Assembly: GCA_963710625.1 (NCBI GenBank) | Contig: CAVQBG010000024.1 | Span: 52,422 to 116,421 of the forward strand | Direction of reading: 5' to 3' | Origin: Ilumatobacteraceae bacterium | GTDB taxonomy: Bacteria > Actinomycetota > Acidimicrobiia > Acidimicrobiales > Ilumatobacteraceae | DNA length: 64,000 nucleotides | Notes under the pieces: model-generated | Told to the model about the DNA's origin: nothing | Seen by the model: the letters and a program-made list of their open reading frames with translations, nothing else | Database searches by the model: none | Shown: piece after piece, positions 1 to 64,000 of the stretch | How the letters are laid out: each line of letters starts with the position of its first letter | Numbering within the stretch: the first letter of the stretch is position 1 | Position numbers and translations under genes: made by a program

Positions 1-3000
1 GTGGTTGCTGCTCGACGTTCGTACCATCGGATCGACGATGCGGTCCGACGGTTGATGGACACCGAAGTCTTCAACGACGACGCGCTGTTCGACCGCATCG
101 AGTACGTCGACTTCTACCGGTACGTCGATGTCGACCTCACCGAGATGCTCCGCTTCCTCGACGAGGAAGCGCCATGGGTGCGACCATCCGACACCGGACG
201 CTCGACGAACTGTCGGATCAATGCGGCCGGCATCCAGACGCACCTGCTCGAGCAGGGGTACCACAACTACGCCGAGCCCTACGCATGGGACGTGCGCCTG
301 GGTCACAAGCAGCGCGAGCAGGCGCTCGCCGAGCTCGACGACCGCGACGACGAGGACGAGGTCGCGGCAATGCTCGCGGAGATCGGGTACACGCCGCGAA
401 CCCGCGAGATCCTCGCCGCCTGGATCGAGGTCGGCGACGATGCGACGGCGCCGAGCCCGGCGGAGTTGCGTGTACACCTCCAGGGACTCCTACCCGCCCA
501 CGCAGTGCCCGCGGCGTTCGTGATCGTCGAGGAACTTCCGTTGACCACGAACGGCAAGCTCGATGTGGCGGCACTTCCTGCGCCGAGGCGCACACATCGG
601 TCGAGCCCGACGCTGGTCGTCGCTCCGACGTCCGAGCTCGAGCGCAGGATCGTCGAGCTCTGGGAACGTCACCTCGGTATCGACACGATCTCCGTCGACG
701 ACGACTTCTTCGCGCTCGGTGGCGACTCGCTCGCCGCGCTCGAGATGACGATGATGTTGAGCGACGCTCTCGGCCGAGACGTCTCCGAGGAGATCGTCTT
801 CTCGAACACCACGCCCAGCGCACTGGCAGCCGCGCTCGATGGACACCACGCGGCCGACCACGGGTTCGATGGTCTCGGCGCCGGCGTTGCGGTCGGGACG
901 GGTCCCGAGCCCAGCACAGGTGGTGACCCACCGCGGCTGTCCGCGGGTGAACGCTCGATGCTGTTCGAGCACCGGATGCGACCCGACGACCCTCGATACA
1001 ACCAGGGTCGCCTGTATGTCCTCGATGGGCTGATCGACCCCGAGCGGTTCCGTGCTGCGCTCGCCGACGTCATCGCCCGTCACGAGCCGCTCCACTGGAC
1101 CTTCGACGAACCCCGGAGACGGCTCACGGTCGACGACGCACTGGCCTTCACCGCCGGGGTGCTCGCCACGCAGGCAGACGTCCGCGAGGCCGCGACCGTG
1201 ATCCATCGCACGCCCTTCGAACTCGCGAGCGGCCCCCTCGTCCGTTGCGGGCTCTTCGAGGTCGACGGGACCACGGCCATCGTGCTCGCGACCCACCACA
1301 TCTCGACCGACGCCGGCTCGTTCGATCGGCTGTGGAAGGAGGCCGTCACCGCCTATCGAGGCGAGGAGCTGCCTCCGCTGCCGAGCTCGTATTCGGACCA
1401 CGCCACCTGGCAGGCGAACCGACTGGCCGCCTCGAACGACGACTACTGGCTGGCATCGATCGGCGCCGTCCCGCGGATGCAATTGCACCGTCCGTTCACG
1501 CCTGCACCGGACGGACTTCGCGACCGCGTGGCCGAGATCACCACGACCGAGTTCCGATCTGCGACCGGCACGTCGCCGTTCGCCACCGTGCTGGCCGCAC
1601 TCGCCACGGTCATGCGTCGCTACTGCGGTGCCGACGAGATCACGCTCGGCGCGCTGGTCTCGACTCGCGACCACGCGAGCGCGGAGAACCTCGTCGGCTA
1701 CTACCTCAACACCCTGCCACTGACCTTCCGTGTCGATCCGGGCGGACATCTCGCAGACCTGCGAACCCAGAGCGCGGAGACCCTGGCATCGGGACTTGCG
1801 CACCGTGTGGTGCCGTTCGCCGACATGGTGACGGGGCGGCGCAGGGCCGAGCTGCCCGAGCCCGCTCCGCAGGTGTTGGTGGCCCTGCAGGAGCTCGACG
1901 AGGTCAGCTGCGGAAGCCTCCACGGCACGCAGGAGATCCTGTTCACCGGAACGGCGGTCGCAGACGCAACCTTCTTCGTGCAGCAGCGGGGCGGAAACGT
2001 CGTGCTCGCCATCGAGCACCGCGGTTCCGAGCTCAGCGCGGAAATCGCCGACCGGCTCCTCGCCGATCTCGACACTGCGCTCACCGCGCTCGTGCGGCGC
2101 CCGGACGCGGTGGTCGGATCGATCACGTTGGACTCGCAGCACGCTGGCCGCCTCGTGGGCTCGACTCCAGCCGCTGCACCGCACGTGATGGCCCAGATCA
2201 CACGGGTCATGGGCGATCAGCCCCACGACGTCGCGATCCGGTGCGGCGACCGCTCTCTGACCTGGCAAGCGCTCGACCATGCATCGACGATGCTCGCTCA
2301 TCGCCTGGTGGCAGTTGGTGTGCGGCCGTCCGATCGCGTCGTCGTCACGCTTCCCCGATCGGTCGAACTCGTGGTCGCCATCGTCGCGGTGCTGCGCGCC
2401 GGCGCTGCCTACGTGCCCCTGGACCCGACGTATCCCACCGCCCGGAACCGCTCGATCGCACTCGCGTCGGACGCTCGGGCCGTGATCGGCGAGTTGGACG
2501 TCGACGGGTTCCAGGGCAACGGCGTCGTCGTCGATCTCGACGACCTGAGCACCGCGCAACCGGACGAGCATGGTGAGCTCCCTCCACCCGACATCGACGG
2601 TCCGGCGTACACGATCTTCACCTCCGGCTCCACCGGCGAACCGCGCGGCGTGACCGTCGGCCACCGGGAGCTCGCGATCAGCACCGCAGCGCGCTCCACG
2701 GTGTACGGCGCGAAACCCGAACGGTTCCTCGTGGTCTCGAGCGCTTCGTTCGACAGCTCGGTCGCCGGTCTGTTCTGGACGCTGACGGCGGGCGGCACGG
2801 TCGTCCTGCCGACCGACGCCGAAGTGCACGACGCCGATGCGCTCATCGACCTGTTCGCGTCAGCCGACATCACCCACACCCTGATGGTGCCGTCGCTCTA
2901 CCGGGGACTGCTCGGCCGGGCAGCGGCCGACGCCGCGTGGCCCGACCAGGTGATCGTGGCAGGAGAGGCGTGCGGACCGGACGTGCTTGCCAGCCACCTC

Positions 3001-4824
3001 GCCACGCGCCCGGGGTCGAAGCTCTCGAACGAGTACGGCCCCACCGAGGCAACGGTCTGGGCGACCGTCAGTCATCTCGACTCGGCGACACCAGGTGTGC
3101 CGATCGGTGATCCGATCCCTGGCGTGTGGACCGCCGTGGTGGACGATCGGGGAGAGCTGTGCCCCGCCGGAGTGATCGGCGAACTGCTGATCGGGGGGGA
3201 GACCGTCACCCGGGGCTACGACGGCGTCGATTCCGACCGATTCGGTGGTGCGAGCCCGCTGGGCGCAGGACGTACGTTCCTCACGGGCGACCGAGCGGCA
3301 GTGGCCGCGGGTCAGCTGTACTTCCACGGTCGGGTCGACGACCAGCTCAACGCCGGCGGGCTCCGGATCGAGCCCACCGAGATCGAGATCGCGCTCAAAG
3401 CGGTGAGCGGCGTCGAGGAGGCGATCGTGGTGGCCCGTGATCTCCGACCGCTCGACGCCCGTCTGGCGTCGACCGAGTCGGCCCGGCTCGCCGACGCGAT
3501 GCGGCGCGCAGCAGGCTCCGACGACCCGCTCGCCTCACTCGACGACGAGTTGGCCGACGATGCCCACCGCTCCCTCGTCGCTCACCTCGAGGGCGACCTC
3601 ACGGCCGTCGACCTCGACGCGCTCGACGCACATCTTTCGGCAACGTTGCCACCGACCGCCACGCCTCGCGTGATCCGGATCCACGAGCGCCTACCGAGGT
3701 CGCCCAACGGAAAACTCGACCGTGCAGCGATCACCATGCTGCCGGTCACCGCATCGAGCCGGCAGTCGCCCGTCGTCCCCGGCTCGATCGGAGAGCTCGA
3801 CGAGATCGTCGGGTTCTTCCGAGACGTCCTCGATCGAAACGATGTCGGACCGGACGACGACTTCTTCGATGCCGGCGGCGAATCGCTGCTCGCGCTCGAG
3901 TTGTTCATGCGGATCGAACAGCGCTTCGGCATCCGCCCGCGCGTCTCGGTGCTGTTCGAAGCTCGCACCCCGCGGGAGCTGACGGCCGCCCTCGGTTTCG
4001 GGGGTCTCGAACAGCGTGATGGCGCGCTGGTCCTCCGGGACGGCGGCGGCGAATCACCGCCGCTGTGGATCTGGCCGGGATCGGATGGGGCGCTCCTCAT
4101 CTTCGAACGACTCGTCGACCGGCTCGACCCTGGGCTCCGGGTGCTGGGCGTCGAGTACCCGGGGACCCGAGGCGAACGGGCGCCGTTCGACACGATCGAG
4201 GACCTCGGTCGGTACTGCCACGAAGCACTGGTCGCGGCCCAGCCGTCGGGCCCGTACCGAATGCTCGGCTACAGCACCGGAGGGCTGGTCGCCGTCGATG
4301 TTGCCCGCCGACTGCTCGAGACCGGCGAGGACGTCGACTACCTCGGCGTCATCGAAGCCGGGGTGGCAGGAGTGGCCGACCCTCGCGGCCGGGCGGCCAA
4401 GTTCGTGGACGCATGGCGGACCCGCGGTCCGCGCTTCGCCGCGGCACGACTGCGCAGCTCCACCCAGGTCCTGACCGACGAGGTGACGAAGACGATCCGG
4501 CGCTCGCTCGAAGACCTCGCGGTCGACCGGTTCGGCATCCGGCCATCCGACCGGAGGTTGTTCCTCGGTATGGAACACCACTTTCGCGCTGCGAGTCTGA
4601 GCTACCGGCCACCGACGATCGATGCCGACATCGACCTCTATCTCGGCGACGACGCCTCCGCACACTGGATCACCGCGATGACTCATGCCTGGGAATCCGT
4701 CGCAGGAGGTCGGCTCCGTGTCGTCCAGGTCGATGGTTCTCACATCCGCAACACGATGCTCCTGCCACCGCACGTCGACTCCCTCGCTGCGTCGGTCGCC
4801 GCCGACCTCGTGGACGATCGATGA
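1..4824 (+). CDS. Non-ribosomal peptide synthetase, 5'-truncated at window edge. Visible order: A-domain C-terminal part with a foreign insert, then T-C-A-T-TE
   Basis: Motifs in the ORF: LPLTTNGKLD (A10), FFALGGDSLAALE (T), HHISTDAGSF (C, HHxxxDG), YTIFTSGSTGEPRGV / NEYGPTEAT / GELLIGG / RVDDQLNAGGLRIEPTEIE / PRSPNGKLDR (A), FFDAGGESLLALE (T), GYSTGG (TE, GxSxG). Confidence 0.9.
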   Translation: MVAARRSYHRIDDAVRRLMDTEVFNDDALFDRIEYVDFYRYVDVDLTEMLRFLDEEAPWVRPSDTGRSTNCRINAAGIQTHLLEQGYHNYAEPYAWDVRLGHKQREQALAELDDRDDEDEVAAMLAEIGYTPRTREILAAWIEVGDDATAPSPAELRVHLQGLLPAHAVPAAFVIVEELPLTTNGKLDVAALPAPRRTHRSSPTLVVAPTSELERRIVELWERHLGIDTISVDDDFFALGGDSLAALEMTMMLSDALGRDVSEEIVFSNTTPSALAAALDGHHAADHGFDGLGAGVAVGTGPEPSTGGDPPRLSAGERSMLFEHRMRPDDPRYNQGRLYVLDGLIDPERFRAALADVIARHEPLHWTFDEPRRRLTVDDALAFTAGVLATQADVREAATVIHRTPFELASGPLVRCGLFEVDGTTAIVLATHHISTDAGSFDRLWKEAVTAYRGEELPPLPSSYSDHATWQANRLAASNDDYWLASIGAVPRMQLHRPFTPAPDGLRDRVAEITTTEFRSATGTSPFATVLAALATVMRRYCGADEITLGALVSTRDHASAENLVGYYLNTLPLTFRVDPGGHLADLRTQSAETLASGLAHRVVPFADMVTGRRRAELPEPAPQVLVALQELDEVSCGSLHGTQEILFTGTAVADATFFVQQRGGNVVLAIEHRGSELSAEIADRLLADLDTALTALVRRPDAVVGSITLDSQHAGRLVGSTPAAAPHVMAQITRVMGDQPHDVAIRCGDRSLTWQALDHASTMLAHRLVAVGVRPSDRVVVTLPRSVELVVAIVAVLRAGAAYVPLDPTYPTARNRSIALASDARAVIGELDVDGFQGNGVVVDLDDLSTAQPDEHGELPPPDIDGPAYTIFTSGSTGEPRGVTVGHRELAISTAARSTVYGAKPERFLVVSSASFDSSVAGLFWTLTAGGTVVLPTDAEVHDADALIDLFASADITHTLMVPSLYRGLLGRAAADAAWPDQVIVAGEACGPDVLASHLATRPGSKLSNEYGPTEATVWATVSHLDSATPGVPIGDPIPGVWTAVVDDRGELCPAGVIGELLIGGETVTRGYDGVDSDRFGGASPLGAGRTFLTGDRAAVAAGQLYFHGRVDDQLNAGGLRIEPTEIEIALKAVSGVEEAIVVARDLRPLDARLASTESARLADAMRRAAGSDDPLASLDDELADDAHRSLVAHLEGDLTAVDLDALDAHLSATLPPTATPRVIRIHERLPRSPNGKLDRAAITMLPVTASSRQSPVVPGSIGELDEIVGFFRDVLDRNDVGPDDDFFDAGGESLLALELFMRIEQRFGIRPRVSVLFEARTPRELTAALGFGGLEQRDGALVLRDGGGESPPLWIWPGSDGALLIFERLVDRLDPGLRVLGVEYPGTRGERAPFDTIEDLGRYCHEALVAAQPSGPYRMLGYSTGGLVAVDVARRLLETGEDVDYLGVIEAGVAGVADPRGRAAKFVDAWRTRGPRFAAARLRSSTQVLTDEVTKTIRRSLEDLAVDRFGIRPSDRRLFLGMEHHFRAASLSYRPPTIDADIDLYLGDDASAHWITAMTHAWESVAGGRLRVVQVDGSHIRNTMLLPPHVDSLAASVAADLVDDR

Positions 4825-5750
4825 CGCAGGGCGCCGACATCAGTGTGGTGATCCCGACGTTCAATCGGTCCCGGTCGTTGGCGCGACTGCTCGACGCGCT
4901 GGCAGACGAGGCCACCGCTGGGTGCACGGCCGAAGTGATCGTGGTCGACGACGGTTCGACCGACGACACCGAACAGGTCGTGCGACAGTGCGCGCTCGCG
5001 GTGACCTATCTCCGCCAGGCCGGGGCAGGCCCGGCGGCGGCCCGCAACACGGGCTGGCGGGCGAGCTCCGCGCCCGTCGTCGCCTTCATCGACGACGACT
5101 GCGTCCCCCGACCGGGGTGGCTCACCGACCATCTCGCAGCGTTCGAAGATCCGTGTGTCGGAGGTGTCGGTGGAACCATCGAGCCGCTCGTCGACGGATT
5201 CATCGCCGACTTCATCACCGCCGATGGCCTGGTCGATCACGGCCGTCCGCCGGGACGGGGCGCCGACGCCGATCCGACGTACCTGGTCACCGCGAATGCT
5301 GCGTTCCGCCGGGCGGCGCTCGAGGCGGCAGATGGCTTCGAGGAGGACTACCGGCTGGACCGCCCGGATCGGACCGGCCGGATCGTGGCCGGGGAGGACG
5401 TCGACCTGTGCTGGCGGATCGTCGAGGCGGGCTGGGCACTGAAACGATCGCCGGGCGCGATCGTCGCACACGACCATCGGGTCGCCCTCGACGCCCTGAT
5501 GCGGACGTACTTCCGTCACGGACGGGCGCGTCGTGAACTCGGCCGGCGACATCATGGTCGTGGAGCGGCCGATGGGATGCGACGGGCGACGTCGACGCGT
5601 CACTGGATCGACCGAGTCCGGCGATATCGAAACCGCGGTGAGCGATCCTGGGGCCGCGTCGCCGGGTTCGTTCTCCTGCGGCTGGGCGCGCTGATCGCCT
5701 ACGGGGGCGGTGTGCTCCGGTCGTTCAGCGACGATCGGTCAGCCCGCTGA
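4821..5750 (+). CDS. Family 2 glycosyltransferase
   Basis: ISVVIPTFNRS...VIVVDDGSTDDT...AFIDDDCVP. The ATG overlaps the NRPS stop (ATGA), so the two are translationally coupled. Confidence 0.85.
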   Translation: MTQGADISVVIPTFNRSRSLARLLDALADEATAGCTAEVIVVDDGSTDDTEQVVRQCALAVTYLRQAGAGPAAARNTGWRASSAPVVAFIDDDCVPRPGWLTDHLAAFEDPCVGGVGGTIEPLVDGFIADFITADGLVDHGRPPGRGADADPTYLVTANAAFRRAALEAADGFEEDYRLDRPDRTGRIVAGEDVDLCWRIVEAGWALKRSPGAIVAHDHRVALDALMRTYFRHGRARRELGRRHHGRGAADGMRRATSTRHWIDRVRRYRNRGERSWGRVAGFVLLRLGALIAYGGGVLRSFSDDRSAR

Positions 5751-6651
5751 GGCCGACGAGGAATCCGGCGCCCCACGGCAGGTGCATCGCCGGCAGCACC
5801 GGTGCCACCAACAGGCCGCTCGGACCGGCGGACGCCGCCTGACGCGCGGTCTCCGCCGCCAGAATGGCGAGGTAGGTTGACAACACGTGACGCCGCCACG
5901 GCGAGCACAACCCGAGCACGAGCAGCGGACCCGCGAGTTGGCGTGGAGCGAGCGACGAGGGGTGGCGCCGCACGGTCGCCGCTCGCGAGCTCCCGTACCT
6001 CCAGAACTGGGTGGCCACGGCTCGCAGCGTCCGGCGCGGCACATACGTGCTCCTGATCGAAGGGTCGAACCACACCCCTCCGCGGCGCGCCATGCGAACG
6101 GCGAACTCCGCGTCTTCGTTCACCCCCACGTCGGTTGCGTAGCCGCCGACGGCGACGGCGTCGGCGGTGCGATAGGCCCCCAGGTAGACGGTGTCGACCC
6201 AGCCTGGCGCTCCTCCGCTGTGGAAACGCGCGGGTCCGGCGCCCAGCGGCGAGGCCATCGCGAGGGCGATCGCGGCCGGCAGACCGCTCGCCGCCACCGG
6301 TGACATCGCGCCACCCACCATCGCAGCACCGGTACGGTCGAGTGCCTCCACACACCGCTCGACGTAGTCGACCGCGATCGTGCAATGCCCGTCGACCCGA
6401 ACGATCACCTCGCCGACGGCCTCTGCGATCCCCACGTTGAGCCCGGACGCCTGCACCCGGTTCGGGTTGTCGAGCACCGTCGCACCACCGACCGCCGCAA
6501 GCTCTCGTGTGCGGTCATCGGACCGACCGTCGACGACCAGCACCTCGATCACATTCGGATACGTCTGCTCTCGGACCGCCGACAGGGTCTGCTCGATGTG
6601 TGCTTCTTCCCGGTAGGTGGGGATGACGACGGTGACCGTCGGCCCACTCAC
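5725..6651 (-). CDS. Family 2 glycosyltransferase
   Basis: VTVVIPTYREEAHIEQTL...VLVVDGRSDDRT. The GTG start overlaps the upstream stop (GTGA). Confidence 0.85.
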   Translation of the reverse strand: MSGPTVTVVIPTYREEAHIEQTLSAVREQTYPNVIEVLVVDGRSDDRTRELAAVGGATVLDNPNRVQASGLNVGIAEAVGEVIVRVDGHCTIAVDYVERCVEALDRTGAAMVGGAMSPVAASGLPAAIALAMASPLGAGPARFHSGGAPGWVDTVYLGAYRTADAVAVGGYATDVGVNEDAEFAVRMARRGGVWFDPSIRSTYVPRRTLRAVATQFWRYGSSRAATVRRHPSSLAPRQLAGPLLVLGLCSPWRRHVLSTYLAILAAETARQAASAGPSGLLVAPVLPAMHLPWGAGFLVGLSGLTDRR

Positions 6652-7967
6652 CGGCCCCCACTCCCGACGATCGTGCGAATCGTCCGGCCGGCGATCACGA
6701 GGTCGAACCGGAGGCTCTGGTGCCCCAGATAGTAGAAGTCGTACTGCAGCTTCTCCCGTGCGTCGGTCTCGTCACCTGCATAGCCGTACTTGACCTGTGC
6801 CCAACCGGTGAGACCGGGCCGAACCGAGTGACGCAGCTCGTAGAACGGGAGCTTCGTCGTCAACTCCGCGACATAGCGAGGTTGTTCCGGCCGCGGGCCC
6901 ACGATCGAGAGATCACCCTTGAGGACGTTGATCATCTGCGGCAGTTCATCGAGATGGGATCGGCGAAGCAGGTTCCCGAACGGAGTGATGCGGGGATCGC
7001 CGCGAGTGGTCCAATCCGTGGTCGCGCCACCATCGTCGTCCATCGTGCGGAACTTGTAGATCGTGAACTCGCGGTGGTCGCGCCCGACGCGGGCCTGGCG
7101 ATAGAAGACGGGCCCACGATTCGCGACCAGATCACCCAGCGCAACGAACGGCGTCACGACGGCGAGCACCACGACGCCGACCAGACCCGCAGCGACGTCG
7201 AACACCCGCTTGAACCGCCCGTATCTGGCCACGTGGAGCTCTCCGATGTCGAAGAACAGTGACGTCTGCGCCAGGTCCTCGACGGGGACCTTCCCCAACC
7301 ACTCACCGGAGAACGACGGCCGGGTGCGTATGCGAACACCGGTCAGGTGCAGGATGGCTGCCTGATCGATGATTCGTTCGTCGAGCAGCGCATCTGGTTC
7401 GAAGACGACGACGGTCGCCCCGCAACGGTCGGCCGCATCGACCAGCGGCGTGCCCTCGACGGCCGCAACGAGGTCCTCGAGCGCCACCGAACCGACGATC
7501 GATGCCGGTCGCTCGGGTTGGTCGTCGAGCTCGGTTCGCAACGCGGACGCGAGTGACGAGCTGCCGACCACGAGCACCCGATCCCGCGCCTCGAGCCGTG
7601 TCCGGCCGGTCTGCGACAACTTCGAACAGACCATGCACCACGGCACGACGAGCACCGCCGACCCGAAGACGACATATCGCGGAAGCAGCGCCGCGCCGAG
7701 CACCAACTGCGCCAGCGACACACCGACGGCACCGACGGCCGACGCCGAGATCGACGGCACGACGGCCGACTTCACGTCGCGGTAGGAGTCGGGGAGGCCG
7801 AACCCGTACAGCACGATGCTCAGCAGGACCGAGTAACCGATCGCCCATCCGAACCGGGACGTCTCGAAGAACTCGTAGTCCCCCACGTACGTGCCGTGGA
7901 CGACCGACAGCCCGAAGACGATCCCGACGACGCCGGCGTACAGCAGAGCGGTGGCCAGGCGACGCAC
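6648..7967 (-). CDS. Polyprenyl-phosphate glycosylphosphotransferase (WbaP / exopolysaccharide sugar transferase family)
   Basis: N-terminal TM segments. C-terminal FKRVFD...PVFYRQARVGRDHREFTIYKFRTM...DELPQMINVLKGDLSIVGPRP. Confidence 0.85.
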   Translation of the reverse strand: MRRLATALLYAGVVGIVFGLSVVHGTYVGDYEFFETSRFGWAIGYSVLLSIVLYGFGLPDSYRDVKSAVVPSISASAVGAVGVSLAQLVLGAALLPRYVVFGSAVLVVPWCMVCSKLSQTGRTRLEARDRVLVVGSSSLASALRTELDDQPERPASIVGSVALEDLVAAVEGTPLVDAADRCGATVVVFEPDALLDERIIDQAAILHLTGVRIRTRPSFSGEWLGKVPVEDLAQTSLFFDIGELHVARYGRFKRVFDVAAGLVGVVVLAVVTPFVALGDLVANRGPVFYRQARVGRDHREFTIYKFRTMDDDGGATTDWTTRGDPRITPFGNLLRRSHLDELPQMINVLKGDLSIVGPRPEQPRYVAELTTKLPFYELRHSVRPGLTGWAQVKYGYAGDETDAREKLQYDFYYLGHQSLRFDLVIAGRTIRTIVGSGGR

Positions 7968-7970
7968 AGG

Positions 7971-9599
7971 TCAAGCGTAGGTGTGCTCGGTCGGCTGCCG
8001 CCGGTCGAGCTCCGCATCTCGTCGGATGGCCCAGCCGAGCATCCCGGCGAGCACCCCGAATGCGGCGGAGCCGAGCAACCACACCACGTTCGGCGTGACG
8101 GGGATGTCCCACCACCACTCGCGACCGCTGTCGAGATCGATCGAGAGGTTTGCCACGCCGCTGATGTAACGCCGCATGTACGAGTGCAGCGCCACGCTGT
8201 GGGCCACGGTCATCAGACTGAGCACGGTCGTCAGTTGCACGACCGTGAGCCCCGAGACACTCGTTGTGCGCCGCCAGTACAGCGCCGTGAACCCCAGCAC
8301 CGGGACGAGCGGCAGCACGTAGCGCGGCGCGATCTCGAAGCCGACGGGCCACCCGCCGCGCCACAGCAGGAAGTACGGGACGGCCAGCAGCCCACCGAGT
8401 ATGGCGAGCAGCGACAGGGCCTTGCGCCAATCCATGCGCCCGATGCCCAAGAACGCCAGCGCGAAGAACGAGGCGACCGTCGGCATCCACACCGTTCGCG
8501 GCATCGGCGTGTCGAGCCAGCCGATCGGTGCGACACCCAGATTGCCGGTGATGAAGTACGGGATCTCCCGCAGGTTGTTCCACAGCAGATTGCCCCGCGG
8601 CTGAGAACTCACTGCGTCCTGGATGACGAGCGCTTCCACGTCGACCACTCGCCTCGTCAGGACGACGATCGAGACGAGCAGCGCCACGCCGGCGACGGAC
8701 GCCACCGCGAGAAGCCTCGGCATCGAGTCGCGTTTCGGCCGCCAGAGCAAGACGCATGCCGCGATGACTGCGATGAACGCATAGAGGCCGCCGTCGGCGC
8801 GGCTCCCCGCGGCCGCCGTGAGACCCAGGACCAACAACGCACCGGCAACGACCGTCTCGCGCCGTGCGCGGGCGTGCAGTAGCGCGACCACCGCACACCA
8901 GGACGCGCCGATCGCAGCAACGACCACACCGCTCGGATTCGTCGAGGGCCACAGGGAAATCGCCCGAGGGACCGCAGTGACCAGCAACATGATCAGGTAG
9001 CCCGCGCGATGGCGGTGAGGAAGAACGAACCAGCCAGCAGCCAGCAGCCCGACGCACAGCGTCCACGACGTGAAACGGGCGAGCAGCGCCGAGTTGACGG
9101 GCTCATCGCCCACCGTCAAGCCCATCACCGCGTGGAAGAGCCCCGGGTAGATCCCGTCATTGGCGATCGTCCGCACCCTGGTCCCGGGTTCGATCGCCCC
9201 CTGACAGGCGGCCGACCGATACGCATCGAAGGCGTAGCAGTGCGCACCGGGCCCGATCTCGGCAGGCACCTCGACGAAGTCCTTGCCCGCGGCGTAGGCA
9301 TCGCCCAGGTTCGTGCAAGCGTCGTCCGGCGCGGTCGGACTGCACCAGATGCTCGCGAGGTGGAAGCCGTCGTCCGGGGCGGCGCCGATCGGCGCCGCCA
9401 ACGTCCACATCGCCCCCAACACGACCAAGGCGAGAACGACCGCAACGACCGTCCAGGTCCGACGGCCCCCAGCCGGTTCGGTGTGCACCGGCGCAGTGTC
9501 CGGCTCGTCGACCGCCGCCTCGACGTCCGACCGGTCCACCTCGGTCTCCTCGAGGCCGGCGCCGACGGGATCGGGCAATGGATCAGCGCCCGAGACCAT
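7971..9599 (-). CDS. Polytopic membrane protein (DUF2142-like, possible GT-C type glycosyltransferase)
   Basis: Multiple hydrophobic helices and GFHLASIWCS near the N-terminus. First gene of the minus-strand glycan operon. Family name is from memory. Confidence 0.6.
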   Translation of the reverse strand: MVSGADPLPDPVGAGLEETEVDRSDVEAAVDEPDTAPVHTEPAGGRRTWTVVAVVLALVVLGAMWTLAAPIGAAPDDGFHLASIWCSPTAPDDACTNLGDAYAAGKDFVEVPAEIGPGAHCYAFDAYRSAACQGAIEPGTRVRTIANDGIYPGLFHAVMGLTVGDEPVNSALLARFTSWTLCVGLLAAGWFVLPHRHRAGYLIMLLVTAVPRAISLWPSTNPSGVVVAAIGASWCAVVALLHARARRETVVAGALLVLGLTAAAGSRADGGLYAFIAVIAACVLLWRPKRDSMPRLLAVASVAGVALLVSIVVLTRRVVDVEALVIQDAVSSQPRGNLLWNNLREIPYFITGNLGVAPIGWLDTPMPRTVWMPTVASFFALAFLGIGRMDWRKALSLLAILGGLLAVPYFLLWRGGWPVGFEIAPRYVLPLVPVLGFTALYWRRTTSVSGLTVVQLTTVLSLMTVAHSVALHSYMRRYISGVANLSIDLDSGREWWWDIPVTPNVVWLLGSAAFGVLAGMLGWAIRRDAELDRRQPTEHTYA

Positions 9600-9658
9600 C
9601 GGACGAGTGTAGGTGCGCGACTACCCGCACCAGAGAGCGGTGCTGGCAGAATGTGCGG

Positions 9659-10639
9659 GTGAGCACGTTGGAGCGGTCGTCGATCCTGATCACGGGCGGT
9701 ACCGGCTCGTTCGGCAAGGCGTTCACCCGGTGGGCGCTCGACCACCTCGATCCGGCCCGGCTCGTCGTGTTCTCCCGCGACGAGCTCAAGCAGTACGAGA
9801 TGCGCCAACAGCTCGGAGACGACCCCCGCGTTCGCTGGTTCATCGGTGACGTGCGTGATCGCGGGCGGCTCACTCGGGCGCTCGACGGGGTGGAGTTCGT
9901 GATCCATGCGGCGGCGCTCAAGCAGGTCGACACGGCCGAATACAACCCGTTCGAGTGCATCGCCACCAACGTCCTCGGCGCGGAGAACGTGATCAACGCA
10001 TCGATCGACGCCGGAGTTCGCCAGGTGATCGCGTTGTCCACCGACAAGGCATCGAGCCCGATCAACCTCTACGGCGCGTCCAAGCTGTGCTCCGACAAGC
10101 TGTTCGTCGCCGGGAACCACTACGCCAGTCACTCGGCGACTCGGTTCGCAGTCGTGCGCTACGGCAACGTGATGGGGAGCCGCGGGTCGGTGATCCCGTA
10201 CTTCCGGCAATTGGCGCCGACCGGTCGTCTCCCGATCACCGACACGCGGATGACGCGCTTCTGGATCACGTTGGACCAGGCGGTCCGCTTCGTGGCCGAC
10301 AGCTTCGAGCGGATGTCCGGTGGCGAGCTGTTCGTCCCGCGGATTCCGTCGACGACCGTGCTCGACCTGGCGCGAGCGATCGCACCCGATGCGGTGCACG
10401 ACGTCGTCGGCATCCGGCCGGGCGAGAAACTGCACGAGGAGATGGTCTCGGTCGACGACGCACGTCGGACGTTCGAGTACGACGACTACTACGCCATCGC
10501 GCCGTTGCTGTCGGGCTGGACCGATCAGGATCCCTTCGCGAACGGCAAACCCGTCCCGGACGAGTTCTCCTACCGATCGGACACCAACGAGCAGTGGCTC
10601 GGGGTCGACGAACTCAGGGCGCTGCTCGCGACCATCTGA
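9659..10639 (+). CDS. pseB: UDP-N-acetylglucosamine 4,6-dehydratase (inverting), PseB
   Basis: ILITGGTGSFGKAF...FSRDELKQYEM...STDKASSPINLYGASK. GTG start chosen at 9659; the ORF is open from 9578. Confidence 0.85.
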   Translation: MSTLERSSILITGGTGSFGKAFTRWALDHLDPARLVVFSRDELKQYEMRQQLGDDPRVRWFIGDVRDRGRLTRALDGVEFVIHAAALKQVDTAEYNPFECIATNVLGAENVINASIDAGVRQVIALSTDKASSPINLYGASKLCSDKLFVAGNHYASHSATRFAVVRYGNVMGSRGSVIPYFRQLAPTGRLPITDTRMTRFWITLDQAVRFVADSFERMSGGELFVPRIPSTTVLDLARAIAPDAVHDVVGIRPGEKLHEEMVSVDDARRTFEYDDYYAIAPLLSGWTDQDPFANGKPVPDEFSYRSDTNEQWLGVDELRALLATI

Positions 10640-11727
10640 TGATCCCCTACGGTCGACAGTCGATCGACGACGAGGACGTTGCCGCCGTCGTCGAGGTGCT
10701 CCGTGGCGACTGGCTCACGCAGGGTCCGACGGTCGAGCGATTCGAACGTGCGCTCGCCGATCGAGTGGCCGCCCGCCACGCCGTGGCTTTCTCCTCCGGA
10801 ACCGCAGCGCTCCACGGTGCTGCTGCTGCGGCAGGATTCGGCGACGGCGACGTGGTGGTGACCTCACCGCTCACGTTCATGGCGACAGCGAACTGCGTCC
10901 GCTACGTGGGCGCCCAGCCGGGACTGGTCGACATCGACCCGGCGACGTGGAACCTCGACCTCTCCCAGGTGCCCAACGACATCGCAGGCGTGATCCCCGT
11001 CCACTACGGCGGGCTGCCGGTGGCGCTGGACCGTTGGCACCCGTCCAGCCGGACCGTCGTGATCGAGGACGCTGCGCACGCGCTGGGAGCCTCGACACCG
11101 TCCGGGCCGGTGGGCAGTTGTGGCGAGAGCGCCATGACCTGCTTCTCGCTGCACCCCGTCAAGCCGATCACCACCGGCGAGGGCGGGATCGTCACCACGA
11201 ACGACGACGAACTCGCCGACCGACTTCGCCGCTTCCGCACCCATGGGATCGTCCGCCGCCCCGACCTCGGGGGTTGGGCGTACGAGATCTCGGACATCGG
11301 ATACAACTACCGCCTCACCGACATCCAGGCAGCACTCGGTCTGTCGCAACTGCGCCGGCTCGACCGGTTCATCGACCGGCGAAACGAGATCGCCGAGCAC
11401 TACCGGGAGTTGCTGGCCGACCTCCCGATCGGGCTGCCGCCCGCCGCGCCGACCGGCTACCGGCACGGCTATCACCTCTTCGCGGTTCGCGTCCCGGATC
11501 GCCGGGAGGTCTACGACCGCCTGCGCGACGCAGGAATCGCAACCCAGGTCCACTACGTGCCGATCCATCACCATCCGGTGAGCGCGGACATCGAGCTGCC
11601 ACCCGGTGGCCTGCCGGCGTGCGACGCGTTGTACGAGGGGCTGCTCAGCCTGCCGATGTTCCCGACGCTCACCGATGACGATGTCCGCCACGTCGCCGAA
11701 CAGGTGCGAAGGAGCCTCGATGCCTGA
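10639..11727 (+). CDS. pseC: UDP-4-amino-4,6-dideoxy-N-acetyl-beta-L-altrosamine transaminase, PseC (DegT family)
   Basis: MIPYGRQSIDDEDVAAVVEVLRGDWLTQGPTVERFE. The ATG overlaps the pseB stop. Confidence 0.85.
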   Translation: MIPYGRQSIDDEDVAAVVEVLRGDWLTQGPTVERFERALADRVAARHAVAFSSGTAALHGAAAAAGFGDGDVVVTSPLTFMATANCVRYVGAQPGLVDIDPATWNLDLSQVPNDIAGVIPVHYGGLPVALDRWHPSSRTVVIEDAAHALGASTPSGPVGSCGESAMTCFSLHPVKPITTGEGGIVTTNDDELADRLRRFRTHGIVRRPDLGGWAYEISDIGYNYRLTDIQAALGLSQLRRLDRFIDRRNEIAEHYRELLADLPIGLPPAAPTGYRHGYHLFAVRVPDRREVYDRLRDAGIATQVHYVPIHHHPVSADIELPPGGLPACDALYEGLLSLPMFPTLTDDDVRHVAEQVRRSLDA

Positions 11728-13144
11728 GGGTCGTCATGTGGTCGTGTGCGCCGACGCCTCCCCGGATCTCGGCCTCGGTCACGTCATGCGCTCGCTCGTG
11801 CTCGCTCACGAGCTCACGGCGGCCGGGTGTGCCACCACGATCTGTGGAGTCGGGGTTCCCGCCGACCTGCTGGGGTCGACCGACCTGGTCACCCGGCGAG
11901 ACGCCGACGATGTCGACACGGTGATCGGACTGCGCCCCGACTTCGTCGTCGTGGACGGTGACCACTTCACCGCCGACTTCTTCGCCGCTCTCGATGCTCA
12001 CGGGATCGGGTACGCCGTCATCGACGACAACGGTGACACCGCTGCCGGCCGGCCGGTCGTGGTCGTCAACCAGAATCCCCATGCGAAACCGGCGATGTAC
12101 GACCACCTCGAGGGGAATCCTCTCCTGCTGTTGGGCGTGCGATTCGCGCTGCTCAGGCCCGAGATCGACGAGATCGCTCGGCAGGCACCGGCGCGTCGAG
12201 CGGGAACCGTCTTCGTGGCGTTCGGCGGCAGCGATCCCCGCCGACTGACCGAGCCCGTCGCAGTCCGACTGGCATCGGAGGGGCTCACCGTCCGGGTCGC
12301 CGTCGGCCCCGTGCACCCGGAGCGAGCAGAACTCGTCTCCAGGTTCGACGGAGAAGCAGGTGTCACGGTCACCGAACCCGAGGACTACGCCACCGAGCTC
12401 GCCACCGCGAGCGTGGCGGTGCTCGCTGCCGGCTCGAGCCTGCTGGAAGCGGCAGCCCTCGACACGCCGGCCGTCGCCGTGATCGTGTCCGAGAACCAAC
12501 GACGACTGGCGGCCGCTTCTCTCGACCAGGGCGTGGTGTTCAGGGTGTTCGACGCCGACGAGGAGTTCCTCCGCGAACTGGGCACCGACGTGGCCACCGC
12601 GCTCGGCTCGACGCTCCGCCCCGATCGGCTGCGCGTGCCCGGTTCCGGCGCCCGACTCGTTGCTGCATCAGTCACAGATCGGATGTCGTCGCCCGTACGG
12701 CTCCGGCCGGCGTCGATCGACGATGCTGCCTTCGTGTTCTCACTTCGGACCGATGCCGACGTCCAGCAACAGTCGTTCGGAGCTGCACCGACCTGGGAGC
12801 AACACCTCGAATGGTTCCGGGCGACCATCGACGATCCTCGTCGTCGACTGATGATCGTCGAGCGCGCATCGGACCCGATCGGACAGATCCGGCTCGACGA
12901 CGTCGGCGACCACGAGGTCGTGTCACTGGCAATCGCTGAACCGGCGCGGGGACGAGGCCTCGGGCGACGCGCACTCGGCGCAGCGACTGCGCTCGCCGTC
13001 GGTGACCTCGTCGCCCACATCCGGCCGGACAATGCACGATCGCTCGCGGCGTTCTCGAGTGCCGGGTTCGTCGTGGAGTCGGAGAACGCTGACGAGGTCG
13101 TGATGCGCCGATCCTGCGGCCCGAGAACGGAGACGGCGCCGTGA
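11720..13144 (+). CDS. pseGH: Fused PseG (UDP-sugar hydrolase) and PseH (GNAT N-acetyltransferase)
   Basis: N-terminus VVVCADASPDLGLGHVMRSLVLAHEL (PseG-type). C-terminus is GNAT: RLRPASIDDAAFVFSLR...ARGRGLGRRAL. Confidence 0.8.
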   Translation: MPEGRHVVVCADASPDLGLGHVMRSLVLAHELTAAGCATTICGVGVPADLLGSTDLVTRRDADDVDTVIGLRPDFVVVDGDHFTADFFAALDAHGIGYAVIDDNGDTAAGRPVVVVNQNPHAKPAMYDHLEGNPLLLLGVRFALLRPEIDEIARQAPARRAGTVFVAFGGSDPRRLTEPVAVRLASEGLTVRVAVGPVHPERAELVSRFDGEAGVTVTEPEDYATELATASVAVLAAGSSLLEAAALDTPAVAVIVSENQRRLAAASLDQGVVFRVFDADEEFLRELGTDVATALGSTLRPDRLRVPGSGARLVAASVTDRMSSPVRLRPASIDDAAFVFSLRTDADVQQQSFGAAPTWEQHLEWFRATIDDPRRRLMIVERASDPIGQIRLDDVGDHEVVSLAIAEPARGRGLGRRALGAATALAVGDLVAHIRPDNARSLAAFSSAGFVVESENADEVVMRRSCGPRTETAP

Positions 13145-14199
13145 CCTCGATGCACATCGCCGGCCGCGCGATCGGCGTCGACGAACCTCCCTACGTGATC
13201 GCCGAGATCTCGGCGAATCACCGCGGCTCACTCACAGCAGCCATCGAGTTGGTGCACGCCGCTGCAGAAGCGGGCGCTGACGCCGTCAAGCTCCAGCACT
13301 ACACAGCCGACACGATCACCGTTCGCTCAGATCATCCCGATTTCCTCGTCACCGGTGGGACGTTGTGGGATGGCCGTCAACTCGCCGACCTCTACACCGA
13401 GGCGATGACGCCGTGGGAGTGGACCGACGATCTTGCAGTCGCTGCGACGAACGCCGGCATCACCTGGTTCTCGACACCGTTCGACCGCACTGCCGCCGAC
13501 TTCCTCGCGCGTCACGACGTCCCTGCGTTCAAGATCGCCTCGTTCGAGATCGTCGACCTGCCCTTGATCCGGTACGTGGCGGGACTCGGCAAGCCGGTGA
13601 TCATCTCGACCGGCATGGCGTCGTTGGAGGAGATCGACGCAGCGGTCGGCGCAGCGGCGAACACCGAGACGGCGGTCCTGCGCTGCAACTCGGGCTATCC
13701 CGCGCTCCCGGCCGAGATGGACCTGCGAGCGATCCCGGTGATGCGCGATCGCTGGAAGCTCCCGATCGGCCTGTCCGATCACACACTCGGCTCCACGTCG
13801 GCGATCGCGGCGGTCACGCTCGGCGCGTGCATCGTCGAGAAACATCTCACGCTCCGACGATCCGACGGAGGTCCGGATGCGGAGTTCTCGGCGGAACCGC
13901 AGGAGTTCGCTGCGCTCGTGTCGTCGCTGCGCGAGGCCCACGCCGCCCTCGGAGAGGCTCGATTCGGTCCATCCGAGCGCGAGGTCGCGAACCTGGCGTT
14001 CCGCCGGTCGCTGCGGGCCGCCCGGCCGATCGCGGCCGGGACGGCCCTGACGCCCGATGACGTCCGGTCGATGCGTCCCGCCGGCGGACTCGCCCCGGAC
14101 GATCTCGATCTCGTGATCGGTTCGGTGGCATCGACCGACCTGGTCGTCGGCGACCCGATCACGTGGGACGATCTCGTGCCGTTCGAGGGGGAACGATGA
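13141..14199 (+). CDS. pseI: Pseudaminic acid synthase (NeuB family), PseI
   Basis: PPYVIAEISANHRGSL...KLQHYTADT...FKIASFEIVDLPLI, plus a C-terminal SAF-like region. Confidence 0.85.
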   Translation: MTSMHIAGRAIGVDEPPYVIAEISANHRGSLTAAIELVHAAAEAGADAVKLQHYTADTITVRSDHPDFLVTGGTLWDGRQLADLYTEAMTPWEWTDDLAVAATNAGITWFSTPFDRTAADFLARHDVPAFKIASFEIVDLPLIRYVAGLGKPVIISTGMASLEEIDAAVGAAANTETAVLRCNSGYPALPAEMDLRAIPVMRDRWKLPIGLSDHTLGSTSAIAAVTLGACIVEKHLTLRRSDGGPDAEFSAEPQEFAALVSSLREAHAALGEARFGPSEREVANLAFRRSLRAARPIAAGTALTPDDVRSMRPAGGLAPDDLDLVIGSVASTDLVVGDPITWDDLVPFEGER

Positions 14200-15503
14200 C
14201 ATCGCTGTGTGTGATCCCGGCCCGGGGCGGGAGCCAGCGGATTCCGCGCAAGAACATCCGGCCGTTCGCCGGTGTCCCGATCCTCGCCAGAACCATCGAC
14301 ATCGTGATCGAGTCCGGTGTCGCCGACCGCATCGTCGTGTCGACCGATGACGAGGAGATCGCCGAGATCGCACGAGCGGCCGGCGCCGAGGTGCCGTTCC
14401 TCCGCGCCGCCGACCTCGCCGGCGACGATGTCCCGACGATCCCGGTGGTCGCCGACACGCTCGCCAGGCTGTTCGACGACGAGCGCGGTGGCGTCGACAC
14501 GACATGGGTCGTGTACCCGACCGCCGTGCTGATCGAACCCGGGGACCTGGTTCGCGCCCACGACGACTTCGTCGCATCGGGCGCGGCGGTGGCCATGTCG
14601 GTCGTCGAGTCGCCCGGACCGATCGAGCGCGCCTGGCGACGGACCGTTCGCGGTCGTGGGCGGATGTGGTCGCCCGATCACGTCGAGACACGGACCCAGG
14701 ATCTCGAGCCGGCCTTCTTCGACGCTGGGCAGTTCTATGTCGCCGGCACCGACTTCTGGCTCAGCGGAGCGACGCTCGCCGACGCCGATCCACTGCTGGT
14801 GTCGTTGCCCCGCGAGCGCGCGATCGACATCGACACGATCGACGACTGGCGTTTCGCGGAGTCGGTCTTCGCCGGCAGGGCCGCTCGCAGCGAAGCCGAC
14901 CGCCTCGAAGCACTCTGGTCGGGCGAGTTCGGCGACCGCTACGTCGACCGCAATCGTGACGCCGGCGATCCGCGCGAGCCGTTCTGGACCCACATCGTCG
15001 AACTGACCGATCCGAGTTCGGTCCTCGAAGTCGGCTGCAGCACCGGCAACAACCTGCGATGGCTCGACGACGGGTCTCGACACGTCGTCGGCGTCGATGT
15101 CAACCGCGGCGCGCTCGACGAACTCGCCGAGCGACTTCCGCGGGTCGAATCCCACCTCGCGTCTGCTCGGAGACTCCCGTTCGACGACCAACGATTCGAT
15201 CTGGTGTTCACGGCCGGCGTGCTCATCCATCAGCCCGACGAGTCGCTCGACGAGGTGCTGACAGAGATGCGACGGTGTTCGCGGCGGTGGATCATGATGG
15301 CCGAGTACTTCGCGCCGTCTCGCGAGGAGATCCACTATCGGGGGATCGAAGGAGCGCTGTTCCGGCGCGATTACGGCGCCCTGATCGCCGAACTCCACGG
15401 CGACCTCACCCTGCGCCAGTCGGGCTTCCTGGGCCGCGACGAAGGGTGGGACGACGTCACCTGGTGGTTGTTCGAACGGCAGCACCCGCAACGCGACGAG
15501 TGA
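14196..15503 (+). CDS. pseF: Pseudaminic acid cytidylyltransferase PseF fused to a Pse-associated SAM methyltransferase domain
   Basis: N-terminus CVIPARGGSQRIPRKNIRPFAGVPIL. C-terminus LWSGEFGDRYVDRN...VLEVGCSTGNNLRWL...FDLVFTAGVLIHQ. ATGA overlap with pseI. Confidence 0.8.
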   Translation: MTSLCVIPARGGSQRIPRKNIRPFAGVPILARTIDIVIESGVADRIVVSTDDEEIAEIARAAGAEVPFLRAADLAGDDVPTIPVVADTLARLFDDERGGVDTTWVVYPTAVLIEPGDLVRAHDDFVASGAAVAMSVVESPGPIERAWRRTVRGRGRMWSPDHVETRTQDLEPAFFDAGQFYVAGTDFWLSGATLADADPLLVSLPRERAIDIDTIDDWRFAESVFAGRAARSEADRLEALWSGEFGDRYVDRNRDAGDPREPFWTHIVELTDPSSVLEVGCSTGNNLRWLDDGSRHVVGVDVNRGALDELAERLPRVESHLASARRLPFDDQRFDLVFTAGVLIHQPDESLDEVLTEMRRCSRRWIMMAEYFAPSREEIHYRGIEGALFRRDYGALIAELHGDLTLRQSGFLGRDEGWDDVTWWLFERQHPQRDE

Positions 15504-15529
15504 CCTCGATGCGAGTGGCATCGGAGACG

Positions 15530-16489
15530 TCAACCGTCAGCCGCCTCCAACACGTCACGAAGCTGTTGCGAGTCGAGCAGATCGACGTAGTCGACACTCT
15601 GGAGGGCCCCGCCGAGATAGAACGCAACCGACGACGAGTGGTGATAGACGGTGAGGTGATCACTGATCTCCGCCAGGACGCCGACGAAGACCTCGGCCGG
15701 TATCCACGAGCCCGGCAGGCTCACCACGCCGTCGCGATCGACCGGGGCACCGTCGTGTGGGTGGGGCTTGTGGAACACGACGTCGGCGCCGGCCTGTGCC
15801 TCGTCGAGCACGTGGTCGGGAGTGCGTCCCCACATCGCCAGGACCAGCGCGACGCGGCCCAGTCGTTGCGTCGGCTCACCGAGCTGCCTCATGACGAGCT
15901 GGTGCCAGGTGTCGGCTCCGAAACGCAGTTCGTCGACGAGTCCGGGGAAACCGACCGCCTTGTGCGCAGTACGGGGGTTGAGCCGACGGTAGACGTCCGG
16001 CCGGCTGACCATGACGAGGTCGGTCTTGCGGCCCTCGCCGAACTCCCATCCGCAGCCTGTCGTGACGACCAGAACCTTCCACTTCAGCTTCCGCATCCCG
16101 CGTAGCGACATCTCGGGATTGCTCCGATAGGTGCCGATCCCCTCCTCGAAGAGCACCAGCCGTTCCGTCCGAAGGGGGGCGAAGAGCCGGTATCGGCCAA
16201 CGCGATCGTCCTCGATGAACAGCGTGTCGTACCGGTTGCGAGTGAACTCCTCGATCGCCGCGTCGTCGTCGAGGTTCCACGACACCGACGAGAAGAGCCG
16301 ACCAGAGCCGCTGGAGGACATGAACTGGGCGAACTCGTCGACACCGTCGATCGAGGACGTCAGGACGTGCAACCGGCTCTCGACGATTCCGAAGTGTCGG
16401 ACGATCGACGCACAGTTCAACACCTGGAGCGGCTTGCTGCACACGAACACCGACCGTCCGAAGTCGATGCCGGCAGCCCGATCAGCCAT
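15530..16489 (-). CDS. Hypothetical protein, GT52 (sialyltransferase-like)-related; candidate pseudaminyltransferase
   Basis: N-terminal VFVCSKPLQVLNCASIV resembles the GT52 'C-TPLQ-L' start motif (from memory). Sits within the pse locus. Start chosen at the internal ATG (MADRAAG). Confidence 0.5.
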   Translation of the reverse strand: MADRAAGIDFGRSVFVCSKPLQVLNCASIVRHFGIVESRLHVLTSSIDGVDEFAQFMSSSGSGRLFSSVSWNLDDDAAIEEFTRNRYDTLFIEDDRVGRYRLFAPLRTERLVLFEEGIGTYRSNPEMSLRGMRKLKWKVLVVTTGCGWEFGEGRKTDLVMVSRPDVYRRLNPRTAHKAVGFPGLVDELRFGADTWHQLVMRQLGEPTQRLGRVALVLAMWGRTPDHVLDEAQAGADVVFHKPHPHDGAPVDRDGVVSLPGSWIPAEVFVGVLAEISDHLTVYHHSSSVAFYLGGALQSVDYVDLLDSQQLRDVLEAADG

Positions 16490-16557
16490 CGGCACCCACG
16501 CCGAACGAGCTTGTCGATGTCTGCTGCACCAGGCGTCACACTGTAGGTTCTCGCACC

Positions 16558-18249
16558 GTGGGTTGGCACGTGGCACACCAGCTGCGGCCGTTCCTGCGAC
16601 GCCCGCGGCTCGACCTGTTGCTCATCGCCGGCGTGTCCGCGGTCGCCGGGCTGTTCGAGGCTGCTGTCCTCATCCTGGTGGTCAACGCTGCGGTCGCGAT
16701 CGCTGATGGCACGTCGGCGTCGCCGATCGACCTCCCGATCATCGACGTCGACGCGTCGATCGGCCAGGTGCTGTGGTGCGCTGCAGGGCTGACGATCGCC
16801 GTCGCGTTGGCGAACACGTTCGTGTCCTGGTTGGCAGCCCGTGTGGGTACGGAGGTGTTGGACACGTCCAGGCACCGCACCATCGAGGCGTTCCTCGGGG
16901 CGTCCTGGAACAGACAGTCCGCAGAGCGCCAGGGCGCAATCCAGGAGACGGCGACGACACTGGCGTTCCAGTCGTCATCGCTCACGATGACCATGATCGC
17001 CGGTTTGTCGGCCGGGCTCGCGCTGGCGGCCCTGTTCCTCGCCGCGGTCTTCATCGACCCGATCGTCACCGTCATCGTGCTGGTGTTCGGCGTCGCACTG
17101 TTCGCCGTCTTCCGGCCGGTCAGCCGACTCACGCGCCGTTACTCGAGCGTGTACGTCGAGGCGAACAGCGGCTACACCGAGGACGTGGCGCGGATGGCTG
17201 CCATGTCGATGGAGCTGCGAGTGTTCGGCGTCGAGTCGCAGATCCTCGCAGCGCTCGACCGCTCGGCCGCCACGGTGAACGAGAGCCTCCGTCGCACTCG
17301 ATTCGTTGCCCGCCTCGGCACGACGTTGTATCGAGACGTCGCAGTGCTGTTCCTCGTCGCTGCGGTGGCGGCGCTGAATCTCGCGGGTGCCGACCGAATC
17401 GTCGAGGTCGGTGCCGTGGCGTTGCTGATCGTGCGCAGCTTGGGTTACGCGACGCTCGTGCAGTCCGCAGCCCAGCAGGTCAGCGAGCTGTCACCCAACC
17501 TCGCAACCCTCCAGAGGCGCCTCGAACGGCTGGAGTCGAGTCGGGAACAGGTCGGTTCGAACGCGGTCTCGTCCTTCGAGAAGATCGAACTCGTCGGCGT
17601 CAGTTACTCCTACGACGACCGGACTCCGGCGATCCGGGATGTCGACCTGTCGATCCGTCGCGGCGAGGTGCTCGGCGTCATCGGACCATCCGGCAGCGGC
17701 AAGTCGACCCTCCTGCAGATCCTGCTGCGGCTTCGGATCCCGGATGCAGGAGCGGTCCTGGTCGACGGCGTCGACTACGAGACGATCGACCCGACGTCGT
17801 GGTCGCATCTCGTGGCGGTCGTGCCCCAGGAACCCCAATTGATCGAGGCGTCGATCTCCGACAACATCGCGTTCCTCCGGCCGAGCGTGACGCGCGACCG
17901 GGCCGAACGAGCAGCCGAAGCCGCGCACGTCGCCGCCGACGTGCGCGAACTGCCCAACGGCTTCGACACGCTGCTCGGGCCACGCGGAACGGGCCTGTCC
18001 GGGGGACAGAAGCAACGTGTTGCGTTCGCTCGGGCGCTGGCTGGCGATCCGCAGCTGTTGATCCTCGACGAGCCGACCAGCGCACTCGACGGCGAGTCCG
18101 AACGCCGCATTCGCGACACGATCACCGAACTCAAAGGCCACGTCACGCTCGTGATCGTGGCACACCGTTTGTCGACGCTCGACGTGTGCGACCGCGTGAT
18201 CTCGATCGAGACCGGCCGGGTCGAGCCCACCGTCCCCCCAGCTGGCTGA
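16558..18249 (+). CDS. ABC exporter, fused permease/ATPase (MsbA-like)
   Basis: Six N-terminal TM helices. GPSGSGKSTLLQ (Walker A), LSGGQKQRVAFARAL (signature), LLILDEPTSALD (Walker B). Confidence 0.9.
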   Translation: MGWHVAHQLRPFLRRPRLDLLLIAGVSAVAGLFEAAVLILVVNAAVAIADGTSASPIDLPIIDVDASIGQVLWCAAGLTIAVALANTFVSWLAARVGTEVLDTSRHRTIEAFLGASWNRQSAERQGAIQETATTLAFQSSSLTMTMIAGLSAGLALAALFLAAVFIDPIVTVIVLVFGVALFAVFRPVSRLTRRYSSVYVEANSGYTEDVARMAAMSMELRVFGVESQILAALDRSAATVNESLRRTRFVARLGTTLYRDVAVLFLVAAVAALNLAGADRIVEVGAVALLIVRSLGYATLVQSAAQQVSELSPNLATLQRRLERLESSREQVGSNAVSSFEKIELVGVSYSYDDRTPAIRDVDLSIRRGEVLGVIGPSGSGKSTLLQILLRLRIPDAGAVLVDGVDYETIDPTSWSHLVAVVPQEPQLIEASISDNIAFLRPSVTRDRAERAAEAAHVAADVRELPNGFDTLLGPRGTGLSGGQKQRVAFARALAGDPQLLILDEPTSALDGESERRIRDTITELKGHVTLVIVAHRLSTLDVCDRVISIETGRVEPTVPPAG

Positions 18250-18485
18250 TCCTACGATCCTCGACGAGAGGCAATGCCGACGAGGATGTCGGCGGCGACG
18301 TTCGGACCCCATCCGGCGGCGATGATGGTCGGCGACGTGGCCGACCGGTCCGCGCCGACCGCGGCGTCTGATGAGACCGGCCAGAAGACCTGTTGGTACG
18401 TTTCGTCGATTCACCGGTCGCCTTGCGGTCGGCCGGCCACCTCGTGCCCGGCTGACGCAGTGCAACCCATCTGAAGGGGGTTGAT

Positions 18486-19928
18486 GTGGTTCCAAGTTCC
18501 CTGCGTCGCGTCGTCACCGTGGCCACCGTGGTGGCGCTGAGTGCGTCCGCACTCCTTGCCGGCACGACACAAGCCGCTCCTGATCCAACCGTCGCCACCG
18601 CCCCATCGGTCGCCGGCCCCATTCCGCTGACCACTGCGCTCGGAGATCCTGCACGCGGCTACCCGTTCATGGCGACGCCCATCGATCTCGCCGCACGCGG
18701 CTACGTCGAGGAGGAGTACTTCATCTCGGGGACCGAGGCGTGCCGTTACGGGATCGTGGGTCAGGCAACAGCCACGGTGATCGCATGCGATGGCACGTAC
18801 ACCACTCGGATCATGGTCCGGCGGCCGACGACTGCTGCCACGTTCAACGGAACCGTCCTGCTCGAATGGCAGAACGTCACGGCGCAATACGACGTCGACC
18901 ACTACTGGCTCGAATCGTCCGACCACATCATGCGCTCCGGCTACGCCTGGGTGGGCGTCTCGGCACAGCGAGCCGGCGTCACGGCGACGTTCCCGTGCAT
19001 TCCAGCTGCTCAGGTCTTTGCCGGATGTAATGCACTGAAGACCTGGAGCCCGGCTCGATACGCACCGCTCGACATCCCGGCGACCTCGCCGGGTGACGCG
19101 TACTCGTACGACATCTTCTCGCAGGCCGCTGCGGCACTTCGATCACCGAACGCGGACGGCCCCGATCCACTCGGGGCACTCGACCCCGAGGTCGTGGTCG
19201 CGATCGGCACCTCACAATCGGCAGGCCGACTGGCGGCGTACTACAACTCGATCCTGCCGTTGCAGGCCGATCCTGTCGTCGACGCCGTGTTCCTCGGCGA
19301 GGGTCGCTCTCCGGTGCGCACCGACCTGCCGATGCCGGTGCTCAGGCTGCTGTCCGAAGTCGACGTCGCCGCGACGTTCGCTCCGCCGGACGCCGACAAC
19401 TACCGACAGTGGGAGGTGGCGGGGGCATCTCATGCCGACTTCGGATTCACGTCGAAGATCCAGGAGTTCATCGAGCGAGGCGACATCCTCCAGACGTCGC
19501 CCGTCTGCAATCGCCCTGCACCGAGCCAGATCCCGAAGCGCTACGTCTACAACGCCGCGTGGGACCGGATGGTCGATTGGGTCACCGACGGCGTCGCACC
19601 GCCGATCGCGCCCCGTATCACCTACGTCGACGGTGCCATCGCACGCGACGCTCAGGGCAACGCCCTCGGCGGCATCGCCTTGTCCGAGCACTCGGTCGCC
19701 ACGGCCTACAACGGCACGGGGAACGGAGGCGGCACGTTCTGCAACCTCTTCGGGGTGCACGAACCGTTCAGCAGCGCCCAGCTGAAGGGCCTGTACCGGA
19801 ACCAGGGTGCGTATGTCTCGGCCGTCGCGAAGGCGAACAATGCGAATCGGGCGGCGGGTTTCCTGCTGCCGGCCGACTCGGCGGAGTCCACCTCCAACGC
19901 GGCACAGAGCAAGGTCACCAAGAACTGA
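18486..19928 (+). CDS. Secreted protein, alpha/beta-hydrolase-like domain
   Basis: Signal peptide VVALSASALLAGTTQAAP, GTSQSAG elbow-like motif, AAGGGGG RBS upstream of the GTG. Confidence 0.6.
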   Translation: MVPSSLRRVVTVATVVALSASALLAGTTQAAPDPTVATAPSVAGPIPLTTALGDPARGYPFMATPIDLAARGYVEEEYFISGTEACRYGIVGQATATVIACDGTYTTRIMVRRPTTAATFNGTVLLEWQNVTAQYDVDHYWLESSDHIMRSGYAWVGVSAQRAGVTATFPCIPAAQVFAGCNALKTWSPARYAPLDIPATSPGDAYSYDIFSQAAAALRSPNADGPDPLGALDPEVVVAIGTSQSAGRLAAYYNSILPLQADPVVDAVFLGEGRSPVRTDLPMPVLRLLSEVDVAATFAPPDADNYRQWEVAGASHADFGFTSKIQEFIERGDILQTSPVCNRPAPSQIPKRYVYNAAWDRMVDWVTDGVAPPIAPRITYVDGAIARDAQGNALGGIALSEHSVATAYNGTGNGGGTFCNLFGVHEPFSSAQLKGLYRNQGAYVSAVAKANNANRAAGFLLPADSAESTSNAAQSKVTKN

Positions 19929-20078
19929 CGCTCCGTACGCAGATGCAGCGCTCGGCAACCACCGGGCGCTGCACCCGACACGGCCTGGATATGCGCAACG
20001 GCTCCGGCTCCCGTCGCCGTGGTCATGGAGTGATCCATCCCGAACACGCCGAACAGCGGGCCCGGTAAGGTCCGATCG

Positions 20079-21266
20079 ATGCGCGTGACCGACTGCACCA
20101 CCTTCGTGATCGCCAACCCGCCGCCGCACTTCGGTGGGCGCTATTTCATCGTGGTCAAGCTGACGACCGACACCGGGGTGGTCGGCTACGGCGAGATCTA
20201 CGCCGCCACGTTCGGGCCGCACACGGTGGCGGCAATGGTCGACGACATCGCCGACAGGTGGGTGATCGACGCCGACGCGAACCGCATCGAGCTGCTGTGG
20301 CGGCGGATGTACTCGAGCGGATATGCGCTGCGGCCGGATCCGACGCTGGTGGGTGTGATGAGCGGGATCGAGATGGCGTGCTGGGACCTCGTCGGCAAGG
20401 AAGCCGGCAAGCCGGTGTACGACCTGCTCGGCGGTCGGGTGCACGACCGGATCCGCACCTACACCTATCTGTATCCGACAGACGGGCGACCGGACGTGTA
20501 CACCGACCCGGCTCAGGCGGCCGAGCAGGCGGCGTTCGAGGTCGAGCGGGGGTTCACCGCGGTGAAGTTCGATCCGGCCGGGCCGTACACGGCGTTCGAC
20601 GGACACCAGCCGAGCCTGGAGGACATCGAGCGGTCGGTCGCGATCACGAGCGCGATCCGCGAGGCGGTCGGTTCGCGCGCCGACCTGTTGTTCGGCACGC
20701 ACGGCCAGTTCACCGCCGCCGGTGCGATCCGGCTGGCGCAGCGGCTGGAGCCGTTCGATCCACTGTGGTTCGAGGAACCGACGCAGCCGGACCAGCCCGA
20801 GGAGATGGCACGGGTGGCCCGCCAGACGTCGATCCCGATCGCGACCGGTGAGCGACTGACGACGATCTCCGAGTTCGCCACGCTGGCACGCCATCAGGCG
20901 GCAGCGATCTGGCAGCCCAACCTCGGTCGGTGCGGCGGGTTGCTCGCCGGCAGGAAGATCGCGGCGATCGCCGAGGCGTCCGGGTGTCAGATCGCGCCAC
21001 ACCTGTACTCGGGTCCGATCCTCGGCGCGGCGAACATCCAGTTGGCGGCGACCCTGCCGAATCTGCTGATCGTCGAGGGCATCCAGGACTGGACCGGCTT
21101 CCACGCCGAGCTCCTGACCACCCCGATCGAGTGGGAGGACGGCCACGTGATCCCGTCGCGAGAGCCAGGCCTCGGCGTCGAGCTGAACGAAGAGGTGGCA
21201 CTGGCCAACCCCTACCCCGCGGACGGTGAATTGCACCTGACCATGTCCGTGACGCCAGGGGTCTGA
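20079..21266 (+). CDS. Enolase-superfamily enzyme (mandelate racemase / galactonate dehydratase-like)
   Basis: FVIANPPPHFGGRYFIVVKLTTDTGVVGYGE...KFDPAGP...WFEEP...IATGERL. The last codons and the stop lie inside a palindromic repeat. Confidence 0.8.
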   Translation: MRVTDCTTFVIANPPPHFGGRYFIVVKLTTDTGVVGYGEIYAATFGPHTVAAMVDDIADRWVIDADANRIELLWRRMYSSGYALRPDPTLVGVMSGIEMACWDLVGKEAGKPVYDLLGGRVHDRIRTYTYLYPTDGRPDVYTDPAQAAEQAAFEVERGFTAVKFDPAGPYTAFDGHQPSLEDIERSVAITSAIREAVGSRADLLFGTHGQFTAAGAIRLAQRLEPFDPLWFEEPTQPDQPEEMARVARQTSIPIATGERLTTISEFATLARHQAAAIWQPNLGRCGGLLAGRKIAAIAEASGCQIAPHLYSGPILGAANIQLAATLPNLLIVEGIQDWTGFHAELLTTPIEWEDGHVIPSREPGLGVELNEEVALANPYPADGELHLTMSVTPGV

Positions 21267-21334
21267 CCCCCGGCGTAACACCCGCCGAATCAAGCGATCA
21301 CCTGTTACGCCAGGGGTCTGACCCCTGGCGTCAC
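21252..21334. repeat. REP-like palindromic element pair (ACGCCAGGGGTCTGACCCC[C/T]GGCGT core)
   Basis: Copies at 21252-21279 and 21304-21331, in inverted orientation with a 24-nt spacer, between convergent genes. The same family occurs at 61272-61361. Confidence 0.85.
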
Positions 21335-24300
21335 TAACGGAAGTCGCGGGAGGTCGTCGTCGCTGACATCGGGAGGGGAGCGAGGTGGTCGGCGACGATG
21401 TTGACGACACCTTCGGCGCGTTCGAGGCGACCGCGGATCAGCATCGCGGGCGCTTCCCTCGCGACCTTGCGAAACCTCGCCCAGCAGCCCTTCGAGACCA
21501 CGACGTTGATCAGGCCGGTCTCGTCCTCCAGGTTGAGGAACGTGACGCCCTGCGCGGTCATCGGCCGCTGGCGATGGGTGACCACCCCGGCGACCCGCAC
21601 GATCGAACCCGGCTCGGGATCCCACAACTGCGACGAGGTGAGCACCCCCAAACGGGTCAACTCGTCGCGCACGAAGACGGTCGGATGGCCGTCGGGCGAC
21701 ACTCCCGTGGCCCACAGGTCGGCAACCGCCTCCTCCACCGGGGTCATCCCCGGCAGTCGCGGCGCCGCGTCGCCGGTCACCACACCGGGCAGTCGGCCGG
21801 GTCGCGACTGGGCGGTGGCGCCGACGGTCCACAGCGCCTTGCGCCGGTCCAGGCCGAAGCACTCGCCGAACAGTCCACCGGTCGCCATGGCCTCCAGCTG
21901 CACCAGCGTCAACGACGGGACCCTGCGAACGAGGTCCTCGGTGTCGGTGAACAACCCGCCCGCCTTGCGGGTCGCCTCGATCTCCTCGGCCAACTCCGAT
22001 CCGATCCCGCGCACCGAGCCGATCCCCAACCGCACCGCGACACCACCCTCCGACGACTCACACGGCTCCAACGTCGCTGCTGCCAGCGACGCGTTGAGGT
22101 CCGGTGTGTGCACGACCACGCCGTGGCGGCGGGCGTCGCGCACCAGCGTGTGCGGCGACCAGAACCCCATCGGCTGTGCGTTGAGCAGCGCCGCACAGAA
22201 CGCGGCCGGCTCGTGGTACTTGATCCACGACGACGCGTAGACGAGGTAGGCGAAGCTCACCGAGTGCGACTCGGGGAAGCCGTAGTTGGCGAACGCCTTC
22301 ATCTTCATGAACAGCTCGTCGGCGATCTCGCCGGTGATGCCCCGCTCGGCCATCCCGGCATACAGCCGTTCCTTCAGCCGCTCCATCCGCCGGGCCGAGC
22401 GCTTCGACCCCATCGCCTGGCGCAGCTCGTCGGACTCGGCCGGTGTGAACCCGGCGACGTCGATCGCCATCTGCATCAGCTGCTCCTGGAACAGGGGCAC
22501 GCCGAGCGTCTTGCCGAGCGAGTTCTCCAGCAGCGGATGCAGGTACGTGATCGGCTCGAGCCCGTTGCGGCGCCGGATGTACGGATGCACCGACCCGCCC
22601 TGGATCGGCCCCGGCCGGATCAGCGCGACCTCGACCACCAGGTCGTAGAATCGTCGTGGCTTGAGCCGCGGCAGTGTCGCCATCTGCGCCCGTGACTCGA
22701 TCTGGAACACCCCGACGGTGTCGGCGCGGCACAGCATCCCGTACACGTCGTCGTCCTGCGGAATCGTCGCGAGGTCGATCTCGTGGCCGCGGTGCTCACG
22801 TACCAGGTCGACGGCATAGTGGAGCGCCGAGAGCATCCCGAGCCCGAGCAGGTCGAACTTCACCAGACCGGTGCGAGCGCAGTCGTCCTTGTCCCATTGC
22901 AGCACCGACCGCTTGTCCATCCGCCCCCACTCGACCGGGCACACCTCGATCACCGGCCGGTCGCAGATCACCATGCCCCCGGAATGGATGCCGAGGTGGC
23001 GCGGGGCGTCCTCGACCTCCAGCGCCAGCTCCAGCACCGGTTCGGGGATCGAGCAGTCGGTCTGCGCGGCGGTCACCGCCACGCCGCCCCAGCCGTCGAC
23101 CTGCTTCGACCAGGCGTCCTGCTGGCCCGGTTCGAACCCGAGCGCCTTGGCCATGTCGCGCACCGCCGAGCGCGCCCGGTAGGTGATCACGTTCGCCACC
23201 TGGGCGGTGTGGTGGCGGCCATAGCGCTCGTAGACGTACTGGATCACCTCCTCGCGCCGGTCACTTTCGATGTCGACGTCGATGTCGGGTGGACCGTCGC
23301 GCTCGGGCGACAGGAACCGCTCGAACAGCAGGCCGAGCGACACGGCGTCGGCGGCAGTGACACCGATCGCGTAGCAGACCGCCGAGTTGGCGGCGCTCCC
23401 CCGGCCCTGACAGAAGATGTTGGCTCGGCGGCAGAACTCGACGATGTCCCACACGATCAGGAAGTACCCGGCGAAGTCGAGCTGTTCGATCAGCGCCAGC
23501 TCGTGATCGATCGTCTTCCACGCCCGTGCTCGCAGCGAGAGGTCCTCCGCGCGGACCGGACGTTCGCCGTATCGGCGGCGGGCGCCCTCCTCGGTCACCC
23601 ACCGGAGGTACTGCATCTCGGTCAGCGCCGTACCGTCCGGTCGAACGGGGCACGGGAACGGCGGCAACTTCGGAGCCACCAGCGACAGGTCGAACGCCGC
23701 CGCCCGGCCGATCTCCGCTGCCCGCTCGACGACGCCCGGATAGCGACGGAACCGCTTGGCCTGCTCGGCACCGGAACGGAGGTGCGCGCCCGCAGCAGCC
23801 GGCAGCCACGGGTCGACCTGGTCGAGGCTGCGACGCGACCGCACGGCAGCGAGCGCGGTGGCCAACCGGCGTTGCGTCGGGGTGGCGTAGTGGACGTTGT
23901 TGGTCGCCACGCACTCGACACGTTCACGATGAGCGAGTTCGACGAGTGCATCGTTGCGGGCGGTGTCGAGCGGGTCACCGTGGTCCCACAATTCGACCAG
24001 CACCCGGTCACGCCCGAACGCGTCGACCAGCCGGAGCAGCTCCCGCCGGGCCGCCGCTGGGCCGCCGGCGACCAGCGCCGCAGGCACTGCACCCTTGCGG
24101 CAGCCCGTGAGCACCCAGCCGTGACCGGCGACGATGTCGGCGACGTCGCCGAACGCGAACTGCGGCGCCCCCTTCTCGCCGGCCAGGTGTCCGTTGCTCA
24201 GCACCCGGGAGAGCCGGGCATACCCGTCGGGGCCGTCGGCCAGCACGAGGAGATGCGTGCCGGACGGATCGGGGGCATGCGAGTCGGGAACCATGCCGGT

Positions 24301-24771
24301 GTCGACCTGACGATCGGTGTCGCGTTCGGACCGGAACACTGATCGCTCGGTGGCCGACAGCCCGATCTCGCTCCCGAACACGGTCGGGAGGCCGACCGCC
24401 TTGGCCGCTTCCGCGAATCGGACCACCCCGTAGAAGCCGTCGTGATCGGTGATCGCCAACGCCTCCAGGCCGAGGCGAGCCGCTTCGGTCGCCAGCTCCT
24501 CGGGATGCGACGCGCCGTCGAGGAACGAGAAGTTCGAATGACAGTGCAGCTCGGCATAGGGAACGACCGGCGCCGCTGACGCCGTCCTGGTCAGCTCCGG
24601 CGGCGCCTCGAACGGCTGACGTTTGCGGCTCCACGCCGGTCCGTCACCGCCCGAGTTCCATGACGGGCTTCCCGGGGCGCGCCCGTCTCGCCCCGTCGCC
24701 CGAGCCTCCGGTCTGCCCGACAGCGTCGCTTCCAGTTCACTCCACGACCACGAAGGGTTGTTGAACCCCAT
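21334..24771 (-). CDS. dnaE2: Error-prone DNA polymerase III alpha subunit DnaE2 (ImuC)
   Basis: MGFNNPSWSWSELEATLSGRP...YAELHCHSNFSFLDGASHPEEL...ITDHDGFYGV. Start set at the MGFNN ATG by analogy with mycobacterial DnaE2 (MGWSNGPPSW). Confidence 0.9.
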   Translation of the reverse strand: MGFNNPSWSWSELEATLSGRPEARATGRDGRAPGSPSWNSGGDGPAWSRKRQPFEAPPELTRTASAAPVVPYAELHCHSNFSFLDGASHPEELATEAARLGLEALAITDHDGFYGVVRFAEAAKAVGLPTVFGSEIGLSATERSVFRSERDTDRQVDTGMVPDSHAPDPSGTHLLVLADGPDGYARLSRVLSNGHLAGEKGAPQFAFGDVADIVAGHGWVLTGCRKGAVPAALVAGGPAAARRELLRLVDAFGRDRVLVELWDHGDPLDTARNDALVELAHRERVECVATNNVHYATPTQRRLATALAAVRSRRSLDQVDPWLPAAAGAHLRSGAEQAKRFRRYPGVVERAAEIGRAAAFDLSLVAPKLPPFPCPVRPDGTALTEMQYLRWVTEEGARRRYGERPVRAEDLSLRARAWKTIDHELALIEQLDFAGYFLIVWDIVEFCRRANIFCQGRGSAANSAVCYAIGVTAADAVSLGLLFERFLSPERDGPPDIDVDIESDRREEVIQYVYERYGRHHTAQVANVITYRARSAVRDMAKALGFEPGQQDAWSKQVDGWGGVAVTAAQTDCSIPEPVLELALEVEDAPRHLGIHSGGMVICDRPVIEVCPVEWGRMDKRSVLQWDKDDCARTGLVKFDLLGLGMLSALHYAVDLVREHRGHEIDLATIPQDDDVYGMLCRADTVGVFQIESRAQMATLPRLKPRRFYDLVVEVALIRPGPIQGGSVHPYIRRRNGLEPITYLHPLLENSLGKTLGVPLFQEQLMQMAIDVAGFTPAESDELRQAMGSKRSARRMERLKERLYAGMAERGITGEIADELFMKMKAFANYGFPESHSVSFAYLVYASSWIKYHEPAAFCAALLNAQPMGFWSPHTLVRDARRHGVVVHTPDLNASLAAATLEPCESSEGGVAVRLGIGSVRGIGSELAEEIEATRKAGGLFTDTEDLVRRVPSLTLVQLEAMATGGLFGECFGLDRRKALWTVGATAQSRPGRLPGVVTGDAAPRLPGMTPVEEAVADLWATGVSPDGHPTVFVRDELTRLGVLTSSQLWDPEPGSIVRVAGVVTHRQRPMTAQGVTFLNLEDETGLINVVVSKGCWARFRKVAREAPAMLIRGRLERAEGVVNIVADHLAPLPMSATTTSRDFR

Positions 24772-24781
24772 CCACCCAGTA

Positions 24782-24797
24782 TCGAACACACGTTCGC
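24782..24797. promoter_or_regulatory. LexA (SOS) box upstream of dnaE2
   Basis: TCGAACACACGTTCGC matches the actinobacterial TCGAAC-N4-GTTCGA consensus. It lies 11 nt upstream of the dnaE2 ATG. Confidence 0.8.
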
Positions 24798-24817
24798 ACC
24801 CTCGCAACCCCCTCAAC

Positions 24818-24870
24818 CCGAAATATGCCTCGATCGTCGCGCCCAGCGCTCAGATCGAGGCATATTTCGG
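24818..24870. repeat. Long perfect hairpin (18-bp arms)
   Basis: CCGAAATATGCCTCGATC, 17-nt spacer, GATCGAGGCATATTTCGG. The arms are related to the hairpin at 26098-26149. Confidence 0.85.
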
Positions 24871-25016
24871 ATGGGACCTGGACGTGGTCAGCCGTCGGAT
24901 CACCGGGTTCGGGACCAAGGGCCCTAGCCGGAGCGCCTCGGGAACCGGCACGCTCGTCACAGACCTACCTACTGGTCGGTAGAGAACAGATCCGCCTCCC
25001 ACCGCCCGAGGACGAC

Positions 25017-26090
25017 ATGACAGCCGCCACCGCCAGCGAGGACACTGCCACCCGCCATCTGCACGGGATCGAGACACCGGCGACGCCCACCGGACTCAAA
25101 CCGGTCCTCGCCGTCATCCCCGAGCACTGCTACGAGCGGTCGACGATACGCGGACTCGGTCTGTTCCTTCGCGACGTGATCATCTTCGGGCTGGCGACGT
25201 GGGGATTGCTGTCCACCAACAACCCGCTGCTGCTCGTTCCCCTCTGGCTGCTGAGCGGCGTGATGGTCGCCGGCCTGTTCGTGATCGGCCACGACGCCGC
25301 GCACGGCGCACTGTTCGACTCCAAAGGCCTCAACGCCGTGGTCGCCCGCGTGAGCATGCTGCCGTCGCTCCACGCGGTCGAGGTGTGGGTGTTCGGCCAC
25401 AACCGGGTCCACCACGGCCACACCCTGCGCCAGGGCATGGACTTCGTGTGGCACCCGCTCACCGTCGAGCAGTACGAGGAACTCGGACGATTCGGCCGAC
25501 TCCGCCACAAGCTGGAATGGGGTCCGTTCGGTGCCGGCGCCTACTACCTCCGCGAGGTGTGGTGGAACAAGATGGTGCGCTTCACGCCGCCACCGCGTTG
25601 GCGACGCCGGATGCGTCTCGACCAGGCGCTGGTGGCCGGGTATGCGCTGGGTACGCTGGCGCTCCTCGTCGCCGTCGATGGCACCGGCGGGATCTGGCAG
25701 TGGGTCAAGGTCGTCGTGATCCCCTTCCTGCTCTTCTGCCAGGCGATCGGCTGGGTGGTCCACGTCCACCACATCGCCCCCGACATCCGCTGGTGGCCCC
25801 GCCGGGAGTGGAACCGCTTCCGCGGTCAGGTCGAGGGCACGACGATCCTGTGGGGGCCACCGGGGTGGGACTTCTTCGTCCACTGGATCATGGTCCACCT
25901 CCCCCATCACGTCGACATGCAGATCCCGTGCTACCGCCTCCCCGAGGCGGCCCGGGCGATCGCCGACGCCTACCCCGACGAGGTCGTCGAGCAGCCGATC
26001 AGCATTCGCGACTACCTCCGCTCGACGAAGGCCTGCAAGCTCCACGACTTCGACACCGGCACCTGGCACACGTACCCCACCGCACACTGA
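25017..26090 (+). CDS. Membrane fatty-acid desaturase family protein
   Basis: His boxes GHDAAHG, HNRVHHGH, HLPHHVDMQ, plus TM helices. Confidence 0.85.
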   Translation: MTAATASEDTATRHLHGIETPATPTGLKPVLAVIPEHCYERSTIRGLGLFLRDVIIFGLATWGLLSTNNPLLLVPLWLLSGVMVAGLFVIGHDAAHGALFDSKGLNAVVARVSMLPSLHAVEVWVFGHNRVHHGHTLRQGMDFVWHPLTVEQYEELGRFGRLRHKLEWGPFGAGAYYLREVWWNKMVRFTPPPRWRRRMRLDQALVAGYALGTLALLVAVDGTGGIWQWVKVVVIPFLLFCQAIGWVVHVHHIAPDIRWWPRREWNRFRGQVEGTTILWGPPGWDFFVHWIMVHLPHHVDMQIPCYRLPEAARAIADAYPDEVVEQPISIRDYLRSTKACKLHDFDTGTWHTYPTAH

Positions 26091-26097
26091 CTCATCT

Positions 26098-26149
26098 CCG
26101 AAAAATGCCCGGATCTGCGCGCTGAGCGCGCAGATCCGGGCATTTTCGG
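26098..26149. terminator. Long hairpin (~24-bp arms, 3-nt loop) between convergent genes
   Basis: CCGAAAAATGCCCGGATCTGCGCGC-TGA-GCGCGCAGATCCGGGCATTTTCGG, with one A bulge. Confidence 0.7.
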
Positions 26150-26190
26150 GGTGGGGGGTGGGGGTTGGGGGGTTGGGGGTTGGGGGTTGG
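26148..26190 (+). repeat. G-tract tandem repeat (GGGGG[G]T[T])n, G-quadruplex-forming
   Basis: GGGGTGGGGGGTGGGGGTTGGGGGGTTGGGGGTTGGGGGTTGG: six runs of four or more G, abutting the NUDIX stop codon. Confidence 0.85.
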
Positions 26191-26733
26191 TCACGGCGTC
26201 AGCGCGAGCAGGAGACCGCGCAGGCCCGGATCGGCGCGATCGATCGCAGCCGCCCAGGCGAACCAGCCGATGAGCTGACTCTCGCCCTCCGGCGGTGTCG
26301 GGTCGGCCTCACCACCGTCGATCAGGTACCGCAGGTCGAGGTGCGTGTGGCCGCGGCCGCCGGCATGCACGTCGACGTGGATCAGCTCCGGAACACCGTG
26401 TTGGTCGATCGGCCCGGCGAGACGGACGTCGAGTCCGGTCTCCTCGCGGCTCTCGCGCAGCGATGCGTCCCATGGCGTCTCGCCCGGATCGATGTGACCG
26501 CCCGGCTGCAGCCAGATCCCCAGCCGTTTGTGCTCGAGCAGGATCACCCCTCGCGGCCCCACGACGATGCCCGAACCGGTGACGTGGATCGGATCGGACT
26601 GCTGGTCGAGGGGCGCTTCCAGCCGATCGAACGCGGCCAGGAACGCCACGATCGAGTCGGCCTCGCGTCGATCGACCGGCTCGCGCGCCACCACATCGCG
26701 CCGGATCCGTCGGTGGAGTTCATCAGCGTGCAC
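26191..26733 (-). CDS. NUDIX hydrolase
   Basis: Nudix box GGHIDPGETPWDASLRESREETGL. Only the C-terminal ~180 codons of the 505-aa ORF look genuine. The GTG start is uncertain. Confidence 0.7.
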   Translation of the reverse strand: MHADELHRRIRRDVVAREPVDRREADSIVAFLAAFDRLEAPLDQQSDPIHVTGSGIVVGPRGVILLEHKRLGIWLQPGGHIDPGETPWDASLRESREETGLDVRLAGPIDQHGVPELIHVDVHAGGRGHTHLDLRYLIDGGEADPTPPEGESQLIGWFAWAAAIDRADPGLRGLLLALTP

Positions 26734-26764
26734 GACCCCGGTGTACCAGCATCGACGCAAACGA

Positions 26765-26812
26765 CACACGTGTGATTTCTTGGGATTTGTTCTTGAGTTC
26801 GTCAGTTTCCCG
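26765..26812. promoter_or_regulatory. Divergent promoter region: 10-bp palindrome plus a locally AT-rich tract
   Basis: CACACGTGTG (26765-26774) followed by ATTTCTTGGGATTTGTTCTTGAGTTCGTCAGTTT, which contains TTCTTG twice. Strongly AT-rich compared with its GC-rich surroundings. Confidence 0.3.
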
Positions 26813-26880
26813 ACCGATAGCACCAGCAGGACACAACGGAGCGGCCGGACCCCGGCCGATGAACCTGGCGGGAAAAACAC

Positions 26881-27648
26881 ATGGACAACGACACCAACAT
26901 CGCACCTCGCATCCTGATTGCCGTGGACGATCCAGACCTTCGTCGCATCAGCGTTGCGGGCTTGCGGGCCGCCGGCTTCAGCGTCAGCGCCCCCACCGAT
27001 GGTGAGGCGGCGATCATGCTCGCCGAGTCGTTCTCCCCCGACGTGCTGATCGTCTGCTCTCGGCTTCGTTCCCCCGACGGCCGCCCGCTGTTCGAACGCC
27101 TTCGCGACTCGAGCGAGCAGTATCTGCTCTGCATCACCGAAGAGGGCGCCCACCGCACCCGTGCCGCCATGCTCCACTCCGGCGCCGACGACGCCGTGTC
27201 GGTCCCGGTGACGCCCGAAGAGCTCACCGCTCGTTGCCATGCGCTCCTGCGTCGCCCCCGCCAGATGCAGAACCGTGTCGAGACCGTCATGACCTCGGTG
27301 CTCAACCTCGGACCGCTGACGATCGACCTCGGTCGGCGAGAGGTGCGCATCGACGACGAGGAAGTCGCCACGACCCGCATCGAGTTCTCCCTGCTCGAGC
27401 AGTTGTGCCGCCGCCCAACCGAGGTGTGCACTCGTGAGGATCTCCTCGACGCCGTGTGGGGGCCGACCTGGGTCGGCGACAACCACGTCGTCGACGTCCA
27501 CCTGTCGAACCTTCGTCGCAAGCTCGACAAGGCCGCCCCCGAGTACAAGGTGATCCACACCGTCCGCGGGGTCGGATTCCGACTGGCCAACGACGTCACC
27601 GACTCGCTCGAGATCTCCCACCCGTTCAGCCTCGTCGCCGTCGGCTGA
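26881..27648 (+). CDS. OmpR/PhoB-type winged-helix response regulator with an aspartate-less (atypical) receiver
   Basis: Receiver ILIAVDDPDL...DVLIVCSRLRSPDG, then wHTH LGPLTIDLGRREV...EFSLLEQL...VDVHLSNLRRKL...IHTVRGVGFRL. Confidence 0.85.
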   Translation: MDNDTNIAPRILIAVDDPDLRRISVAGLRAAGFSVSAPTDGEAAIMLAESFSPDVLIVCSRLRSPDGRPLFERLRDSSEQYLLCITEEGAHRTRAAMLHSGADDAVSVPVTPEELTARCHALLRRPRQMQNRVETVMTSVLNLGPLTIDLGRREVRIDDEEVATTRIEFSLLEQLCRRPTEVCTREDLLDAVWGPTWVGDNHVVDVHLSNLRRKLDKAAPEYKVIHTVRGVGFRLANDVTDSLEISHPFSLVAVG

Positions 27649-27683
27649 CGTTCGCTCTCGGTGTCGGCACCGAACGCAGTGGC

Positions 27684-29306
27684 TCAGTCGTAACGGGCGC
27701 TGATCCACCAGCGTTGGCGTTCGAGGACGACGAGCAGTCCCTCACGGTCGTCGGTCACCATCTGGAAGCGCGCCAGTCGGCGATGGCGATCCGGTTCCCA
27801 CCAGCGCTCCTCCACCGGCCACGGACCCGCCCAGGCGATGATCGGCCGCGGGCGACCACGACGCCACCCCGTTGCGTCATCGCCCGTCAGCAACCGCAGT
27901 GACGCCGGCGCTGCCGACACCGCCCCCCGCCCGGTGACCTGCACGAGTTCCCCGCGTTCATCGAGCACCTCGGCGGGAAGCGGATCGGCGAACACCGTCG
28001 CCGGTGACGGCGTCGGCAGCGCACCGGGCCACGGACCGACCGGACCGGACCCCGTGCGAGCCACCGCTCGGTGGTCGAGGTCGACCATGGCTGCCGGCAC
28101 CCAGTCGTAGCGGTCGGCAGGCAGTCGTCCGCCTCGCCAGACCGGCACCGTCACCGCATCCGACGAGGTCAGCGTGGTCAACCGGGCAATGGTCCGGGCT
28201 GCACGGCGGTCGGCTTCGGACTGGCCACCCCACAGCCCCAGCTGACTGCCGTCGTCGGCACGCACCTCATCGGGCGTCAGTCGGACGAGCACGACGCCGC
28301 CGGTGAGTTCCTGGTCGCTGCCCCGCGGCAGGTTCACCCAGGCGTCGAGTTGCCATCGGACCCGCTCGACCATCGCCGCTGCCGACATCCCTGCGGATCG
28401 ATACCACGACCGCTCGGATCGTTCGCCGTGCTCGGACTCCAGCGCCACCACCAGACGGGTACACACCCGCCCGTCGGCGGCGAGCGACCCCGCCAGTTCG
28501 TCGGCCAGTTGCTTGGCGATGAAGACGACCGCGCTCGAGTGTGCCGCCGGGTCGTCGAGGACGTGGTCGAGCCGACGTTCGGGCGCCGGATCGGTGGTGC
28601 TCGACGGCCGGGTGTCCATGCCCGACGCGAGGCGATGAGCGCGTACACCCGGGTGACCGAAGCGGCCGAGCACGTCGACGGCGTCGAGCGCGGCGAGATC
28701 GCCGAGCCGGCGCAGGCCGAGCCGACCGAACAGCTCGACCAGGTCGGGGTCACACTCGCCGAGCGTCTGCAACCATCCGATCGGGAGATCGGCACAGAAC
28801 GTCGGCGACCCACCAACGGGGACGAGCACGGGCCGACCCCGTCGAACGGCCAAGCGGGCGGCGATGCTCGACGCGAACCGCCCGTCGGCAACGCCGACAC
28901 CGGGAGGTCCGAGCGAGGTCGACAGCTCGCCAGTGAGTTGGACGAGCCGGTCGGCGAGCGCTTCGTCTCCACCGACGTACCGGGACGGCCCGCGGGCTCG
29001 CAGGCTGATCCAGCCAGGCTCGATCACGTCGAGCCGGGGGGAGAGTTCGGCCACACAGCGAGCCACCGGCTCGAACTCGCGGGCATCGCGATCGGGGTCG
29101 TGATCGAGCAGGGTGATCTGCGGGCAGCGTCGTTGGGCCTGTCGGCGTCGTTGACCGACGACCACGCCCTCGGAGGCTGCCGCGTTCGTGCGTGCGATGA
29201 CCCGGTTGGCCGACATCACCGCCGCAGGGACGTCGGCGGCGAACCCGGCGGCCGTCACCGGCCAGTCGGGGTACCAGATCGACACGATGCGCTGTGGCGC
29301 GTCCAT
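27684..29306 (-). CDS. imuB: ImuB, Y-family-polymerase-like mutasome subunit
   Basis: RIVSIWYPDWPVTAAG...VIARTNAAASEGVVVGQRRRQAQRRCP. Immediately downstream of imuA'. Confidence 0.85.
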   Translation of the reverse strand: MDAPQRIVSIWYPDWPVTAAGFAADVPAAVMSANRVIARTNAAASEGVVVGQRRRQAQRRCPQITLLDHDPDRDAREFEPVARCVAELSPRLDVIEPGWISLRARGPSRYVGGDEALADRLVQLTGELSTSLGPPGVGVADGRFASSIAARLAVRRGRPVLVPVGGSPTFCADLPIGWLQTLGECDPDLVELFGRLGLRRLGDLAALDAVDVLGRFGHPGVRAHRLASGMDTRPSSTTDPAPERRLDHVLDDPAAHSSAVVFIAKQLADELAGSLAADGRVCTRLVVALESEHGERSERSWYRSAGMSAAAMVERVRWQLDAWVNLPRGSDQELTGGVVLVRLTPDEVRADDGSQLGLWGGQSEADRRAARTIARLTTLTSSDAVTVPVWRGGRLPADRYDWVPAAMVDLDHRAVARTGSGPVGPWPGALPTPSPATVFADPLPAEVLDERGELVQVTGRGAVSAAPASLRLLTGDDATGWRRGRPRPIIAWAGPWPVEERWWEPDRHRRLARFQMVTDDREGLLVVLERQRWWISARYD

Positions 29307-29324
29307 TCGATCGCCTGCGACCGG

Positions 29325-30053
29325 TCAGGCCGAGATGGCAGCGACGGCCGGCACAACCGTCGTGGTGGTCGTGGTGGTCGTGGTGGTCGTGGTGGTCGGA
29401 GCCACCGGAATCGTGAAACGACAGTGACGACGCCCCGGCAGACGGCGTCCGGAGGCGCGCACGACGACCTGACGCCATCGGAGATGCCCGTACCCGTCAC
29501 CGAGCCCCGACCACTCCTCGGCATCGGTGTGGAGCGTGCCGTCACAGGCCATCGAACCGGGATCGCCGAGCACGATGGTGACCACGTCACGTTGCCGGAG
29601 ACGGACGGCGAGTTTCCGGACACCACCGGCGGAGAGACCGGTCGGTGCCCGTACGAGCAGGACGTCGAAACCGTCGGCGGCAGCGGCGACCACGTCGAGC
29701 CAGCGGCCCGGATCATCGGCTGCGCCTGGAGGGTGGCTTCCGATGGCGACGACCCGCTCGAGCGACACCCCGAGCTCGCTGGCGGCGTCGAGCCCGACCG
29801 TCGGGAGGTCGATCAGTGCAAGCCAGGCGCCGGAGCGGATGGCCGGCGCAACGAGCGCCAGTGCGGTCGACGTGGCCGCCGACCCCTGACAGGCGATGGT
29901 GCGGCCCCGAACGAGTCCGCCTTCGGCGAACAGGTCGCCGAAGGTCTCGTCGACGGGGATCGTGCGCTCACCCGCCAACGCCAATCGACCCACACGATCG
30001 CCCAACGCAGCGAGCGGGGCGGTCAGGGTTGCAGCGTCGACAGCCGGTTCCAT
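29325..30053 (-). CDS. imuA': ImuA' (RecA-fold mutasome accessory protein) with a C-terminal poly-Thr tract
   Basis: TFGDLFAEGGLVRGRTIACQGSAATSTALALVAPAIRSGAWLALIDLP. LexA box 13 nt upstream. Operon with imuB. Confidence 0.75.
   Translation of the reverse strand: MEPAVDAATLTAPLAALGDRVGRLALAGERTIPVDETFGDLFAEGGLVRGRTIACQGSAATSTALALVAPAIRSGAWLALIDLPTVGLDAASELGVSLERVVAIGSHPPGAADDPGRWLDVVAAAADGFDVLLVRAPTGLSAGGVRKLAVRLRQRDVVTIVLGDPGSMACDGTLHTDAEEWSGLGDGYGHLRWRQVVVRASGRRLPGRRHCRFTIPVAPTTTTTTTTTTTTTVVPAVAAISA
29361..29396. repeat. 9-nt tandem repeat x4 (CGTGGTGGT), encoding Thr13 in ImuA'
   Basis: Four perfect head-to-tail copies. Minus-strand reading is (ACC ACC ACG)x4 plus ACG. Confidence 0.9.
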
Positions 30054-30065
30054 CCCGACATGGTA

Positions 30066-30081
30066 TCGAACACATGTTCGT
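30066..30081. promoter_or_regulatory. LexA (SOS) box upstream of imuA'-imuB
   Basis: TCGAACACATGTTCGT, 13 nt upstream of the imuA' ATG. Confidence 0.8.
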
Positions 30082-30133
30082 CCGCGCCACCGGATGGTCC
30101 CGGCGAGTCATCAACGGCGAGTGATCAACGGGG

Positions 30134-30985
30134 TCACGCGGCAACGTGCGAGGCGAGCACGGCGTCCATGTCGCTGCCGCTCGCGGCGTAGGCATCGGCT
30201 CCGAGCGCCCGGGCGTGGTCGGCGTCGACGACCGCATGACCACCGACGACGACGAACACATCGGGATCGGCGCCGTGGGCCGCCTCACATGCGTCGGCCA
30301 GCGAGACGAGGTTGTCCGACGACATGACGGACAACCCGACGGCGAGGAGATCGGGCGTCGCACGGATCACGTGGGCGATCGATTCGCTCGGCACGTCGAC
30401 ACCGAAATCGGACACCTCCCACCCCCGCAACCGCAGCAGGTCGCCGAGCATCGCAACCGGCAGTGCATGGAACTCGCCGGCCGGAGCGCCGAGCGCCACC
30501 ATCCCGCGTGAGCGTCCACGACGGCTGAAGCGCGGGCCGATCCGACCGACGATCCGCATCGCGATCCCGGTTGCCCGGTGTTCGATCGAGATGTCGAGCT
30601 CGCCCGCCGCCCAACGCTCACCGATCGACACCATCGCCGGCGTCAACACGTCGAGATAGATCTCGTCGAGCTCTGCGCCTGCCGCCATCGCCGCTTCGAT
30701 CACGCTCCACGCTCCCGGTGCGTCCCCGGCCGTCAGCCGGGACTCCAAGCGCGTCGACCACGGCGCCCGCCGGTTGCGTGCACCGCCCCTGCCGGATGCG
30801 CCGATGCTCGCCGCTGCGACCTTCGCGTCCTCGCGGAACCGATCGAGCGCCGAGCGTTGCACCTGCCAGACGCCGCCCGACTTCGACGCCTCCATCACCC
30901 CGAGCCGCACGTACCGGTACGCGGTCATGTAGTGAACGCCGAGCTCGTCGGCCGCTTCCTGCAGTGTGAGTACCCCGTCGGTCAT
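30134..30985 (-). CDS. HTH (MerR/excisionase-type) plus B12-binding-domain regulator, CarH/LitR-like
   Basis: N-terminus LTLQEAADELGVHYMTAYRYVRLG. W-x9-E-H (GERWAAGELDISIEH). ExHxx[G/P]...SxV...GG (GEFHALP...GLSVMSS...VVVGGH). Confidence 0.75.
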   Translation of the reverse strand: MTDGVLTLQEAADELGVHYMTAYRYVRLGVMEASKSGGVWQVQRSALDRFREDAKVAAASIGASGRGGARNRRAPWSTRLESRLTAGDAPGAWSVIEAAMAAGAELDEIYLDVLTPAMVSIGERWAAGELDISIEHRATGIAMRIVGRIGPRFSRRGRSRGMVALGAPAGEFHALPVAMLGDLLRLRGWEVSDFGVDVPSESIAHVIRATPDLLAVGLSVMSSDNLVSLADACEAAHGADPDVFVVVGGHAVVDADHARALGADAYAASGSDMDAVLASHVAA

Positions 30986-31073
30986 GTGATTCCCCAGCCG
31001 GCGCTGGTTGCCAGACGCTAGAGGCCCAGTGGGGTCGCGTGCCCAACCCAGCCCGCCATCGGCGAGCAGCGTC

Positions 31074-31535
31074 TCAGCCCTGCTTGGCGTTCCAGCGCTC
31101 GCGAGCCTGCCGGCCGCGATCGAGGAGGTGGGCGGGCACCCGCTTGGCCGCCTCCGACATGGCGGCATCGCCGCCGCCACCGTCACCACTCGGCACGGCG
31201 GCCGCCGGCTCATCGGGCTGGAGGTCCTCGAACGTCGGGGGTTCGACGCCCGGCTTCCAGTACTGGTAGAGGTCGCGGAGCACCTCGGCCAGACCCTCGG
31301 AGTCGTGACCCTTCAGGAGGTCGACGGTGATGATGTTGGCGTACACGTGGACCGCGGCGACCTGCCCCGTCGCGAAGAACCGTCTCGCCAGCTCGTCGGA
31401 GGGTGTGTTTCCCCAGGCGTCCTCGACGGACCCGAAGTGCTCATGGCCCATCCCGGACAACGAGCGGTTGATCTCGAACCGGACGACACCGCGTGTCGAA
31501 CTCGGCTTCTCGGTGACGGCGACCAGCTGACCCAT
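31074..31535 (-). CDS. Hypothetical protein, Nfu/NifU N-terminal-like domain
   Basis: Pattern VVRFEINRSL...ELARRFFATGQVAAVHVYANIITVDL resembles Nfu_N. Weak assignment. Confidence 0.45.
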   Translation of the reverse strand: MGQLVAVTEKPSSTRGVVRFEINRSLSGMGHEHFGSVEDAWGNTPSDELARRFFATGQVAAVHVYANIITVDLLKGHDSEGLAEVLRDLYQYWKPGVEPPTFEDLQPDEPAAAVPSGDGGGGDAAMSEAAKRVPAHLLDRGRQARERWNAKQG

Positions 31536-31560
31536 GACGCCGCAACGCTAGCGCCCAGAG

Positions 31561-31624
31561 GTGCCGCGCACCCCCATCCGCTCGTGCCGCGCACCCCCAT
31601 CCACCGGTGAGCGCACCCCCATCC
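31561..31624. promoter_or_regulatory. Three direct repeats GCGCACCCCCATCC spaced 22-23 nt apart
   Basis: Copies at 31566, 31589 and 31611, 30-90 nt upstream of the 31535 start codon. The first two extend to GTGCCGCGCACCCCCATCC. Confidence 0.5.
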
Positions 31625-31625
31625 A

Positions 31626-32318
31626 TCAGAGGGAGCCGTCGACGATCGAGGCCAGTTCCTCGGCCAGCACACGGTCGTCGGCCGTCCCGCGGACCGCGAT
31701 GATCGCGCCGTGCCGGCGACTGACCAGTGCGATCGTGTACCCGCCCGCGGACTCGGACCCTGGCGGCACGAACCCGGCAACGCCGACGGCGTCACCCGTG
31801 ACCGCACCCACCGGTCGGATGCCGCTTCGCTCGAACCAGTCCGATTCGACCGTCGCCTCCGACACATAGTGCACCTCGGCGACCGCGTCTCCGGCGGTGA
31901 AACGACAGGCGTCGTCCGCGATCGACTCGACCACGACCCGCTCACCGACGGACGCTCCGATCGTGTCGGCCGTCGCCAGTTCGTTCAGGCGGTCACAGGC
32001 GTCGATCACCGGCTGCGCCGGGAGCGGCGGCAACGTCACCGGAGAGTCGGGGTCCGGCTGGGGGTCGCCGATCAGTTCGGTGACGGGCGGAGCCAAGGCT
32101 TCCTCGTCGGTGACGGGCAGGATCGTCGTGGTCGCCGCGCCCACCGGCCCGGACGCCGCGCCAGAAGGATCGGAGACGGCAACCGTCGGCACCGGACGCA
32201 TCCCATCGCTCGCCGTGCTCGACACCGAACCGTCGTCACCGAACCATCCGCACCCACTCGCAGCGACGAGGACGACGCCCAGGGTCAGTGCCGCTCCTGT
32301 CGTGCTCCGCCGAACCAC
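31626..32318 (-). CDS. Lipoprotein, unknown function
   Basis: Signal peptide plus lipobox LVAASGC. Confidence 0.65.
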   Translation of the reverse strand: MVRRSTTGAALTLGVVLVAASGCGWFGDDGSVSSTASDGMRPVPTVAVSDPSGAASGPVGAATTTILPVTDEEALAPPVTELIGDPQPDPDSPVTLPPLPAQPVIDACDRLNELATADTIGASVGERVVVESIADDACRFTAGDAVAEVHYVSEATVESDWFERSGIRPVGAVTGDAVGVAGFVPPGSESAGGYTIALVSRRHGAIIAVRGTADDRVLAEELASIVDGSL

Positions 32319-32375
32319 GCCGCCAACGTACCCCTGCCACGGTCGCGCCGGCAGGCGGCGGGACCAGGCGAATGC

Positions 32376-33587
32376 TCAAGACTTCGTCAGGGCGGCGGCG
32401 AGCACGGACGGGAACTCGTCGGGGGTGGTCGACATCACGGTGGCGCCGAGCTGCGCGAGCGTCGCCGCGTTGCCGTGATCGTGTGCGGGCGTGCCTTCGT
32501 CGCTGAGGGCGAGCAGCACCACCACCTGCACTCCGGCCGCGACGAATTCCGCGACCCGTCGGTGCATCAGCTCCACGTTGCCGCCTTCGAACAGGTCGCT
32601 GACCAGCACCACCACGCTCTCGCGCGGCCGCTCGACGAGTTGCTGGCAGTAGCCGAGCGCACTGGCGATGTCGGTGCCGCCGCCGAGCTGCACACCGAAC
32701 AGGACCTCGACGGGATCGTGCAGGAAGGCCGTCAGGTCGGTGATCGACGTGTCGAACGCGATGAACGAGGTGTGCAGCGCTGGAAGCTGAGCGAGCACAC
32801 CGGCGAACAGCGATGCATACACGACGCTGTCGGCCATCGACCCCGACTGGTCGACGGCGATGACGACGTCGCGGGCCAGGCTGCGTTGGCGGCGCCCGTG
32901 GCCGACGAGCCGTTCGGGGATCACCGTGCGGTGTTCGGGCAACCAGTGCTTCAGGTTGGCCGAGATGGTCATCGGCCAGTCGATGTCCCCTGGGCGCGGA
33001 CGGCGGGTGCGCGCCGATCGGGCCAACGCGCCGCGAACGGCCTGGCGGGTCTGGTCGGTCAGTTGGCGTTCGAGATCGGCGAGCACCTTGGCGATCACCT
33101 GGCGAGCGGTGGCGCGGGTCTCGTCCGGGAGGTGGCGGTTGAGTTCGACGAGCAGTGTCACGAGGTGGACGTCGGGCTCGAGGTCGGCGAGCAGTTCGGG
33201 CTCCAGGAGGAGCTGTCGCAGGTCGAGGCGATCGACGGCGTCGCGCTGGAGGATCTGCACCACCGGCGTCGGGAAGTACCGACGGATGTCGCCGAGCCAG
33301 CGGACGACCCCGGGCTTCGATCGACCGAGGCCACCCGATCGGCCGGCTTGGCGGCGGGTTCCCGTGGGTCCGCCGTCGCGGTCGTCGGCGTCGTACAGCG
33401 CTCCGAGCGCGGCGTCGATCCGGACGTCGTCGCCGTGGAGCGACCCGTCGCCGCCGCCCGATCCCGCGTCGTCGCCATCGGGATCGGCGGTGGACGCGTC
33501 GACGAGGGCGTCGGCGGCCGCAGGTCCGAGCAGGAGCCGCCAGCGTCGACGGCGCTCGGCCTCGGAGACGCGGAGCGGCGCGGTCAC
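32376..33587 (-). CDS. VWA-domain protein (YehP-like)
   Basis: MIDAS motif VVIAVDQSGSMADS. 4-nt overlap with the upstream DUF5682 gene. Confidence 0.8.
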   Translation of the reverse strand: MTAPLRVSEAERRRRWRLLLGPAAADALVDASTADPDGDDAGSGGGDGSLHGDDVRIDAALGALYDADDRDGGPTGTRRQAGRSGGLGRSKPGVVRWLGDIRRYFPTPVVQILQRDAVDRLDLRQLLLEPELLADLEPDVHLVTLLVELNRHLPDETRATARQVIAKVLADLERQLTDQTRQAVRGALARSARTRRPRPGDIDWPMTISANLKHWLPEHRTVIPERLVGHGRRQRSLARDVVIAVDQSGSMADSVVYASLFAGVLAQLPALHTSFIAFDTSITDLTAFLHDPVEVLFGVQLGGGTDIASALGYCQQLVERPRESVVVLVSDLFEGGNVELMHRRVAEFVAAGVQVVVLLALSDEGTPAHDHGNAATLAQLGATVMSTTPDEFPSVLAAALTKS

Positions 33588-35790
33588 GAGACGACTCCGG
33601 CATGGCTGGCGAGGCCGAGCATGCGGCGCACGGTCTCCATGACGGCCGCAGCCCGCTCCGGGTCGACGTCGTCGCCGAAGCCACCGGGGCGCACGACGCC
33701 CAGCCCCATCAGCACGGCCATCAGCTGGCGGCGCTCAGCTGCTTCGAACGCCCCGAACGTGCGTCGCAGCAGCGCCACGACGTCGTCGAATGCCGACGGT
33801 GCGAGCGCCGACACCCAGTCGTCGAGCACCGCGAGCAGGTCGGCGTCGTGGACCAGCACCGAACCCGACCCGGCGAGGAACCCCTCGACGAAGGCCGCAC
33901 CCTGCGCCGGCGGCGTCCCGCCGGACAGCGCCTGCGAGAGGTGGCGCTCCACCTGGCCGACGCTCCATGTCCCCGAATCGTGGAGCAGTCGGGTCGCTCG
34001 GCCCCGGACGAGCCCGTGGCCCGACGTCGCGGCGAGGTCGACGAGTGCGGCGGGCAGCCCGTTGCGCCTGGCCGGGTGGTCGAGCACGGCGAGCGCTCCC
34101 TGGAATGCGCTCATCCGCTCGGTCATCATGGCCGCTGCGTCGTCGTCGAGCGATCGGGCGGCACCGGGAAGTCCGGCGAGGATGCGGACGACCACGCCGT
34201 CGACCACGTGGCGGAGTGCGTCGGCGTCGGTGCCGCGTACGTCGCCGTAGCGAAGCGCCGAGGCGAGCGGGGGCATCGCATCGAGCAGGTGCCCGACGTC
34301 GGGATCGGTGGCAGCCAGGCGGGCGAGCCGGTCGACCGCCGGCTCGACGGCACTGGGCAGCTCGGCGAACAGCGCCCGTTCGACGACGCCGACGAGTTCG
34401 GCGATCCCACCCGCAGCGGCCGCTCGTTCGATCAGCCGGGCGGTGGCGGCCGATTCGAGCGTCGTGCCGTATCCGGCCTGTTCGATCAGCCGCACCGAGA
34501 GGTCGGGATCCCACCTGACCTCCCAGGTCTCACGGAAGGTCCCCGACGAGCCGCGACCTTCGACCTGGGTGCCCCACGGGATCCCCAGAGCCGTCAATCG
34601 GTGTAGCAGGTGCGACTTGCGTCGACCGGCCGGCGTGCGCAGGTCGACCTCGACCGTGCGGGCGTCGGCGCTGAGCGCGATGCGCGCGGACTTCTGCAGC
34701 TTGGCGACGTCGCGGGCGAGCGGTACCTGTGGTGCGGCATCGGGCACCTCGCCGATCGCGTGGCCGACGACGAGGTCGCGACGCACGATCTCGAGCCCAC
34801 CGGTGATCGCGCCGGCCGCGTCGAGCACTTCGGCGAGGCCGGGCCGGGGTCGATTCCGCATGGCGGCCAGCGAGGTGGCGAGTCGAGTTCCCGCGATCAA
34901 CTCGTCGGGCGACGCCGCGCCCCGCGATCGCGCACCAGCCGCGCCGCGTCGACGAAGAAGCGGACCACACCGTCCTCGCCTGGATGGTCGAACACGTGGC
35001 CGTACCAGCCGGGGCTGTCGACGCCGGCACCGTAGCCGGAGCGGCTCGTGAGTCGTCGGGCCGTCCACGGCACCCAGGCGACCGCCACCTTCTGCTTGCG
35101 CAGCCCGCGCAGGCTGGCGGCGTCGGTCGACACCGATGGCACAGCTGGTCCTCCGAGTGCATCGTCGAGGTCGAGCGCGGGCACGTGCCAGGCGCCGCAG
35201 ACGACGACGATCCGCTCGTGACCGGCCCGCCGAGCAGCGCGGATCGCACGACGCATGTGCGCCTCGCGCCGGGCCTCGGCCAGCGACGGGACGAATCCGT
35301 CGCGAGCGGCGACCATCGCCTCGGCGACGGCGTCGAACGACGGGGCACCGTCGCCGCGATGCTCGATCACGTCCTCCCACCAGCGTTCCGGGTCGGGGTC
35401 GCCGGCGGCGGCGGCGAGGTCGCCGATCGGGTCAGGCGGCGCACTGGAACCGAGGAGGTCGTCGTCGGCTGCCTGCGCAAGGGTGATCGACAGGGGGAGG
35501 TCGATCGCGTGTACGGGTACGCCTCGCTCGTTGGCCCAGGCGATCGCCTGCCACTCGGGGCTGAACGACGCCAGCGGCGCGAACGCCGCGCCCGCCGGCT
35601 CGGTGGCGACATGGCCGAGCAGCGCGACCGGCGGCGTGAGGCCCGGCTCACCGATCCACCGCAATGCGGGCTCGACGTCGGCCGGCAACTCGACGAGGAC
35701 CACGTCGGGCTCGACCTGCGCGAGCACCGCCAACACCGAGCGGGCCGAGCCCGGGCCATGGTGGCGGATCCCGAGCAGGTGCAACGGCAT
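33584..35790 (-). pseudogene. DUF5682 (YehM-like) gene split by a -1 frameshift near 34915-34925
   Basis: The N-terminal frame (MPLHLLGIRHHGPGSARS...VRFFVDAARLVRDRGA) ends at 34897. It continues in another frame (ASPDELIAGTRLATSLAAMRNRPRPG...). The two parts sum to ~735 aa, the size of one protein of this family. Confidence 0.65.
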
Positions 35791-35793
35791 GGT

Positions 35794-36975
35794 TCAGCCG
35801 TCGAGCTCGCGACAGGCGTCGTAGAAGTCGTCCCAGCCGGGACGTTCGCGCACCACCGCTTCGAGGTACTCGCGCCACGCGACGGTGTCGGTGACTGGGT
35901 CGCTGACCACGGCGCCGACGATGCCGCCGGCCACGTCGGTCGCGCGGAGACGCCCGTCGCCGAAGTGGGCAGCGAGTGCGAGGCCGTTGGTGACGACCGA
36001 GATCGCTTCCGCCGTCGACAGCGTCGCCGTGGGGATCTTGAGGCTGATCCGTTCGTCCTCGGTGAGTCCCGAGCGCAGCTCGCGGAAGACGGTGACGACG
36101 CGACGGATCTCGTCGGCGGCGGCCGGCACCTCGGGGAGTGCGAGGGCGACGCCGAGTTCGGCGACGCGACGCTGCACGATGTCGATCTCCTCGTCGACCG
36201 TCGCGGGCAGCGGCAGCACGACGGTGTTGAACCGGCGGCGCAGTGCACTCGACAGGTCGTTGACGCCGCGATCGCGGTCGTTCGCAGTGGCGATCACGTT
36301 GAAGCCACGGATGGCGGCGATCTCGGTGTCGAGTTCGGGGATCGGGAGCACCTTCTCCGACAGCACGGTGACGAGCGCGTCCTGCACCTCGGGCGGCATC
36401 CGGGTGAGTTCCTCGACGCGCACGAGCGCTCCACGTTGCATCCCGCGGTAGATGGGGCCGGGGACGAGCGCTTCGGTGCTCGGACCCTCGGCGAGGAGGC
36501 GGGCATAGTTCCAGCCGTAGCGCAGGGTCTCCTCCGTGGTGCCGGCGGTGCCCTGCACCAGCAGCGTGGAGTCGCCGCTGATCGCGGCGGCGAGGTGCTC
36601 GCTGACCCAGGTCTTGGCCGTTCCGGGCACGCCGAGCAGGAGCAGCGCACGATCGGTGGCGAGCGTGGCGACCGCGATCTCGACGAGGCGTTGCTGGCCG
36701 ACGTACTTGGGGACGATGACCGTGCCGTCACCCAGTTCACCCCCGAGGAGGTAGCGCACGACGGCCCACGGCGACAGCCTCCAGCCCGGCGGACGCTCGC
36801 GATCGTCGAGTGCTGCGAGCGCCGACAGTTCGTGCGCGTACTGGTCTTCGGCGTGCGGGCGCAACACGTCGACCGACGGCGCGTCGCCTGGCTGCATGCG
36901 ACCCGAAGTGTCCGTTGCACTCATCGACGGTGACGCTACCGACCGACCGTCGCTCTGTTCCTGCTGCCCGACCAT
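35794..36975 (-). CDS. MoxR/AAA_5-type ATPase (YehL-like)
   Basis: Walker A LLLGVPGTAKT; Walker B region ALVRVEELTRMPPEVQDALVTVLSEK. Start set at the MVGQQEQ ATG; the upstream ORF extension overlaps the HNH gene. Confidence 0.8.
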   Translation of the reverse strand: MVGQQEQSDGRSVASPSMSATDTSGRMQPGDAPSVDVLRPHAEDQYAHELSALAALDDRERPPGWRLSPWAVVRYLLGGELGDGTVIVPKYVGQQRLVEIAVATLATDRALLLLGVPGTAKTWVSEHLAAAISGDSTLLVQGTAGTTEETLRYGWNYARLLAEGPSTEALVPGPIYRGMQRGALVRVEELTRMPPEVQDALVTVLSEKVLPIPELDTEIAAIRGFNVIATANDRDRGVNDLSSALRRRFNTVVLPLPATVDEEIDIVQRRVAELGVALALPEVPAAADEIRRVVTVFRELRSGLTEDERISLKIPTATLSTAEAISVVTNGLALAAHFGDGRLRATDVAGGIVGAVVSDPVTDTVAWREYLEAVVRERPGWDDFYDACRELDG

Positions 36976-36977
36976 CG

Positions 36978-38270
36978 TCAGGCGGCCGTACTTCGTCCGG
37001 ATCGGGCCGGTGGTGCGGTGGTGTGGGTGATGCCGTCGGGGAGGTGGAGGGTGACTTGGCGGTGGGGGCCGAGTTCGATGACCCATCCGTCGTGATGGAT
37101 GCGGGTGTGGTGGACGGCGCACACGGGCACCAGGTTGGCCAGGTCGGTGCGGCCGCCGTGGCGCCACCAGACGATGTGGTGGAGTTTGCAGCGGTCGTAG
37201 GCGACGCTGCATCCCGGGATCGCACAGCTGCGGTACAGCCCGCGCAGCGCGCGGCGTTGCGCCCGGTTGGCGAGCCTGGTGGTGCGACCCAGGTTCAACT
37301 CGCCGGGGGCATGCAGCACGACACCGTTGCGGACCACGACGGTGTGGATGTCGGCGGTGTCGGCGAGTTCGGCGAGCACCCGGGCGGGGACCTCGACAGG
37401 GATCGCGAACTCGGCGACCGGCCCGGTCTGTCCGGTGGCGTCGGCGTCGATCACCACCACGTACTCGGGTCGGCCCGGCTTGGGCCGCACCGTCGGCGGC
37501 GTGATGTCGCCCGTCGAGTCGTCGTCGGTGTCCGTGTTGGCGAGGGCTTCGTCGAGGAGGAGTCGGGCGACGGCGTGGGCGGCGAGGTAGCGCTGTTTCT
37601 CGATCGGATCATCCGGACACTCGACCGCGACGGACTCCCCGAACAGCGCTTGGACCATCGCGTCGATCCGCGCGGCGATCCTGACGCCGGTGACAGGATC
37701 GAACTTGACCGACAGGTTCCACATGCCTTCGACATCGACCCAGCTGCGGGCCCGTACGTTGCGGCGCTGCCGAGCCAAACGGTCGAGGCCGTCGTCGTCC
37801 TGCAGGCGTTTGGTCTCCAGATCCAACCGGCGGGCGAACTCGTCGACGGTGCCGGCTCTGGCCACGTCGGCCAACCCGTCAGCAGCCTTGATCAACTCGC
37901 CGCGTCTGGCGGCGTCGACCTTCTTCGATGCTCGCGTGACGGCGTCGATGTGATCGCCGGTGATCGCGCCGTCACCCAGAGCATCCGCCAACCGTGGCGT
38001 CTTCGTCAACGTCTTCGATCGCTCGGTCGACCTCGCGGCGTTGCTCAGCGACGTCTTCGACGCCTTCGCGACGCGTTGTTCGGGGAACGAATCGACCTCA
38101 CGCAACCGGACGACCAGACCAGCGTGCTGGGCATCACACCACGCCTGCACCTCACGCACCGCCACCAGACCCGACTCGATCAGATCCGCACCCGCCGACG
38201 AGTCCGAACGCACCGTAGCGATCGCCCCGACCCGCTCGACCACCGCTGCGACCTCCACACCGTCCATCAT
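36978..38270 (-). mobile_element. DUF222 / HNH endonuclease gene (REP13E12-type actinobacterial element ORF)
   Basis: C-terminal HNH: CAIPGCSVAYDRCKLHHIVWWRHGGRTDLANLVPVCAVHHTRIHHDGW. N-terminal DUF222-like region. It interrupts an otherwise conserved five-gene cluster. Confidence 0.8.
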
Positions 38271-38435
38271 GACGAAGGGGTCTCACAGAGTTGCCCGAGG
38301 CGAAACGCGCTGAGTCGTTCGACGACGGGCATCGGAGGCGGCAGACCGCCCGCTCACCCTCGCCGTCAGCGTCAGCTCCTGCGCAGGAAACCGATCTGCG
38401 TGCTGACGCCGAACGCCTCGGGGAACAGCACGCCG

Positions 38436-39239
38436 TCAGGTGACCGACAGTTCGTCGAGCATGCCTTGGCGGGTGCGGGCGAGGTCGCCGAGCACCGACG
38501 CCAGCGCGAACCCGCTCGATCGGCCGTCGATGGCCTCGAGCGCCGATGCGACCTCGCCGAGGGCATCGCAGCGCATGCGAGCGACCAGGTTCACCAGAAC
38601 CGCTCGGTGGGCGTGAGCGAGCAGCCCGTCCTCGATGGCTCCGGTGAGCTGGCGGGCGACCAGGCCGCCGTCGGCGTGCAGCAATGGTTCCAGGTCCGGC
38701 GGGATCGGCAACGGCGTCAGCTCGGCGATGTCCTCCTCCGACGGATCACGGTGCGCGCTCGCAGCGCCGCCGGCCGCGAGGTCGGGGATCAGCTCGACGA
38801 GCCACCCCGCGAGCGGTCCGCAGGCGATCTCGGCACGTGCTCGGCGCACGGGGTCACGTCGGTGGCGACGCAGCATCGCCGGAACCAGTTCCGGAGCCAC
38901 CCGCCACCCGTTGGTGATGAGCGTCAGCAGCCATTCGTCCTCGAGCACCGGCCACGACACCGTGATGTGATGCCACCGGTCGGCCGCGGCCGGAACGATG
39001 ACCGGGCGATCGTCGGCGGCCGGAGTCTGGAGCCGGGTCACCGGCGGCGCCGGTTGCACGCCGGCTCGCAGTACCGCAGTGCACGCCGCCACCTGGGCGA
39101 GCATCCGCTCCGACGGCGCGGCCCGCAGGGTGTCGTCGACCAGGTCGGCGAGCGGTCCCTCCGGCTCTGGCGGGTCGCGGCGGTCGGTGCCGAGCATCGC
39201 CGTGCTCACCAGCTCCCGCCAGTGCTCGGCCGTGCTCAT
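38436..39239 (-). CDS. Hypothetical protein (DUF5691-like)
   Basis: MSTAEHWRELVSTAMLGTDRR... Sits between the SWIM and AAA genes, as in other actinobacterial clusters (from memory). Confidence 0.6.
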   Translation of the reverse strand: MSTAEHWRELVSTAMLGTDRRDPPEPEGPLADLVDDTLRAAPSERMLAQVAACTAVLRAGVQPAPPVTRLQTPAADDRPVIVPAAADRWHHITVSWPVLEDEWLLTLITNGWRVAPELVPAMLRRHRRDPVRRARAEIACGPLAGWLVELIPDLAAGGAASAHRDPSEEDIAELTPLPIPPDLEPLLHADGGLVARQLTGAIEDGLLAHAHRAVLVNLVARMRCDALGEVASALEAIDGRSSGFALASVLGDLARTRQGMLDELSVT

Positions 39240-39336
39240 GCCACACCCCACCGGCGTTTGCGCGACATTTGCGGTGGGGCGGCCCACCGCAATCCCGACG
39301 CAAACGGAACGGGAAGGGGCGCAAGCTGGTGGATGG

Positions 39337-40761
39337 TCATGCGGCGCTCACGAAGGAGTCGTCGGCTCGAGGGCCGATGTCGATCGACCGGTCGGGCAGA
39401 TGGATGGCCAGCGGGATCACACCGTGCGACGTCCACTCCACCGTCACGTCGACCGGCGCGCCACCAGACACGGCGAGCAACGTGGCCATCGACGGCCCGG
39501 CGAGCACCGGCAGGCTCCCGGAGTCGTCGGTCAGCACCCAGGCCGATCCGGCCTGCGACACGGCGGCGCGCACCGTCACGGGCAACCGATCGAGCCATGG
39601 CTCGGCCACGAGCATCGAGCCGATCTCACCGCACGCTGCGGCGACGTCGACCGCCGGCGGGCGGGCCGGGGCCACCGGCCCGCCGTGGCGGAGCCCGACG
39701 AGCGCACGCAGCGCCGGGCCCGGGTAGCGGTGGAGATCCGCCGAGAGCGAGGTCCCGACGACGAGCGAGGTGTCGAGGCTCTGTCGGTACGCCGCGAACG
39801 AGAGCACCAGCGCCCAGCGGCCGGACGTCGCCCCTCGCAGCCAGTGTCGACGCACCTCGATGCGATCCTCGCGGGTGTCGCTGCGACCAGCGACGATCCA
39901 GTCGTCGGTGTCGGGGACGCCACCGAGCACGTCGGCCTGGCGGACCTGCCAGCCGACGGTGGTCGCCACCGTGTCCGCTGTCGGGCTCGGGAGCGATCCG
40001 AGGCGGCGCGCAGCCTGCGACAGCAGATGGAGCAGTCCGAGTTCCGCAAGGACGTCGCCGTGCCAGTCGGGCGACGCGCCGACGAGGCCCGCCAGCCGCC
40101 TGATCCGGTTGGCGAGACTTCCTGCCTGGGCGTCGACCAGGCGGGCGGCGAGCTGGTCCCACGTCGAGTACCGGGCGAGCGCCGGATCGGCGAGGCCGGT
40201 GCGCATCCGATCGTCGAGCCACCGATCGAGTTCGACGAGCCCGGCGAACATCCGCTCCACGCGCTCGTCGCGGGCACGGTCGCTGTCGGGCGGTGGCTCG
40301 TCGGCAGGCGGATCAGGCGCCTCGTCGGTGCTCGACGAGGCGCCGGGAGAACTCGATGCTTCCGGGCCTCCGGCGGTGTGGTCGTCGGAAGCCGTCGACG
40401 CATCGGACACCTCCGTGCCAACGGCAGTGTCGGAACGGGCGACGCGGGAGCTGATCCACGACTCGACGGCCGGCGGTGCGACGGCGTTCGGCACCTGCCC
40501 GTTCGCCCACAGCAGCAACAGCCCGAGCGCATGCTTGCACGGACGGCGACGACTCGGACACGTGCACGAGGAGCCGACACCGACGTGGTCGACCATCGTG
40601 TCGTAGGGCTCGGCACCACTCCCCCGACACACGCCCCACACCACCCGGTCGTCGGCGCCGAGCGAGCCCCACCGCGTCAGCGACACCAACGGTCGGGCAG
40701 CGGTCAGCGCCGCCGGTGTCGGCGCGATCGCCTCGACCTGCTCCACCGACCACGTCGCCAT
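39337..40761 (-). CDS. SWIM zinc-finger protein (YehQ-like)
   Basis: SWIM CxCx(n)CxH: SCTCPSRRRPCKHALGLLLLW. Confidence 0.8.
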   Translation of the reverse strand: MATWSVEQVEAIAPTPAALTAARPLVSLTRWGSLGADDRVVWGVCRGSGAEPYDTMVDHVGVGSSCTCPSRRRPCKHALGLLLLWANGQVPNAVAPPAVESWISSRVARSDTAVGTEVSDASTASDDHTAGGPEASSSPGASSSTDEAPDPPADEPPPDSDRARDERVERMFAGLVELDRWLDDRMRTGLADPALARYSTWDQLAARLVDAQAGSLANRIRRLAGLVGASPDWHGDVLAELGLLHLLSQAARRLGSLPSPTADTVATTVGWQVRQADVLGGVPDTDDWIVAGRSDTREDRIEVRRHWLRGATSGRWALVLSFAAYRQSLDTSLVVGTSLSADLHRYPGPALRALVGLRHGGPVAPARPPAVDVAAACGEIGSMLVAEPWLDRLPVTVRAAVSQAGSAWVLTDDSGSLPVLAGPSMATLLAVSGGAPVDVTVEWTSHGVIPLAIHLPDRSIDIGPRADDSFVSAA

Positions 40762-40817
40762 GCGGCGATGGTACCGACGGGGTGTGTCAGGCCGCCGACG
40801 GCGGTTGCCGGATCCGC

Positions 40818-42503
40818 TCAGCGGAGGGCGCCCACCGTGACCGGCTGGGAGGTCACGGAGTCGGCAGCGGACTTCGCGTGATAGCTCGAGCGGGTCAGCG
40901 GGCTCGCCTCGACGTGGCCGACGCCGAACGCCTCGCCGAGCCGCTTCCAGCGCACGAACTCGGTGGGATCGGCGTACCGGTCGATCGGGAGGTGATTCGA
41001 CGTCGGGCGCAGGTACTGGCCGATCGTGACGATGTCGACGCCGACATCCGCGAGATCGGCGAGCAGACCGACGATCTCGTCGTCGGTCTCGCCCAGGCCG
41101 ACCATGAACCCGGTCTTGGTGGTCAACCCCGCCGCCTTCGCCCGGGCGAGCACGCCGAGTGAGCGGGCGTACCCGGCGGACGGGCGCACCGCCCGCTGCA
41201 GCCGGGCGACCGTTTCGACGTTGTGGTTGAGCACGTCCGGTCGCACACGGAACAACACGTCGAGCGCGGCGTCGTCACCCTTGGCGTCGGAGATCAACGT
41301 CTCGACCTGTGTGCGCGGCCGCCGGAGCCTGATCGCCTCGACGCAGTCGGCGACGTGGGCCATTCCACCGTCGGCGAGATCGTCACGGGCGACCATCGTC
41401 AGCACGGCATGGTCGAGGTCCATCCGGTCGATCGCCTCGGCGACGCGGTCGGGTTCGTCGACGGCGGGGGCCAGCGGTCTGCTCGTGTCGACGAGACAGA
41501 ACCCGCATGCACGGGTGCACCGCTCGCCCAGCACCATGAACGTCGCGGTGCCGTCGCTCCAGCACTCCGACAGGTTCGGACAGCCGGCGTCCTCGCAGAC
41601 GGTGACGAGGCCGAGTTCGCGGATCGTCCTGCGCAGCGACGTGACCCCCTCGCCGAGTTCCACCTTGGGCCGCAGCCAGTCGGGCTTGCGCGTCTCGATC
41701 GACAGTCCGTTCGTGACGCCGGCGGCCTCGAGGCGTGCAGCAGCCCGATCCGAGACCAGCTTGACCTGTTCGCCGGGACCCTCGCCGCGGGAGAACGCCG
41801 AGAGGTCGCGGCCGTCGGCGGCATGGCGCCACGCGACGTCCTGACGCTCGATCGCACCGTCAGCCCACCGCTCGGCGGCGAGCCGCGCGACGACGTCGAC
41901 CACCTCGCGCATCGTGACCTCGATGCCCTCCTCGGCGAGCGACGTGACCGGCTTGTCGCCGATTCCACACGGCACGATGTGTTCGCGCAGGTAGTCCATG
42001 TCGGTCGTGACGTTGAGGGCGAAGCCGTGCATCGTTCGACCGTTGGCGAGGCGTACCCCGATCGCGCAGATCTTGCGGGGGCTCACCTCCGGGTCGGGGT
42101 GGCCGACGTCGACCCACACGCCGGCAAAGCCGTCGAGTCGACCGGCGTTCGGAAGCCCGAGTTCGGCGAGGGCGTCGATGATCAGGCCCTCGACGTTGCA
42201 CACGTGCGCCGAGGCGCCGAGGCGGTTGTCGACGTTGACGATCGGGTAGCCGACGAGCTGACCCGGGCCGTGGTAGGTGATGTCACCGCCGCGCTTGACC
42301 GCGACCAGTTCAGCGCCGACAGCGGCCGGTTCGCAGCGCAGGTTGGCGGCCAGATCGGCCCGGGCACCGTGCGTGAAGACGTGCGGGTGTTCGAGCAGCA
42401 ACAGGTGTTGCCCATCGCCGTGCTCGAACAGCGACGTCTGCACCGCGAGCGCCTCGCGGTACGGCACACGCCCCAGCCAGCGGACGCGCAGCGGTTCGAC
42501 CAC
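40818..42503 (-). CDS. lipB-lipA: Octanoyltransferase LipB fused in-frame to lipoyl synthase LipA
   Basis: N-terminus LLLLEHPHVFTHGARAD...KRGGDITYHGPGQLVGYP...KICAIGV. C-terminus RKPDWLRPK...VCEDAGCPNLSECW...CTRACGFCLVDT. No stop codon between the two parts. Confidence 0.85.
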   Translation of the reverse strand: MVEPLRVRWLGRVPYREALAVQTSLFEHGDGQHLLLLEHPHVFTHGARADLAANLRCEPAAVGAELVAVKRGGDITYHGPGQLVGYPIVNVDNRLGASAHVCNVEGLIIDALAELGLPNAGRLDGFAGVWVDVGHPDPEVSPRKICAIGVRLANGRTMHGFALNVTTDMDYLREHIVPCGIGDKPVTSLAEEGIEVTMREVVDVVARLAAERWADGAIERQDVAWRHAADGRDLSAFSRGEGPGEQVKLVSDRAAARLEAAGVTNGLSIETRKPDWLRPKVELGEGVTSLRRTIRELGLVTVCEDAGCPNLSECWSDGTATFMVLGERCTRACGFCLVDTSRPLAPAVDEPDRVAEAIDRMDLDHAVLTMVARDDLADGGMAHVADCVEAIRLRRPRTQVETLISDAKGDDAALDVLFRVRPDVLNHNVETVARLQRAVRPSAGYARSLGVLARAKAAGLTTKTGFMVGLGETDDEIVGLLADLADVGVDIVTIGQYLRPTSNHLPIDRYADPTEFVRWKRLGEAFGVGHVEASPLTRSSYHAKSAADSVTSQPVTVGALR

Positions 42504-42520
42504 GGGACGGGCCGAGCTCG

Positions 42521-43942
42521 TCAGAGCTCGGTGGACCAGTCCTTCGTCTCGAGGATCTCCTTGACCCGCTTCAGGAACCCGGCGGCGTAGGCACCGTCGA
42601 AGGCCCGATGGTCCCAGCTCATCGCCAGGTTGCCGACCGGGTGGATCGCGATCGCCTCGCCGCCATCGGGGCCGCTGGTGACCACCGGCTTGCGCACGAT
42701 GGCATCGGTGGAGATGATGGCCACCTGCGGCTGGTTGATGATCGGCATCGTGAGCACCGAGCCGGCAGAGCCGTTGTTGGTGATCGTGAAGGTGCCGCCC
42801 GAGATCTGGTCGGGGCTGAGCTTGCGCTTGCGGGCCCGGTCGGCGAGATCGGAGATCTCGGTGGCGATCGCCCCGAGCCGTTTCGTCTCGGCGTCACGGA
42901 TGACCGGCGCCAGCAGGCCTTCGTACTCGAGGTCGACGGCGATGCCGAGGTCGATGAAGTTGTGGACGACGAGGTCGTTGCCGCCGACGCTGGCGTTGAG
43001 GTGGGGGAACTCGCGGAGCCCGTCGATCACGGCGCGGGCGATGAACGGCAGGTAGGTGAGGCTGAAGCCATGGCTCGCCTTCCACTCGGACTTGACCGGG
43101 CCACGGACGACGTCGACGTTCGCGAAGTCGACCTCCACGACGCTGAACGCATGGGGGCTCGTGGCCTTGCTCATCACCATGTGATCACCGGTGAGCCGAC
43201 GGATCTTCGACAGCGGGACCACGCTGTCACGCTCACCGGCGCTGACGGGCGCAGCGGCAGCGACCGCCGGTGCAGGAGCTGCAGCTGCCGGTGCGGGTGA
43301 GGCGGGGGCCGGAGCGGCGACGGGCGCCTGAGGAACCGTGGGGGCCGGAGCCGGGGCGGGTGCGGGTGCGGGTGCCGCGGACCCGTCCTGGCGGCCGGCA
43401 CCGGTGACATCGATGTGGTCGAGAACGTCGTCGCGGGTGATTCGACCGCCCGGGCCGGTGCCCGTGATCGCGTCGGGGTCGAGCCCGTGCTCGTTCACGA
43501 GGCGTCGGACCACCGGTGACAGCAGCCGGTTGTCGCCGGCCGCCGCTGTCTCCGGAGCCGCAGGCGCTGGAGCGGGTGGCGGGGGTACGGATGCCGCGGG
43601 CGGCGCTTCCGGGGCGGGCGCCGGAGCTGGAGCGGCGACCGGAGCAGGTTCGGGCGCCGGCGCAGGTTCGGCAGCCGGAGCAGGTTCGGCAGCCGGCGTC
43701 GCGCCGTCGGCATCGCCGACGACGGCGATCACGGTGCCGACATCCACGGTGTCACCCTCCTGCACGCGGATCTCCGTGAGGACTCCCGACACCGGTGACG
43801 GGACCTCGGTGTCGACCTTGTCGGTCGACACCTCGAACAACGGCTCATCGACGGCGACGGTGTCGCCGACGTTCTTGAACCACTGGGTGATCGTGCCTTC
43901 GGTGACCGTTTCACCGAGCTGTGGGAGCGTGACGTCTGCCAT
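42521..43942 (-). CDS. Dihydrolipoamide acyltransferase (E2) of a 2-oxoacid dehydrogenase complex
   Basis: Lipoyl domain LFEVSTDKVDTEVPSP, PSBD LLSPVVRRLVNEHGLDPD, catalytic WDHRAFDG, Ala/Pro linkers. Confidence 0.9.
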   Translation of the reverse strand: MADVTLPQLGETVTEGTITQWFKNVGDTVAVDEPLFEVSTDKVDTEVPSPVSGVLTEIRVQEGDTVDVGTVIAVVGDADGATPAAEPAPAAEPAPAPEPAPVAAPAPAPAPEAPPAASVPPPPAPAPAAPETAAAGDNRLLSPVVRRLVNEHGLDPDAITGTGPGGRITRDDVLDHIDVTGAGRQDGSAAPAPAPAPAPAPTVPQAPVAAPAPASPAPAAAAPAPAVAAAAPVSAGERDSVVPLSKIRRLTGDHMVMSKATSPHAFSVVEVDFANVDVVRGPVKSEWKASHGFSLTYLPFIARAVIDGLREFPHLNASVGGNDLVVHNFIDLGIAVDLEYEGLLAPVIRDAETKRLGAIATEISDLADRARKRKLSPDQISGGTFTITNNGSAGSVLTMPIINQPQVAIISTDAIVRKPVVTSGPDGGEAIAIHPVGNLAMSWDHRAFDGAYAAGFLKRVKEILETKDWSTEL

Positions 43943-43991
43943 GGGTCTGGGTTCCTTCGCGGGTTCGTTCGGATCGGTTGGCTGCTGGTGG

Positions 43992-45395
43992 CTAGCCGTT
44001 GAAGTTGCGGCCGGTGAGTGACATGACGGTCTCCCCGAACAGTTCGGAGAGACTCGGGTGGGGCTGGATGAACTCGGCGATCTCGTCGACCGTCGCCTCC
44101 CAGTTGACGGCCAGGTAGCCGCCGCTGAGCTGCTCGGTCACCCACGGACCCACCATGTGCACGCCGAGCACCTGGCCGGCGGAGCCGTCGGCGTTGCGCT
44201 TTGCGATGATCTTCACGAGGCCCTCGGTCTCGCCCACGATCTGCGCACGACTGTTGAACTTGAACGGGTGCTTGGCGACGACGACGTCGTGCCCGGCAGC
44301 CCTGGCCTGCTCCTCGTCGGGGCCGGCCCACGCAACCTCTGGGTGGCAGTAGATCGCCCACGGCACCCGGTCGTACATCACGGGCATCGGTGATTCGCCG
44401 AGCAGGTGCTTGATGACGAGGATCGCTTCGGCGTAGGCGACGTGAGCGAGCTGCGGGGTCGCGATCAGATCGCCGACTGCGTACACACCGGGCTCGCCGG
44501 TGCGGCAGTACTCGTCGACGACGACGAACCCGCGCTCGTCGACGACCACGCCGGTGCCCTGGAGTCCGAGCTGGTCGGCGAACGGACGGCGCCCGACCGA
44601 CACCACGACGGCGTCGACCTCGACGGACTCGTCGTCACCGAACGACACGGTCGTTCCGCCGGAACCGTTCGGTGTGTGGCCCTTCACCATCACGCCGGTG
44701 CGAATCGAGATCTTCTTCTTCTTGAACGACTTCTCCACGACCTTGGCGAGGTCGGCATCCAGGCCGGGAAGGATCTTCGGGAGGCCCTCCAGGATCGTCA
44801 CCTCGGACCCGAGGTCGGCGAACGTCGACGCGAACTCGCACCCGATCGCACCGCCACCGATCACGACGACCCGTGCAGGGACGTGGTCGAGGTCGAGGAC
44901 CTCGTCGCTGGTCATGATCGGCCCGCCCCGCTCGAAGCCGGGGATCAGGCGCGGGACCGAGCCGGCGGCCAGCATCACCGAATCGCCCGTGACGACGGCG
45001 GTCGACCCGTCGGCCATCACCACGCTCACGGAACGACCGGCGCCGAGTTGGCCGACACCGTTGAACACCTCGACCTTGCGGCCCTTGCACATCGCTCCGA
45101 TGCCCTTCACCAGGCCGTCGACGATGCCCTGCTTGCGCTGCTGCGTGCGGGCGAAGTTGACCGAAGCCGGAGCACCGGCGTCGATGCCGAAGTCGGCGGC
45201 GTGATCGACGTGACGCTTCACGGCGGCGGTCTCGAGGAACGCCTTCGCCGGGATGCAGCCACGGTTGAGGCAGGTCCCGCCGAGCGCATCCTTCTCCACG
45301 AGGGCGACGCGCAAGCCGGCCGACGCGCCGTACAGCGCCGCCGAATAGCCGCCCGGGCCCCCACCAATCACCACCAGATCGAATTGGTCACTCAC
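43992..45395 (-). CDS. lpd: Dihydrolipoyl dehydrogenase (E3)
   Basis: FDLVVIGGGPGGYSAA...GGTCLNRGCIPAK. GTG start chosen at 45395. Confidence 0.9.
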   Translation of the reverse strand: MSDQFDLVVIGGGPGGYSAALYGASAGLRVALVEKDALGGTCLNRGCIPAKAFLETAAVKRHVDHAADFGIDAGAPASVNFARTQQRKQGIVDGLVKGIGAMCKGRKVEVFNGVGQLGAGRSVSVVMADGSTAVVTGDSVMLAAGSVPRLIPGFERGGPIMTSDEVLDLDHVPARVVVIGGGAIGCEFASTFADLGSEVTILEGLPKILPGLDADLAKVVEKSFKKKKISIRTGVMVKGHTPNGSGGTTVSFGDDESVEVDAVVVSVGRRPFADQLGLQGTGVVVDERGFVVVDEYCRTGEPGVYAVGDLIATPQLAHVAYAEAILVIKHLLGESPMPVMYDRVPWAIYCHPEVAWAGPDEEQARAAGHDVVVAKHPFKFNSRAQIVGETEGLVKIIAKRNADGSAGQVLGVHMVGPWVTEQLSGGYLAVNWEATVDEIAEFIQPHPSLSELFGETVMSLTGRNFNG

Positions 45396-45495
45396 CCGTC
45401 TCACCGTAGCGCCGGATTCGATGGCTCGTGATCGACCGGACCGGTGGACCCACCGACCGCGGCCACGCCACGACGCCGCGCCGTCCACGCACCCG

Positions 45496-45921
45496 TCACG
45501 GCTCCGACAGCACCCAGTTGCGCTGCTCGTCGCCCCGGCGCAGGATCAGCACGCGGCTCGATCCCTCGGCCCCACTGACGTCGAAATCGAGCCGGCATCG
45601 CTGCGGCGCCTCGGTGATCTCGGTGCACCGACCGTCCGCCGGGGCGCCGAGCGGGTCGAGCCGGCGGTCGCCGGTGACCAACACGAAGCTGTCGACCGAG
45701 TCGTCGACGCCGCCCACCTCGACGTCGACCCCGAGGAGCGTCGCGGTCTCGCTGACTCCCACGACCGTCACGCCGACGTCGCCCACCGACACCGCCTCAC
45801 CGACGACCGCCGGCTCGACCGAGGCGGTCTCGTTGGAGAGTTGGAACAGGAAGACACCACCCGCGAGCAGGATGGCGAGGCCCACGCCAACCGAGAGCAG
45901 CAGCAGCGTGCGGGTCTTCAT
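45496..45921 (-). CDS. Small membrane-anchored hypothetical protein
   Basis: N-terminal TM LLLLSVGVGLAILLAGGVFLF, coding-like composition. Confidence 0.55.
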   Translation of the reverse strand: MKTRTLLLLSVGVGLAILLAGGVFLFQLSNETASVEPAVVGEAVSVGDVGVTVVGVSETATLLGVDVEVGGVDDSVDSFVLVTGDRRLDPLGAPADGRCTEITEAPQRCRLDFDVSGAEGSSRVLILRRGDEQRNWVLSEP

Positions 45922-46005
45922 CGGCGTTGCAGCCTAGGAGAACGTTTCGGAAACGTCCTCGGGCACGACGTGCCCGATCGTCACCGATTCGGTACCTTCG
46001 GGTCG

Positions 46006-46671
46006 GTGACTCCCCCCACGACGACCCGCAGACGCCGCCACCTGACCGTCGGCGCGGTCGCACTCGCGCTGGTGGTCTCGGCGTGCTCGTCCACCGACGA
46101 CAGCACCGGCGCCGATGTCACCGCCGTCCCCGAGGCCCCGACCGCCACCGAGCCGACCGACGCTCCTGCGGAGACGCCCGATCCCTCCGTCGCCGAGCCG
46201 ACCGAGGAAACCGCGACCCAGCAGAGCACGGCCGCCACCGGCACCGAGGCCACCGAACCCGACGTGGTCGTCCCCGAAGCCCTCCGGTTCACCGCACCGC
46301 TGGTCGGTGGCGGCGAGTTCGACGGTGCGGCGTACGCCGGCAAACCGACGGTGTTCTGGTTCTGGGCGCCCACTTGAAGCGTGTGCAACCGTGAAGCCCC
46401 CTCGGTCGAGGAGGCAGCAGTGAAGTTCCAGGATTCCGCCAACTTCGTCGGTGTGGCATGGACCGGCAGCGACGACTCGTTCCAGGGGTTCATCGACAAG
46501 CACGGGCTCACGTTCCCGCAGATCAGCGACGACCCCGGCGACGTGTTCGACCGGTTCGGCGTCTCGTACCAGCCCGCGCTCATCGTGGTGAAGACCGACG
46601 GCTCGACCGAACTGGTCGCAGGAGCCGTCGACGGCGATCTGCTCGACCAGATCATCTCCGAAGCCGCGTGA
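46006..46671 (+). CDS. TlpA/ResA-like thiol:disulfide oxidoreductase lipoprotein with in-frame TGA (46375-46377) at the first Cys of CxxC; candidate selenoprotein
   Basis: Reading through joins ...GKPTVFWFWAPT-[TGA]-SVCNREAPSVEE..., which aligns with the canonical FWAsWCxxCxxEaP. Lipobox LVVSAC after an RRRR n-region. GC hairpin at 46396-46415. Confidence 0.55.
46396..46415 (+). other. Candidate bacterial SECIS hairpin
   Basis: GCCCCCUC-GGUC-GAGGAGGC: about 8 bp with one bulge. The apical loop contains G and U, about 29 nt downstream of the UGA. Confidence 0.4.
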
Positions 46672-46748
46672 GCCGGCTCGGCACCGACCGCACACGCTGA
46701 CCCTGCTCGGTCGAGCCGATCGGCCGGAACGGTCCTACGCTCGGGGAC

Positions 46749-47645
46749 ATGCGCGTCGCCATCACCGGATCCACGGGCCTCATCGGCTCGGCCCTGCAAC
46801 CCCATCTCGAGTCGCTCGGCCACGAGGTGATCCGCGTCGTTCGCGGCAACCCGTCGGGCACCGACATCGTGTGGTCGCCGGCGGAGTGCCGGATCGACAC
46901 GCACGCCCTCGACGGCATCGACGCGGTGGTGCACCTCGCCGGCGCGGGGATCGGCGACAAGCGGTGGACCGACGACTACAAGCGTGAACTGCTCGAGAGC
47001 CGCACCAAGGGCACCACCTTGATCTCCGAGGCAATCGCCGCGGCCGACGACGGCCCGACGGTGTTCCTCTCCGGCTCGGCGATCGGCATCTACGGCGCTC
47101 GCGGCGACGAGGAGCTCGACGAGACGTCGACGCCGGGCACCGGCTTCCTCGCCGACATCTGTGTCCAGTGGGAACAGGCGACGGGGATGGCCGAGGCCGC
47201 AGGTGTTCGCGTCGTCCATCTGCGAACCGGCATCGTGTTGTCAGCGAAGGGTGGCGCGCTCAAGAAGCAGCTGCCGCTGTTCAAGTTCGGACTCGGCGGA
47301 AAGATGGGCGGCGGCCGGCAGTGGCAGAGCTGGATCTCGATCGACGACGAAGTGGCCGCGATCGCACATCTCCTCACGTCCGAGACCTCCGGCGCCGTCA
47401 ACCTCACGGCGCCGAACCCGGTGACCAACGCCGAGTTCACCGACACGCTCGGTGAGGTGCTGCACCGCCCGACGTTCCTCCCGATCCCGAAGTTCGGCCC
47501 AAAGCTCCTGCTCGGTGGTGAGCTCGCGGACAACCTGCTGTTCTCCGGCCAGAAGGTGTACCCCCGCGTGCTCGAGGCCGATGCCGGGTTCAGCTTCCAG
47601 CACCCCGACCTCCCGACGGCGCTGAGCGCGCTCCTGGCCAAGTGA
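46749..47645 (+). CDS. TIGR01777/YfcH-type SDR epimerase family protein
   Basis: MRVAITGSTGLIGSAL, plus a C-terminal DUF1731-like region. Confidence 0.8.
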   Translation: MRVAITGSTGLIGSALQPHLESLGHEVIRVVRGNPSGTDIVWSPAECRIDTHALDGIDAVVHLAGAGIGDKRWTDDYKRELLESRTKGTTLISEAIAAADDGPTVFLSGSAIGIYGARGDEELDETSTPGTGFLADICVQWEQATGMAEAAGVRVVHLRTGIVLSAKGGALKKQLPLFKFGLGGKMGGGRQWQSWISIDDEVAAIAHLLTSETSGAVNLTAPNPVTNAEFTDTLGEVLHRPTFLPIPKFGPKLLLGGELADNLLFSGQKVYPRVLEADAGFSFQHPDLPTALSALLAK

Positions 47646-47655
47646 CGAACGGGCG

Positions 47656-48909
47656 ATGAAGCGCCCCGACGCCCCGGTCGTCGTCGTCGGCGCCGGGCTC
47701 GCCGGCCTGTCGTGCGCGGTCGCGCTCCACGAGGCCGGCGTCGCAGTCCGGGTCGTCGAGGCCTCCGACGGGGTCGGCGGTCGGGTGCGCACCGACCACG
47801 TCGACGGCTACACCCTCGACCGCGGGTTCCAGGTGGCGCTCACCGCCTACCCCGAGATGCACCGCCAGCTCGACATGGACGCACTCGACCTCCGGGCGTT
47901 CGATCCCGGCGCACTCGTGTGGCGTGACGGCAAGGGCTCGGTCGTCGGCGATCCGTTCCGCCGGCCGAGCACCGCGTTCGCCACCGCGACGGCGCCGATC
48001 GGTTCCATGCTCGACAAGGCGCGCATCGGGCTGTTGCGGCATCGCCTACGCAGTGTGCATCCGGTGCAGCTCCTGCGCGGCGACGACACCTCGACCCGCG
48101 ATGCGCTTGCCGACGCCGGGTTCTCCGACACGATCGTCGACCGGTTCTTCCGGCCGCTCGTCGGCGGCATCCAACTCGACCCCGAGCTCGCCGACAGCCG
48201 GCGGATGTTCGACATCATCTTCCGGATGCTGGCCGACGGCGACTCCGCCGTCCCCGCAGCCGGCATGCAGGCGATCCCCGATCAGCTGGCGGCGCGCCTG
48301 CCTTCCGACGCGATCGAGTTCGGCGCCCGCGCGGTCGCGACGACCGACCGGACCGTGATGGTCGAGGGCGGCAACGAGCAGCCGGCCGCTGCGGTGGTCG
48401 TGGCCACCGAAGGACCGGTCGCCGCCGACCTACTCGGCCTGCCACCGGTGGTGTCGAAGTCGGTCGGCGCCGTGTACTTCTCGGCGCCGGAGCCCCCGAT
48501 CGATTCGAAGTTCGTGGTCCTCGACGGCACCGGACGGGGCCCCGTGCTCAACGTCGCTGTGATGAGCAACGTGGCGCCCACGTATGCACCTCCGGGCCGC
48601 CACCTCGTCGTGGCGGCGATGCCCGGCCACGTCGGCGACACGATCGTCGACGACGCTCGCGCACAGCTGCGCAGCTGGTGGGGTGCGCAGGTCGACGCAT
48701 GGGATCACGTCAGCACCTACCGGATCGCACACGGCCAACCGGGGCAGCGGCCACCGTTCGATCCCAAGCAGCGAGTCGAGCTCCCCGACGGTCGATTCGT
48801 CTGCGGCGATCACCGCGACACGGCGTCGATCCAGGGCGCGATGTACTCCGGACGTCGCGCTGCGCTGGCGGTCGCGGCAGCGATCGGTCACACTGGGCCT
48901 CATGGCTGA
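47656..48909 (+). CDS. FAD-dependent oxidoreductase (amine oxidase / desaturase-like)
   Basis: VVVVGAGLAGLSCAVALHEAGVAVRVVEASDGVGGRVRTD. Confidence 0.8.
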   Translation: MKRPDAPVVVVGAGLAGLSCAVALHEAGVAVRVVEASDGVGGRVRTDHVDGYTLDRGFQVALTAYPEMHRQLDMDALDLRAFDPGALVWRDGKGSVVGDPFRRPSTAFATATAPIGSMLDKARIGLLRHRLRSVHPVQLLRGDDTSTRDALADAGFSDTIVDRFFRPLVGGIQLDPELADSRRMFDIIFRMLADGDSAVPAAGMQAIPDQLAARLPSDAIEFGARAVATTDRTVMVEGGNEQPAAAVVVATEGPVAADLLGLPPVVSKSVGAVYFSAPEPPIDSKFVVLDGTGRGPVLNVAVMSNVAPTYAPPGRHLVVAAMPGHVGDTIVDDARAQLRSWWGAQVDAWDHVSTYRIAHGQPGQRPPFDPKQRVELPDGRFVCGDHRDTASIQGAMYSGRRAALAVAAAIGHTGPHG

Positions 48910-49426
48910 CGGGAACGAGAACCATCCGACCGCACACACCGACGAGCGGATCGAACGAGGGATCCGATTCGTGGCCGCCGAACCGCAAGCGGTCTTCGAC
49001 CTCCTCGCCGACCCGAGCCAGCACCCGGTGATCGACGGTTCGGGCACGGTGAAGGCCGCCTCGGACGACCTGCCCGGCCGGTTGACGCTCGGCTCGAAGT
49101 TCGGGATGTCGATGAAGATGGGGGTTCCGTATTCGATCACCAACGAGGTCGTCGAGTTCGACGAACCCAACGTGATCGCCTGGCGGCACACCGGTCACCA
49201 CGTGTGGCGCTATCGCCTGCGTCCCGTCGACGGCGGCACCGAGGTCACCGAGGAGTTCGACTGGGGCGTGGCCCGCGTGCCCCTGGTGTTGAAGCTCACC
49301 GGCACCCCCAAGCGCAACGCCAAGGCGATCGAGGCCACCCTCGATCGCCTCGCTGCCCACTTCGCCGACGACGCCGACCTCGACGCCGGCACCGACACCA
49401 GCACCAGCGCCAGCGCCGCGGAGTGA
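48902..49426 (+). CDS. SRPBCC-superfamily protein
   Basis: IRFVAAEPQAVFDLLADPSQHPVIDGSG...WRYRLRPVDGGTEVTEEFDW. Confidence 0.65.
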   Translation: MADGNENHPTAHTDERIERGIRFVAAEPQAVFDLLADPSQHPVIDGSGTVKAASDDLPGRLTLGSKFGMSMKMGVPYSITNEVVEFDEPNVIAWRHTGHHVWRYRLRPVDGGTEVTEEFDWGVARVPLVLKLTGTPKRNAKAIEATLDRLAAHFADDADLDAGTDTSTSASAAE

Positions 49427-49460
49427 CGTCGATCACACCGCTGAGCAGGACCTTTGACCA

Positions 49461-49475
49461 TCACAACAATTGTGA
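49461..49475. promoter_or_regulatory. Candidate MarR operator
   Basis: TCACAA-CAA-TTGTGA inverted repeat, 22 nt upstream of the marR ATG and next to the GGGAGGGG RBS. Confidence 0.45.
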
Positions 49476-49496
49476 GGGAGGGGTAGCGTCGATGGC

Positions 49497-49946
49497 ATGG
49501 GAACGAACTGGCTCACTCCCGGTGAGATGGCCGCCTGGCGCACGTACATCGAGACCTATGCCGACCTCGTCGCTGCGATCGAACGCGACCTCAGCGCCCA
49601 CGACCTGACCCTCGGCGACTACCAGGTGCTGGTCTACCTGTCGGAGGCCGACGGGCATGCGATGCGCATGTGCGATCTCGCCGACCGTCTCCAACTGTCA
49701 CCGAGCGGGCTCACCCGTCGGCTCGACGGCCTGGTGAAGGCCGGACTCGTCACCCGCGTGCCGTCCACCGAGGACCGCCGCGTGATGATGGCCCAGTTGA
49801 CCGAGGCCGGCTTCGCCTCGCTCCGCGACGCCGCGCCCGACCACGTCGACAGCGTCCGGCGCCACATCTTCGATCTCCTCGACGATCAACAGGTCGTCGC
49901 GATGGCGTCGATCTTCACGGCGATCAGCGCCGGCCTCGAATCGTGA
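49497..49946 (+). CDS. MarR-family transcriptional regulator
   Basis: LTLGDYQVLVYLSEADGHAMRMCDLADRLQLSPSGLTRRLDGLVKAGLVTRVPSTEDRR. Confidence 0.9.
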   Translation: MGTNWLTPGEMAAWRTYIETYADLVAAIERDLSAHDLTLGDYQVLVYLSEADGHAMRMCDLADRLQLSPSGLTRRLDGLVKAGLVTRVPSTEDRRVMMAQLTEAGFASLRDAAPDHVDSVRRHIFDLLDDQQVVAMASIFTAISAGLES

Positions 49947-51100
49947 CCGCACTGCCGGCCGGTTTCCGCAGCCACGTTGCGAACATCGGGGTCAAGGACG
50001 ACACCGACGACTTCGTGGTCGTCGCCGCGGACGCCGCGTCACCGACGGCCGCCGTCTTCACGAAGAGCCGGTTCTCCGGCCCGAGCGTCGCACTCAGCCG
50101 TGCGAACGTCGCGGACGGGATCGCCCGCGCCGTCGTGGTGATCTCCAAGAACGCCAACGTCGCCACCGGAGCCGACGGCCACCACGACGCGATCGAGGTG
50201 GCGCGCTCGGTTGCGGCACGCCTGGGCTGCGAGCCGACCGAGGTGATCGTCACGTCGACCGGTGTCATCGGGCGTCGCTACCCGATCGAGCGGGTGCGTG
50301 CAGGCATCGCCGCGCTGCCGGCGTCGCTGACGTCGAACGACGCCGATGGACCCGCTCGCGGGATGATGACCACCGACACCCACCCCAAGGTCGCCGAGGC
50401 CACGATCGCGGGCAGTGCCGCCCGTGTGGTCGGGATGGCGAAGGGCGTCGGGATGATCGAGCCCGACATGGCGACGCACATCTCGCTGCTGTTCACCGAC
50501 GCCGAGCTGTCGCCCACCGCCCTCGACGCGTGTTTCCGCCGCGTCGTCGACCGGACCTTCAACTGCGTGAGTGTCGACTCCGACACCTCGACGAGCGACT
50601 CGTCGGTGATCATCGCTTCGGGAGCGGCCGGACCGGTCGAGCTCGACGCCTTCGAGTCGGCGTTGTACGACGTGGCGCTCGACCTGACGAAGCAGATCGC
50701 CCGCGACGGCGAGGGCGCCCATTCGCTGATCGAGGTCCACGTCGACACCGCCAGGGATCGAGCGCAGGCCAAGCGGGTCGCGAAGGCGATCGTGAACTCA
50801 CCGCTGGTGAAGACCGCCGTCCACGGCGGCGACCCCAACTGGGGCCGGGTGGCGATGGCGATCGGCAAGTGCAGCGACGACACCGACATCGACCAGGACG
50901 CGGTGGTGATCCGCTTCGGCGACACCGAGGTGTATCCGACCCTCCTCGACGACGCCGCCCTTGCCGCCCTGTCGGGCTACATGCGCAGCCCCGACGTCCG
51001 GATCCACGTGTCGCTCGCGACCGGCACGGCCGATGCGACGGTCTGGGGCTGCGACCTCAGCGACGACTACGTCCGATTCAACGCCGACTACACGACGTAA
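49943..51100 (+). CDS. argJ: ArgJ-family glutamate N-acetyltransferase / amino-acid acetyltransferase
   Basis: GMAKGVGMIEPDMATHISLLFTDA (autoprocessing A-T site)...DGEGA. GTGA overlap with marR. Confidence 0.8.
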   Translation: MTALPAGFRSHVANIGVKDDTDDFVVVAADAASPTAAVFTKSRFSGPSVALSRANVADGIARAVVVISKNANVATGADGHHDAIEVARSVAARLGCEPTEVIVTSTGVIGRRYPIERVRAGIAALPASLTSNDADGPARGMMTTDTHPKVAEATIAGSAARVVGMAKGVGMIEPDMATHISLLFTDAELSPTALDACFRRVVDRTFNCVSVDSDTSTSDSSVIIASGAAGPVELDAFESALYDVALDLTKQIARDGEGAHSLIEVHVDTARDRAQAKRVAKAIVNSPLVKTAVHGGDPNWGRVAMAIGKCSDDTDIDQDAVVIRFGDTEVYPTLLDDAALAALSGYMRSPDVRIHVSLATGTADATVWGCDLSDDYVRFNADYTT

Positions 51101-51245
51101 CGGGCCCCACTCATCCGACCTGCACAACGCCGCCAACCTCGGATTTCCGAAGGGGCGATGGGTGTGTCGAGTGCAAGGCGCGAGACGAGGACGCTGCCTC
51201 AGGGCAGCGACGAGTTCTCGCAACGCAGCAATCGGCCGCCCAGCG

Positions 51246-52022
51246 TCACTTCGGGGGCATGCGGATGCCGCCGTCGACGCGGATCGACTCGGCGTTCATG
51301 TAGCTGTTGGTGACGCATTCGAGCACCATCGACGCGAGCTGCTCGGGGTCGCCGAGGCGCTTCGGGAACAGCACGCCCTTCTGGAGGTTCTCCTTGAACG
51401 CCTCGCTGGCTTCGCCCTCTCCGTAGATCGGGGTGTCGATCAGGCCGGGAGCGACGGTGTTGACGCGAATGCCCACCGCCGAGAGGTCGCGGGCGATCGG
51501 CAGGGTCATGCCGACGACGCCGCCCTTCGAGGCCGAGTAGCTCGCCTGGCCGATCTGGCCGTCGAACGCGGCGACCGAGGCGATGTTGACGATCGCTCCA
51601 CGCTCGCCGTACTCGAGCGGCTCGGTCGTGCTCATCGCCGTGGCGGCGACGCGGATGCAGTCGAAGGTGCCGATCAGGTTGATCGCGATGACCTTCTTGA
51701 AGGCGTCGAGGTTGGCGGCCGACTCGAGCGTGCCGTCCTTGCCGACCGTGCGCTGCGCCCAGCCGATGCCGGCGGAGTTGACGAGCACTCGCACGGGTCC
51801 CATCGACTTGGCCATCTCGACCGCGTTGACGATGTCGTCGGTGTTGGTGACGTCGACCTTGCAGAACGCACCGCCGATCTCGTCGGCGAGTTCGTTGCCC
51901 TTGTCCTCCTGCAGGTCGGCGATGACGACCTTGGCTCCCTTGGCGGCCAGCATCCGGGCCGAGGCGGCTCCGATTCCTGATGCTCCACCGGTGACGATTG
52001 CGCTTGCTCCAGAGATGTCCAT
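51246..52022 (-). CDS. Short-chain dehydrogenase (3-hydroxyacyl-CoA dehydrogenase type-2-like)
   Basis: AIVTGGASGIGAA...NSAGIG...YSASKGGVVGMT. Start set at MDISGAS. Confidence 0.85.
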   Translation of the reverse strand: MDISGASAIVTGGASGIGAASARMLAAKGAKVVIADLQEDKGNELADEIGGAFCKVDVTNTDDIVNAVEMAKSMGPVRVLVNSAGIGWAQRTVGKDGTLESAANLDAFKKVIAINLIGTFDCIRVAATAMSTTEPLEYGERGAIVNIASVAAFDGQIGQASYSASKGGVVGMTLPIARDLSAVGIRVNTVAPGLIDTPIYGEGEASEAFKENLQKGVLFPKRLGDPEQLASMVLECVTNSYMNAESIRVDGGIRMPPK

Positions 52023-52080
52023 GGCCGCGAAACCTATTCGGCCAGAGGCCGCCGTGAGCAATCGGGCAACGCCGTCGAGG

Positions 52081-55000
52081 TCAGATCGGTGCGGGACCGA
52101 TGTTGTTGCGGGTGTCGACGAGACGCTTGGGGATGTTCCCCGTGAACGCCGGCTCGGCGCCGCCCGTGAACCAGCCGGCGATGTCGACGAGCAGGTCCGA
52201 GTCGGCATAGGTGTAGACGCACACCGAGCCATCGGGCCCGATCGGCGCGACGACGCCGTTGGCGACGGTCGATCCGCGTGTGAAGTTGACGTTCGAGGCT
52301 TCCGGGCGGGGCGTCCCGCACGGCCAGACCGTTGCGAAACCGTCGCCCCTCGTGTCGGTCATCGTGACGTTGAGCGCCACCGCGGTGGCATCGCCGGGCA
52401 CTTGCCGGGCGACACCGTCGACGATCACGGTCACGCCGCGGACCGGCACCGCCTTCGGGGCACCCGGGGTGATGACGCCACGCGGTCCACCGATCGCGTT
52501 GCGGGTGTCGACCAGCCGGAGGGGGACGCTGCCGACGTACGGCGGCGTGCCGGCGCCGGCAGTGAACCATCCCAGCACGTCGACGAGCACGTCGGCCTCC
52601 TGGCTCGAGTACAGGCAGATCGCACCGGCGGCGCCGAGCGAGGCGACCACCCCGTTCGCAACGACCGAGCCCCTGGTGAAGTTGACGTTCGAGGCCTCCG
52701 GTCGTGGAGCGCCGCACGGCCACACCGTGAAGTAGCCAGCGCTCGACGGACCGACGGCGGTGACGTTCATCGCCACCGCGGTCGTGTCACCCGGAACGAG
52801 TTCCTGGGCGCCGTCGGTGCGCTGCATCGCGGCGCCGGCGATCGGAAGGGTGATCGTGCCACCGGCTGGGATCCGGACCTTGGGTGCACCGATCGCGTTG
52901 CGGGTGTCGAGCAACCGCCGCGGCGTCGCCCCGACGAAGGTCGGGACGCCGCTCGAGGCGCCCGAGAACCAGCCTGCGATGTCGACGAGGAAGTCGGTCG
53001 GCTGGTTGGAGTAGAAGCAGACCGTGCCACTCGCGCCGACCGGGGCGATCACGCCGTTGGCGACCACCGAGCCGGTGACGAAGTTGAGGTTCGACGCCTC
53101 CGGCCGCGCGACGTCGCACGGCCACACCGTGACGTAGCCGGGGGCGGAGGGGCCCACCGCAGTGATGTTCAGGGCAACCGCCGAGGCACCGGCAGGGATC
53201 GCCCGGGCCACGCCATCGGGGCCGACGACGTTCTCACCGACCACCGGGAGTTCGATCCGCTGATTCGCAGAGAACCGGCGTGACGAGACGAATGCTCCGC
53301 TGCTCCCGCCTGGACCGGATGCACCGGCCACCTGGCGGAGCCAGAGCGCGAACTCGGCCTGGCCGGTCGACGTGAGATGGACGCCGTCGGAGAACCACCG
53401 GGCGCGTTCGATGCCCGCACCTGCGCTCGCAGCGTTCCAGTCGGCGACGACCAGGTTCGGCCAGCGGCCGCGGGCCGCGTTCAGTGCAGCATTGGCCGGG
53501 CCGTAGTACGAGGTTCCGCCAGAGACGGTACGCAGCTCGGCCATGTTCACCCAGATCACTCGCTTGGTGCCGCGCTGGTTGAGCGCGTTCATCATGGCGT
53601 CGATGTCGGCGGCCATGTTCGTCGACGGGTTGTAGCCGAGCTCGACGATCGCCAGGTCGAGGTTCATCGGCACGCCGTTGGCCACCTGGACGCCACTCGG
53701 CGACGGCGGCGTCTTGGTGATGAACCGACTGTCGAGCACATCGACCGCGAGCGACGTGAACGTGCCGTCGGTGAGCGTCCGGAACTCCGAGGTGGCCGTC
53801 CCGGCGATCGAGTTGGCCACCGAGTCGCCGATCAGCGCCACGTTCGCAGGAACCGAGTCACGGGTGACCACTCGCACCGTGAAACCGGGCGACAGCAGTC
53901 CCTGTTGACCCCGGAAGTCCCACGCGTTGATCCGAGCGGTCTGGCCGTTCGAGCCGGTCAGGACGATGTCGTTGAACCAGATGCCGTCGAACTGCTGATA
54001 GGTCGTCGACTGCGCCTCGACCATCGACGCCGAGGTGATCGAGCCGAGGCCGTAGCGGGCGGCGAGTGCATCGGCGTCGAGCACCCGCGTCCAGCGGTGA
54101 TTCGGGTTGTTCGACGTGCTGTCCCCGGGAGCATCGTCGCGGACAGGGAAGACGCCACCGGCGGTTCGCGGGCCGTTCGACGCGGAGAACTCGGTCGACA
54201 CGATGTTGTTCGTCCCGGCCCAGAAGCGCACGACGCCCGCGGTTGCAGCGATCGCCTGATCGGTGCGGAAGTCCTCGACCAGCGTCGGGGTGCCGCCAGC
54301 AACCGCCCGAGTGGCCGATCCGCCGTAGACCTGACACGACTGGCTGTCGCACGTGGTGGCGTAGGGCGAGTACCGGTTCTGCTCGAGGCCGTACGAGCGA
54401 GCAGCGACCGCCTGGGCCTGCACGGCCTGCGCGCCACTGCCGGCACCTGCCTGCGCCCAGCTCGCCGAAACCTCCTTGGGGACCACGCCGCGCAGGTAGT
54501 CCTCGACGGCGACGTCGTTGACGACCCGGGTCGCGCCCCCGACGTTCCACACCTCGAGTGCGCCGCGGTAGTGCGTGACCGAACCGTTGGGCTCGCACAG
54601 ACCGAGGGCGGTCGTCGGTCCCTCGCCCGGAGCGGTGGTGAACCGCGGCGGGGCGGCCGACGTCCCGATCGGGACGAACGTCGCTGCCGAGGTGCTCCCA
54701 GCGATCATCGCCCGTGCCGCGTTCGCGTCGTCGGTCTCCCAGCGTCCGTCCTGCGGGAGCCCGCGATTCGCCTGGAAGCGGATGACGGCGCCCTCGGTGA
54801 GGTTCCCGAAGTCACCGTCGACGCCACCGGGCTCGAAACCGAAGACCGTGAGGAACTGCTGGACCTGTCGGACGGCGTCGCCGGTGGCTCCCTTGGCCAG
54901 CGGGCCGTCCGGGACGACGAGCGCGGTCGCTGCGGGGCAGGCGACGCCCGTCGAACCCCAGATGTCGTAGCCGCCCGCGCTGTTGCGGATCGCCTGCATC

Positions 55001-55359
55001 GACGCCCGTGTCTGCGAACCCCAGGTGACTCCGGCGCCGTGCGAGATCACCCCGACGGTGTTGACACCGTCGAGATCGAGCAGCCGCACCCGGATCCGGC
55101 GATCGGTCGGCACGGAACCGGCGACGGTGTTCCCGTAGTAGTGGTCGAGGATCTGTTGCCAGTTCCACCCCTGGTCGACCGCCCAACCATATGCACCCCA
55201 CTGGCTCATCCCGCGGCCGTGGCCGTTGCCGACGCCGTCGACGACCACGGCGATGATGTCGTTCGGCGCCGCCTGGGCGCTCGACGAGCCGCCGGGCAGC
55301 GGCAGCGTCGTGACGCCGAGGGCGGCGACGAGCGCGAACACGATCCGGCGAACGATCAC
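52081..55359 (-). CDS. Secreted multidomain cell-wall protein: SpoIID/LytB domain with an embedded PG-binding domain, SGNH-hydrolase-like domain, and three ~115-aa repeat modules
   Basis: Signal peptide, then GNGHGRGMSQWGAYGWA...VEDYLRGVVPKEVSASW...AQAVAARSY. PG_binding: GDAVRQVQQFLTVFGFEPGGVDGDFG. SGNH: VALIGDSVANS...FSDGVHLT. Modules carry WPC...P(E/V)ASN(L/V)NF...VANGV. The GTG start overlaps the upstream stop (GTGA). Confidence 0.8.
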   Translation of the reverse strand: MIVRRIVFALVAALGVTTLPLPGGSSSAQAAPNDIIAVVVDGVGNGHGRGMSQWGAYGWAVDQGWNWQQILDHYYGNTVAGSVPTDRRIRVRLLDLDGVNTVGVISHGAGVTWGSQTRASMQAIRNSAGGYDIWGSTGVACPAATALVVPDGPLAKGATGDAVRQVQQFLTVFGFEPGGVDGDFGNLTEGAVIRFQANRGLPQDGRWETDDANAARAMIAGSTSAATFVPIGTSAAPPRFTTAPGEGPTTALGLCEPNGSVTHYRGALEVWNVGGATRVVNDVAVEDYLRGVVPKEVSASWAQAGAGSGAQAVQAQAVAARSYGLEQNRYSPYATTCDSQSCQVYGGSATRAVAGGTPTLVEDFRTDQAIAATAGVVRFWAGTNNIVSTEFSASNGPRTAGGVFPVRDDAPGDSTSNNPNHRWTRVLDADALAARYGLGSITSASMVEAQSTTYQQFDGIWFNDIVLTGSNGQTARINAWDFRGQQGLLSPGFTVRVVTRDSVPANVALIGDSVANSIAGTATSEFRTLTDGTFTSLAVDVLDSRFITKTPPSPSGVQVANGVPMNLDLAIVELGYNPSTNMAADIDAMMNALNQRGTKRVIWVNMAELRTVSGGTSYYGPANAALNAARGRWPNLVVADWNAASAGAGIERARWFSDGVHLTSTGQAEFALWLRQVAGASGPGGSSGAFVSSRRFSANQRIELPVVGENVVGPDGVARAIPAGASAVALNITAVGPSAPGYVTVWPCDVARPEASNLNFVTGSVVANGVIAPVGASGTVCFYSNQPTDFLVDIAGWFSGASSGVPTFVGATPRRLLDTRNAIGAPKVRIPAGGTITLPIAGAAMQRTDGAQELVPGDTTAVAMNVTAVGPSSAGYFTVWPCGAPRPEASNVNFTRGSVVANGVVASLGAAGAICLYSSQEADVLVDVLGWFTAGAGTPPYVGSVPLRLVDTRNAIGGPRGVITPGAPKAVPVRGVTVIVDGVARQVPGDATAVALNVTMTDTRGDGFATVWPCGTPRPEASNVNFTRGSTVANGVVAPIGPDGSVCVYTYADSDLLVDIAGWFTGGAEPAFTGNIPKRLVDTRNNIGPAPI

Positions 55360-57851
55360 AGCGGCACCGGCCCGATGTTGTTGCGGGTGTCGACCAACCG
55401 CCGGGGCACGTTGCCGACGAACGCTGCGTCGGGACCTCCGGCGAACCAGCCGGCGAGGTCGACGAGCAGATGGGCATCGGTGCTCGTGTACACGCACACC
55501 GACCCGTCGGGCCCGATCGGAGCGACCACGCCGTTGGCAACCGTGGCGCCAGCGGCGAAGTTGACGTTCGAAGCCTCGGGACGTGGCGTGCCGCACGGCC
55601 AGACGGTGGCGTACCCCTGCGCGCCGGCGTCGACCATCGTGACGTTGAGCGCCACCGCCGAGGCGTCGGCGGGAACCTGACGGGCGACGCCACCGACGTC
55701 GACGGTCACACCGCGGACCGGAACCGAACGGGGCGTCGCGGGCCTGACCACTCCGGTCGGCCCACCGACCGCGTTGCGGGTGTCGACCAGCCGGAGCGGG
55801 TTGGCGCCGACGAACGCCGGCTGCCCACCGCCCCCGAACCAGCCGAGCACGTCGACCAGGACATCGGACGCCTGGTCGGAGAAGATGCAGATCGCTCCAC
55901 CGGCGCCGAGCGCGGCGACGACGCCATTGGCGACCACGGAGCCGGGCGTGAAGTTCACGTTCGACGCGACCGGCATCGGAGCGCCGCACGGCCACACGGT
56001 GAAGTAGCCGGCGCGGGCGGGGCCGACCGCCGTGACGTTGACCGCGACAGCGGTCGCGTCGGCGGGGATCGTCGTCGCCGCGCCACCGGTCGTCCGCATC
56101 GCGGCGCCTGCCATCGGCACCGTGACCGTGCCGCCGGCGGGGATCCGCGCCCGGGGGACACCGATCGCGTTGCGGGTGTCGACCACGCGGAGCGGGGTCA
56201 CACCGGCGAACGCCGGCCCGCCGTTCGATCCACCGCCGTCGGAGAACCAACCGGCGATGTCGACGAGGAAGTGCGTCGTCGCGTTCGAGAAGAAGCAGAC
56301 CTTGCCACTGGCGCCGACGGGCGCGACCACGCCGTTGGCGACCACCGAGCCGGTGACGAAGTTGAGGTTCGACGCCTCGGGCCGCGCGACGTCGCAGGGC
56401 CACACGGTGGCGTATCCCGCAGCCGACGGACCGACCGCCGTGATGTTCAGCGCAACGGCCGACACCCCGGCGGGGATCACCGCCACGGTGCCGTCGGGCT
56501 GCGTGACGCTCTCGCCGACGACCTGGAGTTCGATGCGCTGGTTCGCGGCCATCGGGCGCGCCCCTCGTGGCTCGCCGCGCAGCGTGAAGCCCGGCGACGG
56601 CAGGCCGTTCTGCCCACGGAACGTCCACGCCGGGATCCGTGCCGTGCCCGAGGTGCCGACGAGGACGACGTCGTTGTACCAGATCCCGTCGTAACGGGGA
56701 TCGCCCTCCACCATCGACACCGACAGCAGCGTGCCGAGCCCGTGGCGTGCGGCCAGGACGTCGCCGTCGAGCACGCGCGTCCACCGGTGGTTGCGGTTGA
56801 GGCTCGTGCCGTCGCCGGGCGCGTCGTCGCGGACCGGGAACGGCCACCCGGCGGTACGCGGCCCGTTCGACCCCGAGTACTCCGTCGACACGATCGATCC
56901 CGCGGTGCCGGCGCCGGCCACGTCGAGGAGCCAGCGGCGGACCTTGCCGACCGTGTCGGAGATGGCGGTGTCGGAGCGGACGTCCTCGACCGGTGTGGCA
57001 GCGGAGGCGGCCGACGGGCGCGACGCCGCCCCGAAGTAGACCTGGCACGACTGCGTGTCGCAGATGCCGGTCAACCACCGTCCCGGCTGGAGTGCGAACG
57101 ACCGGGCTGCGACCGCCTGAGCCATCACGGCCTGCTTGCCGCGGCCGCCACCGGCGTCGGCCCAGCTCGCCGAGATCTCCTTGGGGACCACGCCGCGCAG
57201 GTAGTCCTCGACCAGCACACGGTTGACGACGCGGTTCGCCGCGCCGTCCTCGACGCGGATCGATCCGCGGTAGTGGGTGACACGGCCGGTGCGGTCGCAC
57301 ACCCCGAGCGCCGAGGTGGCGGGGCCGGTCGTCATGCGCGCCGCGTTGACGGGCCCGTTGTCGGTGGTGAACTCGACCGGGCCGGGGACCGGCCCGCCGA
57401 GCGGCGTCCAACCGTCGAAGTCCCCCGTGGGACACTGCGGCGCAGCCGTGCTGTAGACCTGGAACGAGTTGGGGCCGACTTCGACGGCGGCCATCGTGGC
57501 CGCCGCGGCGTTGCCCGCCCAGCCGACGTTGTTCGTGTACGACACGACGCCGACGGTGGACATGCCGTCGAGTCCCTTGAGTTGGACGTCGATCGTGCCG
57601 GACGTGTCGGTGTCGCCCATCGCCGTGTTGCCGTAGTAGTGGTCGAGGATCTGCTGCCAGTTCCACCCCTGGTCGACCGCCCACCCATAGGCACCCCACT
57701 GGCTCATCCCCCGGCCATGGCCGTTGCCGGTGCCCTCGACGATCACCGATCCGATCGGCGCCTGCGCGGATGCGACCGGTCCAGGGGCGCCGACGACGGG
57801 GACGACGGTGAGGCCGAGCACGGCCGCGACAACGATCAGCGCTCGGCGCAT
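55356..57851 (-). CDS. Secreted SpoIID/LytB-domain protein with three C-terminal repeat modules; paralog of the downstream gene
   Basis: MRRALIVVAAVLGLTVVPVVGAPGPVASAQA signal peptide, the same SpoIID motifs, and three modules about 75-80% similar (by eye) to those of 52081-55359. Confidence 0.8.
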   Translation of the reverse strand: MRRALIVVAAVLGLTVVPVVGAPGPVASAQAPIGSVIVEGTGNGHGRGMSQWGAYGWAVDQGWNWQQILDHYYGNTAMGDTDTSGTIDVQLKGLDGMSTVGVVSYTNNVGWAGNAAAATMAAVEVGPNSFQVYSTAAPQCPTGDFDGWTPLGGPVPGPVEFTTDNGPVNAARMTTGPATSALGVCDRTGRVTHYRGSIRVEDGAANRVVNRVLVEDYLRGVVPKEISASWADAGGGRGKQAVMAQAVAARSFALQPGRWLTGICDTQSCQVYFGAASRPSAASAATPVEDVRSDTAISDTVGKVRRWLLDVAGAGTAGSIVSTEYSGSNGPRTAGWPFPVRDDAPGDGTSLNRNHRWTRVLDGDVLAARHGLGTLLSVSMVEGDPRYDGIWYNDVVLVGTSGTARIPAWTFRGQNGLPSPGFTLRGEPRGARPMAANQRIELQVVGESVTQPDGTVAVIPAGVSAVALNITAVGPSAAGYATVWPCDVARPEASNLNFVTGSVVANGVVAPVGASGKVCFFSNATTHFLVDIAGWFSDGGGSNGGPAFAGVTPLRVVDTRNAIGVPRARIPAGGTVTVPMAGAAMRTTGGAATTIPADATAVAVNVTAVGPARAGYFTVWPCGAPMPVASNVNFTPGSVVANGVVAALGAGGAICIFSDQASDVLVDVLGWFGGGGQPAFVGANPLRLVDTRNAVGGPTGVVRPATPRSVPVRGVTVDVGGVARQVPADASAVALNVTMVDAGAQGYATVWPCGTPRPEASNVNFAAGATVANGVVAPIGPDGSVCVYTSTDAHLLVDLAGWFAGGPDAAFVGNVPRRLVDTRNNIGPVPL

Positions 57852-58028
57852 GTAACGCAATTGTAACGTCACGTCGGGAGGTGAGGCGGTCACCACGGGT
57901 GATTCTTCGTCACTCCGGTCGGCCGTCTTGACCGTTTCTTGCCGACCCCCCCCGATTCTCGTGAACAACTGCGCCGCTCAGGCGCCCATTGGTTCACGCG
58001 AACGGCCGGTGCGCGGGGCGGAGTTCGT

Positions 58029-58484
58029 TCAGGTGCGGGGCGGTACGGCGGCGACGGCGAGTTGGTCGACGAGGTCGTTCATCGGATCGCCACTGTGACC
58101 CTTGACCCAGCGGAACGACACGTCGCCGGCCTGGACGAGCTCGATCAGCGGTTCCCACAGGTCGACGTTGGCGACCGGCTCCTTCTTGGAGTTGCGCCAA
58201 CCGTTGCGCTGCCACTTCACCCACCACTTGTCGCGGAAGCAGTGCACGACGTACGTCGAGTCCGACACGATCTCGATGGGCATCGGCGCCCCGTGATCGT
58301 CGGCGAGGTGCGCATGGGCCCGCAGGGCATCGAGGACCGCGTGGATCTCCATGCGCTGGTTGGTCGTACGATCCTCCCCACCGGAACCGTGTGGTTCCCC
58401 CTCCGGGGCGACGGCCCACGCCCACCCACCCGGCCCGGGATTCCCACTGCAGGCGCCGTCGGTGTAGATCACGAGTTGTTGCAC
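58029..58484 (-). CDS. rnhA: Ribonuclease HI
   Basis: VIYTDGACSGNPGPGGWA...TNQRMEIHAV...SDSTYV...WVKGHSGDPMNDLVDQLA. GTG start assumed. Confidence 0.85.
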   Translation of the reverse strand: MQQLVIYTDGACSGNPGPGGWAWAVAPEGEPHGSGGEDRTTNQRMEIHAVLDALRAHAHLADDHGAPMPIEIVSDSTYVVHCFRDKWWVKWQRNGWRNSKKEPVANVDLWEPLIELVQAGDVSFRWVKGHSGDPMNDLVDQLAVAAVPPRT

Positions 58485-58542
58485 GGCCAGGAACCTACCG
58501 ACACCGGTGCGTACCGATCGGTAACACTGCGAGACTGGCCGA

Positions 58543-61266
58543 ATGATTTTCGACGGCCACGTCCACCAGCTGCCCGACATCGATCCGACCGAGACCCGGG
58601 AATGGTTGGACAGCCTCGATGCCGTCGTCGACACCCAGGGCAAGACGCGGGCGCGCTACCTCCTGAGCCGCCTGATGGAGCGCGCCACCGAGAGCCAGGT
58701 GTCGTTCCCGGCCACCGTGTCGACCCCGTACGTCAACACGATCCCCCGTGAGCAGGAGCCGTGGTTCCCCGGCGACGAGCACATCGAGCGTCGCATCCGG
58801 GCCTACATCCGGTGGAACGCGGCGATGATGGTCGTGCGGGCCAACAAGGCCGCCGACGGCATCGGCGGCCACCTGTCGACGTTCGCCAGCTCGGCGTCGC
58901 TGTACGAGATCGGCTTCAACCACTTCTTCCGGGGCAAGGACGACGGCACGCCCGGCGACCACGTGTACTACCAGGGCCACGCCGCGCCCGGCATCTACGC
59001 GCGCGCCTTCCTCGAGGGCCGTCTGAGCGAGGACGACCTCGACCACTTCCGCCGAGAGATCGGCCGCCCGGGCCGGGGCCTGTCGTCGTATCCACACCCG
59101 CGCCTGATGCCGGACTTCTGGGAGTTCCCCACCGTGTCGATGGGCCTCGGCCCGATCTCGGCGCTCTACCACGCCCGCTTCAACCGGTACCTCCAGAACC
59201 GCCACATCGACGACACCAGCGGCAGTCGCGTCTGGGCATTCCTCGGCGACGGCGAGACCGACGAGCCCGAGACCCTCGGCGCGATCTCCCTCGCCTCCCG
59301 TGAACAGCTCGACAACCTGATCTTCGTCGTCAACTGCAACCTGCAGCGCCTCGACGGCCCGGTGCGAGGCAACGGCAAGGTCATCCAGGAGTTGGAAGCC
59401 ACCTTCCGCGGTGCCGGATGGAACGTCATCAAGGTCATCTGGGGCTCGAAGTGGGACGACCTGCTCGCCCAGGACAAGGACGGCATCCTCCTCAACCAGA
59501 TGAACACCACCGTCGACGGCGAGTTCCAGCGCTACGCGATCGAGAACGGCGGGTACATCCGCGACAACTTCTTCGGGCCCGACGAACGCCTCCGCAAGAT
59601 GGTCGCCGACCTCACCGACGACGAACTCCGCTCGCTGCCCCGCGGCGGGCACGATTACCGCAAGCTCTATGCGGCCTACAAGGCAGCCACCGAGAACCTC
59701 GGGTCCGGTCGCCCGACGGTGATCCTCTGCAAGACGGTGAAGGGCTGGACGCTCGGGCCTGGTTTCGAGGGTCGAAACTCGACGCACCAGATCAAGAAGA
59801 TGACCAAGGATCAGATCCTGGCGATGCGCGACCGTCTGCATCTCGAGGACGTCGTGCCCGACGAGGGTCTCGACGCCGACCACCCGCCCTACATCAAGCT
59901 CGCAAAGGACTCCGTGGAGTTCCAGTACATGATGGAGCGACGCAAGGCGCTCGACGGGTCGATTCCGAAGCGGACCACCGTCGCACGGCGTCCGCTCGAC
60001 CTGCCGGGCGACGGCCCGTTCGCCGAGATGCGTGCCGGCTCGAACGGCCAGGAGGTGTCGACCACCATGGCCTTCACCCGACTGCTGCGCGGTCTCGCGC
60101 GAGACGAACACATCGGCCCGCGCGTCGTTCCCATCATCCCCGATGAAGCCCGGACGTTCGGCATGGACGCGCTCTTCCGCGAGCTCAACATCTACGCGTC
60201 GCAGGGCCAGAAGTACGAGCCGGTCGACCACGACCTCCTGCTGTCGTACTCCGAGTCGACGAAGGGCCAGATCCTCGAGGAGGGCATCACCGAAGCGGGC
60301 TCGATGGCGAGCTTCATCGCCGCCGGCACCGCCTACTCCACTCGTGGCGTCCCGATGGTTCCCTTCTACACGTTCTATTCGATGTTCGGTTTCCAGCGTG
60401 TGGGCGACCTCATCTGGCAGGCGGCCGACATGCGGACGCGCGGTTTCCTGATGGCCGCCACCGCAGGACGCACCACGCTGCTCGGCGAAGGGCTCCAACA
60501 CCAGGACGGCCACAGCCTCGTGCTCGCCTCCACCGTGCCGTTCGTCCAGGCCTACGACCCGGCGTTCGCCTACGAGGTCGGCGCCATCGTGCAGGCGGGG
60601 ATGGTGCGGATGTTCGGCGGTGGGGCCCCGGAACAAACCGACGTCTTCTACTACATCACCCTCTACAACGAGAACTACGAGATGCCGCCGATGCCCGACA
60701 CACCGGGCCTCGCCGAGGCAATCGTCGAAGGGTTGTACAAGTACGCCGATGCCCCGACGGGCCCGACGATTCCGGCGACCATCCTCTTCTCGGGGACGGC
60801 GCACACCGCCGCCCGTGAGGCGGTGGCCGAACTCGCAGAGCACTACGACGTCGCCACCGAACTCTGGTCGGCCACGTCGTACAAGGCGCTGCGCGAGGAG
60901 GCGTTGGCCGCGGAGCGATGGAACCGGCTGCATCCCTCGAAGGAGCCGAAGGTGCCCCGGGTGGCGCAGATCCTCGCCGATTCGCAGGGCCCGATCATCG
61001 CCGTGTCGGACTTCATGAAGATCGTGCCCGAGCAGGTCCAGCGATTCGTGCACGATCGCACCTTCGTACCGCTCGGCACCGACGGCATGGGACGCTCCGA
61101 CACCCGCGAGGCGCTCCGGCGCCACTTCGAGGTCGACACCGGCCACGTGGTACTCGCCGTGCTCGACGGTCTCCTCGCCGACGGCAAGATCGACGAGTCC
61201 GTGGTCGAGGACGCGATCGCCCGCTACGACATCGACCCCGAAGCGATCGACCCCTACCTCGCCTGA
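58543..61266 (+). CDS. aceE: Pyruvate dehydrogenase E1 component, homodimeric type
   Basis: DPTETREWLDSLDAVV...YVNTIP...GGHLSTFASSA...GDGETDEPE. 907 aa. Confidence 0.92.
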   Translation: MIFDGHVHQLPDIDPTETREWLDSLDAVVDTQGKTRARYLLSRLMERATESQVSFPATVSTPYVNTIPREQEPWFPGDEHIERRIRAYIRWNAAMMVVRANKAADGIGGHLSTFASSASLYEIGFNHFFRGKDDGTPGDHVYYQGHAAPGIYARAFLEGRLSEDDLDHFRREIGRPGRGLSSYPHPRLMPDFWEFPTVSMGLGPISALYHARFNRYLQNRHIDDTSGSRVWAFLGDGETDEPETLGAISLASREQLDNLIFVVNCNLQRLDGPVRGNGKVIQELEATFRGAGWNVIKVIWGSKWDDLLAQDKDGILLNQMNTTVDGEFQRYAIENGGYIRDNFFGPDERLRKMVADLTDDELRSLPRGGHDYRKLYAAYKAATENLGSGRPTVILCKTVKGWTLGPGFEGRNSTHQIKKMTKDQILAMRDRLHLEDVVPDEGLDADHPPYIKLAKDSVEFQYMMERRKALDGSIPKRTTVARRPLDLPGDGPFAEMRAGSNGQEVSTTMAFTRLLRGLARDEHIGPRVVPIIPDEARTFGMDALFRELNIYASQGQKYEPVDHDLLLSYSESTKGQILEEGITEAGSMASFIAAGTAYSTRGVPMVPFYTFYSMFGFQRVGDLIWQAADMRTRGFLMAATAGRTTLLGEGLQHQDGHSLVLASTVPFVQAYDPAFAYEVGAIVQAGMVRMFGGGAPEQTDVFYYITLYNENYEMPPMPDTPGLAEAIVEGLYKYADAPTGPTIPATILFSGTAHTAAREAVAELAEHYDVATELWSATSYKALREEALAAERWNRLHPSKEPKVPRVAQILADSQGPIIAVSDFMKIVPEQVQRFVHDRTFVPLGTDGMGRSDTREALRRHFEVDTGHVVLAVLDGLLADGKIDESVVEDAIARYDIDPEAIDPYLA

Positions 61267-61271
61267 TTGTC

Positions 61272-61361
61272 ACGCCAGGGGTCAGACCCCCGGCGTAACG
61301 CACTCGCCGCCGCAGTACTGCACGCCGCCTGTTACGCCGGGGGTCTGACCCCTGGCGTAAC
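61272..61361. repeat. REP-like palindromic element pair (same family as 21252-21334)
   Basis: 61272-61299 and 61331-61358 are perfect reverse complements (28 bp) separated by 31 nt. Each copy is itself near-palindromic. Confidence 0.9.
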
Positions 61362-61383
61362 GGTGTGCGACGATGAGACCTCT

Positions 61384-62013
61384 GTGAACGCGTACTACGA
61401 GACCCGACTCGCTCCCGATCCGAACCGTGCGGAGGTGTGGCGGCATGTCGCGGCCTATCTGGCCCCATGGGTGGACCCGAACGGTGCCCTGCTCGATCTG
61501 GCCGCGGGGTACGCCGACGTCACCCGATCGTCGGTCGCATCGCGCAAGGTCGCGATCGACTCCAACCCGACGCTCCCCGAACTGGTGGGCGACGGCATCG
61601 AAGCGATCGTCGGTGACGCCACGGACCTCTCGTCGTTCGACGACGGCGAGTTCTCGACGGTGATCGCCAGCAACTTCGTCGAACACCTCGACCACGACGC
61701 CGTCGATTCGCTCCTCGACGGCGTCCATCGCGTGCTGCGCTCCGGTGGGCGGCTGATCCTGATCCAGCCGAATTTCCGTCTCGCGCCGCGGCGCTACTTC
61801 GACGACTACACCCACCGAACGATCTGGACCGACACGTCGCTCGGCGACCTGCTCGTCGCCCGCGGATTCAGGCTCGCCCGGGTCGAAGCCCGCTTCCTCC
61901 CGTTGACGATGAAGTCGCGCCTGTCGTTCGGTCACCGCCTCGTGCCGCTGTACCTCCGCCTGCCGTACCGTCCGCTCGCCGGCCAGATGCTCCTGATCGC
62001 CGAGCGGCCGTGA
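61384..62013 (+). CDS. Class I SAM-dependent methyltransferase
   Basis: LLDLAAGYADV...FSTVIASNFVEHL...LRSGGRLILIQPN. Start uncertain: GTG at 61384 or 61363. The upstream part of the ORF is repeat-derived. Confidence 0.7.
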   Translation: MNAYYETRLAPDPNRAEVWRHVAAYLAPWVDPNGALLDLAAGYADVTRSSVASRKVAIDSNPTLPELVGDGIEAIVGDATDLSSFDDGEFSTVIASNFVEHLDHDAVDSLLDGVHRVLRSGGRLILIQPNFRLAPRRYFDDYTHRTIWTDTSLGDLLVARGFRLARVEARFLPLTMKSRLSFGHRLVPLYLRLPYRPLAGQMLLIAERP

Positions 62014-62049
62014 GCGTCACCCGGCGCCCGTGAACCTCCAACGGGTAGC

Positions 62050-62652
62050 GTGGCCTCCATGGCTGCTGGGACGCTGTACATCACCGGCGACAAGTCCGCC
62101 GACGCTCTCCTGAACCGCGACGGCACGGCGCTGCTGATCGGCATGCTGCTCGATCAGCAGGTGCCGATGGAGTGGGCCTTCGCCGGCCCGGCGACGCTGA
62201 AGGAGCGACTCGGTCATCTCGACGCGAAGAAGATCGCCGCAATGGACGTCGAGGAGTTCGTCGCCGTGTGCTGCGAGAAGCCCGCCATCCACCGGTTCCC
62301 GGCATCGATGGGCCGCCGCATCCACGAGATGTGCATGATGCTGACCGATCGATACGGCGGCAAGGGCGCCAACGTCTGGAAGGGCGTCGAGTCGGGCGAC
62401 GAGTTGTACGCCCGGCTGCGCGAACTCCCGGGATACGGCGAGGAGAAGTCGAAGATCTTCGTGGCGATCCTCGGCAAGCGGATGCACGTCGAGCCAGCCG
62501 ATTGGCGCACGGCCGCCGGAGTGTTCGGCGATGATGTACCGCGCTCGGTCGCCGACATCGACGGGCCGGAGACGCTCGGGAAGGTTCGGGAATGGAAGAA
62601 GGCGCAGAAGGCGGCGAAGAAGGACAAGCAGGGGCGAGCCACGCCCGGCTGA
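62050..62652 (+). CDS. HhH-GPD-type base-excision-repair-like protein
   Basis: ALLIGMLLDQQVPMEWAF...RELPGYGEEKSKIFVAILGKR, with a Lys-rich tail. Confidence 0.7.
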   Translation: MASMAAGTLYITGDKSADALLNRDGTALLIGMLLDQQVPMEWAFAGPATLKERLGHLDAKKIAAMDVEEFVAVCCEKPAIHRFPASMGRRIHEMCMMLTDRYGGKGANVWKGVESGDELYARLRELPGYGEEKSKIFVAILGKRMHVEPADWRTAAGVFGDDVPRSVADIDGPETLGKVREWKKAQKAAKKDKQGRATPG

Positions 62653-64000
62653 CCGCCGCCGCGCCGTTCGCAGTCGTCGCCGTCGTCGGCCTCTGGCTCA
62701 CACGGTCGTTCTGGGTGCCGGGAAGCTACGTCGTCGGCTTCGACACCTACGCCTACTCCGGCCCCAACCTCGAGGTCACCGAGCGAGCGCTGCGCAACTG
62801 GCGGCTGCCCGTGCTCAACGACCTGATCTTCGGGGGAGTCCCGCATCTCGGGAACCCGTCGGCGCTCGCTCTCTACCCGCTGCAGTGGCTGACGCTGCCA
62901 TTCGGCACCAATCGCTCGATGGGATTGCTCGTCGCCGCCCACGTCGTCCTGCTGGGCGTCGGCATGGTGGTCCTGGCGCGACGTCTCGGGGTCAGCCACG
63001 TCGGCTCGGCCGTGGCGGCCGTGATCGCGATGGCGGCGGGCTCCACACTCACCAAGTCGATCCAGTTCGAGCAGATCCTGGTGCTCGCATGGATCCCGCT
63101 CCTCCTGGCGACGATCCACGCGGTACTCACGTCCGACCGGCCGTGGCGGGCGGTGGCCGGGCTCTCCGCGACCACCGCCGCGATCCTGCTCGCCGGGCAC
63201 CCGCAACTCGTCTACGAGGCCGCGTTCCTCGCCCTTGCCGCCGTCGTCGGCTTCGCCATCGACGATCGCCGCTGGCGCCGACTCCCCCACGTCGCCGCCG
63301 GCGCCGCGCTCGGTGTGTGCATTGCGCTCCCCCAATTGGTGGCGGTGCTGTACGCCACCGCCGACAGCGCGATCACCGGTGGCCGGGACGCCGACCAGCT
63401 GCTCTCCCCGGCACTGTCGCTGCAGCCGCAGTACGCCGCGCGGGCACTGCTCGGCACCGTCCAGGATCGCGATCCGGCGGCGTTCGCCGGCGGGTTCGAG
63501 AACATCGCATTCGTCGGAGTCGTCGTGGCCATCCTCGCGGTCGTCGGTCTGGCACAGGCGCTGCTCGACCGTCGATCTCGTCCGTGGGCCATCTCGCTGT
63601 CGGTCGCCGCGATGCTCGCTCTCGTGTGGGCAACCGGCCCGCGCTCCGCGGTCTTCCGCGTCGCATTCGACCTGCTCCCTGGTTTCGACCTCGCTCGGGC
63701 GTCCGCGAGGTGGCTGGTGGTCGTCGTCCTCGTCGCCGCCCTGTTCGCCGGCACCGGTGTCGACACCGCATGCAGGGGCGTCCGCCGATTCCACCTCGGC
63801 GCGGCCGTCGGAGCGGTCCTCCTCGGCGGCGGACTCCTCGCCGTCGGACCATTGATCGTCGCCGACCGGCGGTCCGCCGCGATCTGGACCATGTCGGCCG
63901 TCGCCGCGGTCGCCGCCCTGGTCGTCACCGGGTTGCGGAACCGCTCGACGGTCGCGCGCGGTGGGGCGGTGGTGCTGATCTGTCTTGCCGCGCTCGAGTT
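62592..64000 (+). CDS. Large polytopic membrane protein, 3'-truncated at window edge (not in the supplied ORF track)
   Basis: My own translation of the frame containing 62649 is open to the window end. It shows many TM helices (LTAAAPFAVVAVVGLWL..., MGLLVAAHVVLLGVGMVVLA..., ILVLAWIPLLLATI...). Start uncertain; ATG 62592 overlaps the upstream gene by 61 nt. Confidence 0.55.
   Translation, partial: MEEGAEGGEEGQAGASHARLTAAAPFAVVAVVGLWLTRSFWVPGSYVVGFDTYAYSGPNLEVTERALRNWRLPVLNDLIFGGVPHLGNPSALALYPLQWLTLPFGTNRSMGLLVAAHVVLLGVGMVVLARRLGVSHVGSAVAAVIAMAAGSTLTKSIQFEQILVLAWIPLLLATIHAVLTSDRPWRAVAGLSATTAAILLAGHPQLVYEAAFLALAAVVGFAIDDRRWRRLPHVAAGAALGVCIALPQLVAVLYATADSAITGGRDADQLLSPALSLQPQYAARALLGTVQDRDPAAFAGGFENIAFVGVVVAILAVVGLAQALLDRRSRPWAISLSVAAMLALVWATGPRSAVFRVAFDLLPGFDLARASARWLVVVVLVAALFAGTGVDTACRGVRRFHLGAAVGAVLLGGGLLAVGPLIVADRRSAAIWTMSAVAAVAALVVTGLRNRSTVARGGAVVLICLAALE

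Follow-up and report, generated by a model that had tools for sequence, protein, structure and literature searches.

The 64,000-nucleotide stretch of DNA analyzed here (the window) opens inside a nonribosomal peptide synthetase (NRPS) gene, and nt 1–4824 very probably constitute the 3′ 60% of a single bimodular gene of the order C1-A1(AMDH)-T1-C2-A2-T2-TE, in which the first adenylation (A) domain is interrupted by a member of the characterized aminomutase/amide dehydratase (AMDH) family of CysH and AlbIV. Established here are the domain order, the site of the insertion, the Asn- and His-type specificity codes, the homology to CysH AMDH and, for the part of the domain inside the window, the retention of all family invariants. 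Because the domain is homologous to CysH AMDH, which acts on L-Asn bound to a thiolation (T) domain, it is expected to tailor Asn and to have no link to sugars; the odd segment would then be a known type of NRPS tailoring domain (nitrile/isoasparagine) and no bridge to sialic-acid-like sugar chemistry.

The residues quoted in the original prediction were found in frame 1 (PSDTGRSTNC at aa 62–71, WDVRLGH at aa 96–102 and EIGY at aa 127–130), and the same chain continues without a stop through LPAHAVP (motif A9, aa 164–170), NGKLD (A10, aa 184–188) and GGDSL (aa 240–244). The C-terminal ~130 residues of the PP-loop domain, assigned by BLASTP to CysH AMDH, occupy nt 1–390 of the forward strand, on which all parts of the NRPS gene lie. 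They include the STNC motif (nt 202–213), whose invariant Cys71 is the third Cys of the CxxC...C pattern of the AMDH family (alignments A1, A2 and A3). The remainder of the A1 C-terminal subdomain, including the code lysine, follows at nt 397–576 (PF13193, AMP-binding_C, at aa 133–186; A9 at nt 490–510 and A10 at nt 550–564), and then the T1 thiolation (carrier) domain at nt 643–837 (PF00550, PP-binding, aa 215–279), with its GGDSL serine motif at nt 718–732. The frame-1 reading and the two Pfam matches thus bear out the proposal that a PP-loop-like segment runs on into A9/A10 and a T domain. The single ORF then encodes a C2 condensation domain (nt 952–2130; PF00668 at aa 318–710, E 2.1e-37; HHISTD at nt 1294–1311), an A2 adenylation domain with the His code DSALIAEVW (nt 2212–3720; PF00501 at aa 738–1073, TIGR01733 at aa 754–1143), a T2 domain of approximate limits (nt 3790–3990; a second PP-binding stretch, with GGESL at nt 3874–3888) and a TE domain extending to the stop codon of the NRPS (nt 4060–4824; PF00975 at aa 1354–1583, E 9.3e-22; GYSTGG at nt 4267–4284). 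The A2 domain also has ~35–40 additional residues between A8 and A10.

The window holds only the last third of the AMDH domain, and the PP-loop, Zn ribbon, VCxGC motif, A1 core and C1 domain are assigned from L003, a syntenic relative that is collinear with the window (79–87% DNA identity) and 95% identical over the AMDH stretch. There the ORF is continuous upstream through a C domain, an A core with A8, a Zn ribbon (CxxC...CxxC) and SGGKDS, and the TIGR01733 match stops at A8, to be followed by a WbuX-like stretch and AMP-binding_C. L003 carries CVRCGLADNVPNVSFDADGVCDRC and SGGKDS, corresponding to the tetracysteine and PP-loop motifs of the N-acetyl-sugar amidotransferases (NASATs); both map upstream of the window, and from the synteny SGGKDS would be expected in the window's own gene. 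The initial homolog search yielded short gene fragments only, and the long-read contigs L001 and L002 are full of frameshifts, such that the junction is visible and the architecture is not clean. With the N-terminal junction taken from L003, L001 and P0114 and the C-terminal junction from the window itself, the insert lies after A8 and before A9/A10, with the T domain next. It is a foreign domain between conserved motifs of an otherwise intact A domain, and the earlier placement of the segment inside an interrupted A domain therefore holds. In the AlphaFold model of P0114 (pLDDT 86.5), retained strands of the A C-terminal subdomain flank the insert on both sides, and the top Foldseek matches of the model were an interrupted A domain (PDB ID: 5WMM) and an amidotransferase (PDB ID: 8WEX).

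BLASTP of window aa 1–130 against aa 207–338 of CysH AMDH (CysH sequence from the source data of PMC7966384) gave 50% identity with an E value of 8e-46, and the complete domain of L003 is 48% identical to CysH AMDH over 325 aa (E 7e-116). Alignments of the AMDH family contain ~45 columns that are invariant across phyla, and the window copy keeps every one in its part. CysH AMDH, 38 kDa in size and bearing the ATP motif SGGKD, converts carrier-bound L-Asn to β-cyano-L-alanine or L-isoasparagine (isoAsn); T-bound Asn was dehydrated in vitro, deletion of the AMDH abolished the isoAsn and cyanoalanine linkers, and its BLAST homologs were all inserted in Asn-specific A domains (PMC7966384). Alb04 contains a 342-aa α-ANH-like insertion with a proposed role in ATP-driven Asn dehydration (PMC8949500). 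The novelty implied by the original prediction does not stand: interrupted A domains of this kind were described in 2014–2015, with biochemistry following in 2021.

The specificity codes agree with an Asn substrate for the first module. All 68 readable relatives have A1 codes of the form DLTx[VI]GEV[GC] (Asn-type), L003 having DLTKVGEVC; of the ten code residues, the A1 portion in the window contributes only the last, the Lys of NGKLD, and the first nine are encoded upstream. The A2 codes are His-like in ~58 of 60 related loci. A paper on A-domain codes assigns DLTKIGEVGK both to Asn and to albicidin's cyanoalanine module, mentions Asn-to-cyanoalanine conversion in AlbIV, and gives DSALIAEVWK as a His code (PMC12283262).

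A search of 1.84 billion proteins with the 130-aa query returned 624 matches (best 150 listed), and 324 representative proteins matched at E≤1e-30, almost all of them long NRPSs with the segment at ~aa 1050–1250, a similarity well beyond chance. The bimodular NRPS would stand for a conserved and very widespread gene cluster, present in at least 593 species-level genomes of Acidimicrobiia, Rhodobacteraceae, Bacteroidota, cyanobacteria and other groups; cultured carriers are Roseobacter sp. GAI101 and Roseovarius sp. ZX-A-9. Conserved partners in the cluster are a stand-alone A domain, a PCP, acyl-CoA-dehydrogenase-like enzymes and a HupE/UreJ-type membrane protein, and upstream NRPS partner genes are common to more than 40 of 59 loci.

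The original prediction assigned the segment to the WbuX/PseA-type amidotransferases, and this stands insofar as they are the nearest stand-alone family. For the complete domain, the top-ranking NCBIfam family is TIGR03573 (WbuX), with E values of 7.5e-29 for L003 (101 bits), 1.7e-35 for P0101 (123 bits) and 3.1e-44 for CysH AMDH (152 bits). The fragment in the window aligned aa 31–120 to positions 227–321 of the 344 in the profile at E 0.11 (11.9 bits), its sole NCBIfam match and a non-significant one, so that the HMM search was not significant for residues 1–130 and became so once the full domain of the relatives was used. None of the four reached the curated cut-off of 203.2 bits, and the domain belongs with the AMDH family instead. 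When window aa 1–200 were scanned with Pfam and NCBIfam, nothing significant emerged besides the A-domain C terminus, and phmmer of aa 1–140 against PDB sequences gave only chance matches (e.g., cytidylate kinase, E 0.5). Domains of the QueC nitrile-synthetase type and of the asparagine-synthetase type were also considered and rejected, as both match only the PP-loop region, and weakly. Among structures, 8WEX, a Legionella NASAT, is the best PP-loop match in Foldseek (E 4.7e-12, TM 0.53–0.55 normalized to the target, 15–16% identity). NASATs are defined by a PP-loop SGGXDS and a tetracysteine motif, CXXC-Xn-[GN]XCXXC (PMC10607449).

The fold match, the alignment of L003 and CysH AMDH over nearly the full length of TIGR03573, and the presence of a PP-loop together with a tetracysteine CxxC-Xn-G-x-CxxC would all be expected of a true NASAT-type enzyme, forming an amidine, e.g., from ammonia and an Asn carboxamide or N-acyl group. 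Such an enzyme might be tied to pseudaminic acid, for a complete pse operon encoding PseB, PseC, PseG-PseH, PseI and PseF does lie nearby at nt 9578–15503, as had been noted earlier. We nevertheless regard this as highly improbable, given bit scores of 101 to 152 against a cut-off of 203 and ~15–16% identity to 8WEX versus 48–50% to AMDH, whose products are a nitrile and isoAsn and no amidine. Rather than stand-alone enzymes of glycan loci, nearly all of the best 150 of the 624 matches are NRPS-embedded, being of NRPS length or fragments; no glutaminase partner was seen. A pse/glycosyltransferase neighborhood occurs at 1 of the 59 loci examined, in a single close syntenic relative, whereas the upstream NRPS partners recur as described above. 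The suggestion that the fusion couples peptide assembly to nonulosonic acid chemistry is thus not supported, because the domain is of the AMDH type and acts, as a family, on Asn, scores below the TIGR03573 cut-off, and is rarely adjacent to pse genes.

A different question is posed by the cysteines. VCxGC, the distant Cys of STNC (Cys71) and SGGKDS are invariant in the AMDH family, and the pattern aligns with the CxxC of mmLarE; the best PDB sequence match of the AMDH profile is mmLarE-[4Fe-4S] (PDB ID: 8CNZ, E 4e-9), with VCnGC against NRCYNC. The pattern for [4Fe-4S] LarE is SGGXDS plus CXXC-C (PMC9283937), and CysH was dark brown on purification (PMC7966384). These features would suit an Fe-S PP-loop enzyme of the TtuA/[4Fe-4S]-LarE type that inserts sulfur (thioamide/thioacid) or uses its cluster otherwise, in place of plain dehydration. 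The products of CysH and AlbIV are sulfur-free, iron on the Zn-ribbon cysteines could also account for the color, and sulfur-donor genes were not noticed among the conserved neighbors; we consider such an enzyme very unlikely. That the insert has decayed into a catalytically dead remnant, acting as a mere spacer in the A domain, is barely conceivable. Nothing specific points to it, other than that the domain is only partly readable in the window, and it is opposed by the invariant columns, of which the window copy keeps its share, and by the SGGxDS-to-STNC region being intact in one ORF in 76 of 78 related loci surveyed, with the Zn ribbon in 75 of the 76 loci with a full domain.

For the preferred AMDH assignment, the following route may be proposed. 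The insert of ~330 residues would be a PP-loop (adenine-nucleotide α-hydrolase) domain of the same lineage as the NASATs. A1 would activate L-Asn and load it onto T1, and the AMDH would spend ATP on activating the carboxamide oxygen in the side chain of the bound Asn; elimination would then give β-cyano-L-alanyl-S-T1 (amide dehydratase), or isomerization would give isoasparaginyl-S-T1 (aminomutase), so that T1 should carry the Asn-derived residue. C1 would couple this residue to a starter bound to an upstream carrier, C2 would append His activated by A2, and the TE would free the product. By homology and by analogy, the AMDH of the window gene is predicted to share the activity of CysH, with a nitrile or isoAsn outcome and putative O-adenylation or O-phosphorylation by ATP. 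At ~50% identity to CysH, the outcome (nitrile, isoAsn or other) could differ. CysH alone is on record as dehydrating Asn in vitro and, from domain deletion, as forming isoAsn (PMC7966384), and for CysH as well the ATP-dependent mechanism is a proposal.

We speculated further that the AMDH is a NASAT-derived domain with a second metal site at VCxGC and Cys71, possibly a [4Fe-4S] cluster, in a widespread cluster for a peptide with a (β-cyanoalanine or isoAsn)-His core that is perhaps metal-related. A metal-related peptide is conceivable because a HupE/UreJ-type membrane protein is conserved alongside the NRPS; taken as a whole, including the peptide core, this proposal is tentative and rather doubtful. 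A pyrrole-2-carboxyl starter was considered, based on the stand-alone A domain, PCP and acyl-CoA dehydrogenase, and the stand-alone A codes DIFWIGCAC and DQFYLGVQC do not look like Pro codes.

HMM and fold comparisons connect the AMDH with the NASATs, and the crystal structure 8WEX provides a template that was absent from the 2021 AMDH study. The in-line C-A(AMDH)-T-C-A(His)-T-TE synthetase marks a large and phylogenetically broad cluster family, and the conserved CxxC...C offers a testable explanation for the reported brown color of CysH.

Comparison with known systems places the domain between several families. LarE (Thermotoga, Methanococcus) and TtuA resemble it in combining SGGXDS with CXXC...C and are significant profile and fold matches (PDB IDs: 8CNZ, 5B4F and 5ZTB), but they insert sulfur, whereas for the AMDH cluster binding is putative and no sulfur chemistry is known. 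NASATs (WbuX, WbpG, PseA and LpNASAT, 8WEX) share with it SGGKDS, the N-terminal tetracysteine Zn motif, and the overall length and order of the domain, and in both the actual or proposed site of action is an amide carbonyl; NASATs are stand-alone enzymes that convert N-acetyl sugars to acetamidino groups (PMC10607449), while the AMDH is NRPS-embedded, has a predicted Asn substrate, and is separated from them by ~15% identity and sub-cut-off scores. Among interrupted A domains, TioS A4-M-A4 (PDB ID: 5WMM, the top Foldseek match for the A parts flanking the insert) has the same a8–a9 insertion site, and in methyltransferase-interrupted A domains the embedded tailoring domain likewise works on the aminoacyl-S-T intermediate (PMC8341866); the inserted fold differs, being a PP-loop ATPase here and a SAM methyltransferase there. 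Two surveys of interrupted A domains (PMC8341866, PMC11355689) do not include a PP-loop insert type, and literature searches turned up nothing that joins an interrupted A domain, or an NRPS, to a PP-loop, QueC or N-acetyl sugar amidotransferase domain. In albicidin biosynthesis (Xanthomonas albilineans; Cociancich et al. 2015), AlbIV/Alb04 is similar in bearing an SGGKD insert in an Asn-activating A domain, with a proposed ATP-dependent route from tethered Asn to β-cyano-L-alanine (PMC8949500, PMC7966384). Its code DLTKIGEVGK is that of several relatives here, the likeness being otherwise to its published description, and it differs in being, like CysH, a stand-alone A-T module with a shuttle protein; it makes up for an inactive in-line A domain of a pABA-oligomer assembly line. 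The closest counterpart is CysH AMDH of cystobactamid biosynthesis in Cystobacter velatus (Gross et al. 2021, PMC7966384), which has the same length (~330–340 aa), the SGGKDS, Zn ribbon, VCxGC, STNC and WDVR motifs, and the same position in an Asn-specific A domain, after A8 and before A9, with a T domain directly downstream. CysH, however, is a stand-alone A(AMDH)-T protein whose partners are the hydroxylase CysJ, the methyltransferase CysQ and the shuttle CysB (PMC7966384), whereas the AMDH described here belongs to an in-line C-A-T elongation module within a bimodular NRPS, with a His module next.

The window opens inside an NRPS gene. Frame 1 (+; G+C of the window 69%) is open from nt 1 to a stop at 4822-4824, giving 1607 residues truncated at the 5' end by the window start, and it contains all the residue strings quoted in the original prediction. 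In a Pfam/NCBIfam scan, aa 133-186 matched AMP-binding_C and aa 215-279 a T domain; a C domain spans aa 318-710 and is followed by a full A domain starting at aa 738, another T domain and a thioesterase (TE, aa 1354-1583), all on the + strand. The A9 motif LPAHAVP (aa 164-170) and the A10 motif NGKLD (aa 184-188) follow directly on the segment under study with no stop between. For the first ~130 residues alone the scan returned no significant family; the sole family reported, the N-acetyl sugar amidotransferase (NASAT) profile TIGR03573, matched aa 31-120 to profile positions 227-321 at E 0.11, so that a significant amidotransferase profile match was not obtained for this fragment by itself. 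The second A domain carries ~35-40 added Ala/Asp/Leu-rich residues (window 3328-3720, aa 1110-1240) between A8 (GRVDDQL) and A10 (NGKLD), a stretch that is too short to be a catalytic insert.

The upstream portion of the domain was read in relatives. A search with window aa 1-200 gave 113 matches, and those reaching upstream show an SGGKDS motif and match QueC/PP-loop in Pfam weakly; P0101, one of these homologous proteins, starts with a CxxC...CxxC ribbon. One relative, L003, is a syntenic locus from an Ilumatobacteraceae MAG; its DNA aligns collinearly with that of the window (79-87% identity), and its nt 9989 is the counterpart of window nt 1. In the part of the insert common to both, the proteins are 95% identical, and the L003 ORF continues ~1040 residues further upstream without interruption. 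There the order is TIGR01733 to A8, a WbuX-like stretch (TIGR03573, E 7.5e-29, profile 2-322 of 344) and the A-domain C-terminus. The junction GRxDEQVKxGGIRL...AAVR followed by CxRCGL... is legible in a second related protein (P0114) and at the related locus L001. The description in the original prediction is therefore correct: as the L003 ORF and domain order and these junctions show, a PP-loop, amidotransferase-like domain splits the A domain between A8 and A9. The L003 NRPS ORF (6860-15724) runs on into the downstream GT2 glycosyltransferase, probably through a frameshift error of long-read assembly; no in-frame TE was found in this ORF, and a TE homolog 80% identical to that of the window is present in the locus. 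Many similar frameshifts were observed in L001 and the related locus L002.

Comparison with characterized NRPSs identifies the insert. Window aa 1-130 align with aa 207-338 of the aminomutase/amide dehydratase (AMDH) domain of CysH (50% identity, E 8e-46; reference sequence from the source data of PMC7966384), and the full L003 domain aligns over 325 residues (48% identity, E 7e-116). The window part keeps all of the family-invariant columns (YH, D, the FYRY region, W, RP-DTGRSTNC-N, H, HNY, P and WDVR-G). By sequence comparison, therefore, the segment corresponds to the C-terminal third of an AMDH domain of a kind already known, and the NRPS of this Ilumatobacteraceae-like actinobacterium adds a new in-line member to that family. 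In CysH (cystobactamid) and AlbIV (albicidin), a 38 kDa AMDH with an SGGKD ATP motif lies within an Asn-specific A domain (Gross et al. 2021, PMC7966384). CysH converts T-bound Asn to beta-cyanoalanine in vitro, AMDH-less CysH does not, and in vivo no isoasparagine or cyanoalanine linker is made once the AMDH has been deleted (PMC7966384). For albicidin, a review describes a proposal in which a 342-aa alpha-ANH-like insertion uses ATP to activate the side-chain amide oxygen, followed by elimination (PMC8949500), and an A-domain code survey lists DLTKIGEVGK for the cyanoalanine position, with Asn converted in situ by AlbIV (PMC12283262).

The WbuX/PseA-type recognition in the original prediction holds as remote homology but not as family membership. 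Longer homologs cover nearly the entire TIGR03573 profile (E 1e-15 to 1.7e-35), yet every score is below the 203-bit cut-off, as is that of the CysH AMDH (E 3.1e-44, 152 bits). NASATs are defined by SGGXDS and CXXC-Xn-[GN]XCXXC motifs (PMC10607449); SGGxDS through STNC is found within a single ORF at 76 of 78 related loci, 75 of which have the Zn ribbon. A Foldseek search with the AlphaFold model of P0114 (mean pLDDT 86.5) placed first 5WMM, a methyltransferase-interrupted A domain that matches the flanks, and next the Legionella NASAT LpNASAT, 8WEX (E 4.7e-12, TM 0.53-0.55 by target, 15-16% identity), with TtuA, YcfA and LarE below. The 2021 AMDH study reported no usable template (PMC7966384), and the 8WEX structure appeared later (PMC10607449); as far as we searched the literature, we found no earlier explicit statement of an AMDH-NASAT link.

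The neighboring pse operon is present as predicted, and it is complete (9578-15503, +): PseB (9578-10639, 496 bits), PseC (~10640-11727), a PseG-PseH fusion (11606-13144), PseI (13141-14199) and, at 14163-15503, a fusion of PseF with a Pse-associated methyltransferase. Between it and the NRPS lies a glycan-assembly block (4840-9599) common only to the close relative L003, comprising GT2 genes at ~4840-5750 (+) and 5725-6651 (-), a Bac_transf priming sugar transferase (6648-7967, -) and a DUF2142/Wzy-like membrane protein (7971-9599, -). Downstream of the operon is an MsbA/HepA-like ABC exporter whose permease and ATPase are fused (16558-18249, +, E 1e-71); it may be a flippase for glycans or lipid-linked oligosaccharides. 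The suggested tie of the AMDH or NRPS to nonulosonic-acid chemistry is not upheld: of these glycan and pse genes, L003 alone shares any near its NRPS, and none of 58 other loci of at least 15 kb does. No PseA (TIGR03573) gene was found in the window, which has no AMDH or NASAT-like sequence besides the NRPS copy. That the two stand side by side is an accident of gene order particular to this lineage, and no evidence points to a functional link.

A scan of species-representative genomes yielded at least 593 loci, mostly in Acidimicrobiales/Ilumatobacteraceae MAGs and also in Roseovarius, Roseobacter sp. GAI101 and cyanobacteria. Window aa 1-130, run with phmmer against 1.84 billion representative proteins, matched 624 of them with E<=1e-3, of which 324 reached E<=1e-30; among the matches listed, nearly all are NRPSs 1350-3200 residues long that carry the segment at ~aa 1050-1250, and the C-terminal AMDH region is thus specific to the NRPS-embedded family. 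The second A domain of the window has the code DSALIAEVW, a His code in the survey (PMC12283262). Among fetched loci, first-module codes are Asn-type (DLTx[VI]GEV[GC]) in all 68 readable cases and second-module codes are His-type (DS..[IVM]AEVW) in ~58 of 60, a conservation from which we predict a conserved (modified Asn)-His dipeptide core. The first C domain would add an upstream unit to this core and the TE would release the product. Conserved neighbors in ~40-44 of 60 loci all lie upstream of the NRPS, outside the window (read at L072 1-6750, L038 1200-6600 and L067 1-6540, three related loci): a stand-alone A domain whose codes are unusual (DIFWIGCAC, DQFYLGVQC), a small PCP, an acyl-CoA-dehydrogenase-like protein or two, and a membrane protein of ~390 aa that carries HupE_UreJ_2 at its C-terminus. 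Some loci also have a SAM methyltransferase there. Such a partner set may indicate that the starter unit is modified, and perhaps that the role has to do with metals. The AMDH-NRPS cluster is very widespread, and the modest weight of the finding lies mainly in its product and the AMDH mechanism.

Constant features of the AMDH family are SGGKDS, VCxGC ~70 residues further on and the invariant Cys of STNC (window Cys71, motif at nt 202-213); the CxxC...C equivalents in the L003 domain are C148, C151 and C274. CysH was dark brown on purification, and its authors' Fe-S motif search covered only the radical-SAM-type CxxCxxxC (PMC7966384); the Zn-ribbon cysteines could equally explain the color. The invariant CxxC...C layout resembles that of the [4Fe-4S]-dependent enzymes LarE and TtuA, in which SGGXDS is combined with CXXC-C (PMC9283937), and a search of PDB sequences with the AMDH family profile gave mmLarE-[4Fe-4S] (8CNZ) as best match (E 4e-9), with the CxxC aligned. 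Because of this shared layout, the 8CNZ match and the brown CysH, a candidate second metal site in the AMDH is plausible.

Follow-up and report, generated by a model that had tools for sequence, protein, structure and literature searches.

The biosynthesis of CMP-pseudaminic acid (CMP-Pse) in Campylobacter jejuni and Helicobacter pylori employs PseB, PseC, PseH, PseG, PseI, and PseF, and Pse-containing polymers have been reported in Kribbella. PglK/Wzk-type ABC flippases act on Und-PP-linked glycans in the N-glycosylation of C. jejuni and the O-antigen of H. pylori. The chemistry of non-ribosomal peptide synthetases (NRPSs) meets envelope glycans in the D-alanylation of teichoic acids by DltABCD, and clusters of NRPSs and glycosyltransferases (GTs) make surface glycolipopeptides, the mycobacterial glycopeptidolipids (GPLs). 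In lactococcal wall polysaccharide loci, the DUF2142 proteins WpsI and WpsJ are a putative polymerase and GT-C-type transferase (PMC12599335, PMC9746298), and the teichulosonic acids of actinomycetes, such as the Kdn polymer of S. coelicolor (locus SCO4873-4882), are phosphate-free wall glycopolymers derived from ulosonic acids (PMC13011467).

In the present study, we analyzed positions 1-18249 of a 64,000-nt stretch of DNA (the window), which an earlier note had described as one ~18-kb block joining an NRPS to Pse and glycan-export genes. Profile searches and direct reading located all of the genes listed in that note; however, the locus consists of five transcription units. We consider it probable that two systems lie side by side, an NRPS metabolite cluster and an Und-P-dependent locus for a Pse-containing wall glycan, and infer that their products are independent; a residual link, such as a GT2 glycosylating the peptide, may exist.

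The NRPS gene occupies positions 1-4824 of the plus strand and is open at its 5' end, the window containing 1607 codons, or the 3' 60%, of a bimodular enzyme of 2650 aa that extends 3.1 kb further upstream and the architecture of which, C-A[PP-loop insert]-T-C-A-T-TE, was obtained from a contig 99.7% identical to the window (L085/L088). The Pfam domains within the window (A C-terminal part, T, C, A, T, and TE) correspond to the tail of the insert (nt 1 to ~342), the C-terminal subdomain of A1 (~397-558), T1 (~643-837), C2 (~952-2130), A2 (~2212-3720), and T2 and the TE (~4060-4749), all on the plus strand, with the motifs HHISTDA, GGDSL, and GYSTG intact. The prediction of A-domain specificity returned Asn/Asp-like and His codes, and that of A2, DSALIAEVWK, exactly matches a published His signature (PMC12283262). 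Since DLT[KL]VGEVGK (Asx type) and the His code DSA[LM]IAEVWK are both kept in all five lineages, the enzymes appear to make one product family whether or not Pse genes are neighbors. The insert in A1 is closest to N-acetyl-sugar amidotransferases of the PP-loop WbuX family (E 1e-17), which includes Campylobacter PseA, and is present in every lineage, with or without pse.

On the L085/L088 contig, the genes upstream of the NRPS encode HupE_UreJ_2, ACAD-like, PhyH, A, T, and GT1 proteins. The orthologues in L089, L091, and L092 are flanked by stand-alone A and T genes, HupE_UreJ_2, and usually ACAD-like/OCD genes, while L090 retains just HupE_UreJ_2 and OCD of that core; the membrane protein HupE_UreJ_2, being conserved, is suggestive of metal binding. 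In L089 and L090, the NRPS is followed by a stop/start-coupled ABC exporter (58% identity between the two, 29-34% to the window ABC protein), a type of gene absent from the window and from the compared parts of the L095 and L115 loci. The natural-product cluster would extend from a point about 10 kb 5' of the window to the end of the NRPS gene at 4824. In the proposed pathway, the stand-alone A enzyme would load the stand-alone carrier protein, the prolyl-PCP-dehydrogenase-like flavoenzyme would act on the tethered unit, probably to give a pyrrole-2-carboxyl starter, and the NRPS would join this starter to an Asn/Asp-type residue, through the A domain with the amidotransferase-like insert, and then to histidine, before the TE releases a small acyl-dipeptide for tailoring by the PhyH hydroxylase and GT1. 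A similar set of stand-alone A enzyme, carrier protein, and flavoenzyme is found in the pyrrolyl-carrier cassettes RedM/RedO/RedW, PigI/PigG/PigA, and PltF/PltL/PltE; the best matches of the ACAD-like flavoenzyme are the L-prolyl-PCP dehydrogenases RedW (355 bits) and PigA (314 bits), and an ornithine cyclodeaminase gene lies close by in three of the orthologous clusters. However, the flavoenzyme scores are below equivalog cutoffs (355 vs 650), the stand-alone A code, DQFYLGVQCK, is without the Val236/Gln239 typical of Pro codes, and the starter would enter an NRPS (C-A-T-C-A-T-TE) instead of a PKS or halogenase. The full cluster, with a starter cassette, tailoring GT1, and hydroxylase, has an architecture typical of a diffusible metabolite.

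Immediately downstream, the NRPS TGA (4822-4824) overlaps the ATG (4821) of the GT2 gene g2 (4821-5750, plus strand; PF00535, 102 bits), read directly as '...GATCGATGACGCAG', and the ATGA coupling reported previously for the TE-terminated NRPS is therefore real. This 4-nt overlap is kept in all five contigs of the window clade (L001-L004 and L085), which indicates that the NRPS and g2 are co-transcribed there. In contrast, L095 and L115 retain the NRPS but lack g2, and carry at the junction a different GT2 gene and a UDP-GlcNAc 2-epimerase gene convergent to the NRPS; in these lineages, the NRPS and the glycan genes run toward each other, without co-transcription. Outside the window clade, the junction is convergent and not operonic, and the ATGA coupling is a trait derived within the clade of the window. 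The nearest homologue of g2 outside the clade (49% identity) belongs to an operon of the composition PGT-GT2-GT2-GT4, where no NRPS gene is present.

The second GT2, the polyprenyl-phosphate transferase, and the DUF2142 protein listed in the note were found as one divergent minus-strand operon, with the GT2 gene g3 (5725-6651; PF00535, 79.6 bits) as its last gene. g3 and g2 are convergent with a 26-nt overlap and share 24% identity, and g3 follows the glycosylphosphotransferase gene in both L095 and L115 (73-74% identity). The predicted initiating polyprenyl-phosphate glycosylphosphotransferase (PGT; Bac_transf; 6648-7967, minus strand) has N-terminal hydrophobic segments, matches PF02397 at 199.7 bits and TIGR03025 at 296.6 bits (cutoff 295.55), and is 67-71% identical to its counterparts in L095 and L115. 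The polytopic DUF2142 protein (7971-9539/9599, minus strand, with GTG 9539 as the likely true start; PF09913, 118.9 bits; also a weak match to Wzy_C) has at least nine hydrophobic segments and may act outside the cytoplasm as a polymerase or transferase of the glycan.

On the plus strand, the pse operon encodes the six activities of the C. jejuni/H. pylori route in pathway order. PseB, an inverting UDP-GlcNAc 4,6-dehydratase (9578/9653-10639, with GTG 9653 as the likely true start; TIGR03589, 496.5 bits vs 407.75), PseI, the pseudaminic acid synthase (13141-14199; TIGR03586, 400.5 vs 340.25), and PseF, the CMP-Pse synthetase (14196-15503; TIGR03584, 216.2 vs 205.7), exceed their NCBIfam equivalog cutoffs, and the aminotransferase PseC (10639-11727) matches TIGR03588 over its full length at 422.3 bits (E 1.6e-126), within 1.2 bits of the cutoff of 423.5. 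Unlike in C. jejuni and H. pylori, PseF is fused to a Pse-associated SAM methyltransferase (TIGR03587, 130.1 vs 112.05) and the PseG-like UDP-sugar hydrolase (11720-13144; TIGR03590, E 2e-37, 129 bits vs 153.6) to a C-terminal GNAT acyltransferase domain (residues 327-451) in the position of PseH. Since this domain is weakly PseH-like (TIGR03585, 28.6 bits vs 93.1), the N-acyl group is uncertain. The gene order and the presence of start/stop overlaps are as described in the note, the overlaps being, in order, TGATG, 8 nt, GTGA, and ATGA, but its PseG and PseH assignments fall below curated cutoffs. No flagellin or Maf-type transferase gene accompanies the operon, which, in contrast to the C. 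jejuni and H. pylori genes, belongs to a locus for a polyprenyl-phosphate glycan in a genome of high GC content that is probably Acidimicrobiia-like.

Regarding g11, previously called GT52-like, the protein is real, though shorter than the longest ORF (15530-16489, minus strand; 319 aa, as in its homologues). Within the family, 26 of 30 members match the polysialyltransferase Pfam model and 11 of 30 GT52, the window protein lying under the gathering scores. Its AlphaFold model (pLDDT 92.7) is closest to sialyltransferase-type folds, namely, polysialyltransferase 5WCN (GT38; E 3e-9), Photobacterium sialyltransferase 4R9V, and Neisseria NST 2YK7 (GT52), and it shares the GT-B fold and motifs with GT38, GT52, and GT80 enzymes at a sequence identity of 12-15%. 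The invariant residues EEG 115-117 and HP 243-244 fit the D/E-D/E-G and HP motifs known from bacterial transferases for sialic acid and Pse/Leg (PMC5420450); the Tannerella Pse/Leg transferases are longer, at about 445 aa. This protein is a candidate CMP-Pse transferase, with CMP-Pse presumably as the donor. The MsbA-type exporter of the note, g12 (16558-18249, plus strand), is a type IV ABC half-transporter (TMD+NBD; PF00005) with the best NCBIfam matches MsbA_rel (241.8 bits), HepA (238.9), and PglK (183), all under their cutoffs (1000 for PglK), and PDB matches to ABCB1 and ABCB10. It could serve as the flippase or exporter for the lipid-linked glycan.

Gene context was compared in seven NRPS lineages out of about 40 full-length homologues, with about 35 other family members, the sister P0123 among them, outside the comparison. 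Four (L089-L092; NRPS 45-55% identical) have no pse, PGT, DUF2142, or GT2 gene after the NRPS, L115 combines the NRPS with the glycan block but lacks the pse operon, and both NRPS and Pse/glycan genes occur in two of the seven readable lineages, the window clade and L095; co-conservation of the NRPS with pse was not found beyond these two, such that, in the lineages compared, the genes do not occur together outside the immediate clade, but do so within it. L115, in which the order is ABC / g11-DUF2142-PGT-g3 (identities to the window of 66, 59, 57, 71, and 74% for ABC, g11, DUF2142, PGT, and g3, respectively), indicates that pse is a separable 5.9-kb cassette. g12 marks the outer edge of the glycan block that is conserved. 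With a 66%-identical counterpart adjoining the g11 homologue in L115, it travels with this block, not with the NRPS. A neighbor-joining tree (no bootstrap values) grouped L095 and L115 with L002 and the window clade; since the glycan-adjacent NRPSs form a single clade, their juxtaposition would have arisen once, in the clade ancestor, and then been inherited with local rearrangement. The adjacency survives rearrangements in three sub-lineages, with NRPS identity down to 58-60%, and this persistence could reflect selection for linkage.

These contexts bear on the claim that the NRPS provides an aminoacyl or peptidyl substituent for the Pse glycan. Covalent attachment of the NRPS product, or of an aminoacyl unit, to the lipid-linked glycan, with the TE offloading onto a sugar hydroxyl or amine, would agree with the adjacency in three sub-lineages, the translational coupling in one, the similarity of the A1 insert to sugar amidotransferases, and a natural amino-acid-substituted Pse, the N-acetylglutamine derivative on C. 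jejuni flagellin (PMC3068675). We nevertheless regard it as very improbable, and the claim as not borne out, because the NRPS lies at the heart of a cluster of diffusible-metabolite type that is conserved separately, four of the seven lineages are without a Pse or glycan neighbor and L115 is without pse, the association has a single origin, the NRPS is convergent in L095 and L115, and the insert is present irrespective of pse. No enzyme able to link the peptide to the glycan was identified among the genes of the locus, and titles and abstracts of literature containing both "pseudaminic acid" and "nonribosomal peptide" give no hint of a combined pathway. A looser connection, in which the products are separate but g2 glycosylates the peptide and/or g12 replaces a lost cognate exporter, is less remote, though still unlikely. 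The conserved NRPS-g2 overlap is consistent with it, as is the best NCBIfam match of g2 to MftF (197 bits), a GT2 that glycosylates a small molecule; since the window clade lost the L089/L090-type exporter, the ABC protein of the glycan block could have taken over export. The PhyH hydroxylase, the tailoring GT1, and a His code compatible with beta-OH-His also fit, and the glycosylated beta-hydroxy-His of bleomycin offers a model for g2 acting on the peptide. However, L095 and L115 keep the NRPS without g2, the closest outside homologue of which is in an NRPS-free PGT operon, its MftF score is under the cutoff of 280 and g3 matches the same model, and g12 is 11.7 kb distant, with three oppositely oriented units in between, and in L115 shows synteny with g11 and DUF2142.

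A different question is whether the glycan block, itself independent of the NRPS, serves protein O-/N-glycosylation, with the DUF2142 protein as the oligosaccharyltransferase, a PglK-like ABC flippase, and Pse-capped S-layer, pilin, or surface proteins as products. The PglK similarity of g12 and the Pse-capped protein O-glycans of Tannerella, made with sialyltransferase-motif transferases (PMC5420450), point in this direction, and profile searches identified neither a wall ligase of the LCP type nor Wzx, Wzy, or Wzz at the locus. We consider this improbable because the PglK score is far under its cutoff, no flagellin, pilin, or S-layer gene was present among the ORFs scanned in the remaining 46 kb (several stretches of which were outside the scan), and the literature ties DUF2142 to wall polysaccharide polymerization or transfer, not protein glycosylation (PMC12599335, PMC9746298).

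Within the preferred reading of two neighboring systems, the evidence supports the lipid-linked glycan with Pse that the note proposed: the region encodes a pathway for such a glycan, primed on polyprenyl phosphate and with an ABC exporter of its own, in which Pse is made and very probably incorporated. PseB, C, (H), G, I, and F would yield CMP-Pse, the PGT would prime undecaprenyl phosphate, the GT2s and g11 would assemble an oligosaccharide with Pse at the cytoplasmic side of the membrane, g12 would flip it, and the DUF2142 protein would polymerize it or transfer it to a wall acceptor. Neither an acceptor nor a wall ligase was identified for this pathway, which counts against the reading.

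Among described systems, the Dlt pathway and GPLs are the nearest precedents for a link between NRPSs and envelope glycans, and TE offloading here would be analogous in spirit to Dlt; however, no DltB/DltD-like MBOAT or transferase is present at the locus, and the NRPS is multimodular and TE-terminated, with its own tailoring genes, and is not tied to the glycan genes by comparative genomics. As in the PglK/Wzk route, a PGT and cytoplasmic GTs occur together with an ABC exporter in which TMD and NBD are fused, and Wzx and Wzy are absent, but g12 is far under the PglK and MsbA equivalog cutoffs and the final transferase would be the DUF2142 protein rather than PglB or WaaL. As in the lactococcal and streptococcal WpsI/WpsJ loci, DUF2142 is accompanied by GT2s and a lipid-carrier-priming enzyme, with a proposed role in extracytoplasmic polymerization or transfer (PMC12599335, PMC9746298); the sequences are related only through the Pfam family, the flippase is an ABC half-transporter instead of a Wzx-like protein, and the sugars include Pse, without rhamnan genes. 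By analogy with the ulosonic acid polymers of other actinomycetes, the end product would most likely belong to the class of the teichulosonic acids.

Regarding the proposal in the earlier note that window 1-18249 encodes a single hybrid NRPS/pseudaminic acid (Pse) glycan pathway, the Pse-glycan part held, whereas the coupling to the NRPS failed on comparative contexts and a neighbor-joining (NJ) tree. All of the genes listed for this region were present according to gene calling, Pfam/NCBIfam searches, and junction reading; since the window has a GC content of ~69%, genes were called by third-position GC and frame plots, and their starts were set by hand. The region does not form the one block that had been described, but is divided into five transcription units of alternating orientation. 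The NRPS (1-4824, plus strand, with its frame already open at base 1) is followed by the GT2 glycosyltransferase gene g2 (4821-5750, plus), and the ATGA overlap between them was read directly in the sequence. A minus-strand operon then carries DUF2142 (7971-9539/9599), the polyprenyl-phosphate glycosylphosphotransferase PGT (6648-7967), and the second GT2 gene g3 (5725-6651), and is followed by the plus-strand pse operon, the sialyltransferase-like gene g11 on the minus strand, and the ABC half-transporter gene g12 (16558-18249, plus). A scan for sigma-70 promoters and terminators gave no informative signal in this 69% GC DNA.

The pse operon comprises pseB (9578/9653-10639), pseC (10639-11727), pseG fused to a GNAT domain (11720-13144), pseI (13141-14199), and pseF fused to a methylase domain (14196-15503), and the overlapping start and stop codons noted previously were confirmed by direct reading (TGATG at pseB/pseC, an 8-nt overlap at pseC/pseG, GTGA at pseG/pseI, and ATGA at pseI/pseF). 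PseB, the inverting UDP-GlcNAc 4,6-dehydratase (TIGR03589, 496.5 bits, cutoff 407.75), the PseI synthase (TIGR03586, 400.5 bits, cutoff 340.25), the PseF cytidylyltransferase (TIGR03584, 216.2 bits, cutoff 205.7), and the Pse-associated methylase domain (130.1 bits, cutoff 112.05) all scored above their cutoffs. The predicted PseC aminotransferase reached 422.3 bits against a cutoff of 423.5 in a full-length alignment (TIGR03588, E 1.6e-126), and this assignment is supported by the position of the gene between PseB and PseG. The putative PseG UDP-sugar hydrolase scored 129.3 bits against a cutoff of 153.55 (TIGR03590, E 2e-37), and its fused GNAT domain was weakly PseH-like (TIGR03585, 28.6 bits against 93.1). 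The 5.9-kb operon lies exactly between DUF2142 and g11 and is a separable cassette because a related locus, L115, has the glycan core without pse. The PseF-methyltransferase fusion is variable within the window's clade (L002 16344-17060; L001 19412-20120): in L002, PseF has 234 aa and the methylase is missing ahead of g11, and the PseG/GNAT region also differs, with a gap at 13793-14294.

The g11 product itself had no Pfam match, scoring 13.5 bits for PF07388 against a gathering score of 23.3. Its homologues are 319 aa long, and the start was therefore set at ATG 16489. In an alignment of 30 members, however, 26 matched the alpha-2,8-polysialyltransferase Pfam family (best E 3.7e-9) and 11 matched GT52 (reaching E 2e-5). 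The AlphaFold model (pLDDT 92.7) predicts a GT-B fold resembling solved sialyltransferases, with the polysialyltransferase 5WCN as the top PDB match in Foldseek (E 3.3e-9), followed by 4R9V, a Photobacterium sialyltransferase (E 1.3e-6), and 2YK7, the Neisseria NST of GT52 (E 1.4e-6). E115-E116-G117 and H243-P244 are invariant across the 30 homologues and correspond to the D/E-D/E-G and HP motifs common to bacterial sialyltransferases and the Tannerella transferases for Pse and Leg (PMC5420450). The label "GT52-like" given to this gene is thus fair in view of the fold, the motifs, and the family-level matches, and the predicted sialyltransferase-like fold combined with these motifs makes g11 a good candidate for the CMP-Pse transferase. 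Homologues with 38-43% identity are also found in the Gammaproteobacteria Halomonas and Aidingimonas (P0280 and P0285), such that this candidate Pse-transferase family crosses phyla; Pfam contains no dedicated model for it.

Among the remaining glycan genes, PGT scored 296.6 bits for TIGR03025 (cutoff 295.55) and 199.7 bits for PF02397 (Bac_transf), and the DUF2142 protein scored 118.9 bits for PF09913 (cutoff 30.1), with at least nine hydrophobic segments by hydropathy. The g12 product is a fused TMD-NBD type IV exporter, with the NBD at residues 360-508, approximately six hydrophobic segments N-terminal to it, and PDB matches to ABCB10 covering residues 74-555. The "MsbA-type" designation is accurate for this architecture, but not as an equivalog assignment, since all scores fell below the NCBIfam cutoffs (MsbA_rel, 241.8 against 780; MsbA, 223 against 602; PglK, 183 against 1000). 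The nearest homologue of g2 outside the clade (49%) lies inside a PGT-GT2-GT2-GT4 operon without an NRPS, which places g2 with lipid-linked glycan assembly; a recent duplication of g3 was ruled out as its origin by an identity of 24%. A scan of a genome collection with the GT2 alignment, the back-translated motifs of which were generic, yielded at least 80 loci (L005-L084), and among the matches listed all were distant GT2s, most with an identity of 41% or less. DUF2142 was rejected as a marker of Pse loci because pse genes are absent beside its more distant homologues with 33-38% identity (L097-L114), which likewise lack an NRPS neighbour.

The DNA missing upstream of the window was taken from a metagenome-assembly contig (L085/L088), which matches the window at 99.7% identity across 15.7 kb; an exact look-up gave no record for the window's own GT2, and the contig was found via the GT2 cluster member P0121. 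The full NRPS has 2650 aa in the Pfam order C-A-T-C-A-T-TE, with intact and colinear motifs (HHCVTDA and HHISTDA in the C domains, LGGDSL in T, GYSTG in TE, and NGKLD). Upstream of it, L088 3184-9944 encodes a HupE_UreJ_2 membrane protein, an acyl-CoA-dehydrogenase-like protein, a PhyH dioxygenase, a stand-alone adenylation enzyme, an 82-aa carrier protein, and a divergent macrolide-type GT1. The best NCBIfam matches of the dehydrogenase-like gene were L-prolyl-PCP dehydrogenases (RedW, 355 bits, cutoff 650; PigA, 314 bits, cutoff 500); a trio of adjacent A, PCP, and dehydrogenase-like genes, as expected for a RedM/O/W-type pyrrolyl-PCP cassette, is present, although the dehydrogenase scores below the cutoffs and none of the A codes (DQFYLGVQCK, DQFYVFAQCK, and DILYLGVACK) has the Val236/Gln239 that Pro codes commonly share. 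Specificity codes were obtained by mapping onto a GrsA reference sequence; the mapping was anchored on conserved motifs and reproduced DAWTIAAICK. The module 1 code DLTLVGEVGK is of the Asn/Asp type (compare DLTKIGEVGK and DLTKVGHVGK; PMC12283262), and the module 2 code DSALIAEVWK exactly matches a published His signature and is compatible with beta-hydroxy-His. This architecture is consistent with a tailored small-peptide natural product, probably pyrrolyl-Asx-His, and the conserved HupE/UreJ-type protein together with the His residue suggests that the product may bind metal.

A protein search returned ~40 full-length homologues of the NRPS (~39-56% identity, 89-100% coverage, mostly at least 93%), which, where sources were named, came from Acidimicrobiales or Actinomycetota MAGs. 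These ~40 members represent a widespread and so far uncharacterised cluster family with Asx and His codes, the conserved parts of which are HupE_UreJ_2, the prolyl-PCP-dehydrogenase-like enzyme, the stand-alone A and T, and GT1; ornithine cyclodeaminase, PhyH, or P450 is often added, and some members have an extra methyltransferase domain (~3000-3170 aa).

The first A domain is interrupted between its core and C-terminal subdomain by an insert of ~255 aa (NRPS residues ~903-1157; L088 ~12710-13470), the last ~115 residues of which are encoded by window nt 1-~342. The insert carries the PP-loop SGGKDS, and its best family was the N-acetyl-sugar amidotransferases (TIGR03573, E 1.2e-17, under the cutoff), with weak similarity also to QueC and nitrile synthetase; it may act on the Asx side chain by amidation, amidination, or nitrilation. 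A survey of interrupted A domains in 2020 did not mention an insert of the PP-loop type (PMC8341866). We considered the insert as a specific link between the NRPS and Pse; however, it is kept in five of the five NRPS lineages examined, whatever their Pse neighbours, and is therefore intrinsic to the NRPS family and no evidence for such a link.

The relationship between the NRPS and the glycan genes was assessed in seven lineages in all. On the NRPS side, we analyzed, out of the ~40 family members, the contexts of four homologues (L089-L092), and these four keep both specificity codes. In L089 and L090 (55 and 53% identity), the first codon of an ABC exporter gene overlaps the stop codon of the NRPS, and unrelated housekeeping genes come next; in L091 and L092 (45 and 48%), unrelated genes or a P450 lie after the NRPS. 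The stand-alone A and T are retained together with HupE_UreJ_2 in L089, L091, and L092, in most cases along with the dehydrogenase or ornithine cyclodeaminase, while L090 retains only HupE_UreJ_2 and the cyclodeaminase of this core. Pfam and tblastn searches detected no pse, PGT, DUF2142, or GT2 homologues after the NRPS in any of the four. On the opposite, HupE end of the L089 cluster, glycan-type genes are also found (1-2051), namely a small PGT, a GT4, and a hexapeptide acyltransferase that is stop/start-coupled to HupE_UreJ_2.

On the glycan side, a metagenome scan anchored on DUF2142 and the look-up of a 59%-identical g11 homologue led to L095 and L115. L095 carries pseC and pseB in reverse orientation, forward DUF2142, DUF2142', PGT, and g3, a reverse UDP-GlcNAc 2-epimerase, a forward GT2'', and a reverse NRPS (identities: NRPS module 2, 58%; DUF2142, 58%; PGT, 67%; PseB, 82%); the NRPS is adjacent yet convergent, g2 is absent, and there is no coupling. 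Its second, divergent DUF2142 paralogue (3488-5356), between DUF2142 and PGT, forms a pair reminiscent of the lactococcal WpsI/WpsJ pair (polymerase plus transferase). The order in L115 is a reverse ABC gene, forward g11, DUF2142, PGT, and g3, a reverse epimerase, a forward GT2, and a reverse NRPS (ABC, 66%; g11, 59%; DUF2142, 57%; PGT, 71%; g3, 74%; NRPS module 2, 60%), with no pse operon anywhere within the 21-kb locus. Judging from these alignments, the ABC exporter, g11, DUF2142, PGT, and g3 together constitute a conserved glycan core, and gene content at the NRPS junction differs between lineages. The loci are modular in that the pse cassette, glycan core, and junction genes vary independently.

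In an NJ tree of the shared NRPS module-2 region (46 sequences, no bootstrap), the window's clade, including L002, together with L095 and L115 formed one clade nested in the NRPS family, and L089 and L090 took the outgroup position. This single clade of glycan-adjacent NRPSs argues that the adjacency arose once and was then inherited, with no independent recurrence such as a functional partnership would predict. The 4-nt NRPS/g2 overlap is kept throughout the window's clade (L001-L004 and L085, at least 78% nucleotide identity), and ATGA coupling occurs only there. We also considered whether an insertion of the glycan/Pse block had separated the NRPS from its cognate exporter g12. This was ruled out because g12 has only 29-34% identity to the L089 and L090 exporters, against 58% between those two and 43-71% (56-71% leaving out GT1) for the further common cluster genes aligned between L088 and L089; it is also countered by the 66% identity of g12 to the ABC gene beside g11 and DUF2142 in L115. 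A search for signatures of mobility or insertion found only chance-level short matches as direct or inverted repeats at the boundaries, no Rfam match at gathering thresholds, and no discontinuity in GC or GC3.

Taken together, the evidence favours two ordinary systems lying side by side and so spares genome mining a false lead. Co-conservation of the NRPS with the pse and glycan genes was absent in four of the seven lineages (L089-L092), and L115 has no pse; a recurrent or stable operonic linkage is likewise countered by the single NJ clade and by the convergent junctions of L095 and L115 with different genes. No candidate for an enzyme joining a peptide to the glycan was recognised among the annotated genes, and titles and abstracts of literature containing both "pseudaminic acid" and "nonribosomal peptide" hinted at no combined pathway. 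Because the overlapping NRPS and g2 are predicted to be co-transcribed in the window's clade, this clade lacks an exporter of the L089/L090 type, the best family match of g2 is the small-molecule glycosyltransferase MftF (197 bits, under the cutoff), and the adjacency outlasted rearrangements, we regard it as unlikely rather than negligible that g2 and/or the ABC transporter have been partially captured to serve the NRPS peptide, and on the same grounds we regard a covalent NRPS-Pse-glycan hybrid as very improbable.

It also appears very improbable that the juxtaposition is now functional in the window's clade, with the pyrrolyl-Asx-His peptide attached to or glycosylated by the Pse-glycan machinery, for example via the ATGA-coupled GT2. 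If this were true, the product would be a peptide-decorated or peptide-anchored Pse envelope glycoconjugate from an NRPS with a sugar-amidotransferase-like (WbuX-family) domain, for which we know of no precedent. A hybrid would represent a new bacterial envelope decoration, with NRPS chemistry applied to a glycan that contains a nonulosonic acid.

The other 46 kb of the window is housekeeping among the ORFs scanned, which included no flagellin, pilin, or S-layer gene as a potential acceptor. An apparent LipB-LipA fusion in one ORF (40818-42893, minus), which pairs the catalytic domain of a LipB-type lipoyl(octanoyl) transferase with a lipoyl synthase domain of the radical-SAM type, adjoins the genes for 2-oxoacid dehydrogenase E2 and E3. 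Components of an SOS mutasome cassette are also present, namely a DnaE-like Pol III alpha with PHP, polymerase, HhH, and OB domains (21334-24816, minus) and, beyond a fatty-acid desaturase and a response regulator, an ImuB-like protein of the IMS family (27684-29324, minus). A VWA_CoxE, DUF5682, and DUF5691 protein cluster occupies 32376-39347 (minus).

With the NRPS cluster and the glycan locus regarded as neighbours, the latter may be read as a pathway of its own. PseB, C, (H), G, I, and F would produce CMP-Pse, the methylase may modify the Pse product, and PGT would prime undecaprenyl phosphate, on which g2, g3, and the sialyltransferase-like g11 would extend a lipid-linked oligosaccharide. 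PglK and Wzk are ABC flippases for lipid-linked glycans, and the ABC half-transporter may flip the oligosaccharide in the same fashion. The DUF2142 protein would then polymerise it or transfer it beyond the membrane, as proposed for the lactococcal DUF2142 proteins WpsI and WpsJ in polymerisation and transfer outside the membrane (PMC12599335, PMC9746298). The end product is likely a wall glycopolymer of the teichulosonic type, built from ulosonic acids and free of phosphate, and the locus would provide a clean and complete case of a wall glycan that contains Pse and depends on DUF2142 and ABC proteins, in a poorly studied high-GC lineage that is probably Acidimicrobiia. Pse-containing polymers of the teichulosonic type occur in Kribbella. 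A locus for a wall polymer of this type has been documented in S. coelicolor (PMC13011467).

Follow-up and report, generated by a model that had tools for sequence, protein, structure and literature searches.

A conserved in-frame UGA and a covarying downstream hairpin in a probable selenocysteine-containing DsbE/DsbF-type lipoprotein gene of Ilumatobacteraceae

The closest solved structures to the protein described here, by sequence as well as by fold, are those of Mycobacterium tuberculosis DsbE (MPT53, Rv2878c, 1LU4) and DsbF (Rv1677, 3IOS). With both it shares an extracytoplasmic actinobacterial thioredoxin fold, the motif WFW(A/T)P-x-C-x-x-C-N/Q-x-EAP and a QP cis-Pro loop. Bacillus subtilis ResA, Bradyrhizobium TlpA and CcmG (DsbE) belong to the same fold class of membrane-tethered extracytoplasmic CxxC proteins and are reductases of cytochrome c maturation. 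Among selenoproteins, the Rcas_1661 family (NF041057) is a precedent for a thioredoxin-like lipoprotein with selenocysteine (Sec), and the SECIS element of Escherichia coli fdhF is a stem-loop located just downstream of the UGA, within the coding sequence. A computationally predicted selenoprotein family named 'Prx-like thiol:disulfide oxidoreductase', with domain PF00578, a UxxC or UxxU motif and WP_010940744.1 as its representative, is catalogued in PMC9312934 (Table 1) and PMC13188914 and attributed there to Kryukov & Gladyshev 2004. UxxC oxidoreductases of AhpC/TSA type are a catalogued selenoprotein family, and the preliminary description of our locus had named UxxC thiol:disulfide oxidoreductases as a known selenoprotein class.

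We analysed a stretch of 64,000 nucleotides of Ilumatobacteraceae DNA (the window), in which a TGA codon interrupts a TlpA-like reading frame. We consider it very likely that positions 46006-46671 form one gene, and that it encodes a membrane-anchored extracytoplasmic thioredoxin-fold thiol:disulfide oxidoreductase of the kind represented by actinobacterial DsbE/DsbF (MPT53), in which Sec replaces the nucleophilic N-terminal Cys.

Gene layout and fold

The TGA codon had been described as lying in frame between a first ORF with a signal peptide, a lipobox and a Thr/Glu/Pro-rich linker, and a second ORF. We confirmed this layout, and the features of the first half could be read directly from the sequence (Table 1). 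Translation probably starts at GTG 46006, with an in-frame GTG at 45970 as the alternative; the upstream frame is open, and MTPPTTTRRRRHLTVGAVALALVVSAC is encoded from GTG 46006. Around the TGA the read-through product is GKPTVFWFWAPT-TGA-SVCNREAPSVEE: the linker is followed by VVVPEALRFTAPLVGGGEFDGAAYAGKPTVFWFWAPT, the TGA, SVCNREAPSVEE and the remaining frame up to the stop codon. The redox site of the window gene hence reads FWFWAPT-U-SVC-NREAP. Downstream of the TGA, an ORF of 96 aa in the same frame (46381-46671) starts with GTG.

Table 1. Coordinates of the selenoprotein gene and its parts in the window
Feature	Position	Strand	Remarks
Complete selenoprotein gene	46006-46671	+	221 codons including UGA-Sec; stop codon TGA 46669-46671
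Lipoprotein signal peptide	46006-46086	+	Arg-rich n-region, hydrophobic core, lipobox V-S-A-C; read from sequence
Codon of lipidated Cys27	46084-46086	+	lipobox VSAC; sequence pattern
Low-complexity linker rich in Thr/Glu/Pro/Ala/Asp, 59 residues	46087-46263	+	length varies among species
Thioredoxin-fold (TlpA/ResA/DsbE-like) domain, spans the TGA	46264-46668	+	Pfam, PDB sequence matches, model
UGA read as Sec, residue 124, N-terminal redox residue of U-S-V-C	46375-46377	+	
Resolving Cys (TGC) of UxxC, Cys127	46384-46386	+	invariant, 81/81 sequences
SECIS-type hairpin	46396-46415	+	conservation and covariation across 73 distinct sequences
Probable cis-Pro, Pro190 in YQPAL	46573-46575	+	Q and P invariant in orthologues; aligns with WQPAF of MPT53; cis conformation presumed from thioredoxin-family knowledge

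The same architecture was found in 82 loci, 77 of which carry an in-frame lipoprotein signal and lipobox, judged by sequence pattern. Among the five without an in-frame signal, one is cut by the contig end and four contain frame breaks within the low-complexity linker. In these four (L017, L029, L035 and L038, three of them Microflora Danica (MFD) MAGs) the frame is broken inside the linker upstream of the TGA, which puts the signal out of frame; the breaks may be assembly indels. Linker frame breaks of this kind in some long-read MAG loci could also be taken to mean that the TGA itself is a false stop made by a sequencing or assembly error. Such an error is barely conceivable, as independent assemblies produced by many projects, and the finished Ilumatobacter coccineus genome as well, show the identical TGA.

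The RR present in most n-regions raised the possibility of a Tat signal; no TAT model was matched in the NCBIfam search of the protein. A promoter and terminator scan around the gene returned no candidates. When we searched the whole window for other TGA-split ORFs, only ordinary adjacent genes were found.

With U written as C, residues 91-199 matched Pfam AhpC-TSA (PF00578) at 59.9 bits (cut-off 26; E 3e-16), and Redoxin was matched as well. This match spans the TGA. Sequence searches of the PDB returned MPT53 (1lu4, E 1.6e-26) and DsbF (3ios, E 2e-24). In these alignments WFWxPWCxxC of MPT53 and DsbF is placed opposite WFWAPT-U-SVC, and the TGA falls on the first Cys of WCPFC (MPT53) and of WCPTC (DsbF). 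It thereby occupies the place of the N-terminal redox Cys in a CxxC motif of TlpA/ResA/DsbE type, as had been proposed from the TlpA/ResA motif. MPT53 and DsbF differ from the window protein in having Cys instead of Sec, W instead of T before the first redox residue, and no SECIS.

The fold was also examined in the AlphaFold model of P0001, a 72%-identical Cys orthologue. Its domain is modelled with pLDDT above 90, the linker with about 50-60, and the CxxC motif is located after strand 119-124, at the start of the first helix. Foldseek comparison of this model gave target-normalised TM-scores of 0.92 for DsbF, 0.87 for MPT53/DsbE and about 0.87 for ResA. NCBIfam models of the named subfamilies stayed below their cut-offs (ResA, 50 against 170 bits; StoA, 33.6 against 210; DsbE, 20.1 against 123; TlpA, 15.9 against 230). 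The Rcas_1661 thioredoxin-like (seleno)lipoprotein model NF041057 scored 19.4 bits against 190, and the protein is not a member of that family.

Conservation of the TGA codon and selection on both sides of it

To keep the search independent of the TGA codon itself, we scanned one genome per species with a query consisting only of the part downstream of the TGA. In total, 80 loci were found, and nearly every one comes from Ilumatobacteraceae or another group of Acidimicrobiia. The homologous codon is TGA in each of the 80, and likewise in I. coccineus, an ENA contig and the window. In all 80 loci the residues before the TGA are (F/L/M)WFW(A/S)P(T/F/G), and U-x-x-C is found in all orthologues, with U-S-V-C in the window. 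Pairwise amino-acid identity among the TGA orthologues goes down to 49%; the closest locus, from MAG MFD09779.bin.2.137, is 96% identical. In the finished I. coccineus genome both the gene order and the TGA are the same as in the window. Comparison of orthologues had been put forward as one of the checks, and it showed that the TGA is kept, the frames are intact and the hairpin is conserved.

Two of the loci deserve separate mention. In L071 a frameshift affects the Sec gene six codons past the TGA (NREAPRSRRQ..., around 7306-7345); this could be a decaying copy beside a Cys paralogue or an assembly indel. L045 (CAVYIO010000007.1), labelled as Rhodothermales, has a typical Ilumatobacteraceae locus with 76% identity and is probably mis-binned.

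Both sides of the TGA are under purifying selection. For the 30 codons that precede the TGA the dN/dS ratio was 0.33, and for codons +15 to +95 it was 0.31; these similar values indicate that both halves are selected in one frame. Viewed as a single sequence, the locus is most simply read as a pseudogene, in which a TGC-to-TGA nonsense mutation inactivated a TlpA-like gene, and no sel genes were seen in the window. This reading is made highly improbable by the retention of the TGA in more than 80 species with identities down to 49%, by dN/dS of about 0.3 on both sides and by the intact frames and co-conserved hairpin. The initial preference for a selenoprotein over a pseudogene therefore holds with TGA, frames and hairpin conserved across these species.

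When proteins were searched with the read-through domain, dozens of clusters of 83-98 aa were retrieved, each of them beginning immediately downstream of where the TGA lies. Their sources are genomes of Ilumatobacter and Ilumatobacteraceae, among them the finished genome of I. coccineus. The same search also returned full-length Cys-containing homologues with 55-72% identity. The short proteins, called as 'redoxin/TlpA family' in many genomes, would fit a model of two products, in which the TGA ends translation of the first half and the second ORF (96 or 83 aa in NCBI/JGI annotation) yields a protein of its own; in the window, a GTG is indeed present 3 nt after the TGA. Against this model, ATG, GTG and TTG are all absent ahead of the resolving Cys in 71 of 81 orthologues, which shows that the downstream half is not an independent gene, and the first possible downstream starts are scattered over codons +15 to +71. 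Moreover, the downstream piece has no export signal, lacks strands beta1-3 and the nucleophile, and the fold spans the TGA. We regard independent translation as very unlikely, and the earlier statement that neither half is viable alone is borne out by the missing start codons and by the fold.

Among the homologues, TGC was found at the codon corresponding to the TGA in P0001, P0003, P0005, P0011 and others. P0001 is located at the same position before an epimerase/DUF1731 gene. Homologues carry Cys at the TGA position and never Trp. In P0002 and P0007, which are JGI metagenome calls, the same TGA gene was translated with Trp (FWFWAPTWSSC); a translation of the code-4/25 type hides the selenoprotein in these two records.

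These two calls are what speaks for a read-through without Sec, by near-cognate insertion of Trp or Cys at the UGA or by local reassignment. TGA is, however, the main stop codon in the genome: in the window it ends about 29 of 32 high-GC3 ORFs as an ordinary stop codon, so that there is no sign of codon reassignment. The consistent Cys in homologues, the SECIS-like hairpin with an fdhF-type loop under selection (see below) and the record of SelA, SelB and SelD for the genus in the tables of PMC5029168 likewise argue against it, and we consider a read-through without Sec unlikely to a high degree. By contrast, reading TGA 46375-46377 as selenocysteine is strongly supported by the sequence comparisons.

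Four genomes have a Cys paralogue (WFWAPW-C-SVC-NREAPTV) in tandem with the Sec gene (WFWAPF-U-STC), at a distance of about 750 nt on its upstream side. The Cys codons of these paralogues are at 1707 in L059, 1646 in L060, 9245 in L063 and 6568 in L071. The Cys paralogues of L059, L060 and L071 have another hairpin, CCGAC-CGUCGA-GUCGG, of about -13 kcal/mol at +24 to +44 after the Cys codon; its presence at the SECIS-equivalent position may be chance or a relic.

A hairpin with covarying pairs downstream of the TGA

Downstream of the TGA, the transcript can form the hairpin GCCCCCUC-GGUC-GAGGAGGC. Its 5′ arm covers 46396-46403, the GGUC loop 46404-46407 and the 3′ arm 46408-46415. From the U of the UGA to the first loop base the distance is 29 nt, so that GGUC occupies +30 to +33. 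The position, loop and spacing given in the preliminary description were correct, but its stem of eight clean pairs was not: three pairs (46396-46398 with 46413-46415) and four pairs (46400-46403 with 46408-46411) are separated by a 1x1 internal loop, the C.A mismatch 46399/46412.

The folding energy of the 57-nt segment was -13.4 kcal/mol, compared to -13.5 +/- 2.5 for shuffled sequences (z = 0.04). As the hairpin alone is no better than chance, its significance comes from the comparison of species and not from folding energy. We aligned 73 distinct 57-nt sequences whose first codon is the TGA (alignment A2). All of them have GGUC in the loop, and of the 511 cells for the seven pairs, 510 hold a canonical pair. 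Compensatory changes were seen at two pairs: pair 24-39 is CG in 64 sequences, UA in 3, AU in 2, GC in 2 and UG in 1, and pair 27-36 is CG in 67, UA in 4 and UG in 2. At one further pair both GC and GU occur. None of 500 shuffles attained the covariation score, and pairing was 83% for the tested structure compared to 39-65% for slid controls. An extension of the lower stem (A2 columns 18-19 with 44-45) was also tried and rejected, the two positions being unpaired in 43 and 14 of the 73 sequences.

In addition, synonymous sites in this region are frozen. Ser is encoded by TCG in 81/81 sequences, Val by GTC in 81/81, Glu by GAA in 80/81 and Thr at codon -1 by ACT in 74/74. GAA and ACT are unusual codons here, as the genome has a GC3 of about 88%, and four-fold sites elsewhere in the gene vary freely. 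This freezing far exceeds what the peptide requires. In line with this, dS was 0.47 in codons +1 to +14 compared to 0.81 downstream. Nucleotide identity was 0.927 in the SECIS region and 0.745 in the remaining gene, a difference of which a part reflects the protein, since the hairpin largely overlaps the conserved peptide EAPSVEE.

The immediate context of the UGA (46372-46378 and orthologues) is rigid as well: ACT precedes the TGA in all 74 Thr cases, and the base that follows it is A in 72 of 81 sequences.

In every Cys form examined the hairpin is broken and ordinary GC-rich codons are found in its place. In the closest Cys form, a CCC-to-GAA change breaks the stem, of which remnants persist.

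The SECIS of E. coli fdhF, read from MG1655, has an identical GGUC apical loop. The two elements differ in spacing, with the loop starting at +22 in fdhF and at +30 here, and in the sequence of the stem, which has a C.A internal mismatch here and a bulged U in fdhF. No Rfam match was obtained in the window at the gathering threshold or around the site at E <= 10; this is expected, because bacterial SECIS elements are poorly modelled in Rfam. Judged by its conservation and covariation across the 73 distinct sequences, the hairpin behaves like a conserved bacterial SECIS element, the role first proposed for it.

Taken together with the fold, this suggests the following mechanism. The hairpin, 21-41 nt downstream of the UGA, would recruit SelB.GTP.Sec-tRNA(Sec), and UGA 46375-46377 would be decoded as Sec instead of as a stop. 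We infer this insertion of Sec as well as the export route, in which the protein would leave the cytoplasm, receive its lipid at Cys27 and stay tethered through the flexible linker. Sec124 could then attack substrate disulfides or sulfenates, giving a selenenylsulfide that would be resolved by Cys127. In its redox role the protein may act as an oxidase, like M. tuberculosis DsbE and DsbF, or as a reductase, like ResA.

Selenocysteine machinery, family placement and gene neighbourhood

We looked for the Sec machinery in the window and also in 82 related loci, about 1.3 Mb of sequence. With E. coli SelA, SelB and SelD as tblastn queries, selA, selB and selD were not found in these sequences, and neither ARAGORN nor the tRNA scan of the window detected a tRNA-Sec there. 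For this reason, the machinery is documented for the genus only, from literature. Table S1 of Peng et al. 2016 (PMC5029168) lists both I. coccineus and I. nonamiensis as SelD+, SelA+, SelB+, YbbB-, YqeB- and YqeC-. According to Table S2 of the same study, I. coccineus has 15 selenoproteins and I. nonamiensis 10, and the Actinobacteria listed next to them in that table have one or two. In addition, selA/B/C/D were reported in all genomes of Actinomarina, a member of the same class (2026 preprint, bioRxiv 10.64898/2026.04.03.716425). The preliminary description had called Sec use in such a high-GC actinobacterium notable. As these two Ilumatobacter species are already listed with selenoproteins in PMC5029168, this was overstated, and Sec use here is not especially notable.

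A search against plasmids with E. coli SelD led to a selD-selA-selB operon in Miltoncostaea oceani. In a protein search with the Miltoncostaea SelA, the best 120 matches all had at least 60% identity, and none of these was named Ilumatobacter. Unrelated high-GC actinobacterial contigs (L091 and L092, 76% GC) carry selA-selB operons; in L092, a tRNA-Sec is located at 16743-16837 on the minus strand, 5 kb from selA-selB. In L093-L102, the order of genes is moaD-moaE-selA-(TPR)-selB.

Both the protein family and the use of Sec in the Ilumatobacteraceae lineage are already known. By the catalogue definition, PF00578 together with UxxC, the gene fits the 'Prx-like thiol:disulfide oxidoreductase' family. 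Like the members of this family, it has PF00578 as its best domain and Sec in place of the N-terminal redox Cys, and Sec and Cys homologues coexist. What sets the window protein apart from the family is its long linker and its lipoprotein nature; in structure it is closest to actinobacterial DsbE and DsbF. Two other catalogue entries, 'Thiol-disulfide isomerase-like (PF13905, UxxC)' and 'Redoxin family protein (UxxC)', might be just as suitable. That the gene represents a distinct, uncatalogued subfamily, a Sec form of the DsbE/DsbF (MPT53-type) lipoprotein fixed across nearly the whole Ilumatobacteraceae and related Acidimicrobiia, is a tentative suggestion that we think is rather doubtful. 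If it were true, a lineage abundant in soils and the sea would need selenium for its envelope thiol-disulfide chemistry, and the unusually rigid UGA context (ACU-UGA-A, with an fdhF-like GGUC SECIS 8 nt further downstream) would merit study.

Our finding leaves the knowledge of Sec decoding and of selenoprotein families unchanged. With it, a lineage already known for its wealth of selenoproteins gains a well-supported exported one of DsbE/DsbF type, and a systematic mis-annotation comes to light. The NCBI and JGI records of more than 80 Ilumatobacteraceae species carry the 83-98-aa fragment or a Trp-containing mistranslation, where the correct product would be a lipoprotein of about 185-245 aa with Sec at the active site. 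The pairs of Sec and Cys orthologues, the tandem Sec/Cys paralogues and the covarying SECIS also form a clean set for comparative work.

The genes in the neighbourhood encode a lipB-lipA fusion, 2-oxoacid dehydrogenase E2 and E3, a 141-aa membrane protein and the epimerase/DUF1731 protein, and they give no functional clue. Unlike for the reductases ResA, TlpA and CcmG, there is no ccdA, resB or resC near the window gene. On the minus strand, 40818-45395 contains the fused lipB-lipA (LplA-B_cat and Radical_SAM, 561 aa), followed by 2-oxoacid dehydrogenase E2 and E3. The conserved 141-aa protein, with an N-terminal membrane anchor, two Cys and no Pfam match, is encoded at 45496-45921, also on the minus strand and divergent from the selenoprotein gene. 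A role as partner or substrate is conceivable for this protein, and the same arrangement is found in I. coccineus.
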